From NCBI GenBank assembly GCA_963821525.1, contig CAWGED010000010.1, positions 136,425-200,424 of the forward strand: a stretch of DNA of 64,000 bases, read 5' to 3'. Every line of letters starts with the position of its first letter. Position 1 is the first letter of the stretch. A program made the position numbers and the translations under genes. Below, piece by piece: positions 1 through 64,000 of the stretch. The notes beneath the pieces are model-generated. The model was given only the letters and a program-made list of their open reading frames with translations, was not told the DNA's origin and made no database searches. The DNA is from an uncultured Gemmatimonadales bacterium (GTDB lineage Bacteria > Gemmatimonadota > Gemmatimonadetes > Gemmatimonadales > GWC2-71-9).

Positions 1-1434
1 CGGGAGCCCAACTCGCCCTGATCGCCCCGGGCGGCGATCCCGCGACGTTGATCAGAATCACGGCGACCCTGACCCTTCTCGTGGGAGCCATCCTTCTCGT
101 GGCTTCGGTGCTTCGGCTGGGGTTCGTCGCGAACTTCATCTCGGAACCGGTGCTGGTCGGCTTCAAGGCGGGGATCGGGCTGGTCATCGTGGTGGACCAG
201 ATCCCGAAACTCCTCGGCATCCACTTCGCGAAGGGCAGCTTTCTCCACAACCTGCTCGCCATCGCGCAGGCGGTCCCGGAAATCCAAATCCCGACACTCA
301 TCATCGGGGTCGCAACGATCGTCCTTCTGGTCGCGCTGGAACGCTTTGTCCCTAAAGTGCCAGCACCGCTGGTCGTGATGGCGTTGGGAATCGCAGCGAT
401 GAGTTTGTTCGGGTTGGAGGCACGAGGAGTAGAGTCGGTGGGCCTCATTCCACGGGGGCTTCCGTCGCTCATCAAGCCGGACCTTTCGCTGCTTGCCCAG
501 TTGTGGCCTGGAGCTGCAGGCATCGCGCTCATGAGTTTCACCGAAACCATCGCGGCCGCGCGTGCCTTCTCCGCCCCCGGCGAACCCCTTCTCCGAGCGA
601 ACCAGGAATTGCTGGCCACGGGACTCTCTAATGCCGGCAGCGCCGTGTTCGGCGCCATGCCCTCGGGTGGTGGCACCTCGCAGACCGCGGTGAACCGGCT
701 GGCCGGCGGCCGCACCCAAGTCTCAGCGCTGGTCACCGCGGCGGCCTCGCTCCTCACGATGCTGCTGCTCGCCCCGCTCATCGGACTGCTGCCGCAGGCC
801 ACTCTCGCGGCCGTTGTCATTTTCTATTCGATCGGGTTGATCGACCCGGCTGCATTCCGCGAGATCCGCGAGGTCCGGCGCACCGAGTTCCGCTGGGCCC
901 TGGCCGCCATGGTTGGTGTGGTAGTGCTGGGAACGCTGAAGGGGATCCTCGTTGCAATTGTCGTGTCGCTGGTGGCCCTGGCATATCAGGTGGCGGATCC
1001 GCCGGTCCGCATACTGGGGCGGAAGCGGGGCACCAATGTCTTCCGGCCCCTGTCGTCTGAAAACCCGGACGATGAAACCTTTCCCGGTCTCCTTATGCTC
1101 CGACCGGAGGGTCGGGTCTTCTTCGCCAACGCCGAGCGCATTGGAGCCAAGCTGCGGCCATTCATGGACGAGGCGAAGCCCCGGGTGGTGGCGCTTGATC
1201 TAAGCGGCGTTCCGGATCTCGAGTACACCGCCCTCAAGATGCTGACCGAAGCCGAGAAACGAGAGCGCGCCCGCGGCGTTTCGGTGTGGCTGATCGGGCT
1301 CAACCCCGAAGTCCTCGCGATGGTCCAGCGGTCTTCGCTCGGCAAGGTACTGGGAACGCGAGCGAATGCACTTCAGTCTCGAGGTGGCGGTCGCCAAGTT
1401 CCTGGAGGCTTCAGGGAGGGAGGCGCCGGGGTGA
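1..1434 (+). CDS. SulP family anion transporter with C-terminal STAS domain (5' partial; +1 frameshift near 1356)
   Basis: Motifs LGFVANFISEPVLVGF, NQELLATG, GGTSQTAVN and STAS-like FFANA...LDLSGVPDLEYTAL. Frame is open to the window edge. Removing one A near 1356 gives RERMHFSLEVAVAKFL...G* ending TGA 1432-1434. Confidence 0.9.
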
Positions 1435-1799
1435 CACAAGATTCGGGCATCACCGCCGTCGCTCACGTGATCCAGTTGTCGGTGGCACCGGTATTTCTCC
1501 TCTCGGGCATCGGCGCGATGCTCGCCGTCATGACCAACCGGTTGGCGCGAGTCATCGACCGGGCCAGGGCCCTCGAGGCGAAGGCGACCGCCGATCCCGC
1601 CGGGCCCCCACTCCTCGTTTGCGGAGTAATCGCGACTCTGTTCCTCGGCGCCTTCTTCGGCTTTGATGCGTCAGGCCCGGCGGCGCTGCTCTTTGTCACC
1701 GCGATGCTTGCATTCATGGCCGGTCTGCTGCTCTTTGTAAGAGAGGTGCTGCGCGCGACGGCCAATCTCCGAATTGGGCGGCATCCGACTCGCGAGTAG
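1431..1799 (+). CDS. DUF2721-family membrane protein (apparent internal deletion)
   Basis: GTG overlaps the restored SulP stop (GTGA). IQLSVAPVFLLSGIGAMLAVMTNRLARVIDRAR signature. The segment usually preceding LLVCGVIATLF appears absent. Confidence 0.75.
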   Translation: MTQDSGITAVAHVIQLSVAPVFLLSGIGAMLAVMTNRLARVIDRARALEAKATADPAGPPLLVCGVIATLFLGAFFGFDASGPAALLFVTAMLAFMAGLLLFVREVLRATANLRIGRHPTRE

Positions 1800-1806
1800 A
1801 GGAATC

Positions 1807-2310
1807 GTGCCAGTCCAACTAACCCCCGACATGAGAGCCGTGATCCAGGCGGCTCACCTCTGTTTCGCGGCAACGGTCACCGCCGATGGCCGTCCCAATC
1901 TGTCCCCGAAGGGGACGATCCGGGTCTGGGATGATACCAGCCTGTTCTTCCTCGACATCGCCTCGCCCGGAACCCGGGCGAATCTGGCGGCACGGCCCTG
2001 GATGGAGTTGAATGTCGTGGATCAGCTTTCCCGTCGCGGGTATCGCTTCGCCGGGCCGGCAGCCCTGCATTCCCAGGGCGCCGTCTTCGATGAAGGGTGC
2101 CGGCGGATTTTTGGTGAGGAGGGGGCGACGTATCCGGTCGCCGGGGTCGTAGTGCTCCAGGTCGAGACCGCAGCACCTCTGATCTCTCCCGGGTACATCC
2201 ATGTAGCTGACGAGCCGGCGATGCGGGCGATGTGGCGAGATCGTCGGGCAGCCCTGGACCGGGAGTTCGAAGCCTTCATCGAGCGCCAAGGTCCCTTCCC
2301 CAGGCCCTAG
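1807..2310 (+). CDS. pyridoxamine 5'-phosphate oxidase-like FMN-binding protein
   Basis: AATVTADGRPNLSPKGT motif; AGAGGA upstream of GTG 1807. Confidence 0.85.
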   Translation: MPVQLTPDMRAVIQAAHLCFAATVTADGRPNLSPKGTIRVWDDTSLFFLDIASPGTRANLAARPWMELNVVDQLSRRGYRFAGPAALHSQGAVFDEGCRRIFGEEGATYPVAGVVVLQVETAAPLISPGYIHVADEPAMRAMWRDRRAALDREFEAFIERQGPFPRP

Positions 2311-2322
2311 TTCCGCTACAGC

Positions 2323-2664
2323 ATGAGCGATTCATTCCGGACCTATGTTCTCGAGCAACTGAGGCGAGTCAGGCCGGACGTTCGGCATCGCAGCATGTTT
2401 GGCGGGGTCGGCATCTATGCCGGCGATCTTTTCTTCGCGCTCATCGACGAAGACACGCTCTACTTCAAGGTGGATGACTCGAATCGTTCCGCCTTTGAGG
2501 AGCGGGGGCTGGGTCCGTTCATGCCTTATGGACCTTCGGGCGAGGTTATGCAGTACTACGAGGTACCGGCTGACCTTCTCGAGGACCCTGAAGCATTGAG
2601 TTCCTGGGCCGAGCAGGCGATCGAGGTTGCCCGTAACAAACGCACCAGAAAGCGGCAGCGCTGA
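2323..2664 (+). CDS. TfoX/Sxy N-terminal domain protein
   Basis: RSMFGGVGIY...FFALI..DTLYFKVD...YYEVPADLLED. Confidence 0.9.
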   Translation: MSDSFRTYVLEQLRRVRPDVRHRSMFGGVGIYAGDLFFALIDEDTLYFKVDDSNRSAFEERGLGPFMPYGPSGEVMQYYEVPADLLEDPEALSSWAEQAIEVARNKRTRKRQR

Positions 2665-2680
2665 TTGGAGGCTCTATCTC

Positions 2681-3115
2681 ATGACAGCCAAAACCATTAC
2701 CAGCCCAAACGTGAAGCAGGCGGTCCCCTTCTTCATGGTCACCGACATCGAAGCCTCGCTGCGGTTCTATGTTGACGGCCTGGGTGCCGTGATGACCAAC
2801 CACTGGATACCCGAAGGACACATCGAATGGTGCTGGCTTCAAATGGGCAACGCCGCGCTAATGCTACAGGAATACCGGCAACGCGAGCACCACGCCGGCA
2901 GGCCCGATGGCCCCCTCGGCCAGGGCGTCTCGGTCTGCTTCATGTGCGCCGACGCCCTCACGATCTATCACGAGCTGATTGCTCGCGGCATCGGCGCCCA
3001 GCGTCCCTTCGTCGGAAACGGACTGTGGGTCACATCGGTCCAGGACCCGGACGGCTATCGCCTGGACTTCGAAAGCCCAACTGATGTGCCGGAAGAGACG
3101 GTATACCAAGGCTAG
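2681..3115 (+). CDS. VOC (glyoxalase/bleomycin resistance) family protein
   Basis: VTDIEASLRFYVDGLG and DPDGYRLDF motifs; GGAGG RBS. Confidence 0.9.
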   Translation: MTAKTITSPNVKQAVPFFMVTDIEASLRFYVDGLGAVMTNHWIPEGHIEWCWLQMGNAALMLQEYRQREHHAGRPDGPLGQGVSVCFMCADALTIYHELIARGIGAQRPFVGNGLWVTSVQDPDGYRLDFESPTDVPEETVYQG

Positions 3116-3955
3116 CTACGCCGCCTTCTTCACTGCGGATACCTGCGCCATCCGCGGCATGATGGCGACCACCGTTTCGTCCACCGCCGCGATCTCCATC
3201 GAAAGCAGCACATTGCGTAACGCCTGGGGAGTGAGAAGCCCGGCCTCGACCAGCGCAGGTCCAGCCTCCGCGACCGACAGCTCCAACAGGCGCTTCTCCT
3301 CCCCGCGCGCAAAGGCCGGCTGGTTGAACGCGATATCGGGCGACGAAAAGCCCGCCGCCATCACCATCTGATACAGCCGGCGACCCAGCGTGTAGTCCAC
3401 CTGCCGCGCCTGGCCCAGGGCGTTGAAGAGCTCCGCGAAGGCGCCGAGCGCAGACGGCGGCTCACTTCCCGCAGAAGTCAGGTCTCCATCCTCGCAGACC
3501 AGGATGCCGCCCGGCCGGAGCAGGCGATGCATCTCACCCAGCGCGGCTTCCGGTTCCACCAGGTGCAGCAGCAGATACCGGCAATAAACCAGATCGAACG
3601 AACCACTCGGCAACCTGGTTGAAAGGGCACTGGCCTCAACCCAGGAGACGTTTGCCAGCTGGAGTTGGTGGGCCAGCCGATGCGCCTCCGCCAGTTGCGC
3701 CCGGCTCACATCTACCCCGACCACGTGCCCCTTCACCCCGATAAGCTCCGCAAGATCGACCGTCACCTGTCCTACTCCGCAGCCGATATCGGCTACCCGC
3801 ATTCCCGGCTTCAAACCGGCGAGCCCCAGAAAACGGCGCGTACCGGGACCATAGGCCCGATGCAGGACTCGAAGGCGATCCGCTCCAGCCTCTCCAGTGC
3901 CGAGCACATAGCGATCGACTTCGGCTGCTACTTCTTCCAATGCATCCACCGACAT
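3116..3955 (-). CDS. class I SAM-dependent methyltransferase
   Basis: VADIGCGVG motif I, FDLVYCRYLLLHL, LRPGG; GGAGG RBS. Confidence 0.9.
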   Translation of the reverse strand: MSVDALEEVAAEVDRYVLGTGEAGADRLRVLHRAYGPGTRRFLGLAGLKPGMRVADIGCGVGQVTVDLAELIGVKGHVVGVDVSRAQLAEAHRLAHQLQLANVSWVEASALSTRLPSGSFDLVYCRYLLLHLVEPEAALGEMHRLLRPGGILVCEDGDLTSAGSEPPSALGAFAELFNALGQARQVDYTLGRRLYQMVMAAGFSSPDIAFNQPAFARGEEKRLLELSVAEAGPALVEAGLLTPQALRNVLLSMEIAAVDETVVAIMPRMAQVSAVKKAA

Positions 3956-4130
3956 GACTACCTCCCATGATGAGGGGGAAGGATGTGGTCATGTACCGGG
4001 TCATTGGATCGGTGAGCAGACCTAGTCCGCTGTCAGCCTTCGTCCTACACGTATTCGCGACCAATCCTGGAGCTGCCGAACCCGGGCGCCGGTCGGTAGC
4101 TTGCGTCACCCAACATCCGACAAGGAATCG

Positions 4131-5348
4131 ATGCGTCCTGGCCTTTCTTTGGGTCTCGCGATCCTCATCGCGAGCTGCCATTCGGGTCCGGCGAGTACAC
4201 CTCCACCCATCGCGACCGCCAGCCGGTATCTCTTTGTGTGGGCCGGGGACAAGGACAAGCAGCAGAGCGACTTCCTCGCCGTCATCGACATCGATCCCCG
4301 AAGCCCGACCTACGCCACCGTGCTGAAGACCGTCCCGGTCGGTGCCACAGGGACGATGGCTCACCATACCGAATACGAAATGCCGGCGGACGGGATCCTC
4401 TGGGCGAGCGGGTTCATGGCGGGCCAGACCTACCTCTTCGACCTGCGCGACCCCACGAGCCCCAGGCTGCTCACCTCCTTCGGCGATGTGGGGCCGATGA
4501 GCCATCCGCACAGTTACTCGCGCCTCCCTAATGGGCACATCCTCGCCACCTTCCAGCACAAAATCGGTGGCGGGACCGGGGGACTGGTCGAATTCGACTC
4601 GGTGGGACGAGTTGTCCGAACGGCTGAAGCTGCCGTCCCCGCGATCGACTCCACGATCCGGCCCTACAGCCTGGCGGTCCTCCCGGCGTTGGACCGGGTC
4701 GTGACCACCGCCAGCGACATGCATCTGTCGGTGCGGAGTCGAGCGGTGCAGGTGTGGCGGCTCTCGGACTTGAAGCTGTTACAGACGATCCTGCTGCCGC
4801 CGGGTCCGCGGGGTGACGAGAACTGGCTCACGGCCGAGCCGCGGGTGCTGTCCGATGGCCGCACGGTGCTGGTGAACACCTTTACCTGCGGCTTGTATCG
4901 GATCGATGGGCTGGCCAGTGATTCGGCGACAGCGACGTGGGTGTATTCCACCCAATGGAGTGTTGATCGAATCTTTTGCGCAGTGCCGGTCGTAGCGGGG
5001 CGCTACTGGTTGCAACCGAGCGGACCGGAGCACGCAGTCGTGAGCCTGGACGTGTCCGACCCGAGTCATCCCCGTGAGGTCAGCAGACTCACGCTCGGGG
5101 CAAACGAGATCCCTCACTGGCTCGGCCTCGAGGCGGGTGGGGATCGGGTCGTAATCACCGGATACCGGGAGCTGGAGTCGCGAGTTGTGCTGGCCCACGT
5201 GGACCGCGCGACTGGTGCCCTGAGTCTCGATACGACGTTCAAGTCGCCCGGAGCCCAGAGAGTGGGCCTGGATCTCGGTCTGGTGCAGTGGCCTCACGGT
5301 CCCTCCGGACCCGCAATCCCGCACGGCGCGGTGTTCAGCAGGCCCTGA
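4131..5348 (+). CDS. selenium-binding protein (SBP56)/methanethiol oxidase-like beta-propeller lipoprotein
   Basis: Lipobox IASC; DFLAVIDIDPRSPTY, HHTEY, HPHS, PHW and terminal PHGAVF motifs. Confidence 0.7.
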   Translation: MRPGLSLGLAILIASCHSGPASTPPPIATASRYLFVWAGDKDKQQSDFLAVIDIDPRSPTYATVLKTVPVGATGTMAHHTEYEMPADGILWASGFMAGQTYLFDLRDPTSPRLLTSFGDVGPMSHPHSYSRLPNGHILATFQHKIGGGTGGLVEFDSVGRVVRTAEAAVPAIDSTIRPYSLAVLPALDRVVTTASDMHLSVRSRAVQVWRLSDLKLLQTILLPPGPRGDENWLTAEPRVLSDGRTVLVNTFTCGLYRIDGLASDSATATWVYSTQWSVDRIFCAVPVVAGRYWLQPSGPEHAVVSLDVSDPSHPREVSRLTLGANEIPHWLGLEAGGDRVVITGYRELESRVVLAHVDRATGALSLDTTFKSPGAQRVGLDLGLVQWPHGPSGPAIPHGAVFSRP

Positions 5349-5377
5349 GTCGCAGACAAGAGGATAGAGGTGAGCTG

Positions 5378-6181
5378 ATGGCGAATCGGGTGGATCTCTT
5401 CGACAGCACCTACAGCAACTTCACCGAAGAGGTGCTGGACGCGATTCGGAAGGAGACTTTCGGCACCGACATCGGGCAGAACAGCTGGCTCACGGTTGAC
5501 GAGTATGAGCGCTGGCTCCCCTGGCTCAACCTGAACGGGAAGAGCTATCTCCTCGAGATCGCCAGTGGTTCAGGCGGCCCGGCGCGTTATGTCGCTCGCA
5601 GTACGGGTTGTCACGTAATCGGCATCGATGCGAACGAGAGTGGCGTGGCCACCGCTTCACAGCTCGCCGCCGAGTCGGGCGATAGCGACCGGGTCAGCTT
5701 CAGAGTCGCCGATGCCACCGCTCCCCTGCCCTTCGTCCAGGGCTCCTTCGATGCGCTGCTCTGCATCGATTCCATGAATCACTTCCCCAATCGGCTGGCC
5801 GTCTTCCGGGAGTGGGCTCGCGTCCTCCGTCCCGGCGGTCGCGCGATCTTCACGGATCCGGTCCTCATCACCGGCCCGGTGACCAACGACGAGCTCGCCG
5901 GACGCAGCTCGATCGGGCTCTTCCTCTTCGTGCCACCCGGGGTCAACGAGCGATTGATCAAGGAGGCGGGCTTCCATTTGGTGCGCCAGGAGGACGTCAC
6001 CGCGAACGCGGCCCTGGTTTCCGGTCGCTGGCGCGACGCGCGAGCGGCGCATCGGACCGACCTGGTCCAGATCGAGGGCGAGGAGCGATTCGAGGGCCTG
6101 CAGAAATTCTTCGCCGCAGTACACCAGCTCACCAGTGAACGGCGCTTGTCGCGCATTCTCTACCTGGTGGAAAAACCGTAA
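5378..6181 (+). CDS. SAM-dependent methyltransferase (glycine/sarcosine or sterol MTase-like)
   Basis: LLEIASGSGGPA, FDALLCIDSMNH, VLRPGG. Confidence 0.85.
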   Translation: MANRVDLFDSTYSNFTEEVLDAIRKETFGTDIGQNSWLTVDEYERWLPWLNLNGKSYLLEIASGSGGPARYVARSTGCHVIGIDANESGVATASQLAAESGDSDRVSFRVADATAPLPFVQGSFDALLCIDSMNHFPNRLAVFREWARVLRPGGRAIFTDPVLITGPVTNDELAGRSSIGLFLFVPPGVNERLIKEAGFHLVRQEDVTANAALVSGRWRDARAAHRTDLVQIEGEERFEGLQKFFAAVHQLTSERRLSRILYLVEKP

Positions 6182-6203
6182 CCCTTGGATGCAGGATCAC
6201 CCC

Positions 6204-6998
6204 ATGTCTGGTTCCGCGCTTGGCGCCCCCTGGATGTACTACCGGCGCTCCTGGTTGATCGCCCTGCCGATTGCAGTCGCATCCGCCTGTTCACACTCCG
6301 AGCCCGCGACCGTGGTGCCCGGCGTCGCCGTCCAGGTGGACCGGACACCGGGACCCGACACCGTGGTCTATGCCCGTTCGATAACTCGCGCCGGTCAGGA
6401 TAGCGCGAGCGGTACTCGCACCGTCGTGCGACAGGTGATTCAGGGTACGGGTGGTACCCGGCTGCTGGAAGTGGAACAGCGGTTCCCCGCCGGTGGCGGC
6501 GAGATCGTGGATACGGCTGTCGCCGATCTCAACACCATGCGCGCCGTGTCGCACCGCTCTCATCAGCCGACTCGCACGATGCAGTTCACCTTCGTGGGAG
6601 ACAGTGCCGTGGGAACGGTGTCGACCGCCAAGGGAGACTCCGCACCTCGGGTCGAGTCGGTTCGGCAAGGACTCGGCGGCCCGATCTTCGACTCCAATGT
6701 GATCGACCTGGTCGTCGCCGCACTCCCGCTTCATCCCCAGTTCGCCACCGAGCTGCCCTTCTTCATTTACGAGAAAGGCGGCCGGGTTCCGATGGCGGTC
6801 GAGGTACGCGAGCGTACGTCGGTCCAGTTCTCCAAACTGGGACCGCGCGACGTCTGGGTCGTGACCGTCGCCGTACCGGGAGCGCCCGCGACGGTCTGGG
6901 TTGATACCCAAACCCGTGCCGTCCTCCGGGTCCGTTACGACATCAGCGATCGGAATCTGAGTTTCACCGACGAGCGGATAACGCCGCTGGCCGGGTAA
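6204..6998 (+). CDS. hypothetical lipoprotein (beta-rich)
   Basis: Signal peptide/lipobox VASAC; long ORF in operon position; start uncertain (6204 or 6234). Confidence 0.65.
   Translation: MSGSALGAPWMYYRRSWLIALPIAVASACSHSEPATVVPGVAVQVDRTPGPDTVVYARSITRAGQDSASGTRTVVRQVIQGTGGTRLLEVEQRFPAGGGEIVDTAVADLNTMRAVSHRSHQPTRTMQFTFVGDSAVGTVSTAKGDSAPRVESVRQGLGGPIFDSNVIDLVVAALPLHPQFATELPFFIYEKGGRVPMAVEVRERTSVQFSKLGPRDVWVVTVAVPGAPATVWVDTQTRAVLRVRYDISDRNLSFTDERITPLAG
6958..6998 (+). repeat. 41-bp direct repeat copy 1 (3' end of the upstream gene)
   Basis: TGAGTTTCACCGACGAGCGGATAACGCCGCTGGCCGGGTAA; 39/41 identical to 7321-7361. Confidence 0.95.
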
Positions 6999-7019
6999 GA
7001 GACAAGCCACGGAGGATCC

Positions 7020-7304
7020 ATGAAGACCAGCTTGATCGCCAGCCTGCTCCTGCCGGCACTACCGATGGTCTCCGATTCACTAAGCACTCAGGAGATGGCC
7101 ATCCAGTGCTCGGCGTTGCCTGCGGCCGTACCGAAGGCATTGCTTGCCCAGAAAGACAAGACTCCGAAGGAGTGTACTTCGGAGCGTGACAACGGGCAGA
7201 CCTACTGCGAAGCTTCGTACGTGATCGACGGCCATTCCAAGGACCTGTTATTCGATACCACGGGAGCGGTCAGGGTACCTTGGTGGCATACGAGGCCCAC
7301 GTAA
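7020..7304 (+). pseudogene. short secreted PepSY/BLIP-like protein, probably degraded
   Basis: GGAGG RBS, signal peptide, LPAAV...YCEA...GHSKDLLFDTTG resembles PepSY-like repeats; ends abruptly. Confidence 0.4.
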
Positions 7305-7320
7305 GCCGAAAACTGGAAGA

Positions 7321-7361
7321 TGAGTTTCACCGACGAGCGGGTAACGCCACTGGCCGGGTAA
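7321..7361 (+). repeat. 41-bp direct repeat copy 2 (orphan gene 3' end)
   Basis: Encodes SFTDERVTPLAG* versus SFTDERITPLAG* in copy 1. Confidence 0.95.
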
Positions 7362-7373
7362 CGAGTACTAGAA

Positions 7374-7766
7374 ATGAATCTCAATCAGGTGACACTTCCG
7401 GCGGTGGACGTTGGTCCTTCCGTGGACTTTTACCGCCGGCTCGGCCTTCGCCTGATCGTCGAGGATCTGCCCCGCTATGCGCGTTTCGAGCTCCCCGACG
7501 GCGAGAGCACCCTATCGATCGAGCAGGTGTCCGAGGCCACAGCAGGCCATGGGCCTGTGGTCTACTTCGAGTGCGAGGATCTGGATCAGACCGTCCACCG
7601 GCTCAGAGCGAAGGGAGTCGAATTCGACAGTCTGCCCCTTGATCAGCCGTGGCTATGGCGAGAGGCTCGGCTGCGGGATCCTGGGGGAAATACCCTCTGC
7701 CTGTATTGGGCTGGCCGAAATCGCCGCTACCCACCATGGCGGCTAGCAGGAGAGAGCCGGGAATAA
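7374..7766 (+). CDS. VOC family protein
   Basis: MNLNQVTLP...FYRRLG...DQPWLWREARLRDPGGN. Confidence 0.9.
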   Translation: MNLNQVTLPAVDVGPSVDFYRRLGLRLIVEDLPRYARFELPDGESTLSIEQVSEATAGHGPVVYFECEDLDQTVHRLRAKGVEFDSLPLDQPWLWREARLRDPGGNTLCLYWAGRNRRYPPWRLAGESRE

Positions 7767-7839
7767 ACTCATCGCCCCGTGAGTCATGTCGGGTGGACGC
7801 ACTTCGCATCCACTCGAACCTGTAAGGGGGGATATTCCC

Positions 7840-8235
7840 GTGTCGTTTGTCGCACTGTCGTTCCACCTTGTCACACTGGCCGCATCGAGCATCGCTCCAT
7901 CGCCCGCCGAGATCCAGGTGCAACTGTCGGAATGGAAAATCCAATTGTCCGCGGCTTCGGTCCCTGCGGGACCGGTGCGCTTCATCGTCCATAATGGTGG
8001 CAGCATTCCTCACGGCTTCGAGGTCGAAGGTCGCGGGTTGGAGAAGGAGATCGAGCTCATCCAGCCCGGGGCCAGCGACACTCTGGAACTCCAGCTCGAG
8101 ACGGGGAGTTATGAGATCTATTGCCCGGTCGGCGGTGTTAGTCACAAGAACCTCGGCATGGAGACCGGCCTCACGGTAACCGGAGCCAGCGCCGGGGCGG
8201 CGATGAAGGCGGACGAATCGATGAAAGCAGCATGA
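7840..8235 (+). CDS. secreted cupredoxin-domain protein (probably N-terminal part of a gene split by frameshift)
   Basis: Type-1 copper ligand pattern PHGF...YCPVGGVSHKNLGM; signal peptide. Confidence 0.75.
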   Translation: MSFVALSFHLVTLAASSIAPSPAEIQVQLSEWKIQLSAASVPAGPVRFIVHNGGSIPHGFEVEGRGLEKEIELIQPGASDTLELQLETGSYEIYCPVGGVSHKNLGMETGLTVTGASAGAAMKADESMKAA

Positions 8236-8271
8236 GGCGATGAAGCCGAGGGCAATGAGGCCGGGTGAGCG

Positions 8272-8940
8272 ATGGCTATGTCTTCCACGAAGGCGATTGC
8301 CGTCGAGGGCGGTGGTCCGGTCATCCAGATCCTTCCCGGCCCCTTCCCCTTCCCCGACAGCGCGGCGCCGGTCCTCAAGGCCTTCGGCGATGAGCGTGAG
8401 GGACTCGAGTCTCAGGTGAAGAGTGGGCCCTATTCCAATAATGTCACGCCGATCTCAGGACGATTCAGCTTCACCGCCTGGGATCTCGGCTCAAGCCGTG
8501 ACTCGGTGGATGGCAACGCGACTTTCGTGACGAAGGACGGAAGCCATTGGCGGCTCCGGCTGGACCGGGTACAGACAAAGGATGTCCCACATCACCCTCG
8601 GTTCGGAGGCGTGATCATGGGACTCTACTACCACGGGAATACCCAGGTTCACACCCCGCTGGTCCCGACCATCAACAGCAAAGTGGCGCTCTGGGCCGTC
8701 GGGCATCTCTACCGTGACGACACCCTGGTGACCGACAACGCCCAGGTGCACGTGATGTTGCTCTCCCGCACCCGCCGCCCCGGCAATTGGGCGCTCGACT
8801 GCTGGGACTGCTCTCGTAATCCAATTGAGGAGCTACAGCTCCAGATCCTGCCTGGTCCAGGCGAGCCGAAGTTCGATGCGCCGGGCGGGTTCCTGTTTGT
8901 GAACTGGGAGAAGTCCAGCGCGAACGTGCCGGCCAATTAG
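8272..8940 (+). CDS. hypothetical protein (probable C-terminal part of the cupredoxin gene)
   Basis: 222-aa ORF with His-rich motifs and CWDC; no RBS; linker-like sequence upstream. Confidence 0.65.
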   Translation: MAMSSTKAIAVEGGGPVIQILPGPFPFPDSAAPVLKAFGDEREGLESQVKSGPYSNNVTPISGRFSFTAWDLGSSRDSVDGNATFVTKDGSHWRLRLDRVQTKDVPHHPRFGGVIMGLYYHGNTQVHTPLVPTINSKVALWAVGHLYRDDTLVTDNAQVHVMLLSRTRRPGNWALDCWDCSRNPIEELQLQILPGPGEPKFDAPGGFLFVNWEKSSANVPAN

Positions 8941-8972
8941 GCGGGCGGGTGGGTCTCCCAGCCGTGCTGCCG

Positions 8973-9594
8973 ATGCCGGACATTTCAGCCGCAACGAACC
9001 ACCGCCCCGTCTCGCATTTGCGCGGCAGGGCGGTGGCAACATCGTCCCGGCCGGGAGAACGGTTGATTCAAAGCCCGCCCACCCGATTCGAAGCGCTGGT
9101 GCTGCCGCACCTCGACGCCGCCTACACCCTGGCGCGCTATCTCATGCGTGACACTCATGACGCGGAGGACGCGACCCAGGAGGCGATGCTCAAGGCACTC
9201 AGGAACGTCGACCAGTGTCGCAGCGATGACGCGCGACCCTGGCTCTTGGCCATCATTCGCAACACGTGCCACACCCATCTGCGCCGACGCGGCGACCGCT
9301 GCCGGGGAGATGTCTCCTTCGATGAAACTTGCACAGCCGCTGAAGGAGACGCCCGTCAGCCCGATACGGCGCTGATCCGTGCCGCTGACGCGGAGCGGTG
9401 CACCGGCGCTCGCTGCGTTCCCACTCGTCTTTCGCGAAGTGGTCGTGCTGCGTGAACTGCAGGGCCTTTCCTATAGGGAGATCGCCGAGGTGGCGGATGT
9501 GCCGGTCGGCACGGTGATGTCTCGCCTGGGCCGGGCGCCGAGACCGGTTGGAGCTGTTACTCGGCGGAGCAGCGGGGAAGGAGGGACGGGATGA
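8973..9594 (+). CDS. ECF sigma-70 factor (frameshifted near 9400 and later)
   Basis: Region 2 LPHLDAAYTLARYL...DAEDATQEA...PWLLAIIRN; region 4 FREVVVLRELQGLSYREIAEVADVPVGTVMSRL in another frame. Confidence 0.85.
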
Positions 9595-10382
9595 ACTGCG
9601 ACGACGTGCGGGTCCGGTTGGACGCCACGGGTGGATGACGAGCTGGCGGCGGGAGAGCGGCGGAGTCGACGCCCATGTGGGGCGTGCGCCGACTGCAAGG
9701 CCCTCCAGGAACGAAGGATCGCATTCGCGAGGTGCTCGCGCGCGAGCTGCCCCGGTTCTCGAAGCGCCCGACACCCTGCGCCAGCGAATTGGAGTGCGGT
9801 CGGCGCGAGAGGCGACCGAAGGCACATGAGCGGGCGACGAGGCGGATAAGCCGCGGCTGGGGGCCTCGCCCTGGCGGCGAGTCTCGCGATTGTCGCGGCA
9901 GGAAGCTGGCAGCTGGCGACCACACGGGCGAATGCCGAGATGTTGACCCAAACGGTGCTGGAGAGTCACATCCGGTCGCTGATCGGCGAGCATCTCACCG
10001 ACGTCGCGAGCAGCGATCTGCATACCGTGAAACCCTGGTTCAATGGCCGGCTGGACTTTTCGCCTCCGGTCTACGACTTCGCCGGCCGGGGATATCCCCT
10101 TTTGGGCGGGCGGTTGGAGTACGTCGGCGAGCGGAAAGTGGCCGCCCTGGTCTACGGGCGCCGCAAGCACGTCATCAACGTCTTCCTCTGGCCGGCCGAC
10201 GCCGGTATGGCACAAGGGCCCCCGGCCTCGACTCGCCACGGCTATCACCTGCTGCACTGGAATGGGCCCGACTTCACCTACTGGGTTGTATCCGACCTTG
10301 GTACCACGGAGCTGCAGGAATTCGCCGGGCTCCTGAAGGATGCCGACTCGGCGGCGGCGGCGCTCTGCCAACGAGCCAATGA
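9591..10382 (+). CDS. zinc-finger transmembrane anti-sigma factor (several frameshifts)
   Basis: MNCDDVR...H...CADC; TM segment LALAASLAIV; C-terminal HIRSL...DVASSDLHTVKPWFNGRLDFSPPV...LLGGRLEY. Confidence 0.8.
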
Positions 10383-11145
10383 TGCTAAGGCGTCGGGAAT
10401 TCCTGGCTCTGGCGGCCGGAAGCGTGGCGGCCGCCCCACTCTGTGGGCGGACGATCTCTCAGGCCTCGGTCGCGCCGAGGGTCAAAGCCCTCACGTTCGA
10501 CGCCTTTGCGATCTTCGACCTTCGCCCGGTCTTCGCGCTGGCAGACAGCTCTTGTCCGGCCATGGGGACCGAGTTGAGCAATGCCTGGCGAATCAGGCAA
10601 TTCGAGTACCAGTGGCTCCGTGCTTGGCGGGTCGTACGCCGATGTTCGGCGGACCACCGAGGATGCATTGGCCTTTGCCGCGAACCAGTTGAGGCTCGAT
10701 CTCACGTGGGAAAAGCGCGAGCACCTGATGCAGGCGTATCTGGAGCTGACCGCCTGGCCCGATGTCCGTCCCGCCCTGCTGTCCCTTCGGCGGGCTGGTA
10801 TCCGGCTGGCAGTCCTCTCGAACGCAACGACGGAGATTCTCGACGCTGGAATCAGGAACCAGAGCTGGAAGGAATCTTCGAGCAGGTCCTGAGCGTCGAC
10901 CGACTCCGAACGTTTAAGCCTCGTCCCCGAGCCTATCAGGCGGCAATCGATGCGTTGGGACTCCCCAGCCAGCAAATTGGCTACGTGGCGTATGCCGGTT
11001 GGGATGCGGCGGGAGCGAAGTGGTTCGGCTATCCGACCTCTGGGTCAATCGGCTGAACCTGCCGGTCGAAGAGCTCGGCGCCCCGCCTGACGGAATTGGG
11101 AGCGACCTGGATGACCTGGTCCATTTCGTTGGCGTCAGCTCCTGA
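10379..11145 (+). CDS. haloacid dehalogenase type II with Tat signal (several frameshifts)
   Basis: RRREFL Tat motif; TFDAFAIFD, AWPDV...LAVLSN, FKP.P.AY, WDAAGAKWFG spread over three frames. Confidence 0.8.
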
Positions 11146-11215
11146 GACCCGGCCGGTCACCCTTCAGCGTTCGTCAAGCGTCTCCGAACCTCGTGTCGGT
11201 GCAGGGATCGGCGGC

Positions 11216-11701
11216 TCAGGTGCCGCCGTCGAGCCGGTACTCGAGGTCGTAGCTGTGGGTCTTGCCTTCGATAATGATCGTCATAGTGCCGGTGATCCCG
11301 GCCAACTCGCCCGTCCCCGACTCCGGCACCACGCTGACGTCCATCTTGTAGTTGGCGCCTCGGCTCATCGTTCCCCGGTGCATCAACAGAAAACTCCCCT
11401 GCTTCCCGTTGAGTGTGCCGGTCACCAGCTCCAAGGCAACGTAGGCCCCCGAGCCCTCCACCCCCTCCGCCTGAGCACCGAGCATCTGGCCCTTGCTGCT
11501 GCCGTCGAGTTCGCCGTGGAACTGCTTGGCGAGAACGAGATGGCCGATTGGGCCTCCGGCACTGTCGGCAGCCGGGATGGGCGTGACCTTGACGTCGAAG
11601 GATCCGCGAGCATGCATGCTGGTCTCTCCGGAGGTAATTCGAGGGGCTTGCTGGCCGGCCAGGTCGCCGAGCGCCAATCCGGCGCCGAGCCACCCGATCA
11701 T
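11216..11701 (-). CDS. DUF3224 family protein
   Basis: ARGSFDVK...KQFHGELDGSSKGQML...YVALE.VTGTL.GKQGSF...VVPESGTGELAGITG; start may be 11617. Confidence 0.85.
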   Translation of the reverse strand: MIGWLGAGLALGDLAGQQAPRITSGETSMHARGSFDVKVTPIPAADSAGGPIGHLVLAKQFHGELDGSSKGQMLGAQAEGVEGSGAYVALELVTGTLNGKQGSFLLMHRGTMSRGANYKMDVSVVPESGTGELAGITGTMTIIIEGKTHSYDLEYRLDGGT

Positions 11702-11813
11702 GACGCATAACCCTTCGCCTGGTTTGAGTTAACATACTGATCCCTTGAGTTCACGTTGTAGACCCATGATAGGGCCCGTGCCTCCGCCGGGTCTTGCAGA
11801 AACGCGACGCGAC

Positions 11814-12623
11814 ATGATTCGCCGCAAGGCAGAGCCCGCGAGGGGTGTCCTCAAGACCGCCGTGGTCGAGCCCCGGGGCCTCCGGCACGAGCGCTTCCAT
11901 CCCTCGAGCGACCTGGACACCTGGGTCGAGCACTTCTGGGTGGTGGCTTGGGACTTTGGCGACGCGGGTCCCCAGCGGGTGGAGACGCTCCCCCACCCCA
12001 GCGTCCACATGATCTTCGAAGACGGGAAGAGCAGGATCAGCGGTATCGCGCGGGCCAGGTTTACCCGGATGCTGGAGGGGAGAGGCGGCGTGTTCGCGGT
12101 CAAGTTCCGGCCGGGAGGGTTCTATCCCTTCGCCGGCTTTCCTATCTCCAGCCTATCGGACAGGACGGTGGAGCTGGCGGAGGTCTTCGGTGCGGATGGT
12201 GAGAAGCTCGATCGCGCGGTGCTCGCGGAGGGCACCGACGACGGGCGCGTCGCCGTAATCGAGACATTTCTCCGTAATCGCCGCCCTGCACCGGACGAGA
12301 ACGTGACGCGACTCTCGGAGATGGTCTACGCCGTGGCCCGGGAGCGGGGGATCCTCAAGGTGGAGGACCTGGTCCAGCGGTACGGCGTCAACAAGCGCAC
12401 CCTCCAGCGCCTGTTCGCCAAGTATGTCGGAGTAAGCCCCAAATGGGTAATCCAGCGGTACCGCCTGCACGAAGCGGCGGAACGGCTCGCGGCAGACAGA
12501 GAAGTCGGCCAGGCCGCGCTGGCACTGAGCCTGGGTTACACCGACCAGGCTCACTTCGTGAGGGATTTCAAGGCCACCGTCGGCACCTCGCCGGCCGCCT
12601 ACGCCCGGGCGCGCGGGAGCTGA
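11814..12623 (+). CDS. AraC family transcriptional regulator
   Basis: C-terminal HTH RTLQRLFAKYVGVSPK...LGYTDQAHFVRDFK. Confidence 0.9.
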   Translation: MIRRKAEPARGVLKTAVVEPRGLRHERFHPSSDLDTWVEHFWVVAWDFGDAGPQRVETLPHPSVHMIFEDGKSRISGIARARFTRMLEGRGGVFAVKFRPGGFYPFAGFPISSLSDRTVELAEVFGADGEKLDRAVLAEGTDDGRVAVIETFLRNRRPAPDENVTRLSEMVYAVARERGILKVEDLVQRYGVNKRTLQRLFAKYVGVSPKWVIQRYRLHEAAERLAADREVGQAALALSLGYTDQAHFVRDFKATVGTSPAAYARARGS

Positions 12624-12627
12624 CCGG

Positions 12628-13209
12628 CTACCTCTGCATCGTCGCGACCAGCTCCTTGCACCCCGAGCCCCAGCGAGAGACGGATCTGATCGCCTGGGTG
12701 AACGGGACGTCCAGCGGATGCACCCGTTCCCGATCGAGCACGTAGACCGCTCCGGCAAACGGCGTCGGGACAGAGGGGACGAAGCACGTGTAGCGACCAT
12801 CATCGAATTCCTCGATGATGAATCCGGGAACCAGGGCGTCCTCGATCTCGACGAGCGCCGGCTTCCACTCGGTCTCATCACCCTTCCCCGCCAATCGCTG
12901 GGTCATGCTTCTGATGACCGCGTACCCGGGGATGCGCTCGAAGAACGAACGCTCGAGCTTCTCTATGAGCGCGCGGCCAGACCGGGTGCGGGCGGCGGCA
13001 CCGATGAAGAAACAGATCAGCAGGACCAGAAGGAGCGAGAGCAGGCGTTCCGCGGGCAGCCACTCGGGGAGTAATCCAGCGAATGGCTTGACCAGTCGCC
13101 CCAGAGAAGCCGCCGCCTTGAGCATCAGCAGGATCGCCAGGTAGAGCGGGGCCACGATCAGTAGGCCGGCGACCATAGACGCCACGATGAAGTTGAACAA
13201 TCGTTTCAT
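12628..13209 (-). CDS. DUF502 family membrane protein
   Basis: Two TM helices, RIPGY, FVPSVPTPFAG. Confidence 0.85.
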   Translation of the reverse strand: MKRLFNFIVASMVAGLLIVAPLYLAILLMLKAAASLGRLVKPFAGLLPEWLPAERLLSLLLVLLICFFIGAAARTRSGRALIEKLERSFFERIPGYAVIRSMTQRLAGKGDETEWKPALVEIEDALVPGFIIEEFDDGRYTCFVPSVPTPFAGAVYVLDRERVHPLDVPFTQAIRSVSRWGSGCKELVATMQR

Positions 13210-13365
13210 GGAGGTCCTCCCGAAGAGTCCGCGTGCGCACGCGAAGAGAGAACAGCAAAGTAAGGAAGGGACGGTCGGCTGGGAGATGCACCAAGGTGCA
13301 ATAGTCCGGTCCGGCGGGGGCCTCTACTGTAGAGTCGGGCTCACCGCACCCCTTCCGACAGAGCC

Positions 13366-13752
13366 ATGCCAGCACACCAGCTCCGGCCGTCTAGCAACGT
13401 GTTGCTTCCGAGCATCTTCGGCCTGGGGATCGGCTGGCTCGTCGGCGCTGTCGGTCTCTCCGGTCCTCGCTGTTGTCGTGGCCAGTCTCCTCGCCGCCGC
13501 GGCCTCGGTGCTCTCCGACATCCGGAAATCTGAAACCGGTCGTTCACTCAACATCGCCCGGTATTCGTGCTGATCCTGGGGATCGTGGCCGGCTCGGTTG
13601 TCGGCGTCCTGACCAGAGACGATGCGCCCTCCGGAGTCGTCAAAGAATCTCCCGTCACAATCAGGGATGTCAGATCCACCTTCTCACTCTCCCCATGTAC
13701 GCCACGTACGGCTCCCCAAACTTCCTCGCCAGATACTGTTCTTCCCGCTTGA
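13366..13752 (+). CDS. hypothetical three-TM membrane protein (two frameshifts)
   Basis: Joining frames gives ...IFGLGIGWLVG/LSVSPVLAVVVASLLAAAASVL.../VFVLILGIVAGSVVGVLTR. Confidence 0.45.
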
Positions 13753-14140
13753 TGATGCCGTAGTGGGTGATGAGAAGGACAGGAATCAGGAACACCAGCG
13801 GCCAGACGGTGCCCACGGCGAAGGCGATACCGAGGCATAGGCCGGCGAGTGCGAGGTAGAGCGGGTTGCGGGTGAAGCGGTAGGGGCCGTCGCTCACGAT
13901 GGCCAGCGTCGGCTCACGAGGATTCACATTAGTTCCGCCCCGTTTGAGAGTCCTTTCTCCCCAGATCCCCAGCGCCACCGCGGCAGCTATCAGCCCGATC
14001 CCCACCATCCGCACCGGCCACGCGTGCGGCAGGTACCATGGTTTGAACCAGTGCAGGAGCAACGAGACGAGCAGGGTGCCGCTGTAGAGGAGCGGCGGGA
14101 AGACGAGGACGTTGGGGTGGTCGGTAGTGTTGGGAGACAT
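13670..14140 (-). CDS. isoprenylcysteine carboxylmethyltransferase/PEMT family membrane protein
   Basis: GPYRFTRNPLYL and IKREEQYLARKFGEPYVAYMGRVRRWI. Confidence 0.9.
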   Translation of the reverse strand: MSPNTTDHPNVLVFPPLLYSGTLLVSLLLHWFKPWYLPHAWPVRMVGIGLIAAAVALGIWGERTLKRGGTNVNPREPTLAIVSDGPYRFTRNPLYLALAGLCLGIAFAVGTVWPLVFLIPVLLITHYGIIKREEQYLARKFGEPYVAYMGRVRRWI

Positions 14141-14148
14141 TGGGGGCA

Positions 14149-14284
14149 ATTTCAGATTGAAGATTTCAGATTGAAGATTGATGGTTTGAGAGTGATGGAT
14201 CGGGGATCAGCCGTCAGCCTCAAGCTGTTAGCTGTCAGCTGTTAGTCGCCGTTCAATCTGCGATCTGAAATCTGACAATCTTCC
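14149..14284. repeat. inverted heptamer-repeat element (GATTTCA/GATTGAA arms, inner AGCYGTY array)
   Basis: Left arm 14149-14180; right arm TTCAATCTGCGATCTGAAATCTGACAATCTTC; inner CAGCCGTCAGC...AGCTGTTAGCTGTCAGCTGTTAG. Confidence 0.9.
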
Positions 14285-15985
14285 ATGACTCCTCCCTACC
14301 GGCCCCACCTCCGCCCTGAACGCCGCCACCCCGGCACGAATCGTCGGGAATATGCGCTCCGGTCCGATCTTGTCGGCCACGCCTGTAAGCTTCAGCATCG
14401 CCTCGAACCGACCCCTGGGCTTGGCAATGGCGAAGACAATTCCCTGCTCTTCCAGCTCGGCCCGAAGCTCCTCCAGCGTTTCTCCGCCGGTAATGTCGAG
14501 GGCGGGGGTGGATTCGGCACTGAACAGAAACCACCGAGGCTTGGGATTGGCCTGGCTTAACACGGTCCGGACCCGCTCCTTGAAATGATCGGCATTGAAG
14601 AACACAATCGAGGACTCGAAGCGAAACAACAGAAGGCCGGGAATCGGAGTGCCGCCATCCTCACCAATCTGCCCGTAGATTCCCGACTGCTCGTCGACTT
14701 CACCCAGAACGGCGTCGCGCGGTCTGGAGGCGAGCGCAATGAGCCGGAGTAGGGTCAAGGCCACGGCGATCAACACCCCGTGCAGCACGCCGACGGTCAT
14801 GACGCCCAGCATCGCCACGATCGACAGCCAGAACTCGGCGGGACTCACCCGCAGATACCAGCGGAGAGAGGCTATGTCGAAGAGTCCGATCGCCGAGGAG
14901 ATCAGGATCGCGGCGAGCGCAGCCTTGGGCAGCAGGGCGAGGGGCCCGGTCAGCAACAACAGCACCAGCGCCATCGCCATGGCCGCGACAACCGAAGTAA
15001 GCTGCGTCTTGCCGCCCGAGGTATCGGCCACCGCAGTCCGCGAATCCGCTCCGCTCACCACGAATCCCCGGCTCAACCCGGAGGCAAGGTCAGAGAAGCC
15101 GAGCGCGATCATGTCCTGGTTCGCGTCGATCGGGTAGTTGTTCTTGTTGGCGAACCCTCTCGCCGTGGTCATCATGCTGCAGAAACTCACCAGCACGATG
15201 CCCGCGGCACTCTCGACCAGAGGCAGGACCTCGCCGAGCTTGAGCCTGGGCAACGTGGGCATCGGGAACCCGGCGGGCACCTGACCAACCACCGCGACAC
15301 CCTTGGCCTCGAGGCCCATCGCGTACACCAGCACAATGCCGAATACCACTCCGATCAGCGGCCCGGGAAGCTGGGGCCAGAAGTGCTTGAAGATGCGCAG
15401 GAGCACGAAGAGACCGAGTCCAACGGCGATCGTGAGGTGATGAGTGTCTCCCAGACGGGAAAAGGCTTCCACAATCGTGCGGAAGAACCCGCCTTTGGGA
15501 ACCTGCACTCCCATCAAAGTTCCCAGCTGCCCCGCGATGATACTGAGGGCAATCCCGTTGAGATAACCCGTCAGGATCGGCCGCGACAAGAAGTCCGCGA
15601 TGACCCCCAGTCCAGCCAAACCTCCGGCGATACAGAGCAGGCCGGTAACGAACGTCAGGGTGACTGCCACATCCACGTAACGGGAGGGGTCGCTTGCAAC
15701 CAGCGGACCGACCGTCGCAGCAACGATGGCGCAGGCGGCCGCATCGGGATTCACCACCAGTTGTCGCGAAGTGCCAAACAGCGCGTAGGCCACGGCCGGG
15801 AGAATCGCAGAGTAGATACCCGCGACGGCGGGAAATCCGGCAAGCTCAGCGTAGGCGATGCCGATCGGAAGCGCTACGGCGGCGAGCGAGATGCCTGCGA
15901 GCAAATCGCTCTGGAGCCACTCGCGACGGTAGGTGCGGGCGACCCGGAGTCCGGGCATCCAGCGTTCGAGGGTTGGGGAGGGCAA
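14228..15985 (-). CDS. SulP family anion transporter with STAS domain
   Basis: DLLAGISLAAVALPIGIAYAELAG, YALFGTSRQL, SGADSRTAV, STAS FFNA; TTG start; stop lies inside the repeat element. Confidence 0.92.
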   Translation of the reverse strand: MPSPTLERWMPGLRVARTYRREWLQSDLLAGISLAAVALPIGIAYAELAGFPAVAGIYSAILPAVAYALFGTSRQLVVNPDAAACAIVAATVGPLVASDPSRYVDVAVTLTFVTGLLCIAGGLAGLGVIADFLSRPILTGYLNGIALSIIAGQLGTLMGVQVPKGGFFRTIVEAFSRLGDTHHLTIAVGLGLFVLLRIFKHFWPQLPGPLIGVVFGIVLVYAMGLEAKGVAVVGQVPAGFPMPTLPRLKLGEVLPLVESAAGIVLVSFCSMMTTARGFANKNNYPIDANQDMIALGFSDLASGLSRGFVVSGADSRTAVADTSGGKTQLTSVVAAMAMALVLLLLTGPLALLPKAALAAILISSAIGLFDIASLRWYLRVSPAEFWLSIVAMLGVMTVGVLHGVLIAVALTLLRLIALASRPRDAVLGEVDEQSGIYGQIGEDGGTPIPGLLLFRFESSIVFFNADHFKERVRTVLSQANPKPRWFLFSAESTPALDITGGETLEELRAELEEQGIVFAIAKPRGRFEAMLKLTGVADKIGPERIFPTIRAGVAAFRAEVGPVGRSHGRLSDFRSQIERRLTADS

Positions 15986-15990
15986 TGTGG

Positions 15991-16140
15991 ATTTCAGATT
16001 GAAGATTTCAGATTGAAGATCGGGGGTGGAAGATGAATCAGGGTCAGCGGTTAGCCGTTAGCGGTTAGTCTAATAGCTAATAGCCAATGGCTAATAGCTG
16101 GTGCGGTCCAATCTGCAATCCGAAATCTTCAATGTGCAAT
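15991..16140. repeat. nested inverted heptamer-repeat element
   Basis: Outer GATTTCA/GATTGAA arm 15991-16020 with complementary AATC arm 16109-16140; inner AGCGGTT/AGCCGTT array facing CTAATAG array. Confidence 0.9.
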
Positions 16141-16143
16141 GAC

Positions 16144-18117
16144 CTAGCACCCATGAGCCGGACGAGGCATCGCTTTAAGAAGGAGCGATTGGAAGGCAGG
16201 ATTCTTCGCCACTGGATCCAGCAATGGGTCGCAGCGAAGGTGGAGCTGAAAGTGCAGGTCTGCTCGCGGCTGGTAATCGGTAAGGAGTCGTAACGCTTTC
16301 CTGGTATCGCCGAGACCGAGGTAGCTCTCGGCGAGGTAGGTGACCGTGTGGATCTTGAGCGGTTGGTAGGATTTCGAGAGTGAATCGGCCCGCGCCAGCA
16401 GCTCGCGCGCCTTTGCCGCCTGTCCCGCCCGGTCCACCGGCAGCGCACTTCCCGCCATGGCATTCACGACCTCGACACCGCTGCTCAACCGGACCGCCGC
16501 ATCGAACGCCGCTACCGCCTTCCCGATATTCCCGCGGGAGAGCTCGGTCTGGGCGATGGAGGTGCGTCCCAGGTAGTAGCCGGGATCCACCCTCACCGCG
16601 CTGTCCCCGTAGACCGCCGCGCTGTCGTACTGGCGGCGCCAGTAGAAGGCAATTCCAAGGAAGGCGAGGCACTGGGTATTGGTCGGACTCAGGTCGAGGC
16701 AGCGATGCCACGCCGCGATGCCGCCGCTCGGGTCTCCGGTTTCCGTCAGGTACAGGCCGAGGTAGTGCCAGCTGTCCGGCTGGGTCGAGTCGAGGGCGAT
16801 AGCGTGCCGGATGGAGCGGAGCGCGGGACCGTCGTCGGTGGGGTCGATCCGCTCGCTCAGGGTGGCCCGGACACGCCAGGCCGCCGCGCTGTTGGAATCG
16901 AGAGCCAGGGCGCGGTCTACCGCCCTGACCGCGGCATCGATGATGCTATCGGACGGAACTCCCGGGATGACGAATCCTCGCACATCGGCCCGGACATAGG
17001 TCTGCGCCAGTGCAGTCCACGCATCTCCATAGGACGAATCCCTGGCCAACACCGCACTGAAGATCTGCGCCGCCTCGGCGCTTCCTGTCTGGGTCCGCCG
17101 CTCGAAGGCCTGAATCCCACGACTGTAAAGCGCGACCAGCTCCGGGTCTCGCGCTTGACCCCTCGCCGATGCTCTCCGAAGAAACGGATAAACTCCAATC
17201 AGAAGCAGGACCAATAGTCCAAGCACGACCAGCCTTCTACGCGACGAAGGCTTCGCCTGGACTGAGGGAACGCTGGCGGCCGTTGTGTCACGCAGGGCCG
17301 CGCTGAATGCGGCGAGGTCGGCGAAACGATCCGCCGGCGCGCGCTCCAGAGCCTTTAGCACCGCGCGCTCGACTGAAAATGGCACGCCGGGTCGGACCGG
17401 ATGAATGGCCCGGGCCGTCTCCGTCAATCGGCGAGCCACAATGGCCTGTGCGGTTCGGCCTCCGAAGGGAGGTTCGCCTACCAGCATCTCGTACAGCACG
17501 GTTGCGAGGCTATACTGATCGCTTCGGGCGTCCATCTTGTCGCCGCTGGCCTGCTCCGGACTCATGTAGGCCGGCGTCCCAATCGAGAGGCCCGTACTGG
17601 TCAGCCGTTCGGCATCGGTCTCCGCCACCGCTTTGGCGATGCCAAAGTCAACCACGTAGACCGAGCCGGCCGAGAGCAGCACGTTCTCCGGCTTGATATC
17701 CCGATGGACGATGCCGTGCCGGTGGGCCGCCTGGAGCGCTTGCGATATGAGGTCCGTGATGCGGAGGGCATCGTCGAGAGGAAGCTGCGGCTCTCTCATC
17801 AGCCTGGCCCGGAGCGATTCACCCTCGAGATAGGGCATGGCGTACCACGGCACCTCAGTTCCGTCGCCGCGGCGGATCACCCCGGAATCAAGCATCGGGA
17901 CGATGTTGGGATGTTGCAGCTGAGCTGTTACTCGAATTTCACGAAGGAACCGGTCCCCGCCGACCACCCCGGCCAGCTCCGCATGGAGCAGCTTGATGGC
18001 GACCAGGCGGTCATGCTGCCCATCTCGGGCGAGCCAGACCGTGCCCATCCCGCCTCGACCTAGCTTGCGCAGCAGCGCATAGCGGTCCGCGATGCTGCCG
18101 ACCACCGGCTCGGGCAT
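16144..18117 (-). CDS. Hanks-type Ser/Thr protein kinase with TM helix and TPR region
   Basis: GRGGMGTV, VAIK, HRDIKPEN, DFG, YMSPEQ; TM LVVLGLLVLLLIGV; GGAG before ATG 18117. Confidence 0.92.
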   Translation of the reverse strand: MPEPVVGSIADRYALLRKLGRGGMGTVWLARDGQHDRLVAIKLLHAELAGVVGGDRFLREIRVTAQLQHPNIVPMLDSGVIRRGDGTEVPWYAMPYLEGESLRARLMREPQLPLDDALRITDLISQALQAAHRHGIVHRDIKPENVLLSAGSVYVVDFGIAKAVAETDAERLTSTGLSIGTPAYMSPEQASGDKMDARSDQYSLATVLYEMLVGEPPFGGRTAQAIVARRLTETARAIHPVRPGVPFSVERAVLKALERAPADRFADLAAFSAALRDTTAASVPSVQAKPSSRRRLVVLGLLVLLLIGVYPFLRRASARGQARDPELVALYSRGIQAFERRTQTGSAEAAQIFSAVLARDSSYGDAWTALAQTYVRADVRGFVIPGVPSDSIIDAAVRAVDRALALDSNSAAAWRVRATLSERIDPTDDGPALRSIRHAIALDSTQPDSWHYLGLYLTETGDPSGGIAAWHRCLDLSPTNTQCLAFLGIAFYWRRQYDSAAVYGDSAVRVDPGYYLGRTSIAQTELSRGNIGKAVAAFDAAVRLSSGVEVVNAMAGSALPVDRAGQAAKARELLARADSLSKSYQPLKIHTVTYLAESYLGLGDTRKALRLLTDYQPRADLHFQLHLRCDPLLDPVAKNPAFQSLLLKAMPRPAHGC

Positions 18118-18162
18118 GACCAGCTCCACGTTGGGGGTAAGGCGACGGAATATACGCTCGAC

Positions 18163-18549
18163 ATGACCCTCCGCATCGTCCAACTCGGCAGCCCCCGGCA
18201 ACGCGGTGAGGGGCTTCGCATCGGCACCGTGCGCCGCCCGCCCCGTGGCGTGCCCAAGAGCCGCTACAGCTCGGATGACTGGTACGACGTCTGGCTTCCC
18301 GAGCTGGCGCCGAGCGCGGCGGCGGTGAAACGCGCCCTGGCTGCCGAGACGCCGGCCGAGTGGAAGGCGTTCGTGAAGCGCTATCGGAGGGAGATGAGCC
18401 AACCCGACAAGGTGCGGCTCCTCAAGCTGCTGGCCGCCTTATCACAGGACGCGAACTTGTCAGTGGGCTGTTACTGCGAGGATGAGTCGCGCTGCCATCG
18501 GTCGGTGCTGCGGGAGCTGTTGCAGGAGAATGGGGCCAGGCTGGGGTGA
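18163..18549 (+). CDS. DUF488 (YeaO-like) protein
   Basis: RIGTVRRPPRGV, WLPELAPS, CYCEDESRCHRSVL. Confidence 0.88.
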   Translation: MTLRIVQLGSPRQRGEGLRIGTVRRPPRGVPKSRYSSDDWYDVWLPELAPSAAAVKRALAAETPAEWKAFVKRYRREMSQPDKVRLLKLLAALSQDANLSVGCYCEDESRCHRSVLRELLQENGARLG

Positions 18550-18550
18550 A

Positions 18551-18632
18551 ACACAAAGAGCACGAAGTTCCCTCCGTGCCCTCTGTGTCTCAATCTTCAA
18601 TCTGAAATCTTCAAATCCTTCAATTTCCTTCA
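18551..18632. repeat. 9-mer hairpin plus AATC heptamer arm between convergent genes
   Basis: ACACAAAGAGCACGAAG / CTCCGTGCCCTCTGTGT, then CAATCTTCAATCTGAAATCTTCAAATCCTTCAATTTCCTTCA. Confidence 0.85.
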
Positions 18633-19041
18633 CCCTTCCCGAATCAGACTCCCGCTCGCCACATCGTAAATCCGAACGTGCACAACAATGCCGGGCCGGG
18701 TCTGATCGACCACCTTCACATGGACAACCTTCTTGTCCTCGGTCGGACGGTAGACGATCCAACTGCCGGCCGGAGCAGAACGCTCGATGTTGGCGCAGCT
18801 GCGCGCCTTCGCCTGATGCCCGGGCGGCTCACCCGGCATCCAGACCCGACATTGCCCGGGCGGAGGCAAGTGCCCTGGAGGAATGCCGAGAGTCGCAGCC
18901 GTGCTCTTTCCCTGTTTCTGGGCAGGGGCAGGGGCAGGCGCGGGGGCCGGAGCCGGCTTGGACTTGGTGGTGTGAGATCGAACTGCACGCCATGGCAGCG
19001 AGCAGTACTAGAGCGGGGGCGAGCACGCGGGTTGAGCGCAT
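18630..19041 (-). CDS. hypothetical lipoprotein with PA-rich linker (frameshift near 18970)
   Basis: GGAGG RBS, lipobox AMAC; restored frame reads PAPAPAPAPAQ...IPPGHLPPPGQCRVW.PG.PPGHQ. Confidence 0.7.
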
Positions 19042-19292
19042 GGATCCTCCAGGCAAGGGACGCGGTCTGCCCTTGGGCGGCAGAAAGCATGCCCCAGCCC
19101 TAAGTTATTATCCCACACTGATCTATCGAATAATCCCGCAGAGCAGGAGACTATGCGAGGTGTCGTGTGCATTGTGGCTTGGCAGGCTGCGGGACCGTCT
19201 GATTAGAACCCATCGGAGGGTAAATTATTTGGCTGTCCGCTCGTTCAATGCCGTCTACAGCCTGGCGGCCGACGGTTAAGGCCTGTGGGTTC

Positions 19293-19612
19293 AACACGAA
19301 GAACACAAAGATCACAAAGGGCTTCGAGTACGCTCGATGTCACCTTGAGGCCCAATTGGCCTCCGTAACACTCAGCCCAATCTGACACCTGAAATCTGAG
19401 ATCTGAAATCCCAGCAAGCCACAAAGGACACAAAGGTTTCCCCTCGTGTCCTTCGTGATGAAACAGCCGCCAGCCACCAGTACCTCCACCAACACACATC
19501 TAACTGCTAACAGCTAAGAGCTAACAGCTACAACCCAAAGCTGATGCCCAACGGCTGATTGTCCCGTCTCTGCTGTTTACAATCGGCAATCTTCAATCGG
19601 CAATCTTCAATT
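19293..19612. repeat. stack of five short tandem-repeat arrays
   Basis: CACAAAG 9-mers 19293-19319; AATCTGA 19379-19410; 9-mer hairpin 19420-19457; CTAACAG 19500-19530; AATCGGC/AATCTTC 19580-19612. Confidence 0.85.
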
Positions 19613-19614
19613 CC

Positions 19615-20133
19615 CTACGCCACCTTCTCTACCGACAGCTTCGACTGCTTCGCCGCCTTGAGCGTCGCGCGAATCTTCTCGAGGTGATGGTAGCTGTGCC
19701 GGACCGCGTGATCCTCCAGGATGAACTGGGTAGTGAGCGGTGCATCGGCGTTGAGCGAAACCGCCGCCGCCTTGTCCAGCTGCTCGTCAGTGAGCTGACG
19801 GATCGCCTCGGCAGCCGCGGCACTTTGGATCTCCAGGAAATGCAGAGCCTCTTCCTTGGTGACCTTGTCGAAGTCCTTGGCGTGGCGGGCATTCACCTGA
19901 TGCACATCGTCCCAGGTGACGCCGGCGATCGGGTCGCCTTTGGCGAGGGTCTGGGCGATCTGGATCTCCAGCGGATACATGTTGCCGACGTGATGCACCA
20001 CCACGCCGATCTTGCGGCCGTCCTTGGGAATCGGCGTCTGCCACTCGGCCTCCGTGAGGGTGCGGGCGAGAGCGGCAAGGGCGCGGGCTCCTTCTTCAAG
20101 GCGAACGGCCAGCGCTTCGGTACGTTTACTCAT
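19615..20133 (-). CDS. DinB/MDMPI-like four-helix protein
   Basis: LTEAEWQ...VVVHHV...HSYHHLEKI histidine pattern; GGAGG RBS. Confidence 0.75.
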   Translation of the reverse strand: MSKRTEALAVRLEEGARALAALARTLTEAEWQTPIPKDGRKIGVVVHHVGNMYPLEIQIAQTLAKGDPIAGVTWDDVHQVNARHAKDFDKVTKEEALHFLEIQSAAAAEAIRQLTDEQLDKAAAVSLNADAPLTTQFILEDHAVRHSYHHLEKIRATLKAAKQSKLSVEKVA

Positions 20134-20175
20134 GGTCCTACCTCCAAGTCGAGTGCGTGGTTGACAGCAATGTGA

Positions 20176-21036
20176 TCAGGCTACGGTGGCCTGAACGTCG
20201 AGATATTCTCCGACCACCGTCGTCCTGCCGTTGGTGGCCACGTTGTGTTCCGTGAAGTGCCGCGTGAGGTTCTCGCGAAGCCGGCTGGCGCCTTCGGGAT
20301 CGGCGGCGCGCAGGGTCGCGACCGTGGGCCCGTAGCAGTTGGCGAACAGCTCGGTCACCGCGGCGGGCGGGAACGGGAAGCTGAGCTCCAGCGTCCGCTT
20401 GCTGCAGATCACCGAGCTCACCTTGTCGCCGAACCGGGCCCGGACCATCGCCTCCTTGCCCCACTCCAGCGAGCTCGGCACGCCCTGCGGGGGTGGCACG
20501 ACCGCGGTATGCAAGCGGAGCATCTGCCCCACGAATCCCTCGAAGGTCCAGTTCGCCATTGCGACCCGGCCTCCTGGGCGAGTCACCCGAATCAGCTCCG
20601 CGGCGGCGCGCTCCGGACGGAAGGCGAACATCGCCCCGAACATCGTGACCGTGGTGTCGAACTGGCCCTGGAGATAGGGCAGCGACTCGGCATCGCCCAC
20701 TTCGAAAGCGATGGCGACACCCGCGGCACGAGCCTCGAGCTGCGCCTCGGCGATCAGGTTGGGCGCGATATCAATCCCGCTGACTCGCGCTCCGGCCTTG
20801 GCGGCGGGGATGGCGAGGTTGCCGGTGCCACAGGCGACATCGAGGACGGTCTCGCCCGGACGAATCCCCAGCCTTGCGATGAACTCCTGAGCGCCGGGCT
20901 CGAAGCTCCGCGCGATCGGAAGGAAATCGCCCGAGGTCCAGACCGAACGGGCGCGGGCGGTGAGAGGATCTTCCGACCAGGCCCGGACCTCGTTGCTGGT
21001 ACGTGGACTGCGGGATGAAACACCTTCTGCCGACAT
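20176..21036 (-). CDS. class I SAM-dependent methyltransferase
   Basis: VLDVACGTGN, GDAESLPY, FGAMFA, RPGG. Confidence 0.9.
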   Translation of the reverse strand: MSAEGVSSRSPRTSNEVRAWSEDPLTARARSVWTSGDFLPIARSFEPGAQEFIARLGIRPGETVLDVACGTGNLAIPAAKAGARVSGIDIAPNLIAEAQLEARAAGVAIAFEVGDAESLPYLQGQFDTTVTMFGAMFAFRPERAAAELIRVTRPGGRVAMANWTFEGFVGQMLRLHTAVVPPPQGVPSSLEWGKEAMVRARFGDKVSSVICSKRTLELSFPFPPAAVTELFANCYGPTVATLRAADPEGASRLRENLTRHFTEHNVATNGRTTVVGEYLDVQATVA

Positions 21037-21193
21037 GCCACTCCTCCATCAATGGGTTCCGGCGCGACCTCGTGTCGCGCAGCGGGATCAAAGTGCTATG
21101 GAGGGGTGTTGCGGGAAATGACTGGAAGTCCCGATTTGCTGCTCAGGAGTGCTGACGGCGGTGTCAGACGGCGGACTACACGTGGACCCTCGA

Positions 21194-22151
21194 CTAAGAA
21201 ACCCCCGATCTTCTCGCCTCTCGCCACGCGCCCGGGGCCACGCCCGTCGCCTTCTTGAACGCACGGCTGAAGGCGGCCTCGGAGTCATATCCGACCTGCG
21301 CCGCGATGGCGGCCACCTTGGCGCCGCTCTGAGAGAGGAGATTGGCGGCAACCTGCATGCGCCATTGGGCGAGATACTGCATCGGCGGCTGGCCAACCAG
21401 TTCGGTGAAGCGCTTCGCCACATTGGTGCGGGAAGAGGCTGCCTTGCGTGCCAACTCGTCGAGGGTCCAGGGATGAGCCGGCTGCGCGTGCAACAGGCCC
21501 AGGACACGGCCCACCACATCGTCGCGGAGACCCGCGAGCCACCCAGCCTGCCCTGACGGCTGCTCGCCGAGGTAGCGGCGCAGCACCTCGATGAACATCA
21601 ACTCGGCAAGCCTGGTGAGCACGCTGTCGGCGCCGGCCCTCCGGAGCTGGGATTCTTCGGTGACCTGTCGCGTGAAGCTGCTGAGCCCAGGCGCCCGACA
21701 TCCCGCGCATGTGCATGAGGCGTGGGAGACCGGCCAGCAGCGGATTGAAAGGGCGCCGGTCGCAGCCCAGAAACCCGCAAACAAATGCCGCGGCACGAGG
21801 GCCCCCGTTGCCGAGCATCACGGGCTCGAGATAGCGCGCGGTGCCGACGCTATGGACGTTCGGGCCGCTCTGCAGCCCGCGCGCGCTGGACATCATGTGG
21901 GCGTCCCCATGAGGAAAGACGATGATGTCGCCCTGGTTGAGCTCCACCTGGTCCTCCCCTACCAGTCCGCCGTAACAGCGTCCTTCCGTGACGACGTGGT
22001 AGGAGATCAGATGCTCCGCCGTCGGCATGACCCGGGGCGTCAGTTCCTTGGCCGCCACCGTCTCGACGCTCCACGGCGCCACGGCCTCGACCGAATAGAA
22101 GAACGCGCCGTCCAGACGCACGACTCGGAGCAGGTCGGAGAGGGGATCCAT
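21194..22151 (-). CDS. AraC family regulator with cupin N-terminal domain (frameshift at CCC 21686-21688)
   Basis: MDPLSDLLRVVRL...FPHGDAH; C-terminal WTLDELA...PPMQYLAQWRM...VGYDSEAAFSRAFKK in the adjacent frame. Confidence 0.88.
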
Positions 22152-22167
22152 GGAGCGGGAATGTATC

Positions 22168-22278
22168 GGGGAAAGGGGTAGTGGGGAGTAGGGAGTGGGG
22201 AGTAGGGGGAGGGAAGTGAGGGCAAGTACTCATCTGAATAGTTCTCCCCACCACCCACTCCCCACTCCCTACTCCCTA
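22168..22278. repeat. inverted GGGAGTR heptamer element
   Basis: 22184-22203 is the exact reverse complement of 22257-22276 (20 bp). Confidence 0.9.
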
Positions 22279-22689
22279 ACCATCCACGTCATCCAATACC
22301 GGCTTAATATCCACCACGGGCGTCCCGTCAATCGCCTCGATCGGCCCGATCCGCAGTCGCGTCCCGGAAATCTCCCGCACCGTTACTCGATGAAGCCCCA
22401 GCGGATTGGGCCGGTCGGGAGACCGGGTCGCGAAGACTCCGGCGATCGGAATCTCAGGATCACCCCGCGGGTGCACCTGGAGCACCTCACGATCACCCCG
22501 GTGTAACCAGGTGATGATGATGATGTCGTCCCCTCGGGCGACGCCGCGAAGCGCCGGCTCAAAGGCTGGATCAACATGGAGCCAGGCGTCGGGCGCACCC
22601 TCGTTCCCCTGTCTCGGCGCTTCCTCCTTCGAGTGGAGCGCCGACCGAATGTGGCCGATGAGTCGGAGGTGATCAGGAATGTCTTCCAT
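22276..22689 (-). CDS. trmO: tRNA (t6A37)-N6-methyltransferase TrmO/TsaA family
   Basis: APRQG, GVFATRSPDRPNPLGL, DGTPVVDIKP. Confidence 0.85.
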   Translation of the reverse strand: MEDIPDHLRLIGHIRSALHSKEEAPRQGNEGAPDAWLHVDPAFEPALRGVARGDDIIIITWLHRGDREVLQVHPRGDPEIPIAGVFATRSPDRPNPLGLHRVTVREISGTRLRIGPIEAIDGTPVVDIKPVLDDVDG

Positions 22690-22695
22690 GGGGCA

Positions 22696-22797
22696 ATTGC
22701 AAATTGAAAATTGGTAATTGGTAATTGGTAATTTCAGATTGAAGATTTCAGATTGAAGATTGACACTGCAAAAGCTAACAGCTAATAGCTAACAGCT
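22696..22797. repeat. heptamer arrays (AATTGGT, GATTTCA/GATTGAA, GCTAAYA) between divergent genes
   Basis: Contains the third exact copy of ATTTCAGATTGAAGATTTCAGATTGAAGAT at 22731-22760. Confidence 0.9.
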
Positions 22798-22813
22798 TAT
22801 AGGCTTGCGGCCT

Positions 22814-23214
22814 ATGGCATACGGCTCTCCTCCAACCGCCACACCCCGCCATCGCGTACTCGACCCTTCAAGCCACCTACTACATCCTCACAGGGCTCTG
22901 GCCCCTGGTTCACTTTTCCAGTTTCGAGCTGGTAACCGGCCCCAAGACCGATGACTGGCTGGTGCGGATGGTGGCGCTACTGGTCGTGTTGATCGGAGTT
23001 ACACTGGCCGTGGCGGTCATGCGCAATGCCGTTTGACCTGGAGATCACAGTCCTCTCTGCCGGGGCCACCATCGCCTTCTCGGCCATCGACACCTGGTAC
23101 GCCTTCAGCGGTCGCATCTCTCCGATCTATCTGGCAGACGCAGCCTTGGAGGTAGTTCTGCTGGCCGGCATGGCGCTGACCCGCCGGCCGTTCCGGGACG
23201 CCGAACGAGCCTGA
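22814..23214 (+). CDS. conserved hypothetical membrane protein (two frameshifts)
   Basis: LQATYYILTGLWPLVHFSSFELVTGPKTDDWLVRMV...AIDTWYAFSGRISPIYLADA after joining frames. Confidence 0.65.
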
Positions 23215-23377
23215 CGGGATGCCCTGTCTGCAACTCATAATTCGGGAGGCCCCTCAAGACGCCCAAGTCACTCGCGGAATGTTGCTACTGCGGTACCTTA
23301 TCCCCGCTGGCGATCCGCCCAGGGCTGAACCGTGACCCTGCGGGAACATCGAGTCCCTTAGTCCTCAGGAGGGTACC

Positions 23378-23950
23378 ATGACCGGAGCGCGCATGCTGTT
23401 GACCGACGTCCTTTCTCGAGGCTGGTGGCACCTGCTGCTTCGCGGACTCGCCGCCATCGCCTTCGCCATACTTACCTGGTTCCGTCCGGGCATCTCCCTC
23501 GCCGCGCTGGTGCTGCTCTTCGGCGCGTACGCGCTGGTTGACGGAGTGCTCGCCGTGTGGACCGCGATCGCCGGCCGGGGGACCTACGATGGTTGGTGGG
23601 TACTCCTGCTCATCGGGCTGATCGGGGTGGCGGTAGGGATCATGACCTTCATGACCCCGGGGATCACCGCCCTCGCCCTTCTCTACTACATCGCCTTCTG
23701 GGCGATTTTCCGCGGGCTTCTCGAGATCTCGACGGCGATCCGGCTGCGGAAGGAGATCGAGGGTGAATGGCTGCTCATCCTGGGCGGTGTCGCGTCGGTG
23801 GTATTCGGCGTGCTCCTCCTCGCCCGTCCCGGCGCCGGCGCCCTTGCGGTGCTCACCCTGATTGCGATCTACGCCTTGATCATCGGAATTATCCTGGTCA
23901 TTCTCGCATTCAAGGTAAAAGGGATGGCTGGCCGGTTGGCGGGGGCCTGA
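23378..23950 (+). CDS. HdeD/DUF308 family membrane protein
   Basis: WW.LLLRGLAAIAF...LFGAYALVDG; six TM helices; AGGAGG RBS. Confidence 0.88.
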   Translation: MTGARMLLTDVLSRGWWHLLLRGLAAIAFAILTWFRPGISLAALVLLFGAYALVDGVLAVWTAIAGRGTYDGWWVLLLIGLIGVAVGIMTFMTPGITALALLYYIAFWAIFRGLLEISTAIRLRKEIEGEWLLILGGVASVVFGVLLLARPGAGALAVLTLIAIYALIIGIILVILAFKVKGMAGRLAGA

Positions 23951-23958
23951 AGCGAGAG

Positions 23959-24059
23959 AATTGCCGATTGACGATTGCTGATTGACGATTGAACTGCGGT
24001 GGACGCCTCGACTATGGCCCGCAGTTCAATCAGCAATCAGCAATCAACAATCGTCGATC
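23959..24059. repeat. inverted GATTGNN heptamer element between convergent genes
   Basis: GATTGAC/GATTGCT array facing AGCAATC array; perfect 13-bp inner stem 23987-23999/24019-24031. Confidence 0.9.
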
Positions 24060-24498
24060 ACGCGTAAGCCGGCACCCCAAGTCCGCCACCGCCATCCGGC
24101 GGAGCCCCGAAGTGCTCGAGGCCGCACCCCAATTCCTCGCACACGTATCTCATCTCTTTGATCCACGAATCGCACAAGGCGGGCGTGACCACCGTGGAGC
24201 CCGTGATCGCCGCCACGTTCCATTTGCCGTCTTTTGTGAGGACATCCACCTCACTCCAACCAAGCCCCTGATCCAGCAGGTACTCGCGCACTTTATTGGC
24301 GACTGACTGATCGGGCGCCCAATAGGCGGTTGTGAGTACGCAGCCCGGAAAGTTCTCCGCGCCGCAGGGGCCGCACAGGGTGCCGACGAGTCGGCGTACC
24401 TCGGTCCAATGGCGTTCGTTCTCGCGAATCTGACCCATCTGGCGATAGTGCCGCGTCGCGGCCAGCAGACACACGACCAGGACCCCGACCACGGTCAA
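24058..24498 (-). CDS. hypothetical protein with N-terminal TM helix
   Basis: 146-aa ORF filling the gap; start uncertain; no recognised family. Confidence 0.5.
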   Translation of the reverse strand: MTVVGVLVVCLLAATRHYRQMGQIRENERHWTEVRRLVGTLCGPCGAENFPGCVLTTAYWAPDQSVANKVREYLLDQGLGWSEVDVLTKDGKWNVAAITGSTVVTPALCDSWIKEMRYVCEELGCGLEHFGAPPDGGGGLGVPAYA

Positions 24499-24730
24499 GG
24501 AGATGAGTAGCGAGATATTCGGTTCCGGAATGGCCAGCCGCAGTGGCGCAGATCGCCGTCGCCGGACCCGCGAAACGGGGCGGAAGAGGAAGATCCCCCC
24601 GCCCCGTTTGTGATCGGCGGAGATGGCCCTGCCGACTGGACGTGATTTGCGCAGACAGTGCCACCTTATGGAACACGGAAAGGGCAGTCAAGTTGCCCAT
24701 GAGGGCAACACGAGTGATTTTCCGACCTCC

Positions 24731-25258
24731 ATGAGCCCGCAAATTCACCGGATCGAACGGCTGACACCCCCGTTTTCGGGCGCCGATCTTCGCGGGCTTG
24801 CCGAGCTACTGGTAGACGCGGTGTCCTCCGGCGCCGCGGTGAGCTTTCTCCCGCCGCTCACCGTTGAGCAGGCGGAGGCCTGGTGGCGGAAGACCGCCGA
24901 CCCCAAGACCGTTGTTCTTGTGGCCCGGGATGCCATGGGCATCGTCGGGACGGTACAGCTCCACCCATCCTGGGCACCCAACCAGCCCCACCGGGGCGAC
25001 ATTGCCAAGCTCGTGGTCCATCGCCGGAGCCGGCGCACCGGGCTGGGATCCCAGCTGATGCAAGCCATCGAAGGCGAAGCCCGCCGGGCTGGATTCACTC
25101 TTCTCACCCTCGATACCAAGCAAGGCGATGGCGCGGAGCAGCTCTACCGCCGAGGCGGATGGATCGAGGTTGGTGTGATTCCGCGGTATGCACTAAATCC
25201 AGATGGCAGCATGCACGCGACGGTTGTGTTTTATAAGGACTTGTACAGCAGTCGATAG
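24731..25258 (+). CDS. GNAT family N-acetyltransferase
   Basis: GAAVSFLPPL, PNQPHRGDIAKLVVHRRSRRTGLG, LLTLDT. Confidence 0.9.
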   Translation: MSPQIHRIERLTPPFSGADLRGLAELLVDAVSSGAAVSFLPPLTVEQAEAWWRKTADPKTVVLVARDAMGIVGTVQLHPSWAPNQPHRGDIAKLVVHRRSRRTGLGSQLMQAIEGEARRAGFTLLTLDTKQGDGAEQLYRRGGWIEVGVIPRYALNPDGSMHATVVFYKDLYSSR

Positions 25259-25361
25259 TCGATGGTCAGTGGTCTTGAGTCGTGGGTCTTGAGTCTGCCA
25301 GACCCAAGACTCATGACCCAAGACTTCCGACCACCGACCATCGACCATCGACCGCCAACCG
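25251..25361. repeat. nested inverted GTCNNNN heptamer element
   Basis: GTCGATA GTCGATG GTCAGTG GTCTTGA GTCGTGG GTCTTGA GTCT-gcc-AGAC CCAAGAC TCATGAC CCAAGAC ... CATCGAC CATCGAC. Confidence 0.9.
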
Positions 25362-25362
25362 C

Positions 25363-26205
25363 ATGCGCACACCCGTTCTCACCACCCTCGCCCTCATCGC
25401 CTTTGCCGCCAATTCCCTGCTCTGCCGTCTGGCGCTCAGGAGCCAGGCCATCGATCCCGCGACCTTTTCCGCCGTTCGGATCGTCTCCGGCGCCCTGATA
25501 CTCGGCTTGCTCGTCCGTTGGCCGAGCGACGCACCTCCAGCGTCGGGCGGCTCGAGCTGGACGTCGGCTGGTCTCCTTTTCCTTTATGCTGCGCCGTTTT
25601 CCTTCGCCTACCTGCATCTGAGCGCGGGGACCGGCGCGCTCCTGCTCTTTGCCTCTGTCCAAGTGACGATGGTGCTGGCCGCGCTGGCGCGGGGGGAGCG
25701 TCCCCGTCCCATCCAATGGGTCGGGCTGACCGTGGCTATAGCAGGATTGGTCTACCTCGTCCTTCCCGGCCTCACGGCCCCGGATCCGTTCAGCGCCTCC
25801 CTCATGTTTCTCGCAGGCGTTGCCTGGGGCCTCTACTCCCTGCGCGGGCGAAGCACCACCGCGCCACTCGCCCAGACCGCCGGCAACTTCGCTCGCGCCG
25901 TGCCGATGGTGCTCGTTCTCTGTCTAGTCGCCTGGCCGGTGCCGCCGGTCAAAGCGAGCGGAGTTCTTTGGGCCGTGCTCTCGGGCGCCATCGCCTCGGG
26001 TATCGGTTATGCTCTCTGGTATGCCGCACTTCGTCACCTCACAGCCATGACGGCGGCGATCGTACAACTCGCCGTGCCGATTCTCGCCGGAGCGGGAGGA
26101 GTACTCCTGTTGGGAGAAGTGCTCACCATTCGGCTGGCCTTTGCCGCGGTGCTGGTTCTGGGAGGCATTGGCATGGCCATCCTTGGCCGCGCGCCCGCAC
26201 GCTGA
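25363..26205 (+). CDS. DMT/EamA family transporter
   Basis: ALIAFAANSLLCRLAL; ten TM helices; SGIGYALWY. Confidence 0.9.
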   Translation: MRTPVLTTLALIAFAANSLLCRLALRSQAIDPATFSAVRIVSGALILGLLVRWPSDAPPASGGSSWTSAGLLFLYAAPFSFAYLHLSAGTGALLLFASVQVTMVLAALARGERPRPIQWVGLTVAIAGLVYLVLPGLTAPDPFSASLMFLAGVAWGLYSLRGRSTTAPLAQTAGNFARAVPMVLVLCLVAWPVPPVKASGVLWAVLSGAIASGIGYALWYAALRHLTAMTAAIVQLAVPILAGAGGVLLLGEVLTIRLAFAAVLVLGGIGMAILGRAPAR

Positions 26206-26273
26206 CGCCTACCGGCGGCCGAACTACCTTCCGGCAAAGGAGTGAGAGTAGTTTTTTCGAGAGGTGACCTACC

Positions 26274-26642
26274 GTGAGCCAACTGCAAGCCTTGTCCCTA
26301 CTCCCCTTCGTTCCCAGCGGCACCCGCTACGAGGAGACTCGACGTCTCTTCGTCGATCTCGGCTTCGAAGAACTCTGGGAGAACTCCGGCTACGCCGGCT
26401 TCCGTAATGGTGAAGCGCAGTTCATCCTGCAGCGATTCGAGGAGAAGACCTTTGCCGAGAACTTCATGGTCCGGCTCAACGTCCCGGATCTCGATGCCTG
26501 GTGGCAGACTGTTTCGGCAATGAAACTGGACCAGAAGTACCCGGGTCTTCGACTCGCCCCACCGACCGATTATCCCTGGGGACGAGAGGTGAACTTCATT
26601 GACCTGGCCGGCGTGTGCTGGCACGTGGGAGAAGGAGATTGA
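26274..26642 (+). CDS. VOC family protein
   Basis: PFVPSG...PTDYPWGREVNFIDLAGVCWH; GAGG RBS. Confidence 0.85.
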   Translation: MSQLQALSLLPFVPSGTRYEETRRLFVDLGFEELWENSGYAGFRNGEAQFILQRFEEKTFAENFMVRLNVPDLDAWWQTVSAMKLDQKYPGLRLAPPTDYPWGREVNFIDLAGVCWHVGEGD

Positions 26643-26767
26643 GGGATTGAGGGATGTGAGGGATGTATGGATTGAGGATGTCGGGGATGCTGATGCATCT
26701 CGATCGATAACGCCTCGGGAGCAGAACACATCCCTCAATCCCTCAATCCAAACATCCCTCAATCCTC
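26637..26767. repeat. inverted GAGGGATT octamer element
   Basis: 26658-26677 matches the reverse complement of 26741-26760 at 19/20. Confidence 0.9.
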
Positions 26768-27274
26768 ATGTCCGATCTGAACCAGGCCCTGATTCGCCTC
26801 CATGGAGCGGTGGCCGAGTTCGTTGCGGCGGCAGCGGTGGCCGCGCCGAGGTGGACCGTCCCGCGGGCTCCCGGAAAGTGGTCGCCCAGCCAGGTCGTCG
26901 AGCACGTTGCCCGCATAATGGAGGAGTCGGCCAGCGTCGCTTCGGGTGATCCCTCCAAGTTCCCCACGGTCTCCCGTCTGCTCCGCCCCGTCGCTCGACT
27001 GATGTTCTTCCAGCGCGTTCTCCGCCGGAATTCCTTCCTCACACTGAAGACTGCCGGCCCCTTCGATCCTGCGACCGGTTCACCGACAGCGGGCCAGGGT
27101 CGGGTCCGGGTGGAGCAGGCCCTGACTCGATTCGATAAGGCGTGTCGGGGGCGGGAGGCGAGTGGGAAGGAGGTGCCGAGTACCATCTTCGGCGACGTGT
27201 CGGTCGCGGATTTCGCGCGCTTCCAGGAGCTGCACGTGCAGCACCATCAGCAGCAGCTGAAGATTTCAGATTGA
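26768..27274 (+). CDS. DinB family protein
   Basis: PGKWSPSQVVEHV and C-terminal HVQHHQQQL. Confidence 0.85.
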   Translation: MSDLNQALIRLHGAVAEFVAAAAVAAPRWTVPRAPGKWSPSQVVEHVARIMEESASVASGDPSKFPTVSRLLRPVARLMFFQRVLRRNSFLTLKTAGPFDPATGSPTAGQGRVRVEQALTRFDKACRGREASGKEVPSTIFGDVSVADFARFQELHVQHHQQQLKISD

Positions 27275-27333
27275 AGATTGCAAACTGGGTGTGCCCCGGC
27301 CCTCAAATCTTCAATCTGAAATCTTCAATCTTC
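27259..27333. repeat. inverted GATTTCA/GATTGAA element between convergent genes
   Basis: GAAGATTTCAGATTGAAGATT / AATCTTCAATCTGAAATCTTC perfect complement. Confidence 0.92.
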
Positions 27334-27345
27334 CATCGCCCGCGC

Positions 27346-27846
27346 CTACTTCCCCTTAACCAGCGTCGCCAACAGCTCCGCCAGGCGGTCGAGCGTCTCC
27401 TCGGCGCCAGCCAGCATGCCTGACTTGAGCGTCTCGTCCCGCGCCTGTTGCGATGGGAAGTACATGGTCTCGACCAGCGTTGTCTTCTCGCCCTTGTCGA
27501 GGAACACATCCTCCACCAGCCCGGCGGGATCCCGGAAGCCGTCCACGTCATACATGAAGGTGTAGACTAGCCGCTCGGGGGGGACGATCTCGCGGTACTC
27601 CCCGCGGAAGGGATGCTCAGTACCGTTGGCGTTGCGGGAGACATAGCGCCAGGTCCCGCCCGTACGCAGGTCCACCTCACATACGGTCAGCGTGGAGCCG
27701 CTGCGGCCCCACCAGAGTCTCAAGTGCTCAGGCTTGACGAAGGCCTCGAAGACCAGGCTCCGCGGGGCGTCGAACTCGCGGGTGAGGACGATCTCCTTCT
27801 CCGAAGGGAGCGTCACCTTGATGGAAGTAGTCTTGCCGGCGGTCAT
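27346..27846 (-). CDS. SRPBCC (AHSA1-like) family protein
   Basis: EIVLTREFDAPRSLVFEAF...DLRTGGTWRY...GEYREIVPPERLV. Confidence 0.9.
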   Translation of the reverse strand: MTAGKTTSIKVTLPSEKEIVLTREFDAPRSLVFEAFVKPEHLRLWWGRSGSTLTVCEVDLRTGGTWRYVSRNANGTEHPFRGEYREIVPPERLVYTFMYDVDGFRDPAGLVEDVFLDKGEKTTLVETMYFPSQQARDETLKSGMLAGAEETLDRLAELLATLVKGK

Positions 27847-28184
27847 GGTCCCCGTTTCCTCTCTTTCAGGTCCTGAAGGTACTGGTCGAGACGGTCGAAG
27901 CTCTCGGACCGAAGCTGAGTGAAGCTCGTCACCCAGTCGTGAATCGGCTTGAGTCCCTCGTCCTGCAAGGCATAGAGCCGCTGTTGTCCCGCCTCCCGCA
28001 CGTGGACCAGCCCAACCTCTTTCAACACCCGCAGGTGCTTCGAAGCCTGAGGCTGCCGGACTCGAAGCGACCGGGCCAGCTCATTCACCGAGCGTTCCCC
28101 ACCCTTCAGCAGGTTGAGGATCTGGCGGCGCCGAGGCTCGGCGACGGCGTTGAAGACATCGGAGGTCGTTGCGGCTCGGGCCAT
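27843..28184 (-). CDS. ArsR/SmtB family transcriptional regulator
   Basis: DVFNAVAEPRRRQIL...SKHLRVLKEVGLV. Confidence 0.9.
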   Translation of the reverse strand: MARAATTSDVFNAVAEPRRRQILNLLKGGERSVNELARSLRVRQPQASKHLRVLKEVGLVHVREAGQQRLYALQDEGLKPIHDWVTSFTQLRSESFDRLDQYLQDLKERKRGP

Positions 28185-28190
28185 GAGGTT

Positions 28191-28218
28191 AATATATGCC
28201 CATATCGGAATATGTCAA
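28191..28218 (-). promoter_or_regulatory. sigma70-type promoter with overlapping palindromic operator (leaderless arsR)
   Basis: TTGACA-16-TATATT, 6 nt, ATG; ATATTCC-N6-GGCATAT imperfect palindrome. Confidence 0.65.
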
Positions 28219-28495
28219 CGATGCTGGATTCGGGACCTGAGTCCCCCGCTAGATTTGGGGGCATGACTACCTGTATGCGCCTTTACCTCGCGGATCTCGA
28301 CGCCTTGTTGAGCAGCTCGCCAACTCGTCGCCTTTGCGCCACTCCATCCAGCAGGTTGATCGGCAACAGGTCGCGTCCTACGTCGAACAACGGGGTGCCG
28401 AACTCGGGCTACGGCATCTTCATGGCTCTCTGGGAAGAGTCTGCGCCGAAGGCCGGCTGACCCGCACCCTCTTGCCATCAGAAAAGTCAATCGCA

Positions 28496-30727
28496 ATGCC
28501 GCCCGATCAACTGGAGCGCCTGAATTCCGAACTCGCCGGCCGTTACGCGATCGAGCGGGAACTCGCGCAGGGCGGAATGGCGACGGTCTATCTCGCGGAC
28601 GACCTGCGGCATCACCGCAAGGTCGCGATCAAGGTGCTCCGCCCGGAACTGGCATCGGTCCTGGGTCCTGATCGCTTCGCGCGGGAGATCGCCATCGCCG
28701 CGCGGCTCAACCATCCTCACATTCTCGCCTTGTATGATTCGGGTGCCGTGGGCGGGCATCTCTTCTACGTCATGCCTTACATCCGGGGCGAGTCGCTGCG
28801 CCAGAAGCTGGAGCGCGAAAAGCAGCTCGACTTGGGTGAGGCGCTCGCGATCATTCGACAGGTCGCCTCGGCGCTGGATTACGCCCACGCGCAGAACCTG
28901 GTCCACCGGGATATCAAGCCGGAGAACATCCTTCTATATGAAGGCGAGGCGATGGTGGCCGACTTCGGCATCGCGCTCGCGCCGAGCAACGCCCCGGCCG
29001 ACCGGCTCACCACCAACGGGCTGGCTCTGGGGACTCCACACTACATGAGTCCGGAGCAGGCATCCGGGGAGTCGAACCTGGACGCCCGCAGCGATGTCTA
29101 CTCCCTTGCGTGCGTGCTATACGAGCTGCTTACCGGAGAGCCTCCCTATACCGGAGTCACGGCGCATGCGGTGATCGCCAAGCGCTTCACCGATCCCATA
29201 CCCTCTGCCCGGAGGCTTCGGCCGGCGGTGCCAGCTGCCGTAGATCAGGCGCTCACCAAGGCGCTGGCTCGGATACCCAGCGACCGCTTCACCAGTTGCG
29301 GGGCCTTTATCGAAGCCACGACTCGTCCGGCGGGACGGGAGACCAGGACGGCTTCGGTCGCCGTGTTGCCGTTTCTGAACCTGAGCCCCGATCCAGCCAA
29401 CGATTTCTTCGCCGACGGAATCACCGAGGATGTGATCGCCCAACTCTCGAAGATCCGCTCGCTGAAGGTGATCTCCCGTAGCTCGGCGATGCGGTTCAAG
29501 AAGCGGGAACAGAGCCTGCAGGAGATCGGGGCGACACTGGGTGTCGCAACACTACTCGACGGCAGCGTCCGGCGCGTCGGCGACCAGGTCCGGATCGTCG
29601 CCCAGCTGATCGACGCCGAAGCCGATCGCCATCTCTGGAGCGAGACCTACGACCGGCGGATGACCGACATCTTCGCGATTCAGACCGACGTCGCTCTCCA
29701 CATCGCCTCGGCGCTGCAGGCCGAGTTGTCTCCGGAGGAGAGGACCCGGATCCGGCGCGAGCCTACCGACAACCTTCTCGCGTACCAGCTCTATCTCCAG
29801 GGCCGTTACTGCTACACTCGCTATACCGAGGACTGGATCCGGAAGGGCATCGAGTACTATCGCCAGGCGATCGCGGCGGATCCCGATTACGCCCTCGCTC
29901 ACACCGGCATCGCCCTCGCCTTTGCCGAGCTGGCGGCGGGACAGGGCGGCGGCTCGATGCGACCGGATCTCGCTTACGAGGAGGCCATGGCCTCGGTCAC
30001 CAAGGCCCTCGCTTTGGATTACGAAATGGGCGAAGCCCACTCGGTGCTTGCCCTCCTCCGCTTCTCCCACAGCTTCGACTGGGCCGGCGCCGAGGATGAG
30101 TTCAAGCTGGCGCTGGAGCTGAGTCCGGGAGGCGCCGACATCCATGACCACTATGGCTGGATGTGCGCCGCACTGGAGCGGTACGACGAGGCGCTGGAGC
30201 TGGTGCAGCGGGCCCAGGAGCTGGATCCGCTGACCCACCGGGCGGATGTCGCCTCCACATTGCTCCGGGCGGGACGTAACGAAGAGGCCTTGCAGGCGGC
30301 GTTGCGGGCCGTCGAGTTCGAGCCCGATTATCCGCGGGGGCGTTCAACGTTGGGCTGGGCCTACATGAAGTTGGGAAACGTTGACGAGGGGCTGAGCAAC
30401 CTGCAGCAAGCCGTGAAGCTCAACACCGGCAACACTCTCTATCTCGCCCAGCTGGGGGAAGCGTACGGAATCGCCGGGAAGAGCGATGAGGCCCGCGAGG
30501 TGTTGCGACAGCTGGAGGAGATGGGCCGGCAGCGATACGTCTCGCCCTACCATCTCGCCTACGTCTACACTGGCCTGGGAGAGAACGACCGGGCAATGGA
30601 TTTCCTGGAGCGGGCCTATGCGGAGCGGGCCGGGAGTGTGTATGGAATCAAGGGGTCGTTCCTGTTCACGAGCCTCCGATCGCATCCGAGATTCAAAGCC
30701 CTGCTCGCCAAGATGAATCTGGCCTGA
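28496..30727 (+). CDS. Hanks-type Ser/Thr kinase with TolB-like domain and TPR repeats
   Basis: GGMATVY, VAIK, HRDIKPEN, DFG, YMSPEQ; SVAVLPFLNLS...FADGITEDVI; TPR C-terminus. Confidence 0.93.
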   Translation: MPPDQLERLNSELAGRYAIERELAQGGMATVYLADDLRHHRKVAIKVLRPELASVLGPDRFAREIAIAARLNHPHILALYDSGAVGGHLFYVMPYIRGESLRQKLEREKQLDLGEALAIIRQVASALDYAHAQNLVHRDIKPENILLYEGEAMVADFGIALAPSNAPADRLTTNGLALGTPHYMSPEQASGESNLDARSDVYSLACVLYELLTGEPPYTGVTAHAVIAKRFTDPIPSARRLRPAVPAAVDQALTKALARIPSDRFTSCGAFIEATTRPAGRETRTASVAVLPFLNLSPDPANDFFADGITEDVIAQLSKIRSLKVISRSSAMRFKKREQSLQEIGATLGVATLLDGSVRRVGDQVRIVAQLIDAEADRHLWSETYDRRMTDIFAIQTDVALHIASALQAELSPEERTRIRREPTDNLLAYQLYLQGRYCYTRYTEDWIRKGIEYYRQAIAADPDYALAHTGIALAFAELAAGQGGGSMRPDLAYEEAMASVTKALALDYEMGEAHSVLALLRFSHSFDWAGAEDEFKLALELSPGGADIHDHYGWMCAALERYDEALELVQRAQELDPLTHRADVASTLLRAGRNEEALQAALRAVEFEPDYPRGRSTLGWAYMKLGNVDEGLSNLQQAVKLNTGNTLYLAQLGEAYGIAGKSDEAREVLRQLEEMGRQRYVSPYHLAYVYTGLGENDRAMDFLERAYAERAGSVYGIKGSFLFTSLRSHPRFKALLAKMNLA

Positions 30728-30749
30728 CCGGAACTCGCGCTTGAAGTCC

Positions 30750-31718
30750 ATGCAAGCAATCGTCGTCCAGACACTCGGTGACCCCAGCGTCCTGACGCTG
30801 CGTTCCCACCCCATTCCCGACCCCGGCCCGGGCGAAGTGCTCGTTCGCATCGAGGCGGTCGGCGTCAACTTCACCGAAACCGAGAAGCGCCGCGGGGTCT
30901 ACAATCCTCCGGCCCTGCCCTGGATCCCGGGCGACGAAGGCGCCGGCGTGGTCGAGGCAACCGGCCAGGGCGTTGACCGGTCGTGGGCCGGACGTCGCGT
31001 CGCCTTCTGGGCCCAGGGCACCAGCGGGACCTACGCCCAGTATGCCGTGGCCCCGGTCAACTCATTGTTCTCCTTGCTGGATCAGGTCGAGTTCCCGGTC
31101 GCCGCCGCTCTCCCCGCGCAGGGCCTGACCGCCTACGGATTGGCCAACGCTGCAACGGAGCTGACCCGCGGGCAGAGCGCGTTGGTGCACGCGGCAGCGG
31201 GCGGTGTCGGTTCCTTGCTGGTTCAACTGCTGCTGCGCCGAGGGGTGCGGGTCTTCGGGACCGCGTCGAGCGCGGCAAAGCAGGAACTGGTGGGAGAACT
31301 GGGAGCCACACCCCTACCCTACGGCCCGGAGCTGCCGCAACTGCTCAGGACCGCCAACGGGGGGCAGGGCGTGGATGCCGTATTCGACTCGGTGGGTCAT
31401 GCCACCCAGGCCGACAGCCTGGCCGCTCTGAAGCTCTACGGACAGCTGGTTTTCTTCGGTGAATCCAGCGGCTCTCCGGCTCCGATCCATCCCGACGAGC
31501 TTTATGGCCTAAACCTACGAGTCAGCAGTTTCTGGCTGGCAGCAGATCCTCCGGAGCGATGGGATACGGCCCGTCGCGAGCTGCAGGAGTGGGTGGTGTC
31601 GGGACAGCTCCGGGTTACCCTGGGACAGATTTTCCCATTGGCCCAGGCCGCCGACGCGCACCGCCGACTTGAGCAGCGGCAGACTCACGGCAAGTTGATT
31701 CTGCTTCCCGCGGCGTAG
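30750..31718 (+). CDS. NADPH:quinone oxidoreductase (MDR family)
   Basis: PGPGEVLVRIEAVGVN, HAAAGGVG, GKLIL. Confidence 0.9.
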   Translation: MQAIVVQTLGDPSVLTLRSHPIPDPGPGEVLVRIEAVGVNFTETEKRRGVYNPPALPWIPGDEGAGVVEATGQGVDRSWAGRRVAFWAQGTSGTYAQYAVAPVNSLFSLLDQVEFPVAAALPAQGLTAYGLANAATELTRGQSALVHAAAGGVGSLLVQLLLRRGVRVFGTASSAAKQELVGELGATPLPYGPELPQLLRTANGGQGVDAVFDSVGHATQADSLAALKLYGQLVFFGESSGSPAPIHPDELYGLNLRVSSFWLAADPPERWDTARRELQEWVVSGQLRVTLGQIFPLAQAADAHRRLEQRQTHGKLILLPAA

Positions 31719-31742
31719 GGCATTCACCGGGAGTCCACAAAC

Positions 31743-33158
31743 ATGAGAGCGAAGACCACGAACGGGCAGGAGTTCGACCTGAAACAGGATCTGCTCGATG
31801 GCCTGAAGATGCGCATGCGAGGCTCGCTGCTGCTCCCCGGCGAGCCCGGTTACGAGGACTCTCGCACCGTCTGGAACGGGATGATCGACCGGCGGCCGGC
31901 CGCCGTTGCGCGCTGCCTCGGCACCGCCGACGTGATCGAGTGCGTGAAGCTGGCGGCGGCCAATGATCTCCTGCTCTGCATCAAGAGCGGGGGGCATAAC
32001 ATCGCCGGGCTGGCTTGCGCCGACGGCGGCCTGATGCTGGACCTCTCACCCATGCGCGGAGTGTGGGTCGATACCCGGAGAAAGATCGCGCACGCCCAGG
32101 GCGGTTGTCTCCTGGGCGATGTCGACCGGGAAACCCAGCTGCACGGGCTGGCGGCGGTGTTGGGGTTCGTCTCCCTCACCGGTATTGCGGGACTCACCCT
32201 GGGGGGCGGTTTCGGATACCTGACCCGGCGCTGGGGCTGGACCGCGGACAACGTGGTCGGCATGGATCTGGTGACCGCGGACGGCCGGTTGGTTCGCGCC
32301 AGCAGCGAGGAAAATCAGGATTTGTTCTGGGGACTGCGCGGCGGAGGGGGGAATTTCGGTGTCGTCACCGGCATCGACTACACCCTTTACCCGGTCGGTC
32401 CCGAAATCGTGGGTGGCATCGTGGCGTGGCCGGCGAGCGATGCACCGAAGGTCCTCGAGCTGTTTCGCTCCCTCGTGGAAGACGCCCCGCCCGAACTGAC
32501 CCTCGTTGCCCTGATGCGGCCGGCACCGGCGGCGCCATGGCTCCCCAAGGAGTGGCACGGGAAGCCGATCGTGGCCCTGCTCGCCTGCTACAGCGGAAAG
32601 CCGGAAGAAGGCGAGAAGGTCGTCGCTCCAATCAAGGCCTTCGGAACTCCGCTCGGCGATGTACTGGTGCGGCGCCCTTACGCCCAGCTGCAGACCCTGT
32701 TTGATGCGGCCAATCCCAAGGGACGGCGCTACTACTGGAAGAGCGAATACATGGCCCGCATCGAACCCGCCTTATGCGACAAGGCGATCGAGCACGCCGC
32801 CGCGATCCAGTCACCCCACTCGGCGGTGATCCTCTTCCAGATCAAAGGCGCCCTCAACCGGCTCAGTGATGAGCACTCGCCGGTCGGCAACCGTGATGCC
32901 TGCTACGTGCTCAACCTGGCCGGCGCCTGGGAAAAGGCGGAGGAAGACGAGTCTCACATTGCCTGGGCTCGCCTGGCGTGGAACGACATGAAGCGATTCT
33001 CGACTGGCGGCAACTACATCAACTTCCTGACCGAAGACGAAGGCCAGGACCGGATCGAGGCGGCGTTGGGCAAGTCCATCCGCCAGCTCGGCGAGGTCAA
33101 GAGCAAGTGGGACGCGAAGAACATCTTTCGGACCAACCGCAACATCAGACCAGCATGA
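31743..33158 (+). CDS. FAD-binding oxidoreductase (berberine-bridge-like)
   Basis: KSGGHN FAD-binding His, GLTLGGGFG, LFWGLRGGGGNFGVVT, YINF...KSKWD..NIF. Confidence 0.92.
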   Translation: MRAKTTNGQEFDLKQDLLDGLKMRMRGSLLLPGEPGYEDSRTVWNGMIDRRPAAVARCLGTADVIECVKLAAANDLLLCIKSGGHNIAGLACADGGLMLDLSPMRGVWVDTRRKIAHAQGGCLLGDVDRETQLHGLAAVLGFVSLTGIAGLTLGGGFGYLTRRWGWTADNVVGMDLVTADGRLVRASSEENQDLFWGLRGGGGNFGVVTGIDYTLYPVGPEIVGGIVAWPASDAPKVLELFRSLVEDAPPELTLVALMRPAPAAPWLPKEWHGKPIVALLACYSGKPEEGEKVVAPIKAFGTPLGDVLVRRPYAQLQTLFDAANPKGRRYYWKSEYMARIEPALCDKAIEHAAAIQSPHSAVILFQIKGALNRLSDEHSPVGNRDACYVLNLAGAWEKAEEDESHIAWARLAWNDMKRFSTGGNYINFLTEDEGQDRIEAALGKSIRQLGEVKSKWDAKNIFRTNRNIRPA

Positions 33159-33226
33159 GGGCCATGTCAGGCGCCGTCTGGGTCTTTCGAACCTCGAGGG
33201 GCGACAGCTGACCCCCAGATTGACCG

Positions 33227-34078
33227 ATGCCCTCGCCAACGCTGGCTGATCGGGCGAAGGGCTTGGCCCGGGAATGGAGTCTGAGTGTCACGAGGGTGGA
33301 GGAGACACCGACTTCGCTTCTGGCGTTCGGGAATCGCGGCGAAATCCCGGTCGTTCTCAAGGTCTTCCGCGAGTCGGGAGATGAATGGAATTCCAGCGCC
33401 GTCCTCCGGGCCTTTCGCGGCCACGGAATGGTCGAAGTGCTCGAGTATCGGGAGGACGCCGTTCTGCTGGAACGGCTGAGCCCGGGAACCGCGCTGGCTG
33501 AGCTGACGCTCGCTGGTCGAGACGCTGAGGCCACGGAAATCGTCGCCGACACAGTCCACCAACTCTCCGAGGCCAACGCCACAGTCGATGGGATTCCCAC
33601 GGTGGAAGATTGGGGACAGGGGTTCGCGGCTTATCTGAGGAGTACCGATTCCCAACTGGACCGCGGGCTGGTCGAGCGGGGACAGATCTGTTACGAAAAG
33701 CTCGCGGCCTCGCAACAAGCACCGCGCCTGCTGCATGGCGATCTCCAGCATTACAACATCCTGCAGGACAGCCGACGGGGATGGATCGCGATCGACCCCA
33801 AGGGGGTCCTGGGCGAGATCGAGTACGAATTCGGCGCCAGTTTCCGAAACCCTCAGCAGCCGCCTGATTACTACACCGGCCGAGAAGTCGTCGAACAGCG
33901 ACTCCGGATTTATACCTCCCGGCTCCACGTCGTGCCGGAACGGGTCCTGGCCTGGGCGTACGCTCAAGCGGTGCTGTCGGCGATCTGGCTGGTAGAGGAC
34001 GGCATCCCGGTCGCGCCTGACGCGCCGCAGATCCAACTCGCGCGAACAATCGAATCGATTCTTCCACCAGGTCCCTGA
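33227..34078 (+). CDS. aminoglycoside/hydroxyurea phosphotransferase APH(6)-like
   Basis: VVLK, LLERLSPG, LLHGDLQHYNIL, GWIAIDPKG. Confidence 0.85.
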   Translation: MPSPTLADRAKGLAREWSLSVTRVEETPTSLLAFGNRGEIPVVLKVFRESGDEWNSSAVLRAFRGHGMVEVLEYREDAVLLERLSPGTALAELTLAGRDAEATEIVADTVHQLSEANATVDGIPTVEDWGQGFAAYLRSTDSQLDRGLVERGQICYEKLAASQQAPRLLHGDLQHYNILQDSRRGWIAIDPKGVLGEIEYEFGASFRNPQQPPDYYTGREVVEQRLRIYTSRLHVVPERVLAWAYAQAVLSAIWLVEDGIPVAPDAPQIQLARTIESILPPGP

Positions 34079-34350
34079 TGCAGTATCTCGTCATCGAGCG
34101 GTTCCATAACGGCGATCCCGGCCCAGTCTACCAACGCTTCCGCGAGCGCGGCCGCATGGCCCCGCCCGGCCTCATCTATGTTGGAAGCTGGATCACCGAC
34201 GATCTGACCACCTGCTACCAAATCATGGAATGCGATGACCGCGGCCTGCTCGATCAATGGATAGCAAACTGGGAGGACATCGTGGACTTCGAGGTGCTGC
34301 CGGTTTTGACTTCAGCAGAGGTGCAGGAGCGGATCGGTCGGAGGTCTTGA
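34078..34350 (+). CDS. DUF3303 family protein
   Basis: YLVIERF...VYQRF..RGRM.P.GL.Y..SW...W.DIVDFEVLPV. Confidence 0.8.
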   Translation: MQYLVIERFHNGDPGPVYQRFRERGRMAPPGLIYVGSWITDDLTTCYQIMECDDRGLLDQWIANWEDIVDFEVLPVLTSAEVQERIGRRS

Positions 34351-34407
34351 TTGTGGGTGATAGCCGGGGGTCATGGGTCATGAGACCCACGACTCAGGAC
34401 TCACGAC
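34344..34407. repeat. degenerate inverted GTCNTGR heptamer element
   Basis: GTCTTGA...GTCATGG GTCATGA facing CCACGAC TCAGGAC TCACGAC. Confidence 0.75.
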
Positions 34408-34425
34408 ATTCGAAAGAAGCAGCAA

Positions 34426-34818
34426 GTGGACGGGGATCAGCAGGCAATTCGAGAGGTTCTTGCGCTGTGGCACCGCGCCACGGCGGCGGGAGACGTGAAC
34501 ACCGTTCTCAAGCTGATGGCGGAGGACGTCGTCTTTCTCGTTCCGGGGCACCCTCCCATGAGGGGACGAGGAGCGTTCGAGCAGGGGCTCCGCGCTCTGC
34601 TGGCACAGCACCAGATCGAATCGACCGGCGAGATACAGGAAGTCGAAGTGTCCGGCGACCTCGCCTACGCCTGGTCCATGCTTACCGTCCGCATCGTGCC
34701 CCTGGCGGGCGGCAACGCGACCATCCGGACCGGGAACGCCCTTTCCATTTTGCGGAAACAAGGGGACGGTTCATGGGTCGTAGTGCGGGACGCGAACCTG
34801 CTCTCGGCCGCGCAATGA
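34426..34818 (+). CDS. NTF2-like (SgcJ/EcaC, DUF4440) protein
   Basis: DQQAIREV...AGDV..VLKLMAEDVVFL...GDLAY...RKQGDGSW...DAN. Confidence 0.85.
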   Translation: MDGDQQAIREVLALWHRATAAGDVNTVLKLMAEDVVFLVPGHPPMRGRGAFEQGLRALLAQHQIESTGEIQEVEVSGDLAYAWSMLTVRIVPLAGGNATIRTGNALSILRKQGDGSWVVVRDANLLSAAQ

Positions 34819-34905
34819 CTGGCGTGCCGCTGGCCGACGAAACCTCACCATCGCCATCCGTCTGGACCTGCCCGACGGAGCCACCACCGCGCACGGTTGA
34901 CGGGA

Positions 34906-35385
34906 ATGAACAAGCTGAATGAGACGGTACGGCGCCGCCTGACCGCCCAGGGATTTGCCTGCGAGGTCGAATTGGTGGGCCAGATGGCGCCTTGGCTGCG
35001 CTGGACTCCCGCACTCAGCGCCATCTGGATTGCGGCCGGAACTACCGCGCGATCCCCCACCATTCTGTGGTCGTTCTCGCTCTGTGCTGCCGCAGGCGCC
35101 ATGGGCTGGCATCCCTTCGATGCGCTCTTCAACCACGGAGTGCGTCATCTTCTTGACCTCCCCCCTCTCCCCAACAACCCCGTCCCACGCCGGTTCGCCA
35201 TGTCGCTCGCTGCCGTCTGCAGTGCCGCCACAGGGCTGCTGTTCTACTGGCATCTCGACAAGGCCGGTCTGGCGACCGGAGTCGTGATGGCCCTCGGCGC
35301 CATCACTGTGGCGACGACACAATTCTGTGCCGGTTCCTGGATCTGGCACCAGCTGGGCCTGGCCCGAAGTTCCCGGGCCGGGTGA
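34906..35385 (+). CDS. DUF4395-like membrane protein
   Basis: HPFD, P.PRRFA, C-terminal FCAGSWI; four TM helices. Confidence 0.7.
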   Translation: MNKLNETVRRRLTAQGFACEVELVGQMAPWLRWTPALSAIWIAAGTTARSPTILWSFSLCAAAGAMGWHPFDALFNHGVRHLLDLPPLPNNPVPRRFAMSLAAVCSAATGLLFYWHLDKAGLATGVVMALGAITVATTQFCAGSWIWHQLGLARSSRAG

Positions 35386-35398
35386 GGGAGAAGGCAAT

Positions 35399-35503
35399 GC
35401 ACAGAGAACACGGAGAGCGGAGGGATTTAAGATTTACGATTTCAGATTGAAGATTGAAGCGAGTACGCACCAATCTTCAATCTTCAATCGTAAATCTTCA
35501 ATC
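35399..35503. repeat. 9-mer arm plus inverted GATTNNN heptamer element between convergent genes
   Basis: CACAGAGAACACGGAG; arms 35424-35456 and 35471-35503. Confidence 0.9.
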
Positions 35504-35506
35504 GTT

Positions 35507-36022
35507 CTAGCGCCGCCTTCCCCCATTCCCCACCGACAACGCCTGAGGATTCACCTGATCCATCGCGATCTGGCTCAGCAGTTTGTCGGCCTCTTCCTCC
35601 TCGCCCAGTGTCTCTTCGAGCAGGTCGGCGACATCATCGAGGCCGAGCAGGGAGGCCATGGTCTTCGCGGTGCCGTATCCGGAGATCTCGTAATGCTCCA
35701 CCCGTTGGGCGGCGGCGATCAGACCAGCGTCCTTTACCACGCCCTCGCCTTCCTCCTCGATGGTTTCCTTCCCCTCCTCGATCAATCCTTCCATGCCTTT
35801 GCAGCGCTTCCCGCGGGAGGATGCGTTGAGATGCTCGAAGCACTGTTCCAGCCGCGAGACATGGTTCTGGGTCTGGCCTAAATGGTCAGTGATCGCCTGC
35901 ACCAACTCTGGGGTGGTGGCGGCCTTGGCCATCTTCGGCAGCGCCTGGACCAGCTGCTTCTCGGCGCTGTAAAGATCCTTGAGTTGCTCTATGAATAGGT
36001 CCTGCATGGTGGCAAGTGCCAT
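35507..36022 (-). CDS. ferritin-like YciE/YciF (DUF892) protein
   Basis: LKDLYSAEKQL..ALPKM, CKGMEGLIEEG, AQRVEHYEISGYG. Confidence 0.92.
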   Translation of the reverse strand: MALATMQDLFIEQLKDLYSAEKQLVQALPKMAKAATTPELVQAITDHLGQTQNHVSRLEQCFEHLNASSRGKRCKGMEGLIEEGKETIEEEGEGVVKDAGLIAAAQRVEHYEISGYGTAKTMASLLGLDDVADLLEETLGEEEEADKLLSQIAMDQVNPQALSVGNGGRRR

Positions 36023-36444
36023 TGTTGAGCTCCCGGTGTGTCGTGAGTGTTGTCCGATCGGGAGGTCACCCTGACGTGGGGCGCAGGCCTGCCCACGGGA
36101 TCTTGGGCGAGGCGCATGGCATCCCTTCCAGCGGGTCGCTCGAACCGCGGCGAGAACAACGCAAAAGGCGTGTCGCTTGTCCTCCGCGAGGAGGTGCGAT
36201 CACGCCTTCATCTCGAGGCACCGTTGGCCTCGCGACAAGGGGACCGGCCCGAACGCCGATCCTTTGGAGGTCACAAGCTAAGAACGCCGCCCGTTCCGGC
36301 GCAAGCCCTTTCTTGGCGCCAGGCGTCATCTCCTCCGAGCATTCCTTGTGCGATCGAATCTCGCACCTCACCTTATGCCACAGCGATCATCGGATTGGGA
36401 TCCAGAATCCGACTCGGCTGATCATGCCAGCCAGGAGGGACACC

Positions 36445-36780
36445 ATGCACATCGTCCGGCAGGATCAGCTTCCGTTCGTGGGGATGTCACATCAGTTCGT
36501 AGGAGCCGAGAACGGCGACGTCGCGATCTCGGCCTATCTCGTAAGCGCCCCTCCCGGGCGGGGACCACGGCTGCATCGTCATCCTTATGACAAGGTCGTG
36601 TTCGTGAGAGAGGGGTGGGCTCGCTGGACCGTCGACGGAAAGGACCTTCAGGCAGGACCGGGAGACATCCTGGTCGTCAAAGCGGGCGAGGTTCATACCT
36701 TCATCAACATCGGCGAGACTCCGCTCGTCCAGTGCGACGTCCACCTGAGCCCGCACTTCGTGCAGGAAAATCTGGAGTAG
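36445..36780 (+). CDS. cupin domain protein
   Basis: GPRLHRHPY...GDILVVKAGEVHTF; AGGAGG RBS. Confidence 0.88.
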   Translation: MHIVRQDQLPFVGMSHQFVGAENGDVAISAYLVSAPPGRGPRLHRHPYDKVVFVREGWARWTVDGKDLQAGPGDILVVKAGEVHTFINIGETPLVQCDVHLSPHFVQENLE

Positions 36781-36815
36781 CGGTTTCTCTCGACACCTCG
36801 GCATCGAGGTTCACC

Positions 36816-36995
36816 ATGAAGGCCTATCTCATCACGACCGGGCTTCTCTTCGCGGCACTCGCCGCGCTTCATGTCTACGTGGTGGTGCAACGAGGGCCCG
36901 CTCTGGCCACCGATCCGTGGCCTGCGATCGTACTCGTCATCGCCGGCGGCATGAGCGTGTGGGCTGGTCGGTTCTTGCTCAAAGGCAGGCAGTAG
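36816..36995 (+). CDS. small two-TM membrane protein
   Basis: MKAYLITTGLLFAALAALH; GAGG RBS. Confidence 0.7.
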   Translation: MKAYLITTGLLFAALAALHVYVVVQRGPALATDPWPAIVLVIAGGMSVWAGRFLLKGRQ

Positions 36996-36998
36996 GGA

Positions 36999-37066
36999 AT
37001 TTCAGATTGAAGATTTGAGCGGGTTTTCAATTCCCAATCTTCAATCTGACATCTTCAATCTTCAAT
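36999..37066. repeat. inverted GATTTCA/GATTGAA element
   Basis: ATTTCAGATTGAAGATT facing AATCTTCAATCTGACATCTTCAATCTTCAAT. Confidence 0.88.
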
Positions 37067-37079
37067 TACCGGAGCCCCC

Positions 37080-37565
37080 ATGGCATTCAACATGGCAACC
37101 TTCACTCTGATCCATGTCATCATCAGCATGATCGGGATCTTCGCCGGCCTGGTCGTGGTGGGCGGTCTCATGGCCGGAGTCCGTTACAACGGCTGGATCG
37201 CCACCTATCTGGCGACCACCATCCTGACCAACGCCACGGGGTTCGGCTTTCCCTTCGTCGTCCTCATGCCCTCGCATATCCTCGGGGTGATTTCCCTGGT
37301 CATCCTGCCGTTCGCCGTCGTGGCGCTCTACTTGAAACACCTCGCCGGCAAATGGAGAGCCACGTTCGTGGTCATCACCGTCACGGCACTCTACTTCAAC
37401 GTCTTCGTTCTCATGGTCCAGCTCTTCCGCAAAGTCCCCGCGATGATCGCCCTCGCTCCAACCCAGAAGGAACCACCCTTTGCGGTCACGCAGCTCATCA
37501 TCCTTGCCCTGTTCATCGTCCTGGGAAGGGCTGCCGTGAGAGGTTTCCGGGAGGAGCGGGCCTGA
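37080..37565 (+). CDS. conserved hypothetical membrane protein
   Basis: FTLIHVIIS...TGFGFP...LYFNVFVL.VQ.F.KVP...LAPTQKEPPF; five TM helices. Confidence 0.8.
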   Translation: MAFNMATFTLIHVIISMIGIFAGLVVVGGLMAGVRYNGWIATYLATTILTNATGFGFPFVVLMPSHILGVISLVILPFAVVALYLKHLAGKWRATFVVITVTALYFNVFVLMVQLFRKVPAMIALAPTQKEPPFAVTQLIILALFIVLGRAAVRGFREERA

Positions 37566-37594
37566 GAACGACCTGAGAAACAAGTACACGTCTC

Positions 37595-38017
37595 ATGCCC
37601 ATCAGCTGCCGCATCAATCACTTCCGTCGGATCGTTCTCGCCGCCGGTCACGGAATCCTGAACGACCAGGACGTGTTCATCTACCAGAAGACGGTCTGGT
37701 CCCGGAAGGACATCGCTGGGTATGATGAGCTGATGGATATGACGGATGTTCAGAAGATTGTTCCGCCATCGACCGCTCGAATTCGCCAGCTGGCCGAGGT
37801 GGCCTCGAAGATGGAATCGAGCAACTCGACCTCGAGATTCGCCATACTGGCGCCGAGCGACGAGGCCTACGGATATGGCCGCATGTTCCAAGCGTTCCGC
37901 GCCTACCAGGACGGTGGGACTCGAAATGTTGAGGTCTTCAGAACGGCAGAGGAGGTCCTGGTCTTCCTGGGTCTTGCCGGCCTGACATGGGACCAGGTGA
38001 TCAGAGAATCCGTGTAG
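37595..38017 (+). CDS. hypothetical protein (SpoIIAA/STAS-like fold possible)
   Basis: ELMDMTDV...RFAILA....YGYGRMF...VFRT.EE.L.FL. Confidence 0.65.
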   Translation: MPISCRINHFRRIVLAAGHGILNDQDVFIYQKTVWSRKDIAGYDELMDMTDVQKIVPPSTARIRQLAEVASKMESSNSTSRFAILAPSDEAYGYGRMFQAFRAYQDGGTRNVEVFRTAEEVLVFLGLAGLTWDQVIRESV

Positions 38018-38045
38018 GCCGCCGGCCCGGAGGGAAGGACGCTCC

Positions 38046-38708
38046 ATGACCAATCCAGTCGCACCCCAGGTCGATTGTGAACAGCAGCACCCCAGCATTC
38101 CTGTACCCGATGTCCTCGCCGCGGCGGACTTCTACACCACCAAGCTTGGGTTCCGGCTGGGTTTCACCTGGGGCGAGCCGCCAACGATGGCAGGGGTCAA
38201 CCTTGGCGACGTGCAGATCTTCCTCCGGCAGGGGACCCCGGCGCCTCAAGGCTGCACCCTCTACTTCGTGATCGGCGCAGCCGACGAGCTGTGCGAGTTC
38301 CAGCGCGCCCGCGGAGTCGAGATCGTCGAGCCCGTCGGGGACCGGCCCTGGGGTTTCCGGGACTACACCGTCCGAGACCTCCACGGCTATCACCTGATCT
38401 TCGGGCAGCGGATCTACAACGATGGCCCACCGCTCCTGATCGAGCGGGTGGACGTTCCTTTACGCCTGGAGCGCCGGCTGGCCGCGGTGCTGCGGGATCT
38501 CGCCGAGTACAAGCGCATGAGCCTGAGCAGCTGTGTGGAGGAAACCCTCCTCCACACCTTCACCCCGTTGGGTGACGGTGTCGCGAGTCCCCACACCAAG
38601 AGCGACCTGCGACAGATCCAGCGTCTCATGGCGACGCATGGGATCGACTATGACAGTCACGGCAGTTATAGGTTTGTCGAAGCGGGAACGGTGAACAGTG
38701 AACGGTGA
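38046..38708 (+). CDS. VOC family protein with extra C-terminal domain
   Basis: FYTTKLGF...DRPWGFRDYTVRDLHGY, then RLERRLAAVLRDLAEYKRMSLSSCVEE...IDYDSHGSYRF. Confidence 0.85.
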   Translation: MTNPVAPQVDCEQQHPSIPVPDVLAAADFYTTKLGFRLGFTWGEPPTMAGVNLGDVQIFLRQGTPAPQGCTLYFVIGAADELCEFQRARGVEIVEPVGDRPWGFRDYTVRDLHGYHLIFGQRIYNDGPPLLIERVDVPLRLERRLAAVLRDLAEYKRMSLSSCVEETLLHTFTPLGDGVASPHTKSDLRQIQRLMATHGIDYDSHGSYRFVEAGTVNSER

Positions 38709-38850
38709 ACGGGAGCAATGCAGAGGGAAAGACGTGAGGCTGTCATTCCGAGCGCAGCGAGGAATCCCTATGCCAGCCTTTATCGGAGTTCTCCGGTTCA
38801 CCGTTCACCGTCTGTCACCGCTGACCCCTGACCCCTGACCCCTAACACCT
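38684..38850. repeat. inverted GTGAACG element enclosing a REP-like palindrome, followed by a CTGACCC arm
   Basis: Arms 38684-38715 and 38791-38812; TGTCATTCCGAGCGCAGCGAGGAATC at 38741-38766; (CTGACCC)3 from 38821. Confidence 0.88.
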
Positions 38851-38856
38851 ACCCAG

Positions 38857-39375
38857 ATGCACCCGTCCATCACCCCGCTCGCCAGCATCTTCCGCCTCAA
38901 CACCGAGCTCGTCCTCAACTGCATCGAGGACCTCGACGACGAGCGGGCCCAGGAGCGGGGAGATCCGCCGGTCAACAGCATCACCTTTCTGGTCGTGCAC
39001 CTCACTGAGACCCGGCACCTCATGGCGGGCCTCATGGGTCAGCCCCTGCCCTCTCCGTTCTCCCAGGCCTTCGGCAAGGCGCGCACACTGGATGAAGCGG
39101 GCCCGCTTCCTTCCCTCGATGATGTGCGCGGGCACTGGGAGCGGATCTCGGCGCACGTTGCCGTGCACATCGAGCGGCTCGACACCGCCCAGCTGGCTCA
39201 GTCGTCGTCCCAAAAGTTGCCCGGTTCGGACGGCACGCTGCTCGGCGCCCTGGCATTCCTGGCCCAGCATGAGAGTTATCATCTGGGTCAGATCGGGATT
39301 CTCCGTCGCCAGCGAGGTTGCTCCCCGATGCAGTACCGTCTGAGACCCCGCGAGCCCGGCCGGGTCGGAGCCTGA
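38857..39375 (+). CDS. DinB family protein
   Basis: NSITFLVVHL and HESYHLGQI. Confidence 0.88.
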   Translation: MHPSITPLASIFRLNTELVLNCIEDLDDERAQERGDPPVNSITFLVVHLTETRHLMAGLMGQPLPSPFSQAFGKARTLDEAGPLPSLDDVRGHWERISAHVAVHIERLDTAQLAQSSSQKLPGSDGTLLGALAFLAQHESYHLGQIGILRRQRGCSPMQYRLRPREPGRVGA

Positions 39376-39381
39376 GGAACT

Positions 39382-39915
39382 ATGCCGCTGAAAGCGTCGG
39401 TCTTCATCGGGACCAGCCTCGACGGGTTCATTGCCCGGGCCGATGGCGCGCTGGATTTCCTCCCGGACGGCGGTGGCGAGGAGCACGGCTACGAGGCTTT
39501 TATGGCCTCGGTCGATGCCCTCGTGATCGGACGAAAGACCTACGAGACCGTATTGGGCTTCGATGCCTGGGCCTATGGAGACAAAGCGGTCTTCGTGTTG
39601 AGCACCCGTGCCCTTGCTCCCGCGCCCAAGGGCGCGATGGTAGAGCGGATGTCGGGAGAGCCGAGCGACATCGTGGCGGTGCTCGAGTCGCGGGGAATCC
39701 GGCACGTCTACGTCGATGGCGGTATCACGATCCAGCGGTTTCTGGTGGCGGGATTGATTCACCGAATCATCATCACTCGGGTTCCGGTGTTGATTGGAGA
39801 AGGCATCCCGCTCTTCGGTGCGCTGCCGCGGGATATCCCGCTTCACCATGTTGCGACACGGCAGTATCAGAGTGGCCTCGTCCAGAGCGAGTATCTGATT
39901 GAGAAGATTCGGTGA
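39382..39915 (+). CDS. dihydrofolate reductase/RibD C-terminal domain protein
   Basis: SLDGFIA, GRKTYE, YVDGG, PVLIGEGIPLF. Confidence 0.9.
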   Translation: MPLKASVFIGTSLDGFIARADGALDFLPDGGGEEHGYEAFMASVDALVIGRKTYETVLGFDAWAYGDKAVFVLSTRALAPAPKGAMVERMSGEPSDIVAVLESRGIRHVYVDGGITIQRFLVAGLIHRIIITRVPVLIGEGIPLFGALPRDIPLHHVATRQYQSGLVQSEYLIEKIR

Positions 39916-40287
39916 GCTCGAGACACCCGAAGAGTCCGGTCGCTGACGCGGAAAAGCAGCTCAAGAGCTTCATTGCCAGGTTCGAGCCCAAGCACCGGGC
40001 TTTGATCCGGGCCATGCGTCTACAACTTCTTCGTGATCGGCTATGGCCCGACCGAGCGGCCCTCGGATGCCATTCTCTCGCTTACCGGTAGTGCCAACGG
40101 GGTCGGCCTTTGTTTCATCCATGGTGCCAGTCTCCCGGATCCCCAGAGGATCCTGCTGGGCTCGGGAAACCAGACCCGCTTCATTCGCGTAGACTCGGCC
40201 GAGGTCCTGGGCCCCCGTCAAAGCAACGACCTCGGAAACGTGCGAAGCGCTGACCGTCGCCTTTGTCGCCTTCGACTAGATCCCTGA
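39912..40287 (+). pseudogene. DUF1801-like gene with internal deletion and truncated end
   Basis: AEKQLKSFIARFEPKHRALIRAMR jumps frame at 40020 into YNFFVIGYGPTERPSDAI...LPDPQRILLGSGNQTRF. Confidence 0.6.
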
Positions 40288-40306
40288 CACCTGACCCCTG
40301 ACACCT
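40282..40306. repeat. single CTGACMC heptamer arm directly before a start codon
   Basis: CCCTGACACCTGACCCCTGACACCT. Confidence 0.7.
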
Positions 40307-40308
40307 TC

Positions 40309-41031
40309 ATGCTCTTCCTTCTCGTTCTCGCCACCGTCAACCAAGCCCCCGGCAAATGGCCACCAGACTCACTCATCAACACCAAGGTCATTCCCCACAA
40401 CACGCCGGTCACGCAGGTAGTCGGCACCATGCGCAACTTCACCAACGCGCTGGGGGTACGCTGTCATACCTGCCATGAGGGCGAGGAGGGAACGCCTTTG
40501 GAGAAGACCGATTTCGCGAGCGACAAAAAGCGGATGAAGCTGGTGGCCCGACAGATGATGCGGATGGTCGAGGAGATCAACCACCGGCTCGACACCATCC
40601 CGGAGCGGCCCGACTCCGCGGTCCAGGTCACCTGCCGCACCTGCCACCGCGGGGTCTCTCGACCGGCCCCGCTCTATCAGGTGCTGACCGAGGCCGCGAG
40701 CGCTGGCGGGGCGGATTCCAGCATTCGTGCCTATCAGGCACTGCGGCAGAAGTACTATGGACGTGACGCCTACGACTTCGGCGAACAATCTCTCAACATC
40801 GCCGCCTTCAGGGTGGGACAAGCCGGGAAGTTCGAGGACGCCTTTGCCCTGCTCCGGCTCAACGAAGGACTCTTCCCCGGCTCCTCCGGAATGGCGGTCT
40901 TTCAGGGCAACATCTATCTGATGAAAGGCGACACCTCTTCGGCCGCGAACGCGTTCCGGGAGGCCATCAAGCGGGATACCGCGAATGGCGAAGCGAAGAG
41001 GCGACTCGAGGATATTGGGGTGAAGCCTTAG
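40309..41031 (+). CDS. diheme c-type cytochrome with C-terminal TPR
   Basis: CHTCH and CRTCH; ARQMMRMV; TPR-like helices after EQSLN. Confidence 0.85.
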   Translation: MLFLLVLATVNQAPGKWPPDSLINTKVIPHNTPVTQVVGTMRNFTNALGVRCHTCHEGEEGTPLEKTDFASDKKRMKLVARQMMRMVEEINHRLDTIPERPDSAVQVTCRTCHRGVSRPAPLYQVLTEAASAGGADSSIRAYQALRQKYYGRDAYDFGEQSLNIAAFRVGQAGKFEDAFALLRLNEGLFPGSSGMAVFQGNIYLMKGDTSSAANAFREAIKRDTANGEAKRRLEDIGVKP

Positions 41032-41059
41032 CTTAGAGAAGAACGACAAAGGTTGTAGG

Positions 41060-41109
41060 ACTCCCTACTCCCTAGACTCCAACCGACCATTGACCACCGA
41101 CCACCGACT
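41060..41109. repeat. ACTCCCT and CCACCGA heptamer arms overlapping the next start
   Basis: ACTCCCTACTCCCTAGACTCC then CCGACCATTGACCACCGACCACCGACT. Confidence 0.7.
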
Positions 41110-43228
41110 GGCGATTCCCGCCCTTGCCCTGCTGCTGACGACCTCAACACTCGCGGCCCAGGCGCCCAGCAGCGACCCCGCACCGGATCCGATCCCGCCG
41201 CATCAGAGCTTCACCATTGAATCCAAGGTGCTCGCCGAGCGTCGGTTGGTGAACGTGTACACCCCGCCGGGATATGCGGCGTCGCCCGGCGTCGCGTATC
41301 CGGTGCTTTACATGCTGGATGGCGGGCTGGAGGAAGACTTCCCCCACGTGGTGAACACGGTCGATTCGTTGATCAAGCTCAAGGTGATCCGGCCGGTGCT
41401 GGTCGTGGGAATCGAGAACACCGAGCGGCGTCGCGACCTGACGGGTCCGACCACGGTCGCCAAGGACAGTACGATCGCGCCTCACGTCGGCGGGTCGGCC
41501 GCCTTTCGCCAGTTCGTCCGGGAAGAGTTCATGCCGGAGGTGAAGTCCCGGTACCGCTGCACCGACGAGACCACGATGGTTGGCGAGTCGCTCGCCGGAC
41601 TCTGGATCGTGGAGACCTTCCTGCTCGAGCCGAAGCTGTTCCACGGGTACATCGCCCTGGACCCCAGCCTCTGGTGGAACCGGGCCGAGCTGGTGGCTTC
41701 GGCGGATTCGAGGCTCAAGAACCTCAAAGGGATCAAGCGGACCCTGTTCCTGTCCTCGGCCGTCGATGAGGATATCGTCGCCAATACGGCGAACCTGGCG
41801 GCAACGCTCAAGAAATCCGCCCCGGCTGGGCTCACGTTCTACTACGAGCCGAGACCCGACCTGACGCATATGACGATTTTCCGGGGAGAGGGGCCGAAGG
41901 CGTTCGTGACGGTGCTACAATCGCCTTCCCCGCCTGACTCCCTCGAGCAGGAACGCGTCGTCGGCGCGCTCGGCGCCAGGCTGGACGCGCAGCTCACCCG
42001 CTTTGCCGAGTATGGTTTCTGGGGAACCGTGCTCGTCGCCCGTGAGGGCCAAATCGTGCTGGTCAAGGGATACGGCCTGGCGGACGCCGATCGCGACATC
42101 CGAAACACCGCGGCCACCCGCTTCGAGCTGAACTCGATGACCAAGATGTTTACTGGCGTCGCGATCCTGCAGCTGGATGCCGCCGGCCGACTCCACGTCG
42201 CCGACTCCGTGGAGCGATACCTCGGTCCCTTCCCTGCGGGCAAGCAGGGCGCAACCATCGAGCAACTGGCCAGCCATACCGCCGGTTTGATCGAAGCTGG
42301 AGCGGACCTGGCGGGCGACAGTCGCGCCGCCTTCGTGCACGACGTCAAGCAGACGCCGAGGGAGTCGCCGCCGGGGGAACAGTACCGGTACACCAATGCG
42401 GGTTACTCGCTGCTCGCCGCTATCATCGAGCAGGTCAGCGGTGGGTCGTACGAGGACTACCTGCTGACTCATCTGCTCAAACGAGCCGGGATGCGGAGCG
42501 CAACCTTTCGCGATCGGCTCCCGCAGGGCGATTTGCGATTCGCCCGGGGCTATGTCGGCACTCCAGCACGGCTCGAGCCAGGACCTCCGAATCCCTACGT
42601 TTGGGGGACCCGTGGGGCGGGAGGCGTGTGGGCCACCGTCGGCGATGTGTATCGCTGGCTTCTCGCAGTTCAAGGCGACAGCCTGCTACCTGCGCCACAA
42701 CGCCGCCTGCTCTTCTCCCCACCGCGACCTCCCTCGCAGGAGGCCTACGGCTGGCACGTCACCACCGACTCCGGAGGGAGGCCCCTGATCCAGAAAGGCG
42801 GAGGATCTGACGACTTCGCCTCGGACATGCTGTATTACCCGAGCGATCGCGTCATAATCATCTGGGCCAGCAACAATCTCAGGCAGCGGTGGCGCCGGGC
42901 GCTGAACCGTACCCTATCGGCGCTGGCCTTTGACAAGCCTGCTGCTGCCCTGCCCGAGGTCACCTCCCTTCCGGTCGGCGCACTCGCGACACGGGCACGA
43001 CTCTACCGTTCCGGCAACGATTCCCTCCAACTTCGCGCCGGACCCGGATATCTCTACGCAGAGTCCAATCAGCTCGGTGTTCCGACCGAACTGATGTTCT
43101 TTCCCCACGACACTCACCATTTCACCGCCTTCGACCCGCTCAGCGGCAACCTGAGCGGGCTTCGATTCGACGAGGGTTCGGTAACGATAGAACTGCCCGA
43201 TGGACGAGCCGTCACAGCCAGCCAGTGA
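41090..43228 (+). CDS. fusion of IroE/BesA-like esterase and beta-lactamase-family serine hydrolase
   Basis: YPVLYMLDG, GESLAG, PSLWW; then SMTK, LASHTAG, YTNAGY. Confidence 0.85.
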   Translation: MTTDHRLAIPALALLLTTSTLAAQAPSSDPAPDPIPPHQSFTIESKVLAERRLVNVYTPPGYAASPGVAYPVLYMLDGGLEEDFPHVVNTVDSLIKLKVIRPVLVVGIENTERRRDLTGPTTVAKDSTIAPHVGGSAAFRQFVREEFMPEVKSRYRCTDETTMVGESLAGLWIVETFLLEPKLFHGYIALDPSLWWNRAELVASADSRLKNLKGIKRTLFLSSAVDEDIVANTANLAATLKKSAPAGLTFYYEPRPDLTHMTIFRGEGPKAFVTVLQSPSPPDSLEQERVVGALGARLDAQLTRFAEYGFWGTVLVAREGQIVLVKGYGLADADRDIRNTAATRFELNSMTKMFTGVAILQLDAAGRLHVADSVERYLGPFPAGKQGATIEQLASHTAGLIEAGADLAGDSRAAFVHDVKQTPRESPPGEQYRYTNAGYSLLAAIIEQVSGGSYEDYLLTHLLKRAGMRSATFRDRLPQGDLRFARGYVGTPARLEPGPPNPYVWGTRGAGGVWATVGDVYRWLLAVQGDSLLPAPQRRLLFSPPRPPSQEAYGWHVTTDSGGRPLIQKGGGSDDFASDMLYYPSDRVIIIWASNNLRQRWRRALNRTLSALAFDKPAAALPEVTSLPVGALATRARLYRSGNDSLQLRAGPGYLYAESNQLGVPTELMFFPHDTHHFTAFDPLSGNLSGLRFDEGSVTIELPDGRAVTASQ

Positions 43229-43297
43229 GTGGCATTACTGACGCAACCAAACGCTCCTGCGTTGCGTCAGAGAGGCACTCCCTACAGAGGAACAGCC

Positions 43298-43730
43298 ATG
43301 TCCAGCCGCGCCAGCGCCTTCATCCTCCTCGCGCTCGTAGCCAGCGCCACTCCGGGCGCAGAACTCCCCCGCCAGCGACGAAGCCCAGGTCCGGTCGGTG
43401 GTCGAGTCCTACCTGCACGGTCTCAAGTTCAACGACGTCGAGAGCTTACAGAAGGCGTTCTGGCCCGACGCCAAGCTCTTCTTCGTAGACAAGAAGGGAG
43501 GCCTGGGTCAGCTCACTCAGTCCCAGTGGTACGCGATGTTCGCCGGGTCGGCGGGGAAGGAAGAAAAGGGTGACCTCAAGATCGCTGCCCTCGAGGTCAC
43601 CCGTGATATCGCCAGCGTCAAAGTCGTCGAGAACTACCCCGGCTCCCGCTACATCGACTACCTCTCCCTGGTCCGCTTCGATGGCGCGTGGAAGATCGTG
43701 AACAAGATCTACACTTCAGAGAAGACTTAG
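43298..43730 (+). CDS. secreted NTF2-like (lumazine-binding-like) protein (frameshift near 43355)
   Basis: GAGG RBS and signal peptide, then VVESYLHG...KAFWPDA...YIDYLSLVRFDGAWKIVNK in the next frame. Confidence 0.8.
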
Positions 43731-43749
43731 CGGCAGCGCTGCGATCGGA

Positions 43750-44422
43750 TCAGGACGCTCGAGTCCCCTGCAGCTGGAGGTGATAGGTGCCGCCGCCTCC
43801 AGTCAGTTCGACGACCCCGGCAACTGGCTTTGCCCCGGGTGCGAGGTCCGTGCCGGCTGGCGGGTTCAGGACCTTGCAGGTGGCGATGCAGTCGAGCCCC
43901 CGCCAGTAGATGGCGCCGTTTTCGTTGGTAATGAGAAGAGCCGCCGAGCCGATCCAGTGGGCGTCTTGCTGAGTCACCGGGGCCAGAACGGCGGCGAGGG
44001 CGGTGACACGATCCGACGGATGTTGGCCCAGGGCCTTGGTTGAGCTGGCCGCGGCCTGGGTCTCATCCGAGAGGCGAACCTGCTTGCCCTCGAGGACCGA
44101 CACCAGGAGCCGGACGCTGTCACCCGGTTGGAGGCTGAGATCGACCAGTGGGCCCGCGCCGAGCGCTTCATCGAGATGAATGCTGAGGTGACCAGTGGAC
44201 GGCAGGTGGAGACTGGCGGTGTCCGCCCCGGGGCCGAGCACCGAGAGCAGGAGGTAGGGAGCGTCGTCGGTGTCGCCGGATCCAGTGGGTGTGGTGAGAG
44301 CCGCGGCGTGGAGAGTCGCCATCGTCATGTGGACCCGCCGCCGGGGCGTATGGAGCGGAAGCGGTGGTAAACAGCAGTAGCGAGCCGAGTACGCCACAGA
44401 GCACGACGTTCTTCATTGACAT
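43750..44422 (-). CDS. hypothetical secreted protein (frameshift near 44340)
   Basis: Signal peptide MSMKNVVLCGVLGSLLLF in one frame, body of about 190 aa in the adjacent frame. Confidence 0.55.
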
Positions 44423-44541
44423 GGTGGAGTTGGATGTTGAGGTTGCCAAGAGTTAACCCGCTCGCGATTGGGGCGCGCAAGTCGGCCGAATGCCTACAAA
44501 ACGCTCAAGGTGACATCCTGGAACGGACAGGACCTACTCGT

Positions 44542-45006
44542 ATGCCCAGACTTCCCAGAGCAATCATTGCCGCCTTAATCCTTCTGGTCGCCCTCTGCCC
44601 TCCCCTTTCAGCACAAAAGGACGAACAAGCCCTCCGCGCCATGGACAGCGCCTGGGCCCGCAGCTACGCCACGCACGACACGGCCCTCGCCATTTCCCTG
44701 ATGAGCGACCGGATGGTGATGACCAGCACCGACGGGCAGGTCAAGGACAAGGTCATGGAGCTCGAGCACATTCGGCCGGCGCCCGGCCTTGTGATGCATC
44801 ACTTCAGGACGTCGGAGGTGCGGGTGGATCTTTACCCGGGCGTCGGCATTGTCACCGGCCTCGCCGACTGGGCCTTCACCTTCAACGGGAAAGAGAACGC
44901 GGTGCGGCGGAGATACACCGCCGTCTACGTACCGGGCGGAAAGCTGGGATGGCAACTCGTGGCGCTACACATGGGACGCGCGCCGGAGTCGACTCCGCCA
45001 AGCTAG
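44542..45006 (+). CDS. secreted NTF2-like DUF4440 protein
   Basis: Signal peptide; WARSYATHD...RYTAVY...GWQLVALH. Confidence 0.82.
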   Translation: MPRLPRAIIAALILLVALCPPLSAQKDEQALRAMDSAWARSYATHDTALAISLMSDRMVMTSTDGQVKDKVMELEHIRPAPGLVMHHFRTSEVRVDLYPGVGIVTGLADWAFTFNGKENAVRRRYTAVYVPGGKLGWQLVALHMGRAPESTPPS

Positions 45007-45010
45007 CAGA

Positions 45011-45063
45011 GCGGACGGGCGCCCGACCGCCTTGTTCGCCCTGTCCGCCCTGTTCGCCTTGAC
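45011..45063. repeat. CCYTGTYCG 9-mer arm
   Basis: CCGCCTTGTTCGCCCTGTCCGCCCTGTTCGCCTTG. Confidence 0.7.
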
Positions 45064-45190
45064 TCTAGGCCGCTTGCAGATTCGAGCCGCAGAGAGTAGC
45101 TCTTTCTAGTCGCCTTCGGAGAGCGTCGCTCCCTCCGCTGCACATCTCTCGCGTCCATCCCGCGAGGTCTTAGAGATTCGAGGTGTTCCG

Positions 45191-45451
45191 ATGCTTTGTA
45201 ATGATTGCAAGACTCAGCAGGCCGTGGAGAGCGAAGGGGCTCCCTTCGATTTCGTCCTGATGGGTACCTCGTACGGGCACCTGTGTGCCGGCTGCGCGCG
45301 GGAGCGCATGGATCAATTCGAGGTTTTCATGCAGCAGGATCTGGAGGGCTCGAGCCACGGCCTCAGCGCCGCCCAGCGGGACGCGATGGTCCGCCAGTAT
45401 CTCACTCACTCCGGGCTTCCCCAGTGGCAGGCATTGCTAGGGTCTGAATAG
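45191..45451 (+). CDS. small protein with two CxxC motifs
   Basis: CNDC and CAGC; GAGGTG RBS. Confidence 0.65.
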   Translation: MLCNDCKTQQAVESEGAPFDFVLMGTSYGHLCAGCARERMDQFEVFMQQDLEGSSHGLSAAQRDAMVRQYLTHSGLPQWQALLGSE

Positions 45452-45463
45452 CGAAGGACAACC

Positions 45464-45877
45464 ATGGTGCACACCACAGCAGAACACGGCACTGAAGTCA
45501 GGATCCTCTCGGCAGTCCCCACCTTTCTGGCCGAAGACGTCGCAGCCACCGCTCGCTGGTACGTGGACAACCTCGGCTTCACTCTCGCCGGTAACTTTCC
45601 AAAGAGTCCGCCGTACGCCTACGCCAGCCTCATGCGGGACGGCGCGGAAATCATGCTGCTCAGTCTCGCCGACTACCGGAAGCCCGACCTCTCGTCGCTG
45701 CGTCCCGAAGGCCTGTGGGATGCGTATTTCCGGATGCGGGGAGTGAACGCCTTGTACCAGCAGGTAAAGGGCGAATCGTTCATCAAGATGAAGCTGAAAC
45801 AGCAGCCCTACAGCGATTGGGAATTCGAGGTGTGCGACCCGAACGGGTATGTCATCGTCTTCGGTGGAGAGTACTGA
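45464..45877 (+). CDS. VOC family protein
   Basis: VPTF.AEDV...WYVDNLGF...EFEVCDPNGYVIVFG. Confidence 0.88.
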   Translation: MVHTTAEHGTEVRILSAVPTFLAEDVAATARWYVDNLGFTLAGNFPKSPPYAYASLMRDGAEIMLLSLADYRKPDLSSLRPEGLWDAYFRMRGVNALYQQVKGESFIKMKLKQQPYSDWEFEVCDPNGYVIVFGGEY

Positions 45878-45881
45878 GGGA

Positions 45882-46292
45882 TTGCAGCCGCCCGGCTACA
45901 GTGGCAAGCCGCTGATCGCGAAGCTGGACGTGAAGCCCGGGCATCGGCTCCTGTTGAAGGGCGCCCCGAACGGGTTCGAAACCGAGTTGCGTCCCCTGCC
46001 CGAGGGAGTCACGCTTGCCGGCGCCGCTAGCCGGACAGCCGATTGCGTTCTGCTCTTCTCTACTTCCAGCGCGCACTTGGAGAAGGCCTTCAGACAGACG
46101 GTCCCGCTCCTTCCACCCGCTGGCATGCTCTGGGTGGCCTGGCCCAAGAAGGCATCCAAAGTTGAGACCGATCTCACCGAGGACGTCGTACGGCGAATCG
46201 GTCTCGCCGCGGGACTGGTGGATATAAAGGTCTGCGCTGTCACCGACATCTGGTCCGGACTCAAGTTCGTCCGGCGATTGAAGGACCGCTGA
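45882..46292 (+). CDS. DUF3052 family protein
   Basis: GYSGKPL.AKL, LWVAWPKKASK, GLVDIKVCAV...WSGLKFV. Confidence 0.85.
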   Translation: MQPPGYSGKPLIAKLDVKPGHRLLLKGAPNGFETELRPLPEGVTLAGAASRTADCVLLFSTSSAHLEKAFRQTVPLLPPAGMLWVAWPKKASKVETDLTEDVVRRIGLAAGLVDIKVCAVTDIWSGLKFVRRLKDR

Positions 46293-46343
46293 GTCACCAG
46301 GAATTGTCGCACCGAGCTACCAATCCTTCTCACCCGAGGCCCC

Positions 46344-47108
46344 ATGCGCTTGACTCTCCTCGTCCCCGTTCTTCTCCTGGCCGCCAGCGCCTGTGGAGCC
46401 AGGAAGCCCGCCGGCCCAAAGGAAATCGCTGGTGACTGCCAGCCGGTGTACGGGGGTTCGATTTGTACCTGGGCAGAAATGGCGGATAGCCACCTCGTCG
46501 CGCTCGGCGCCACGGTTCCCCTGACAACTATTGATAGTGCCCCGCCTGAGATGGCTATGACCTGGCCGCCCGTGCCGGGGGCGGTCATTCGACTGCCGGA
46601 AGTGGCTCGGGCCGCGGTGGGGGTAGATCACCTCGCGGTATTCTGGGAAGCTCACGGCCACCCGCCGGGACCGTTCCTGACGCCGCACTTCGACTTCCAT
46701 TTCTACGTCATCAGCGACAGCGCCGCGGAGGCCATTGACTGCAGCAACATCACCAAACCTCAGGCGATTCCCGCGAGCTACACCCTGCCCGACGTGGATA
46801 TACCGAAACTGGGGATGCTGACCGGCTTGTGCGTGCCAAAGATGGGGATGCATGCGCTGCCGCAGGAGTTCGCGACCGGCACAGCCCCGTTCACCGGAAC
46901 CATGGTGTTCGGCTACTACGCCCAGCGGCCGATCTTCTACGAGCCGATGATCTCCCGCGCCATGCTCCAGGAGCGCCGTTCATTCACCTTGCCGGTTCCT
47001 CCCGAAGGCGATCTGCCGAAGGGCGTCCAGTACCCGACCAAGTTCGAAGCGGTGTACGACTCGACCACGCCGGCTTACCGCTTCGTCTTCAGCGGCTTCT
47101 CCCAATAG
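46344..47108 (+). CDS. DUF5602/TTHB210-like lipoprotein
   Basis: Lipobox ASAC; HGHPP, PHFDFHFY, VPKMGMH, FYEPMI. Confidence 0.72.
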   Translation: MRLTLLVPVLLLAASACGARKPAGPKEIAGDCQPVYGGSICTWAEMADSHLVALGATVPLTTIDSAPPEMAMTWPPVPGAVIRLPEVARAAVGVDHLAVFWEAHGHPPGPFLTPHFDFHFYVISDSAAEAIDCSNITKPQAIPASYTLPDVDIPKLGMLTGLCVPKMGMHALPQEFATGTAPFTGTMVFGYYAQRPIFYEPMISRAMLQERRSFTLPVPPEGDLPKGVQYPTKFEAVYDSTTPAYRFVFSGFSQ

Positions 47109-47133
47109 GGATTGGCCTCACACTGGAGGGCCG

Positions 47134-48027
47134 ATGCTCCTGACTCTCCTTCTTCTTGCCGGTGCCCCACTCGCCCCGCCGCCTCGCGCGGCGGGGCCTT
47201 CTCCGCCCGAACCGCATCGCGTCACCATCCTGTACGACGCCTTCGGACCCCGGCGAGATCTCACCCGCGACTGGGGATTCGCCGCGTTGGTCGAATACGG
47301 CGGCAAACGCATTCTCTTCGACACCGGGAATAACGCCGACATCTTCGCCCACAACGTCAAGGCGTTGGGGATCGACCTGAAGCGGCTCGATTTCGTCGTC
47401 GTCTCCCACCGTCACGGAGACCATACTGCCGGGCTCAATTACCTCCTCCGGGTCAATCCGAAGGTCAGGATCTACGCACCGCGAGAAGGATTCGGTGTGT
47501 TCGGTGCTTCCCTGCCCTCCACGTTCTACCGCACCGATTCAACCCTGCCGGATTCGATGCGGTACTTTGCCGGCTCCCCGGAGACTGAACTGAAGTTCGG
47601 GACACCATGGCCCGAGGCACATTTCACCTGGATCGACACGCTGACCGAAGTCGCGCCCGGCATCGCGATCATCTCGACCGTCTCCAAGAATCCCGGCACG
47701 CTCGAGCTGCGTGAGCTGTCGCTGGTCCTGCGAACTCAGCAGGGCCTCGTGTTACTGGTGGGGTGCTCTCATCCCGGGATTGAAACCATCCTCGAAGCGA
47801 CGCGTGGCTGGGGAGACCATGTGCATCTCATCTTCGGCGGACTGCACCTCGTAGTCACGCCGGATTCGGCCATCGCCCGGATCGCGACAGCGTTACATGA
47901 TCAGTGGAAGGTGGATGAGATCGCACCCGGCCACTGCACCGGCGAGCCGGCCTTTGCTGAACTGAAACGCCGTTTCGGAACCCGTTACGTCTATGCGGGA
48001 CTGGGGTCGGTCACCGAGATCGAGTAA
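47134..48027 (+). CDS. MBL-fold metallo-hydrolase
   Basis: ILFDTG, SHRHGDHTAG, GCSHPG, GGLHL, PGHCTG. Confidence 0.9.
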   Translation: MLLTLLLLAGAPLAPPPRAAGPSPPEPHRVTILYDAFGPRRDLTRDWGFAALVEYGGKRILFDTGNNADIFAHNVKALGIDLKRLDFVVVSHRHGDHTAGLNYLLRVNPKVRIYAPREGFGVFGASLPSTFYRTDSTLPDSMRYFAGSPETELKFGTPWPEAHFTWIDTLTEVAPGIAIISTVSKNPGTLELRELSLVLRTQQGLVLLVGCSHPGIETILEATRGWGDHVHLIFGGLHLVVTPDSAIARIATALHDQWKVDEIAPGHCTGEPAFAELKRRFGTRYVYAGLGSVTEIE

Positions 48028-48058
48028 GGCGCTAACCTCTACCCTCCAAGCCCCGTCA

Positions 48059-48469
48059 ATGTCACTCGGCCACTACCTCCCGATCTTCCTCGCGGCTCTC
48101 GCCGCATTCCTGATCGGTGCTGTCTGGTATTCTCCCCTGCTCTTCGCCAAGGCCTGGGTCCGGGTTCACGGCTACACTCAGGAAGCGCTTGTCGCGATGC
48201 GGGCGAAGGCGCCAAAGACCTACACCGCATCGTTCGTCGCCTTCCTGGTGATGGCGGCCGTGCTCCACATCATCCTGGCCCACCTCGGCGTCGAGTCTGC
48301 GTCCGCAGGCGCCTCCTGGGGCTTCCACCTCTGGCTGGGCATTGCCGCACCCATAGGCTTCACCGCGAATCTCTATTCCGACAAACCGATCGCCGCTTTC
48401 CTGATCGACACCGGGTATCAGCTTGCCTACCTCCTTGCGATGGGCGCCATCCTCGGGGCCTGGCACTGA
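48059..48469 (+). CDS. DUF1761 family membrane protein
   Basis: FLIGAVWYSPLLFAKAW...LIDTGYQL. Confidence 0.85.
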   Translation: MSLGHYLPIFLAALAAFLIGAVWYSPLLFAKAWVRVHGYTQEALVAMRAKAPKTYTASFVAFLVMAAVLHIILAHLGVESASAGASWGFHLWLGIAAPIGFTANLYSDKPIAAFLIDTGYQLAYLLAMGAILGAWH

Positions 48470-48590
48470 CCGCCCTACCGCCTTGTCCGCCGGTCCGCCG
48501 GTTCACCTTGTCCGCCCCGTCCGTCCTGTCCGCCCTGACCGCCATACCGCCTTCCCGCCATCCCGCCATCCCGCTATTCCCCCCGTTGAA
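48468..48590. repeat. long C-rich 8/9-mer arm (TCCGCC core)
   Basis: ACCGCCCT ACCGCCTTG TCCGCCGG TCCGCCGG ... CCCGCCAT CCCGCCAT CCCGCTAT. Confidence 0.8.
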
Positions 48591-48641
48591 AACCACCCGA
48601 CCGCCCGCGACGTTTAATAGTGTCTCCAACCTGGACCTCAG

Positions 48642-49316
48642 GTGTTCAAAACTGTTGCAGCACGATGGTTAGCCCTCGCCGGCTCGTCTTCACTGGCTCT
48701 CGCCCTGTTAGGCCTTGGGAAGCCTCGGATTGAGACCGCCGATCCTTCCGCCACCACCACCCCCGCCGTCACACCGGCCAGTCAGGACACCGCCGTCTTT
48801 GCCGGCGGCTGCTTCTGGGGAATCGAAGGGGTGTTCGAGCACGTGAAAGGCGTGAAATCCGCCGTGTCAGGGTATTCCGGTGGATCCACCAAGTCGCCGA
48901 CCTATGAGGAGGTCAGCGACGGGAACACCGGTCACGCCGAATCGGTGGAAGTGATCTACGATCCGTCGAAGGTCACTTACGAGCAGCTGCTCGAGGTCTT
49001 CTTCGCGGTACACGATCCGACCCTGCTTAACCGCCAGGGACCGGACGTCGGCACCCAGTATCGCTCGGCGGTTTTCTACCGTAACGCGGATCAGAAGCAG
49101 GCCGCCGAGGCCTACGTGGCCGAACTGGCCGGCAAGAAAGTGTATTCCCGGCCCATCGTGACGGCGATCGAGGCGTTCAAGGCCTTCTATCCCGCCGAGG
49201 ATTACCATCAGGGGTACATGGCGAAGCACCCCGATCAGCCCTACATCGCCTACAACGACGCACCAAAGGTGGAGCAGCTGAAGCAGCAATTCCCAGCGCT
49301 CTATCGGAATCCGTAA
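48642..49316 (+). CDS. msrA: peptide-methionine (S)-S-oxide reductase with signal peptide
   Basis: GGCFWG, GHAESV, NRQGPDVGTQYRS, AEDYHQ. Confidence 0.95.
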   Translation: MFKTVAARWLALAGSSSLALALLGLGKPRIETADPSATTTPAVTPASQDTAVFAGGCFWGIEGVFEHVKGVKSAVSGYSGGSTKSPTYEEVSDGNTGHAESVEVIYDPSKVTYEQLLEVFFAVHDPTLLNRQGPDVGTQYRSAVFYRNADQKQAAEAYVAELAGKKVYSRPIVTAIEAFKAFYPAEDYHQGYMAKHPDQPYIAYNDAPKVEQLKQQFPALYRNP

Positions 49317-49335
49317 CGGCGGTCGGGGGATTCAA

Positions 49336-51075
49336 ATGCTGCTCTATCTGCTGGCGTTCGTGGGTGGGGTGCTGACCATCGTCAGCCCCTGCATCCTGCC
49401 GGTTCTACCCTTCGTCTTCTCCCGGGCCGATCAGCCCTTCCGGCGGAGCGGGTTACCGCTACTCCTCGGAATGGGCGGAACCTTCGCGCTGGTCGCCGGC
49501 CTTGCAACCTATGCCGGCGGGTGGGTCGTGCAGGCCAACCAGGTCGGACGAATTGTGGCCCTCGTCGTCTTCGCGCTGCTCGGCCTGGCACTGCTCTTTC
49601 CTTCGCTGTCGCTCTTCCTGACTCAGCCGCTCGCCCGGCTCGGCGCCCGCATTCAAGGGCCCGGCGTCGAGACTGAGCCTCCGGGTATCGGCCGCTCACT
49701 CCTGCTGGGTGCTTCCACCGGCCTGCTCTGGGCTCCCTGTGCCGGACCGATCCTCGGATTGATCCTGACCGGCGCTGCCGTGCAGGGCCCGAACGCTCGC
49801 ACCACCGGATTACTGGTCGCCTTCTCGGCCGGAGCCGCGCTATCGCTTGCATTAGCCCTGTTGGCCGGTGGCAAAGTCTTCGCGCTGATGAAGAAATCGC
49901 TTAGGGCCGAGCAATGGATCCGGAGCGGATTGGGAGTGGCGGTGTTGATCGGTGTCGTCGCGATCGCCGCGGGCTGGGACACCGGAATTCTTCGGCGGCT
50001 CTCGCTGGCGAGCACCTCGGGGATCGAACAGGGTTTGGTTGATCGGCTGCGGCCGGTCACCGAGGCTGAGGGTGCTGCACTTCCGGCAGCCCCTCAAATG
50101 ATTGCCCTTGCCACCGAAGGGTCGCTGCCGAGTCTCGATGGCGCGGTCGCCTGGCTCAATTCGCCGCCGCTAACCAGCGCTCAGCTCAAGGGGAAGGTCG
50201 TCCTCATCGACTTCTGGACCTACTCCTGCATTAACTGTCTCAGGACCATTCCCTACGTCGTGGCGTGGGCCGAGAAATACCGTGCCGACGGGCTGGTCGT
50301 GATCGGAGTCCATACTCCCGAGTTCGCCTTCGAGAAAGACACCGGCAATGTCTCCAAGGCGCTTCGTGAGCTGAAGATCACCTACCCAGTCGCGATAGAT
50401 AACAAGTACACGATCTGGAATGCGTTCCACAATCAGTACTGGCCGGCGCACTACTTCATCGATGCCAAGGGAAACATCCGGTATCACCATTTCGGCGAGG
50501 GCAATTACGCCGAGTCCGAGCAAGTGATCCAGCAATTGCTACGCGAGCGCGACTCGGCGATGACAGTAACCGGCTTGGTTGATCCGAAGGCGTCTGGCGC
50601 TCAAGCCGCGGCGGATTTCGGGAACGTCCTGTCTCCCGAGACCTATCTTGGCTATTCCCGGCAGAAGAACTACGTCTCGCCCGAGGCGATCCTGCAGGAC
50701 AAGCCTCAGTCCTACACCGCCCCGGCACGGCTCACGGTAAATCAGTGGGCCCTAGGCGGAGAGTGGAACGTGAGCCGCGAGCATGCGGCGCTGGTCGCCG
50801 CACCGGGCACCGTTGTCTTCCGCTTCCACGCCCGGGATCTCCACCTGGTCCTTGGCCCTGCGCCCGACGGCAAGCCGGTGCGGTTCAGAGTTCGGCTCGA
50901 TGGCGCTGCTCCGGGTGACGAACACGGAATGGACACCGACCCTCAGGGCGACGGCACCGTGACCGAGTACCGCCTCTATCAATTGATCCGGCAGCCGGGT
51001 AAGGTGGAGGACCGGACCTTCGAGATCGAATTCCTCGATCCGGGGATTCAGGCGTTCGCGTTTACGTTCGGATGA
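49336..51075 (+). CDS. dipZ: cytochrome c biogenesis protein DipZ (CcdA + thioredoxin + C-terminal domain)
   Basis: SPCILPVLP, APCAGPIL, DFWTYSCINC, GVHTPEF, AFTFG. Confidence 0.92.
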   Translation: MLLYLLAFVGGVLTIVSPCILPVLPFVFSRADQPFRRSGLPLLLGMGGTFALVAGLATYAGGWVVQANQVGRIVALVVFALLGLALLFPSLSLFLTQPLARLGARIQGPGVETEPPGIGRSLLLGASTGLLWAPCAGPILGLILTGAAVQGPNARTTGLLVAFSAGAALSLALALLAGGKVFALMKKSLRAEQWIRSGLGVAVLIGVVAIAAGWDTGILRRLSLASTSGIEQGLVDRLRPVTEAEGAALPAAPQMIALATEGSLPSLDGAVAWLNSPPLTSAQLKGKVVLIDFWTYSCINCLRTIPYVVAWAEKYRADGLVVIGVHTPEFAFEKDTGNVSKALRELKITYPVAIDNKYTIWNAFHNQYWPAHYFIDAKGNIRYHHFGEGNYAESEQVIQQLLRERDSAMTVTGLVDPKASGAQAAADFGNVLSPETYLGYSRQKNYVSPEAILQDKPQSYTAPARLTVNQWALGGEWNVSREHAALVAAPGTVVFRFHARDLHLVLGPAPDGKPVRFRVRLDGAAPGDEHGMDTDPQGDGTVTEYRLYQLIRQPGKVEDRTFEIEFLDPGIQAFAFTFG

Positions 51076-51095
51076 TTTCGCGGCGGGAGGAGCCG

Positions 51096-51689
51096 ATGCA
51101 AAAGGCGGGCAATGACGACGCCGTCATGGGACGGCGGTCGTTCCTGGTGCAGGCCGGAGTAGCGATGTTCGCCATGGCATGTCGGGCGGTCGAGAAGCGG
51201 GTCCCGATTGCCGCCGCGGCGTCGCTAGGCGAGGACCCGACCGTGACCATCGTCGAGTTCAGCAACGACGGCAAGCGACTCCGGACCGTGTCGGTGCCTC
51301 GCGTCGTAAAGTCGGAGGAGGAGTGGAAGAAGCAGCTCTCGCCGGCCTCCTTCGAGGTAACCCGTCATGCCGGGACGGAGACGGCTTTCACCGGTGCCCT
51401 GCTCGAGGAGCATGACAAAGGCGTCTTCCGTTGCATCTGTTGCGATACCGCCTTGTACGACTCCAGCACCAAGTTCGAATCCGGCACCGGGTGGCCCAGC
51501 TTCTGGGCTCCGATCGCAAAGGAGAACATCGTCGAATCCAGCGACGACAGTCTCGGGATGGTCCGCACCGAGGTTTCCTGCCGTCGCTGCGACGCTCACC
51601 TGGGACACGTGTTCGATGACGGGCCGAAACCGACCGGACTGCGCTATTGCATGAACTCGGTCGCGTTACGATTCGCCAAGTCCTCCTAG
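51096..51689 (+). CDS. msrB: peptide-methionine (R)-S-oxide reductase with Tat signal
   Basis: RRSFL; CICC, SGTGWPSF, CRRCDAHLGHVFDDGP, RYCMNS. Confidence 0.95.
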   Translation: MQKAGNDDAVMGRRSFLVQAGVAMFAMACRAVEKRVPIAAAASLGEDPTVTIVEFSNDGKRLRTVSVPRVVKSEEEWKKQLSPASFEVTRHAGTETAFTGALLEEHDKGVFRCICCDTALYDSSTKFESGTGWPSFWAPIAKENIVESSDDSLGMVRTEVSCRRCDAHLGHVFDDGPKPTGLRYCMNSVALRFAKSS

Positions 51690-51698
51690 AGCTGTCGG

Positions 51699-52199
51699 TC
51701 AGTCAAGCCGCTTTCCGGTCTCCAGCAGCGTCTTGAGGTCGCTGAGGACCCAGGCCCAGCCTCCGCCGGCACCCTGCTTCTCCAGGCTGCCGCCAACGAT
51801 GAGGGCGAGCTTGGGAGCCCCTTCCAGTTCGTGAGTAACCGTCAGCTTGGTTACTCCGCCCTGCGTCGGTTCGAGTTCCCAGGTGAGGCGGGTAAATCCC
51901 TCTGCTGCCATCTCCGGGTCCATCAGCATTCGCCAGCTCAGCACCAGCTTGCGTGGCGGGTCGGCCTCGATGACTTCGCCATCCACCGCGACCTCGGGTG
52001 AGCCCCCTGCGCGCATCTCCGCACTCGCGAGGTGGCGGTACTTCCCGTGGGCTCGCAGGTCGAATTCGGCTCGCCCGCCATAGCCGTACCGCGCAGTCCA
52101 CTCGGGCCGGGTGATTGCATCCCAGATCGCCTGGGGGGTCGCCTTGATGTACACCCGGTACACCTGGGTGGTGACCCTGGTCTCCGTCATCGCGGTCAT
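51699..52199 (-). CDS. SRPBCC family protein
   Basis: YRVYIKATPQAIWDAIT...GEVIEADPPRKL...GGWAWVLSDLKTLLETG. Confidence 0.9.
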   Translation of the reverse strand: MTAMTETRVTTQVYRVYIKATPQAIWDAITRPEWTARYGYGGRAEFDLRAHGKYRHLASAEMRAGGSPEVAVDGEVIEADPPRKLVLSWRMLMDPEMAAEGFTRLTWELEPTQGGVTKLTVTHELEGAPKLALIVGGSLEKQGAGGGWAWVLSDLKTLLETGKRLD

Positions 52200-52516
52200 G
52201 CCGTGTCCTCCAACTCATGCTTGAGGTCTGCGAGCGCCGAGATCCGGCGCTCGGTGAACTTGTCGATCCACCGGTCGTGGATCAGCCGGATCGGAACCGG
52301 GTTGAGGAAGTGCAGCTTTTCCCGGCCCGAGCGGCGGGTGACCACGAGTCCGGCTTCTTCAAGCACACGCAGGTGCTTCATCACCCCGAAGCGGGTCATC
52401 TCCAGTACCGACTCGAGCTCCGTCAGCGTGCGGCCGTCACGCTTGTAGAGCCGGTCGAGGAGAAATCGCCGGGTTGGATCGGCCAGCGCCTTGAACACCA
52501 GGTCATCGTCAGTCAC
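52196..52516 (-). CDS. ArsR/SmtB family transcriptional regulator
   Basis: VFKALADPTRRFLLD...MKHLRVLEEAGLV; GTG start 52516 preferred. Confidence 0.9.
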   Translation of the reverse strand: MTDDDLVFKALADPTRRFLLDRLYKRDGRTLTELESVLEMTRFGVMKHLRVLEEAGLVVTRRSGREKLHFLNPVPIRLIHDRWIDKFTERRISALADLKHELEDTA

Positions 52517-52522
52517 GGACGG

Positions 52523-52552
52523 ATAATATGTGACCAAATAGTCACCTGTCAA
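52523..52552 (-). promoter_or_regulatory. sigma70-type promoter with GTGAC-N6-GTCAC operator (leaderless arsR)
   Basis: TTGACA-18-TATTAT, 6 nt, GTG; palindrome 52530-52545. Confidence 0.65.
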
Positions 52553-52599
52553 GTGGGCGACTACGTGAAGCTATGCATGCCACCCAGAGTCTCAACTGG

Positions 52600-52791
52600 A
52601 AACGCAGAGGCGCAGAGGGCACAAAGAGCGTCGTCGCGCTCGCCCCGCGCTCAGTGAAATGCAGATCAGATTTTTTGCGGTTACTGAAAGGAGAGAACGT
52701 GGTACAACCTAAAGCCTGACTTGAACTCCTCTGCGTTCTCCGCGCCTCTGCGTTTGTAATTCCCGTTCCCCGTTCCCTGTTCCCGTTCCCG
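52600..52791. repeat. inverted CGCAGAGG 8/9-mer element plus TTCCCG arm
   Basis: AAACGCAGAGGCGCAGAG (52600-) complements CTCCGCGCCTCTGCGTTT (-52755); then TTCCCGTTCCCCGTTCCCTGTTCCCG. Confidence 0.85.
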
Positions 52792-52803
52792 CCTCTCAAT
52801 GAT

Positions 52804-53439
52804 TCACGCCTGTGCCGGCTCCGCGATCAACTGGTCACTCAGCTCCGCGATAGTGGAGAACATGTCGCGCGCAGCGGCAACCATCCGGTCAGCCTGGGAC
52901 GCGTCGAATCCCGCCGCGTTCATCCGCTCCCGGTAGGCTCCCCAGACCCGACGCTGTTCCTCGCCGTAAGGGTCGAGATAGGTCGTCGCGGGGATCTTTA
53001 ATGCAGGCGTAAGAACCCGGGCGATGAACCGGTTGCCGTTCATGCTCCCTTCAAGCACGTAGTTGTACCCGAGGAGGCTGAGCGGGTCCTGCTCAGCGGT
53101 GTTCCGGATCGCCGACAATCCGAGTTCGGTCGCCGGGAGTGGATCTAGCTCATCAGGATCGCCAGCCAGCGCGATCAGGTCGCCGCGGAGATTTGCGACA
53201 TGACGGCCTTCGTCTCGAACTACATCCGCCAGGGCGGGCGAAGAAACCCGGCGCGCCATGATCCCGCTCCAGAGCGCCGAGTGAAGGAGGAGCATCTGGC
53301 CGAGCCAGCTGCGATAGGTGTCCACCGGGAGTCGCCCGCTGACCATCTCCTTCTGGAGCCTCCGGCGTTCCGCGTCGCGGTGCTGTTCGGCAGTGGCCTC
53401 CTTCAGGAGATCCATGATTCCGCTGCTCTGATAGGTCAT
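52804..53439 (-). CDS. biliverdin-producing heme oxygenase family protein
   Basis: LKEATAEQHRDAE proximal His; YVLEGSMNGNRFIA distal motif. Confidence 0.88.
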   Translation of the reverse strand: MTYQSSGIMDLLKEATAEQHRDAERRRLQKEMVSGRLPVDTYRSWLGQMLLLHSALWSGIMARRVSSPALADVVRDEGRHVANLRGDLIALAGDPDELDPLPATELGLSAIRNTAEQDPLSLLGYNYVLEGSMNGNRFIARVLTPALKIPATTYLDPYGEEQRRVWGAYRERMNAAGFDASQADRMVAAARDMFSTIAELSDQLIAEPAQA

Positions 53440-53475
53440 GTCGAGGATCCTATTCGACGTTGAGGAGCCAACCTG

Positions 53476-53631
53476 CTAGAGCGCCCACCATGCGAGCGCC
53501 AGCCAGGCTAAACCCTTGATGAGGAAAAACAGCGAGCTTAACTGAAAAACCCGCTTGAAAATCAGCCGCGATCGCCGGTTGACACGTACGTCGGCCGGGT
53601 CCGGCGCGCTGGAAGCGGCGGAGTTTGCCAT
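53476..53631 (-). CDS. small single-TM protein (51 aa)
   Basis: C-terminal LFFLIKGLAWL helix; lies between the Fur-like box and the heme oxygenase. Confidence 0.55.
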   Translation of the reverse strand: MANSAASSAPDPADVRVNRRSRLIFKRVFQLSSLFFLIKGLAWLALAWWAL

Positions 53632-53642
53632 GGGCACTCTAC

Positions 53643-53657
53643 TGAGAACAGTTCTCA
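53643..53657. promoter_or_regulatory. Fur-like 7-1-7 operator
   Basis: Perfect TGAGAAC-A-GTTCTCA upstream of a heme oxygenase operon. Confidence 0.6.
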
Positions 53658-53797
53658 AGTGATTTGCAATCGGAGGATATCCACCGCTCTCCACCGGCGC
53701 AAGGGTTCGCAAAACAGAATGCCCCGCGCTGCAGCGCATTGACCGACGTCGAGATGAGTCCTACTCTCTCCCCGCACCCCGAACGAGAGATGTCATC

Positions 53798-54238
53798 ATG
53801 ATCATCGGTGGACACTCCATCATCTACAGCACCCAGCCGGATGCAGACCGCGCCTTTCTGCGCGACATACTTCGGCTCAGCAACGTCGATGTGGGCGGTG
53901 GCTGGCTGATCTTCGGATTGCCGCCGGCCGAACTGGCCGTGCACCCTTCCGAGAAGAACGACGTACACGAGTTCTACTTCATGTGCGACGACGTCGAGGG
54001 ATTCGTCGCCGAGATGAGAGCTGTGGGTATTTCGTGCGATCCGGTGCAGGACCAGGGATACGGACTGGTGACTCAAGTCACCCTGCCAGGTGGCGGAAGG
54101 CTCGGCGTCTACCAACCACGTCACGCCCGTCCCAAAACGATGCCTCTCGCTCGGAAAAAGGCTATCAGCCGCGCGAAAAAGCCACTCAAGAAGAAGTCCG
54201 CGAAGAAGGCGGCGAAGGGATCGAAGTCAAGGAAGTAA
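53798..54238 (+). CDS. VOC family protein with Lys-rich tail
   Basis: GGHSIIYS...DRAFLRD.L...GGGWLIF.LPPAELAVHP...LPGGG.LG.YQPRH. Confidence 0.85.
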   Translation: MIIGGHSIIYSTQPDADRAFLRDILRLSNVDVGGGWLIFGLPPAELAVHPSEKNDVHEFYFMCDDVEGFVAEMRAVGISCDPVQDQGYGLVTQVTLPGGGRLGVYQPRHARPKTMPLARKKAISRAKKPLKKKSAKKAAKGSKSRK

Positions 54239-54376
54239 CATTGAGGCGCTTTGTAACGGCATCGTTACATAGCGAGTCTGGATGCTCGCCTTGGCGCTCA
54301 TATCTTCAACTCCCCTCCGTGCGGGTCCAGACCGCGCGGCCAGCCTGCAACCTCTGCCCTTCCTGGAGGCACCTCT

Positions 54377-54658
54377 ATGCTCAGGGAAGCTCAGGTAAAT
54401 TCGGCCTTCGCGGATCTGTATCCTTCGCTCGATCCCGGCCGCTGGTACACCGCCGCTGCAATCGCTGGCTACGTCAAGGGTACCCGGATCATTCAGGAGG
54501 GGCCCGACACACGGTTTCCCGACCGGATCCTGCCTGGCAACCATTTCCGTTTCCGCGGCGGGACTCCGCGTCGTGGCAGTTCCCTCGGCTTGCGGAGTCG
54601 CCGGATTGATCGGTACCGCCCCGCCCGCACCCATCTTCGAATCGATCGCGCCAGCTGA
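54377..54658 (+). CDS. hypothetical protein
   Basis: 93-aa ORF with GGAGG RBS. Confidence 0.6.
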   Translation: MLREAQVNSAFADLYPSLDPGRWYTAAAIAGYVKGTRIIQEGPDTRFPDRILPGNHFRFRGGTPRRGSSLGLRSRRIDRYRPARTHLRIDRAS

Positions 54659-54798
54659 CTCCAGGGGGCCTTGTCATGCCCCCCGATGAATTCCTCTTCG
54701 TCTTCGCGACCATTACAGCTGACTCGCAATCGCTGATCACCGTTACATACCGGTGACACGGTGGTTTTAGGCTGTGTGGATCCAACAGGCGAGGATGT

Positions 54799-55056
54799 AT
54801 GGCGGAAGAAGCAGAACCAGTCCGGCTGGTGCTCACCCCCGAACAGCGCGAGATTGTCCGCCGGCTTTCCGGTCAACACGTCGAAGCGATCGAACTCGAG
54901 CCGGAAACTCCCGCGAAGGATGAAGCGCCAACGAACGAGCCGCCAACGAAAGGCGTACTGCGCTTTCTCTGGCGGCTCTCCGCGGCTACCGGAATTCCGC
55001 GACAGGCCTGGCTCCCCGATGAAGAAGATCAGAAAGCCAAGCCCGATGGGTCCTAG
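54799..55056 (+). CDS. hypothetical protein
   Basis: 85-aa ORF with GAGGA RBS. Confidence 0.6.
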   Translation: MAEEAEPVRLVLTPEQREIVRRLSGQHVEAIELEPETPAKDEAPTNEPPTKGVLRFLWRLSAATGIPRQAWLPDEEDQKAKPDGS

Positions 55057-55829
55057 GCCACCGGCATCATCGCGTACTTGATGACGTAGAAGTTCACGCC
55101 CTGCGGTGAGGTGACGCCGGCCATCCGGCCGATCTCCGGGATATCCATCAGCGGCATGCAGATCTTCCCGCCGAGCTTCGTGGCGTTCTCCGCGACCTGA
55201 TCCGCGTCGTCGACGGTGAAATACACCCCCCAGTGGGGCGGCGCTTTCATGTCCTCAGGGATCTGCATCAGGCCCGCCACGGGAGTGTTACCAAGTTTGA
55301 ACGTGGTGTAGGTGAACCCGGGCATCGGCTTCTCTTCGATGGTCCACCCGAACAGGCTGGTATAGAACTCCCTGGCTCGAGGCACATCGCTGGTCAGGGT
55401 CTCGAACCAGCTCGGAGCCCCGTGCAAGGTGCCGTCCACGTCTGTGCCCGGACTCTTGTTCCCCTGCCAAAGGTCGAACTGGGCGCCATTGGGATCGTGG
55501 CAGACGGCCATGCGGCCGTTGTCCGCAATATCAAACGCCGGCTCCGCCTTACCGCCGAGCGATCTTATCTTCTCGACGGTCGCGTCGACGTTCTCGACTT
55601 TCACCATGACGCCGATGAGGGGCGGGGTGCCCTTAGGCGTTTGGGGACTGTTGAGGTCGAACAGTCCGCCGATATCGCTCCCTCCCACCTTGATCAGGTA
55701 ACCCATCCCCGGAATCTCGGCATAACTCCAGCCCAGCAACTTCTCGAAGAAGGCGCACGCCTCCGTCGGCTGCGGGGTCAGCATGTTGATCCAACAGAAC
55801 TCGCCGGGGTTGCGAATGCGTGTCGTCAT
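55053..55829 (-). CDS. two-domain VOC family protein
   Basis: Tandem PGEFCW...FFEKLLGW...GRMAV.HDPNGA and GAPSWFE...FYTSLFGW...GRMA...PQG. Confidence 0.9.
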   Translation of the reverse strand: MTTRIRNPGEFCWINMLTPQPTEACAFFEKLLGWSYAEIPGMGYLIKVGGSDIGGLFDLNSPQTPKGTPPLIGVMVKVENVDATVEKIRSLGGKAEPAFDIADNGRMAVCHDPNGAQFDLWQGNKSPGTDVDGTLHGAPSWFETLTSDVPRAREFYTSLFGWTIEEKPMPGFTYTTFKLGNTPVAGLMQIPEDMKAPPHWGVYFTVDDADQVAENATKLGGKICMPLMDIPEIGRMAGVTSPQGVNFYVIKYAMMPVA

Positions 55830-55869
55830 CGGAACACCCTCTGTTTCAATTCGTTGATTGGGATTGGCC

Positions 55870-56592
55870 TCATCGGCCCTTGGCGGTACGGCCGGCCTTC
55901 GCTGCAAGTTTCCGCCGGACAATGGGACCGGTAAGCTCGCGCAGCGCTTCCTTTCCGGTCGATCTCGCCGCCGGTTCTTCGGATTCTGCCAGCCTCCGGG
56001 AGACTTTGATGGCGGCAGTGTTCAGCACCTGGTTACGCCGTCCCAGGACCCGGAGGCCCCAGCTTACGCCTTTCTTGACGAAGTTGCGGTCGTCGGTGGC
56101 GGCGCGTTCGATCAGCTTCAGGGAACGCAGGAAGGGCTCGTCTCCCGCTCGCTTGTCATGCAAGGCCAGACTCGCGATGAGCGCGAAGGCCGCTCGCTTG
56201 ACGAACTCTTCACGGCGCTTGCTCCACTGCTCCACCTTGCGCCAGGCATGCGGGGTCTTGTCGAAGAGGACGAAGCAGACCGTGTCGCAGATGCCCCAGT
56301 TGTCAAAGTCCCGGACCCAGCGATCCATTTGTACAGACGTGACCCGCGCCGGATCATCCACATACGACGACAGCATCCGGGCCTCGTACCAACCGGTCTT
56401 CCAGAGCGCCTCGGCCAGATCATGGTCCTTGCCGAGGCGCTTGGCCAGCTGCTGGATCATTCCCACTTTCACGCCATACGACATGGGTGCGGTGATCCCG
56501 TAGCGAGTGAGCATCGCCTCGCGATACGCCTTGCTGCCATGGCGTTCCAGCCACTCGAGGGAGTCCCGCACCCGTCCTGCGGTCTCGTTCAC
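55870..56592 (-). CDS. DNA alkylation repair protein (AlkD-like HEAT repeat)
   Basis: LAEALW.TGWYEARML, DFDNWGICDT, DDRNFVKKGVSWGLR. Confidence 0.88.
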   Translation of the reverse strand: MNETAGRVRDSLEWLERHGSKAYREAMLTRYGITAPMSYGVKVGMIQQLAKRLGKDHDLAEALWKTGWYEARMLSSYVDDPARVTSVQMDRWVRDFDNWGICDTVCFVLFDKTPHAWRKVEQWSKRREEFVKRAAFALIASLALHDKRAGDEPFLRSLKLIERAATDDRNFVKKGVSWGLRVLGRRNQVLNTAAIKVSRRLAESEEPAARSTGKEALRELTGPIVRRKLAAKAGRTAKGR

Positions 56593-57077
56593 TTGAGCTT
56601 CCGGAGCAGCTCTTCAAGCCTGGCGAAGCTCGGATCCATGCCTTCCTTCATCCCGGTCTTGAGCGCCGCGTCGCGCGCATCCTTGGAGGGATAGGTGACA
56701 GTGAGCGTGGCCGTCGTCCGGCCGCCGGACTCGGTGAGGCGCAGGGTATTGATCGTCTCCGGCCATTCGGGTCCCCACCGCTCGGTGGTTACCAACAGTT
56801 CCGGCGGCTTCACTTCGCGCACGGTGCCGCCCATTGCCATCTCGGCGCCGTCCGCCTTGCGCCAGACGTAGCGCCAGGAGCCGCCGACCCGAAGATCGAT
56901 CTGGCACTCCGGCATGGTCCAGCCTTCAGGTCCGAGCATCCACTGCTGGATGTGCTTCGGCTGGGTCCAGGTGTCGAAGACCAGCCGGCGTGGCGCATCC
57001 AGGACTCTGGTGAACTCGACTTCACGATCATTCGGCGTCGCAAAGGCGGTCACGCCGGGTTTAGTTGCGGTCGTCAT
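56589..57077 (-). CDS. SRPBCC family protein
   Basis: TRVLDAPRRLVF..WT.P...CQIDLRVGGSWRY. Confidence 0.9.
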   Translation of the reverse strand: MTTATKPGVTAFATPNDREVEFTRVLDAPRRLVFDTWTQPKHIQQWMLGPEGWTMPECQIDLRVGGSWRYVWRKADGAEMAMGGTVREVKPPELLVTTERWGPEWPETINTLRLTESGGRTTATLTVTYPSKDARDAALKTGMKEGMDPSFARLEELLRKLK

Positions 57078-57417
57078 CGGACTTCTCCTGTTCCTTGAGA
57101 TGTTGAAGATAGGTGTCGAGGCGCGCGTAACTCGCGTCCCAGAAACGGCGGAACTCCCCGGCCCATTCCGCTACCTCTTTGAGTGGGGCGGCGGCCAGGG
57201 TGCGTGGGCGCCACTGGGCCTCCCGGCCCCGCTGGATCAGCCCAGCGCGCTCGAGTACGCGGAGGTGCTTGGAGATGGCGGGCCCGCTCATGTCGAAGGG
57301 GGCCGAAAGGTCTTTCACGGTTGCCGCTCCGTCGGCCAGCCGCACCAGAATGGCTCGGCGGGTCGGGTCGGCGAGGGCCGAGAAAGTGGTGCTCAGGGCG
57401 TCGGTAGCGGCTCGCAT
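57061..57417 (-). CDS. ArsR/SmtB family transcriptional regulator
   Basis: FSALADPTRRAIL.RL...AISKHLRVLERAGLI. Confidence 0.9.
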   Translation of the reverse strand: MRAATDALSTTFSALADPTRRAILVRLADGAATVKDLSAPFDMSGPAISKHLRVLERAGLIQRGREAQWRPRTLAAAPLKEVAEWAGEFRRFWDASYARLDTYLQHLKEQEKSDDDRN

Positions 57418-57438
57418 AGTCTTATGGGTCAATGTGTA

Positions 57439-57468
57439 TAACTTTGTGGTTAGCTAACCCACTGGTTA
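57439..57468. promoter_or_regulatory. tandem TAAC-N6-GTTA palindromes (probable ArsR operator)
   Basis: TAACtttgtgGTTA 57439-57452 and TAACccactgGTTA 57455-57468. Confidence 0.65.
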
Positions 57469-57529
57469 TATAGTACAGAAACCTATTGGCGTCAAGAGCC
57501 TTCTCGGCCGGACGCCGGGTCACCAGTCG

Positions 57530-58000
57530 ATGATCGACATTATTTCGCAGCTCCGCGCCGCCCTGGAGCACAACCTCTCTCGTCCAGCGAAGGCACGACT
57601 CCTCGCGGAAACGCTGCGCGAGGGGCGGAACTATCGGTGGGTTGGCCTTTACGACGTGGGGCCGGCAGAGATTACCGCGATCGCCTGGACGGGATCAGAG
57701 TCGCCCGCGTTCCCGAGTTTCCCGATCACTCAGGGTCTGAATGGTGCCGCCGCGGCGAGCGGCAAGCCGGTCATCGTTCAGGATGTGTCTCAGGATCCCA
57801 GATGGCTCACGACCTTCGGCTCGACTCGAGCCGAGGCAATTTTTCCCGTGATGGGAGTTGGGGGAAAAGTGGTAGGAACCATTGATGTCGAGAGCGACCG
57901 GATCGGAGCGTTCGGTCCCGACGATGAGGCACTGCTGGATGAAGCGGCGCGAGTGCTTCGCCCCTTCTGGACCCATCCACCGACTGGGGGATCCGCGTGA
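57530..58000 (+). CDS. GAF domain protein (MsrC/YebR-like, no cysteines)
   Basis: WVGLY, GLNGAAA, VQDVSQDPR, GTIDVES. Confidence 0.82.
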   Translation: MIDIISQLRAALEHNLSRPAKARLLAETLREGRNYRWVGLYDVGPAEITAIAWTGSESPAFPSFPITQGLNGAAAASGKPVIVQDVSQDPRWLTTFGSTRAEAIFPVMGVGGKVVGTIDVESDRIGAFGPDDEALLDEAARVLRPFWTHPPTGGSA

Positions 58001-59166
58001 TGCAATCAGGATCTCACAACCGATTGAAGACCGGCCTGTCGGCCTGGGCGATTCTCGTGGCGGGGACTTCGCTGATCGGCTGCCCTCACGCGGAGCGGCC
58101 AACCGGCTGGACCGACACCTCACCACACCGAGGGCAGTTCGTCGCTGTCGCACCGGGAGTCACGCTCGAAGTGCTCGACTGGGGCGGTTCGGGAACTCCG
58201 CTGGTCTTTCTCTCCGGACTTCAGGACGTGGCCCACGGGTTCGACGACTTCGCTCCGCGCTTCACCGATCACTTTCACGTGTTTGCCATCACCCGTCGCG
58301 GGTATGGGGCCTCGAGCCAGGCACCCTCAGGCTATGACCTGGCGACCCGGGTCGCCGATCTTCGCGCGGTGCTCGACTCGCTGCATCTCACTCGGGTGGC
58401 ACTGGTGGGCCACTCGATTGCCGGCGACGAGCTCACCGCGTTCGCCGCCGCGTTCCCCGAGAGGGTGAGTCACCTGGTGTATCTCGACGCGGCTTATGAT
58501 CACTCCGGTGTCGGAGTTCTGGTTCGCGACTACCCTCCCCTTCCCCCGATGGTTGCCGCGGATTCCGCCTCACCCAAAGCGGTGCAGGCTTACATCCTGG
58601 GCACCTACGGCGCACTGATCCCCGAGTCCCAGCTCCGGGCCATCGGCCGCTACGACAGCTCGGATCATTTGACGGGAAACGTGACGCCCGAGTGGATCGA
58701 TTCTCAGATGCTGCAGGGCTGCGGTCACCCCGACTACAAGGCGGTCCGGACACCCGCACTGGTGATCGACGCCGTGGTGGATTCGGCGTCGCAAGTCTTC
58801 CCCACTCTTGCGCAACTCGATTCTACCACCAGGCAGGCGGCGATTCGTTTTACCGGGACGCTGCAGCGGTGGGGGGCGACCGAGCGGGAAAAGGTTCGCC
58901 GGGAGCTGGCGGGAGCAGAAATCCTGGAGCTGCACGGAGCCAATCACTACGTGTTCTACTCGCATCCCGCGCAAGTGACCGAGGCGATGCGACAATTTCT
59001 CGGCGAGACCTGCCGGGCAGTAAGGCTTGCAGGCCGATCTAGCGGCGGGAGACCGGCCTCCTTCGACTGCGCGCCTTCTGCTGACCCCAACCCGCCGCAT
59101 ACTCCGTCCGCAGCAGTTCCAGCAGCCGCAGTGCGGCCTGACTCAGGAATCCTCCCTTCCGGGTGA
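58000..59166 (+). CDS. alpha/beta fold hydrolase, probable lipoprotein (true stop probably near 59023)
   Basis: LDWGGSG, TRRGYG, GHSIAG nucleophile, GANHY; tail overlapping the LysR gene looks like read-through. Confidence 0.85.
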   Translation: MQSGSHNRLKTGLSAWAILVAGTSLIGCPHAERPTGWTDTSPHRGQFVAVAPGVTLEVLDWGGSGTPLVFLSGLQDVAHGFDDFAPRFTDHFHVFAITRRGYGASSQAPSGYDLATRVADLRAVLDSLHLTRVALVGHSIAGDELTAFAAAFPERVSHLVYLDAAYDHSGVGVLVRDYPPLPPMVAADSASPKAVQAYILGTYGALIPESQLRAIGRYDSSDHLTGNVTPEWIDSQMLQGCGHPDYKAVRTPALVIDAVVDSASQVFPTLAQLDSTTRQAAIRFTGTLQRWGATEREKVRRELAGAEILELHGANHYVFYSHPAQVTEAMRQFLGETCRAVRLAGRSSGGRPASFDCAPSADPNPPHTPSAAVPAAAVRPDSGILPSG

Positions 59167-59989
59167 CCAGATAAACCGGCGCGGCGACAGCGAGCAGCCT
59201 CACCGCAATCGTGCTCAGGCTTCCTGCCGCGAGCTCCTCCGTGATGCTGCTCTCCGTCATCAAAGCCAGCCCGAATCCCGCTTCGACCAGCCGCTTCTGG
59301 GCCGTCAGACTGTCCACCGCAGTCCATTCGACCTCCCCGAGTCCCTGGGTGAGGAAGAGTCCGAACACATGAGACGCGGCGATCTCCCGTTTACCTGGCA
59401 CATCAGGAAAGGCGAGCCAGCGCTCATCCCGTAGCACCTGAAGCGAAGCGACTCCGCGTCCGGCAAGCCGGTGCCCGGGACCGCACACGACCGCCAGGGG
59501 CTCGGCGCCAAGGGACTCGCATTGGAGATCGGGGGACCGGTCCCGTTCGTAGCGCAGGCCGATCGAGACCTCACCCCGGCGCACCAGATCGCTCACCTCA
59601 ACGCTGCGGGCGGTGCGGAAGGTGAGATCCACCCGCGGCTGACTCTTCGTGAACCGCTGGAGCACCGCCGTCAGGTTCGTACCGGCCAGGGTACCCACAC
59701 TCGCGAGCGAGACCGGGCCGCCGGCATCCGCCCGTAACCCACGCACCGCATCCGCGGCATCCTTCACCGCCGCCAGTGCTCGCTCGGCATAGGGCAGGAG
59801 CACTCGGCCGGCCTGGCTGAGAACGATTCCCCCGGTGACTCGTTCGAAGAGCGGCGCACCCAGCTCGTGCTCCAAGAGCGAGATGCGCCGAGAGATGGCG
59901 GGTTGGGTCCGGTTCAGGACTCGCGCAGCGCGGGAGAATCCCTGCTCCCGGTGGACTGCCACGAAGGTCTCGAGGGCCTCTGTGTCCAT
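59039..59989 (-). CDS. LysR family transcriptional regulator
   Basis: FSRAARVLNRTQPAISRRISLLEHELGAPLFER. Confidence 0.92.
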   Translation of the reverse strand: MDTEALETFVAVHREQGFSRAARVLNRTQPAISRRISLLEHELGAPLFERVTGGIVLSQAGRVLLPYAERALAAVKDAADAVRGLRADAGGPVSLASVGTLAGTNLTAVLQRFTKSQPRVDLTFRTARSVEVSDLVRRGEVSIGLRYERDRSPDLQCESLGAEPLAVVCGPGHRLAGRGVASLQVLRDERWLAFPDVPGKREIAASHVFGLFLTQGLGEVEWTAVDSLTAQKRLVEAGFGLALMTESSITEELAAGSLSTIAVRLLAVAAPVYLVTRKGGFLSQAALRLLELLRTEYAAGWGQQKARSRRRPVSRR

Positions 59990-59997
59990 GTTTCTAT

Positions 59998-60014
59998 CAT
60001 ACGTTTTTCTTATG
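59998..60014. promoter_or_regulatory. LysR-type T-N11-A box
   Basis: CATA-cgtttttct-TATG in the divergent intergenic region. Confidence 0.5.
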
Positions 60015-60091
60015 GCTTTGTAAAGAACTACAACTTTGACGCATGATCATTCAACCGCTAATCTGCGCCATGACCCCGAAGGAGACGGACC

Positions 60092-60946
60092 ATGGCTACC
60101 CAGAAGCAAAAAGCAGAACTCTTCAAGGCGCTCCACCATGCTCCCACCGGTTTCCTCATGCCCAACGCGTGGGACCCGGGAAGCGCCATCGTACTGGCCC
60201 AGGAGGGCTTCCCTGCCCTGGGCACCACCAGTGCCGGCATCGCGTTCTCACTCGGCAAGTGTGACTTTCAGGTCCCCGACCCAACTCTCGGACTCACCCG
60301 CGGCCCGATGTTCCAGTGCATCCGCCAGATCGTGGACGCCGTCCCCCTGCCGGTGAATGGAGACCTTGAAAACGGTTACGGGCACCGGCCGGAGACCGTG
60401 GCCGAAACCGTGCGGCTGGCGATCGAAGCGGGTTTGGCGGGCGGGAATATCGAGGATCACGATCCACGATTGCCGGACGGCCTCTACGACGAACCGCTGG
60501 CCACCGAGCGGATTCGGGCCGCCCGGGAGGCGATCGAGCATAGCGGGACGACGTTCGTCCTGAATGCGAAGATCGACGCCTACTCGCTCTCGCTTCCCGA
60601 TGCCCTCAAGATCAGCCTCCGGCGCGCCCGGTTGTTTCGCGATGCCGGCGCCGACTGTATCTACCCCTGCGGGGTGAGCGATATGGAGTCGGTTCGGATC
60701 CTGGTGCGAGAGGCCGGAGCGCCGGTCAATGTCGTGGTGGGCTGGGGTGGCGCTCGCTTCAACATCGATGAGCTGCTCGAGGCCGGGGTCACCCGGATCA
60801 GCGTGGGCGGCAGTCTCGCTCGTGCCGCACTGGGGTTCGTGCGCGCTGCCGCACGCGAGATGCGAGATCTGGGCACGATGGACTTTGCAGCGGAGCAGAT
60901 CGGCCAGGGAGAGCTGAACGAGATGTTTGCGAGGGCGCAGGGGTGA
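60092..60946 (+). CDS. isocitrate lyase/PEP mutase family protein
   Basis: PNAWD.GSA, TTSAG, GDLENGYG, GGNIED, AGADCIY. Confidence 0.9.
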   Translation: MATQKQKAELFKALHHAPTGFLMPNAWDPGSAIVLAQEGFPALGTTSAGIAFSLGKCDFQVPDPTLGLTRGPMFQCIRQIVDAVPLPVNGDLENGYGHRPETVAETVRLAIEAGLAGGNIEDHDPRLPDGLYDEPLATERIRAAREAIEHSGTTFVLNAKIDAYSLSLPDALKISLRRARLFRDAGADCIYPCGVSDMESVRILVREAGAPVNVVVGWGGARFNIDELLEAGVTRISVGGSLARAALGFVRAAAREMRDLGTMDFAAEQIGQGELNEMFARAQG

Positions 60947-61075
60947 TATTGCTGGCCCGGGAGGTTCACGTCGTCAAGAGACAATAAACCTGCGCTTGCG
61001 CGGGAGAAGGGTCGACAGGTTAGTTAGTGGAGGGACCGCGCGGGGTGCGCGGCCGGAATCTGAAATGGTGCCGTC

Positions 61076-61525
61076 ATGTCTGACCGACCGCGTGGCACGA
61101 TGTCGCAGGTTGCCGTTGGGGTGGTCGTCGCCCTGCTGGTAGGGGGGTCGGTGCCGTGGTGGTGGAGTGACCTAAAGGGTAAGCTCGGCTCGCATCCATC
61201 CCAGGTCACCGAAAAGGCCGCTCCATCTCCTCAGGAGGCCCCCCCACCATCTCCGCAACCCGCTCCGAACTCTGACGAGTACAGCCAAACCGACTACGAC
61301 GCGGTTCAATCGATCTTCGAAAGGCGTCAGAACGCCAAGACTTGTGTTGACGTGAAGCGTCTCACGAGCCGGATGCAGCAGTACTTCGGCAACCAGCACC
61401 TCGTCCCTCCCAAGTTCATCGACACGATCCGCTATCCCGCTCCTCTGCCCAAACCCACCATTTCGGATCTTGCCAAGGATAGGATTGCCCGCATCAAGGA
61501 TGCGAGGCCGAAATGCTACCCGTGA
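61076..61525 (+). CDS. hypothetical protein with N-terminal TM anchor and Pro-rich linker
   Basis: VAVGVVVALLVGG helix; APSPQEAPPPSPQP. Confidence 0.6.
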   Translation: MSDRPRGTMSQVAVGVVVALLVGGSVPWWWSDLKGKLGSHPSQVTEKAAPSPQEAPPPSPQPAPNSDEYSQTDYDAVQSIFERRQNAKTCVDVKRLTSRMQQYFGNQHLVPPKFIDTIRYPAPLPKPTISDLAKDRIARIKDARPKCYP

Positions 61526-61532
61526 CGGAGGG

Positions 61533-61566
61533 GACGTGAGAGGTTAGACGTAAGACGTAGGAGACT
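61533..61566. repeat. single GACGTRR heptamer arm
   Basis: GACGTGA GAGGTTA GACGTAA GACGTAG. Confidence 0.6.
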
Positions 61567-61682
61567 GCACCGCATTCACCACCAACACCTACTTCGATGC
61601 GCATCCTTCGTGGTGAGGCGGGCAATGACCCCACTACATTTCCCCTCAAGTCCGCCTGGAATCAGCCTCGAAGGGTTCTGCC

Positions 61683-62240
61683 GTGGCGCTCCTCAAGACC
61701 GTCTTTTGGCAACGGTTGGACCTCCCGGGATCAGAGGTCGCCCAACTCAAGGAAGAGCCGGATGCGTGGGTGATCGAGGGCCTGGTACTGGTTGCCATCG
61801 ACCGCACACCCGCCAGGCTCGAATACCGGGTTCAGTGCGACCGCTCCTGGCAAACGACCATCGCGACGGTCCAGGGCACACTCGGCGAGCAGACGGTTTC
61901 CTGCGACATACACTCCGACACTCAAGGCCACTGGTGGCTCAACGGAGTCCGAGTGCCCGCCGTAGACGGCGCGCTCGACGTTGATCTCGCCTTCACGCCA
62001 TCGACCAATCTCCTCCCGCTGCGCCGAGCTCCGTTGGCCGAAGGCGAGACGATGTCGGTTCGCGCGGCCTGGCTCACCTTTCCGGCCTTCCGCCTGGGGC
62101 CGCTCGATCAGTCGTATCGACGTTTGGGCGACCGGCGGTATCACTACCGGAGCAGCAGCTTCGAGGCCGAGCTGATGGTGGATGAGTTGGGTCTGATGGT
62201 GCGTTATGGCGACGTCTGGATCGCCAAGGCAGAGGCATGA
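61683..62240 (+). CDS. putative glycolipid-binding domain protein (DUF1089)
   Basis: FWQRLD.PG.E, DVDLAFTPSTNLLPLRR, VDE.GL.VRY. Confidence 0.85.
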   Translation: MALLKTVFWQRLDLPGSEVAQLKEEPDAWVIEGLVLVAIDRTPARLEYRVQCDRSWQTTIATVQGTLGEQTVSCDIHSDTQGHWWLNGVRVPAVDGALDVDLAFTPSTNLLPLRRAPLAEGETMSVRAAWLTFPAFRLGPLDQSYRRLGDRRYHYRSSSFEAELMVDELGLMVRYGDVWIAKAEA

Positions 62241-62334
62241 TCCAGGTCGGATCCGCCACTCCGAGCGACGCCGCCCTGTGGCTCCAAATGACACTCGACT
62301 TTCCAGGAGCCTTGAGTTGAAACACTTCAGCTCC

Positions 62335-62718
62335 ATGCCACGACGACTCTCCGCCGTGGCCTTTCTTGCGCTGAATGTCTGGGGCATCACTCACCTCGAG
62401 GCCCAGGCGAGGGCTCCCAGCCTGCACCGTTGGCAGGCGGAGCTGCCGGCACAGCAACATCGTTCCTCGTTCGCCGACAAACTTGAATACGCCGTTCCGG
62501 AAGACTCGATTTCAAAGACACATTCGCACACCTTCACTGGACTTCTGATCGGGAGCGCCGTTGGCCTGGCCTCAACGGGCCTCTTTCTAGCGGCGTTCTG
62601 TGGAGATCCCGATACCGAGTGCGGAGCAGATGAATACGGCCGTGCCCTGGTGATCATTGCGGTCCCCGCCGCCGCAGCTGGAGCGCTGATCGGTTCCCTG
62701 ATTCACACCAGGGAATGA
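62335..62718 (+). CDS. hypothetical exported/membrane protein
   Basis: Signal peptide plus glycine-zipper-like TM pair; start uncertain. Confidence 0.55.
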   Translation: MPRRLSAVAFLALNVWGITHLEAQARAPSLHRWQAELPAQQHRSSFADKLEYAVPEDSISKTHSHTFTGLLIGSAVGLASTGLFLAAFCGDPDTECGADEYGRALVIIAVPAAAAGALIGSLIHTRE

Positions 62719-62847
62719 ATCCGGCGCTGGAGGGATAAGGCCCCCAGGGGAACGCTTGGTGGTGCCGCGGTGAGGCGCGGAGGATCGATGGTTGCGGTCA
62801 GGAGTCGAACCGATACCTTCACCCTCTCACTCATCAGGTAGCGGCTT

Positions 62848-63168
62848 ATGGCAACATATCTCTGGCAGGCGTCGTATTCCGTGGACGGCACCAAGGGTCT
62901 GCTCAAGGAGGGCGGCTCGAAGCGCCGCGCGGCAGTGCAGCAGGCGGTGGAGAAGGCGGGCGGAAAGTTGCTCGCTTTCTACTTCGCGTTCGGCGAATCC
63001 GACGTCGTCGGCATCGCGGAATTCCCCGACAATGCGACAGCCGCGGCGGTCAGCATGGCGGTGAACGCGGCCGGTGCCGCGAGTCTCCGTACGACGCCGC
63101 TGGTTTCACCGGAAGAAATGGACGCTGCTGCGAAGAAGACGGTCTCGTACCGGCCGCCGGGGGCGTGA
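62848..63168 (+). CDS. GYD domain protein
   Basis: ASYS.DG.KGLLKEGGSKRR...GGKL.AFYFAFGESD...EFPD. Confidence 0.88.
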   Translation: MATYLWQASYSVDGTKGLLKEGGSKRRAAVQQAVEKAGGKLLAFYFAFGESDVVGIAEFPDNATAAAVSMAVNAAGAASLRTTPLVSPEEMDAAAKKTVSYRPPGA

Positions 63169-63170
63169 GG

Positions 63171-63299
63171 TGTCGGCTGTCAGCCGTCAGCCGTCAGCCG
63201 TCAGCCGTCGGTTCGTGAGCTATTAGCTATTAGCTATTAGCTCAGCCGCTAATAGCAGCGGCTACGGCTGACGGCACTGACGGCTGACGGCCGACAGCT
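63171..63299. repeat. nested inverted heptamer element (outer CGTCAGC, inner AGCTATT)
   Basis: (YGTCRGC)5, (AGCTATT)3, GCTAATAGC, then GCTGACG array. Confidence 0.92.
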
Positions 63300-63369
63300 A
63301 TCGACAAGTGAGCAACGACCCGCTATTCTCCTCGCCTCGTTTCACCCAAAGCGCTCCCCTGCTTTCGAG

Positions 63370-63574
63370 GTGACCAGCAAGCGTAGGAAGGGGTATCCCT
63401 CGGAGACCCGCGTGAAGCGCGGGGACCGCACGGTCCACGGCAACAAGGAGTTGCTGCCACGAGAAGTTGGGCCGCAATGATCCTTGCCCGTGTGGGTCCG
63501 GGCGCCGGTTCAAGAAGTGCTGCCTGAAGTCGGGGCGTTTCGATGGCGTAGACCGTGACTACTACTACCGCTAA
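63370..63574 (+). CDS. small SEC-C motif protein (frameshift near 63458)
   Basis: [17 protein letters not shown]... then [21 protein letters not shown]; start uncertain. Confidence 0.75.
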
Positions 63575-63580
63575 GCCAGT

Positions 63581-63612
63581 GAGCCCGACACGGACCATCC
63601 CGTGTCGGGCTC
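63581..63612 (+). terminator. perfect 13-bp hairpin, terminator-like but weak U-tract
   Basis: GAGCCCGACACGG-accatc-CCGTGTCGGGCTC just after the SEC-C stop. Confidence 0.45.
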
Positions 63613-63642
63613 TTGGCGTCTGGTAACCGGTTTCAGCACCAG

Positions 63643-64000
63643 ATGCGACTCTGGACCCTGCACCCCAGGTATCTCGATCCACCGGGACTCGTGGCGCTCT
63701 GGCGTGAAGCGCTGCTCGCGCGCGCCGTCCTGCGCGGCAAGACGCGCGGTTACCGGCATCACCCGCAGTTGCACCGTTTCCGCGCGAGCGCGATGCCGGT
63801 CACGAACCTCAACCGGTATCTGGCCGCGGTCCATCGGGAGGCAACTTCGAGAGGATATCAGTTCGACCGGTCACGGTTCGGTCCCACCCGGCGTGGAGGA
63901 CTCATTGTCGAAACGAGTGGTCAGCTGGCCTACGAGTGGGACCATCTCCTCGCCAAGCTGCGCCGACGTTCACCGACCCGATATCGTCTCTTGCGAGATC
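63643..64000 (+). CDS. pyrimidine dimer DNA glycosylase/endonuclease V family (3' partial)
   Basis: MRLWTLHPRYLD..GLVALWREALLA.AVL.GKTRGYRHHPQL. Confidence 0.88.
   Translation, partial: MRLWTLHPRYLDPPGLVALWREALLARAVLRGKTRGYRHHPQLHRFRASAMPVTNLNRYLAAVHREATSRGYQFDRSRFGPTRRGGLIVETSGQLAYEWDHLLAKLRRRSPTRYRLLRD

Follow-up and report, generated by a model that had tools for sequence, protein, structure and literature searches.

Repeat arrays at the gene junctions of the window

Arrays of 7-, 8- and 9-base repeats, mostly as inverted pairs, occupy 21 gene junctions between positions 14149 and 63299 of the window, the whole stretch of 64,000 nucleotides analysed here. A first-pass annotation had counted about 21 such junctions, and TRF together with inverted-repeat and period scans bore out this count and recovered every unit family it had named. 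Arms of the same family stand on both sides at 14 of the 21 junctions; the other seven carry single arms or mixed clusters (19293-19611, 22695-22797, 40256-40306, 41060-41108, 45027-45061, 48466-48580 and 61533-61562). Several elements are nested, and long hairpins were obtained for 7/7 of the paired elements that were folded (z -4.6 to -12.8 versus 200 shuffles). The arms often overlap the last codons of the upstream gene and supply its stop codon at 25258, 26642 and 27274. The partner genes, which encode four-helix-bundle (4HB) and GxxExxY proteins, are located outside the window. The elements, to which no strand is assigned, are as follows.

14149..14281: GATT-heptamer G arm, AGC-family arm and GATT-family C arm, the last within the 3' end of a sulP-like ORF
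15990..16141: nested, outer GATT pair and inner AGCGGTT/GCTAATA pair; identical nesting in G003
18552..18632: CACARAG 9-mer pair (GxxExxY-type), then a lone GATT-family C arm
19293..19611: single-arm cluster of CACAAAG 9-mers, AATCTGA, ACAGCTA and CAATCGG
22168..22278: GGGAGTR heptamer inverted pair; 1.3 kb of other DNA here in G001; folded
22695..22797: AATTGGT and GATT G arms, AGCTAAC C arm
23960..24052: ATTGCCG/ATTGACG pair, family of 4HB C19:290308; folded
25250..25362: nested GTC element, outer GTCGATG, inner GTCTTGA/GTCGTGG; stop codon of upstream gene within arm; folded
26637..26765: GATTGAGG octamer pair, family of 4HB C9:139; upstream stop codon within arm; folded
27258..27337: GATTTCA/GATTGAA pair, family of 4HB C19:291953, at a convergent junction; folded
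34368..34407: GGGTCAT/GACTCAC short pair
35400..35503: CACAGAG remnant and GATT pair, rare unit mirrored; folded
36999..37066: GATT pair, G arm shortened
38686..38854: GTGAACG pair around an SRM/CGTC-type palindrome (about 38732-38763), then a lone CTGACCC C arm
40256..40306: TGTCGCC remnant and lone CCTGACA C arm, family of 4HB C18:37933
41060..41108: lone ACTCCCT and CCGACCA C arms
45027..45061: lone TCCGCC-core 9-mer C arm, family of 4HB C19:448324; missing at the same site of G001
48466..48580: compound TCCGCC-core 8/9-mer C arms immediately 3' of a stop codon
52600..52791: CGCAGAGG pair, then a lone CCCGTTC C arm; arms match GxxExxY C5:948723; loop of 102 nt
61533..61562: lone GACGTRA G arm 3' of a stop codon
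63171..63299: nested, outer GCCGTCA pair (family of 4HB C5:276451), inner GCTATTA pair (family of 4HB C11:8734); folded

Genome-wide distribution, polarity and structure of the arrays

The genome of the window (G000; Gemmatimonadales-like, assembly 81% complete) contains 930 period-7 arrays versus about 23 expected from a 5th-order Markov simulation, 194 versus 26 at period 8 and 210 versus 14 at period 9, whereas counts at the control periods 5, 10 and 11 stay close to those simulated (27, 36 and 25 versus 23, 20 and 23). The suggestion that arrays lie between genes and never deep inside them holds for period 7, with 43 of the 930 midpoints (4.6%) in confident gene interiors, which by our own gene calls make up 69% of the genome; arms do often overlap last codons, and period 9 is much less clean, with 90 of 210 arrays inside genes. 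Arms begin at stop codons, where they are enriched, and among gaps of 60-400 nt arrays are present at 92/169 convergent, 307/1069 co-directional and 39/238 divergent junctions.

Pairs at most 200 nt apart are mostly G-first (237 versus 42 C-first, n=283), compared with 86 versus 74 for pairs 600-6000 nt apart, and phase-fixed family patterns give 135 G-arm-first cases versus 2 in reverse. The genome-wide scans for periods 7-9 and inverted repeats that the annotation had called for therefore found both the intergenic excess and the polarity; its wording that the G-richer arm is usually 5' needs amendment, as G-richness fails in the GCCGTCA family, where polarity is set by the orientation of the core. 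Unit order within arms is variable. The inner three units are exact mirrors between arms in only 1 of 130 elements, but a rare unit recurs in mirror image in the partner arm in 14 of 59 cases versus 3.4 expected, and the arms are therefore not fully independent. The GTGAGA arms are stereotyped, with a leader that is also present at the cassette, and have an A-tract on their outside in 39 of 71 cases. Loops are mostly unique and not generally shared: 27/128 match elsewhere versus 58/384 controls, with nested SRM-like palindromes accounting for 17 of these 27. Inner flanks are common to elements no more than outer flanks. On the transcribed strand there is no bias of G-T over A-C (66 versus 61; 163 versus 169 in a second count), and this lack of wobble asymmetry speaks against a strand-specific RNA structure.

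Cassettes that share the repeats

The annotation had named 4HB and GxxExxY genes between arms of this type, and the genome agrees with it. There are 13 matches to TIGR02436 (4HB, Avd-like; PF05635) in G000, 12 of them over the HMM cut-off, and each of the 13 has inverted arrays on either side, for the most part of different families. The arms of GxxExxY genes are of the 9-mer type, and one such set matches the window element at 52600-52755. At a permissive threshold, arrays flank both sides of 82 of 101 4HB loci. Of 862 dispersed heptamer arrays, 614 have a unit found in the arms of the genus's own 4HB cassettes, versus 118 that match the arms of other genera and 62 that match shuffled units (unit sets of 436 for the own genus and 404 for other genera), and only 308 are accounted for by the cassettes of G000 itself. 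In clades taken from a quick tree, the 4HB protein clade tracks repeat core and period; for instance, arms of period 8/9 occur in 20 of the 22 rows of one clade versus 6/75 other rows. Such concordance is expected from co-inheritance alone, because the arms are physically linked to the 4HB gene. The 4HB orthologues are under purifying selection (dN/dS 0.07-0.33 in 18/18 pairs). Residues E51 and E74 (alignment numbering) are invariant in the 4HB alignment, and the proteins at C19:291953, C4:319940 and C5:407079 represent different clades.

Within the genus, array abundance does not follow a detected cognate cassette. AGTTCCG triplets peak in G004 (29 matches), where no cognate cassette was found, a test that came out against a simple abundance link. 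The largest family of G000, AGTACCG (60 arrays), has no cassette in the 81% complete assembly; AGGGTGT triplets are rare (8 matches in 4 genomes), 7 of them in the genus whose cassettes carry them. G025, with 8 4HB matches, has 2.5 arrays per 100 kb and G026, with 4, has 5.0, and both fall within the range of five genomes without 4HB (1.3-10.5).

The predicted fold of the 4HB protein resembles XCC0516 (TM 0.97, Z 20.4 to 2GSC), and the model also matches BT_0352 and the Avd protein of diversity-generating retroelements (DGR; Z 14.6, rmsd 2.0 over 110). In two fold searches no nuclease fold came above background for the model, although the protein may yet have such activity, and 56 longer 4HB homologues, which are weak evidence, showed no recurring nuclease fusion but mostly unrelated host domains. 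The expectation that the partner would be an enzyme is therefore not supported by the predicted fold. Avd (4DWL, 8UB7) is described in the available text of 10.1101/2023.10.23.563531 as a pentamer whose contact with a nucleic-acid stem-loop is made through flipped-out bases, and as binding an RNA stem-loop and activating its reverse transcriptase. By analogy, the 4HB protein could serve a reverse transcriptase as its cofactor, the enzyme adding the G strand at the two ends of a break either in the manner of telomerase or through twin priming on arm RNA. The polarity is that of end-addition followed by joining, and the variable unit order and the common predicted fold also fit; however, the 4HB protein is only 10% identical to Avd, PF00078 was found in 5 of 31 genomes and neither in G000 (81% complete) nor in the 98% complete G001, and the inner flanks are no more shared than the outer ones. 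We consider this role quite improbable.

The same protein family and fold, S23p, is encoded within terminal inverted repeats in the intervening sequences (IVSs) of 23S rRNA (PMC4990558, available text; structures 2GSC and 2RLD), and RNase III cuts the IVS of Coxiella, an S23p ORF between such repeats, in vitro. Unlike these IVSs, which are located in rRNA helices, 12 of the 13 cassettes lie between protein genes and one at a contig end, the arms are periodic and empty copies are abundant. That the hairpins are IVSs of mRNA excised by RNase III is barely credible, since RNase III (TIGR02191) was found in none of 13 genomes, of which 8 are 90% complete or more (control, 9/14), and wobble pairs show no strand bias.

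Rewriting of junctions among congeners

A comparison with a 94%-identical congener indicates that junctions are rewritten in place, with families that swap, nest and invert. Among 648 orthologous junctions there are at least 22 family swaps versus 11 presence/absence cases, by a crude same/different classifier, which labels several rows 'same' although their families differ and a few rows 'different' through gene-call errors. Identity is 74% at array junctions versus 93% at other junctions. In the window, the junction at 14149..14281 has in congeners the GATT G arm alone in the gap, or other lengths; that at 23960..24052 has three other arm types in the three congeners compared; and that at 38686..38854 has other families in G001 and G003 and one arm in G002. 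The composite arm at 25250..25362 is that of 4HB C12:98038, and the inner part of this element is missing from G001, G002 and G004. The element at 27258..27337 is without its loop in G003 and is enclosed by a 9-mer pair in G004. Orthologous junctions thus occur in filled, empty and swapped states, as anticipated by the proposal that the arrays are cis-sites or empty derivatives. These comparisons revealed no single recent insertion whose breakpoints were clean. In four metagenome contig sets over 13500-28500, fragments break at the arrays, and the joints probably come from other copies. Loops as cassette remnants were rejected, as no GxxExxY remnant was found in the 102-nt loop at 52600..52791 or in any of four loops at 52552-52804, and loops are not generally shared.

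The annotation had also suggested that the arms mark general gene rearrangement. Arms serving as recombination sites for the capture and loss of accessory genes, in the manner of integron cassettes, would fit the accessory look of the window genes, the several congener gene indels that adjoin arrays, an integron integrase elsewhere in the genome and a raw enrichment of gene indels at array junctions (9/21 versus 138/700, p 0.02). With gap length matched, however, the enrichment is no longer significant (p 0.22 and 0.85), G-first pairs of one family are not in excess at distances above 600 nt, and genes occur in both orientations. Gene capture is therefore very improbable.

Movement of the whole arm-loop-arm unit, REPIN- or MITE-like and mobilised in trans by RAYT or another nuclease, with loops that then turn over fast, would account for nesting into older hairpins, which REPINs also show (PMC3116915, available text), and for the stereotyped GTGAGA arms with the leader they share with the cassette. 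G000 has 4 Y1 transposase matches, but their genes are flanked by non-periodic hairpins rather than by the cognate repeat expected for REPINs; one of them has heptamer arrays beyond its own hairpin. The whole element including the spacer does not appear to be copied either, as loops are mostly unique and the terminator-like loop at C19:164577 was retained while its arms changed. We regard transposition of the unit as improbable.

Less easily set aside, though still unlikely, is that the arrays are passive repeats of the host. Slippage, quasi-palindrome correction and gene conversion would grow hairpins at gene ends, where they would be tolerated or act as terminators, and the 4HB cassette would be mere cargo, inert toward the repeats. 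The enrichment at convergent junctions and stop codons, the A-tract outside GTGAGA arms, the mirrored rare units and the families without a detected cassette are in agreement with this. The restriction of period to 7-9, the polarity, the coexistence of many families, mostly each with its own protein clade, the purifying selection on 4HB proteins and the wholesale family swaps would all be left unexplained, and the strand bias of G-T over A-C is absent.

Proposed mechanism

The sharing of repeat words with 4HB and GxxExxY cassettes, and the mutual replacement of families at the same junctions, suggest that the arrays likely come, as products without a gene, from a selfish repeat system that these proteins would maintain. 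On balance we favour the reading that they are gene-less versions of the arms of 4HB cassettes (GxxExxY for one 9-mer family), each protein probably recognising its own repeat and probably driving the rewriting of hairpin-bearing junctions. Shared units, polarity, position at stop codons, clade-core tracking, purifying selection and the filled, empty, swapped, nested and inverted states support it. We propose a series of steps. A 4HB pentamer would bind its cognate repeat, either single-stranded or folded into a hairpin. A host enzyme or a small nuclease acting in trans would then cause a break or strand invasion at a pre-existing hairpin, and repair would copy one arm onto each end, the G strand pointing inward, with local or captured DNA as the loop between them. 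The partial mirroring may arise when templates later switch between arms, and over repeated rounds the flanks would wear away as far as the stop codon and the ribosome-binding site, where selection would halt the process. A broader version is possible but doubtful: 4HB/Avd-like pentamers would be the sequence-specific drivers of transposase-free selfish DNA, which writes arms onto both break ends at hairpins without movement of the unit, with many protein-repeat pairs competing for gene-end slots, and would be the source of the heptamer excess in bacteria.

At stake are the excess of heptamer repeats in bacterial genomes (PMC4692102) and the function of S23p/TIGR02436 proteins (PMC4990558), as the available texts present them. 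If the link is functional, it would add a non-transposase partner to the pattern of RAYT and Ssn and provide a set of small proteins with differing repeat specificities. It would also explain the fast divergence of array junctions between close species and why arms provide the stop codons of some adjacent genes. The presence in one genus of many natural protein-repeat pairs with differing cores and periods makes specificity directly testable by pair swaps.

Relation to known repeat systems

By analogy, the system is best read as closest overall to the RAYT/REPIN or Ssn/SRM type, a protein-plus-repeat system that would rebuild arms at existing hairpins. In both types a small protein or RAYT acts on repeats beside its own gene (SsnA on flanking NTS, PMC11893778; RAYT on REPINs, PMC3116915; available texts), and relatives of both SsnA and RAYT occur in G000. 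In Ssn/NTS-SRM, as here, a small gene has its own hairpin repeat on either side, copies that lack the gene are numerous outside genes, and protein and repeat are thought to co-evolve. SRMs are, however, single short palindromes and Ssn proteins single-domain GIY-YIG ssDNA nucleases, whereas here periodic 7-9-mer arrays with unique loops accompany an all-helical partner with no known catalytic role. SRM-like palindromes, which also nest in loops, flank 3 of the 4 GIY-YIG genes checked in G000, while the periodic arms flank 4HB and GxxExxY genes instead.

In RAYT/REPIN and the REPtron/TIRtron systems (PMC3116915 and PMC3733652, available texts), distinct slow-moving master genes likewise each stand beside their own repeat family, and inverted doublets lie between genes and insert into existing elements. 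The arrays here are also extragenic inverted doublets; unlike in those systems, the partner is not a HUH transposase, the arms are tandem arrays, loops are unshared among copies and families replace each other in place.

Literature searches, with most subscription journals and supplements outside their scope, gave no link of 4HB genes to heptamer arrays. The available text of PMC4692102 names no partner gene for heptamers, with 0 occurrences of 'four helix'. The GGGAATC heptamers of Xanthomonas and GGGGA(C/T)T heptamers of Nostoc described there form one family per genome and were studied as G-quadruplexes, whereas here many families coexist, most without G tracts. They too form intergenic arrays and convergent inverted pairs, of which two Xanthomonas have 70 and 75, with the G strand at most 50 bp from stop codons, and the arrays of G000 are likewise intergenic, near stop codons and often in inverted pairs.

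Inverted periodic arrays at gene junctions

The inverted periodic arrays at gene junctions are real. As the first-pass annotation had claimed, inverted 7/8/9-mer arrays (runs of degenerate units) occur at 21 junctions of the window, from 14149 to 63299, with arm pairs of one family (unit core) at 14 and single or mixed arms at 7. Across the genome (G000; 4.33 Mb assembly, 81% complete), whose positions C10:136425-200424 form the window, there are 930 period-7, 194 period-8 and 210 period-9 arrays, compared with about 23, 26 and 14 in simulations; counts for periods 5, 10 and 11 in the same scan were near background. The first-pass annotation had seen none deep inside genes; genome-wide, gene interiors (called with our own hexamer model) cover 69% of the sequence and contain 43/930 period-7 and 90/210 period-9 arrays. 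The G-richer arm is usually 5', as had been noticed: inverted pairs up to 200 nt apart (n = 283) are G-first in 237 cases and C-first in 42, fixed family patterns give 135 G-first and 2 reverse, and pairs spaced 600-6000 nt give 86 and 74. At co-directional junctions, the G arm begins a median of 3-4 nt past the upstream stop codon, and the next start codon lies a median of 27 nt beyond the arm pair. Arrays occupy 92/169 convergent, 307/1069 co-directional and 39/238 divergent gaps of 60-400 nt. Wobble-pair asymmetry by strand was looked for and not seen. At window 14228-14281, a sulP-like ORF runs through a heptamer arm, so its product probably ends in a C-terminal tail encoded by the repeat. 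Window 1-14100 and C10:1-150000 of the same contig hold zero period-7 arrays scoring at least 10, where the genome average is about 21 per 100 kb; C10:1-150000 may be foreign DNA or a recent acquisition.

Genes enclosed by the arrays

The 87 window ORFs scanned against NCBIfam, mostly small accessory genes, gave no match to the four-helix-bundle family TIGR02436 (4HB, Avd-like) or to GxxExxY, in agreement with the first-pass annotation, which had mentioned similar arrays around both gene types elsewhere. This was borne out in G000: all 13 TIGR02436 matches (12 over cut-off) have inverted arrays on both sides, the upstream one being the G arm, including three broken-looking genes (C5:121651, C7:55979, C19:448324). 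Arm families differ among most of these cassettes; AGC-core heptamers occur at two cassettes and GATT-core ones at another two, and the whole set includes most of the window families. The 4HB gene is antisense to its neighbours in 8/8 co-directional junctions, the remaining sites being four convergent junctions and one contig end. One G000 4HB protein has its nearest named homologues in Gemmatimonadales. GxxExxY yields four matches at three loci with 9-mer-type arms; window 52600-52755 matches the arms of the GxxExxY gene at C5:948723, and three-unit arms of this type number 31 in the genome, one inside a gene. A link between the window arrays and the 4HB/GxxExxY cassettes is highly probable.

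Palindromes with copy numbers of 51, 30 and 19 flank three of the four GIY-YIG genes that were checked, and both DUF559 genes and four Y1 genes have non-periodic hairpins of their own. These separate gene-flanking repeats indicate that several protein-plus-repeat systems share the genome and nest in each other. At window 38732-38763, a palindrome like the NTS/SRM motif of Ssn nucleases is nested inside a heptamer hairpin; its core has 30 genome copies, one adjoining the GIY-YIG gene C5:845162. At C4:415158-415727, a GATTGAGG octamer pair 485 nt apart holds only a faint 4HB trace, where the congener G004 has an intact cassette. Outside the window, an integron integrase gene lies at C3:37950-38888 and scores 449 bits against TIGR02249, above the cut-off.

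Co-inheritance of 4HB genes and arrays

TIGR02436 is present in 26/31 genomes, with 12 matches apiece in four congeners. The 101 loci examined comprise the 13 of G000 and 88 of the 133 matches in other genomes. Arrays lie on both sides at 82/101, under a permissive threshold with complementarity not checked locus by locus; of the other 19, six are cut by contig ends. In a quick-search tree of 97 4HB proteins (104 columns; four short rows dropped), period 8/9 arms occur in 20 rows of a 22-row clade (SH-aLRT 96) and in 6 of the 75 rows outside it, and GATT/AATT families fall in one 11-row clade. Since related proteins are not independent data points and arms are inherited along with their genes, this concordance indicates co-inheritance, not recognition. 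The consensus units of 614/862 dispersed heptamer arrays occur in cassette arms of this genus (308 in G000's own cassettes), compared with 118 matching other genera's arms and 62 matching shuffled units; for period 8 and period 9 only 32/137 and 7/111 match. Orthologous 4HB genes have dN/dS of 0.07-0.33 in 18/18 pairs.

Two observations count against a simple link. AGTTCCG triplets peak in G004, where an AGTTCCG cassette was not found, and array densities overlap, at 1.3-10.5 per 100 kb in five genomes without 4HB and 2.5, 5.0, 8.8, 25, 27.5 and 34.8 in six with it (samples of 43-80 kb, 800 kb for the 34.8 genome; one G011 region contained a cassette). In G025, detectable arms are missing at 4/6 4HB genes examined (L014, L081-L085) and arrays are sparse in the sample of its genome; this lineage may have lost the 4HB-array link.

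Turnover of junctions between species

Orthologous junctions, aligned as the first-pass annotation had proposed, show cassette-filled, empty and swapped states. Between G000 and 875 kb of the congener G003 (flanks 94% identical), 648 junctions comprise 507 array-free, 108 of the same family, 22 of different families and 11 with arrays in one genome only, a classification that undercounts swaps; identity is 74% at array junctions (n=82) and 93% at others (n=198). Window 23950-24058 has four arm types in four genomes, the inner family at 25258 is lacking in 3/4 congeners and the arm at 45027 is absent in G001. Eight congener cassette slots lack the cassette in G000, three having a different family, four related arms around a nested palindrome and one being nearly bare; three more slots hold different cassettes in different species. 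G001 and G003 carry the C19:393311 cassette inverted relative to each other. At C19:164577, the arms differ around a terminator-like loop that has stayed conserved. Gene gain or loss at array junctions was not enriched after gap matching.

Among 128/209 elements with loops long enough, 27 loops match elsewhere (controls, 58/384), 17 of them nested palindromes. Partner arms are closer than random same-family arms (3.7 versus 4.9 mismatches over three units), and mirror exactly in 1/130 elements; rare units are mirrored between them in 14/59 cases (3.4 expected).

Proposed mechanism and known systems

The data show shared units, polarity, position, co-inheritance, protein selection, in-place swapping, nesting and inversion. 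We lean towards an active role of the proteins in the repeat system, and see arm-by-arm writing of the arrays as possible, though somewhat less likely than not. By analogy with Avd, described as binding a stem-loop (10.1101/2023.10.23.563531), and SsnA, described as acting on a repeat flanking its own gene (PMC11893778), 4HB would recognise its own repeat; an existing hairpin would break, repair would add one arm onto each end, later template switching would mirror the arms, and repeated rounds would erode the flanks up to the stop codon.

The 4HB structure model (pLDDT 97) resembles XCC0516 (TM 0.97, Z 20.4), BT_0352 (Z 16.1) and DGR Avd (Z 14.6), and fold searches with it returned no nuclease fold above generic bundles; E51, R55 and E74 are among the invariant residues. 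Reverse transcriptase had no match in G000 (81% complete) and was found in 5/31 genomes, and RNase III had no match in 13 genomes searched.

The system would work like RAYT/REPIN (PMC3116915, PMC3733652) and Ssn/SRM (PMC11893778), but the arrays here have no HUH or GIY-YIG partner and no shared spacer, and so lack the defining features of both. The repeats resemble the described Xanthomonas and Nostoc heptamers (PMC4692102), and the gene-in-hairpin layout that of the Coxiella IVS (PMC4990558). In the part of the literature covered, a connection between TIGR02436 or GxxExxY genes and inverted periodic arrays was not found in any paper.

Other window features

28496-30727: Ser/Thr kinase, as at many other loci, with numerous paralogues as tandem clusters within the genus.
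33227-34078: phosphotransferase, APH(6)-like, under every curated cut-off.
39916-40308: gene shortened through internal deletions, longer in 4/4 congeners, likely a pseudogene.
44000-53000: much of it present as a second copy on another contig of G003 (L110, G003:C4:11130-19889), a duplication or assembly redundancy.
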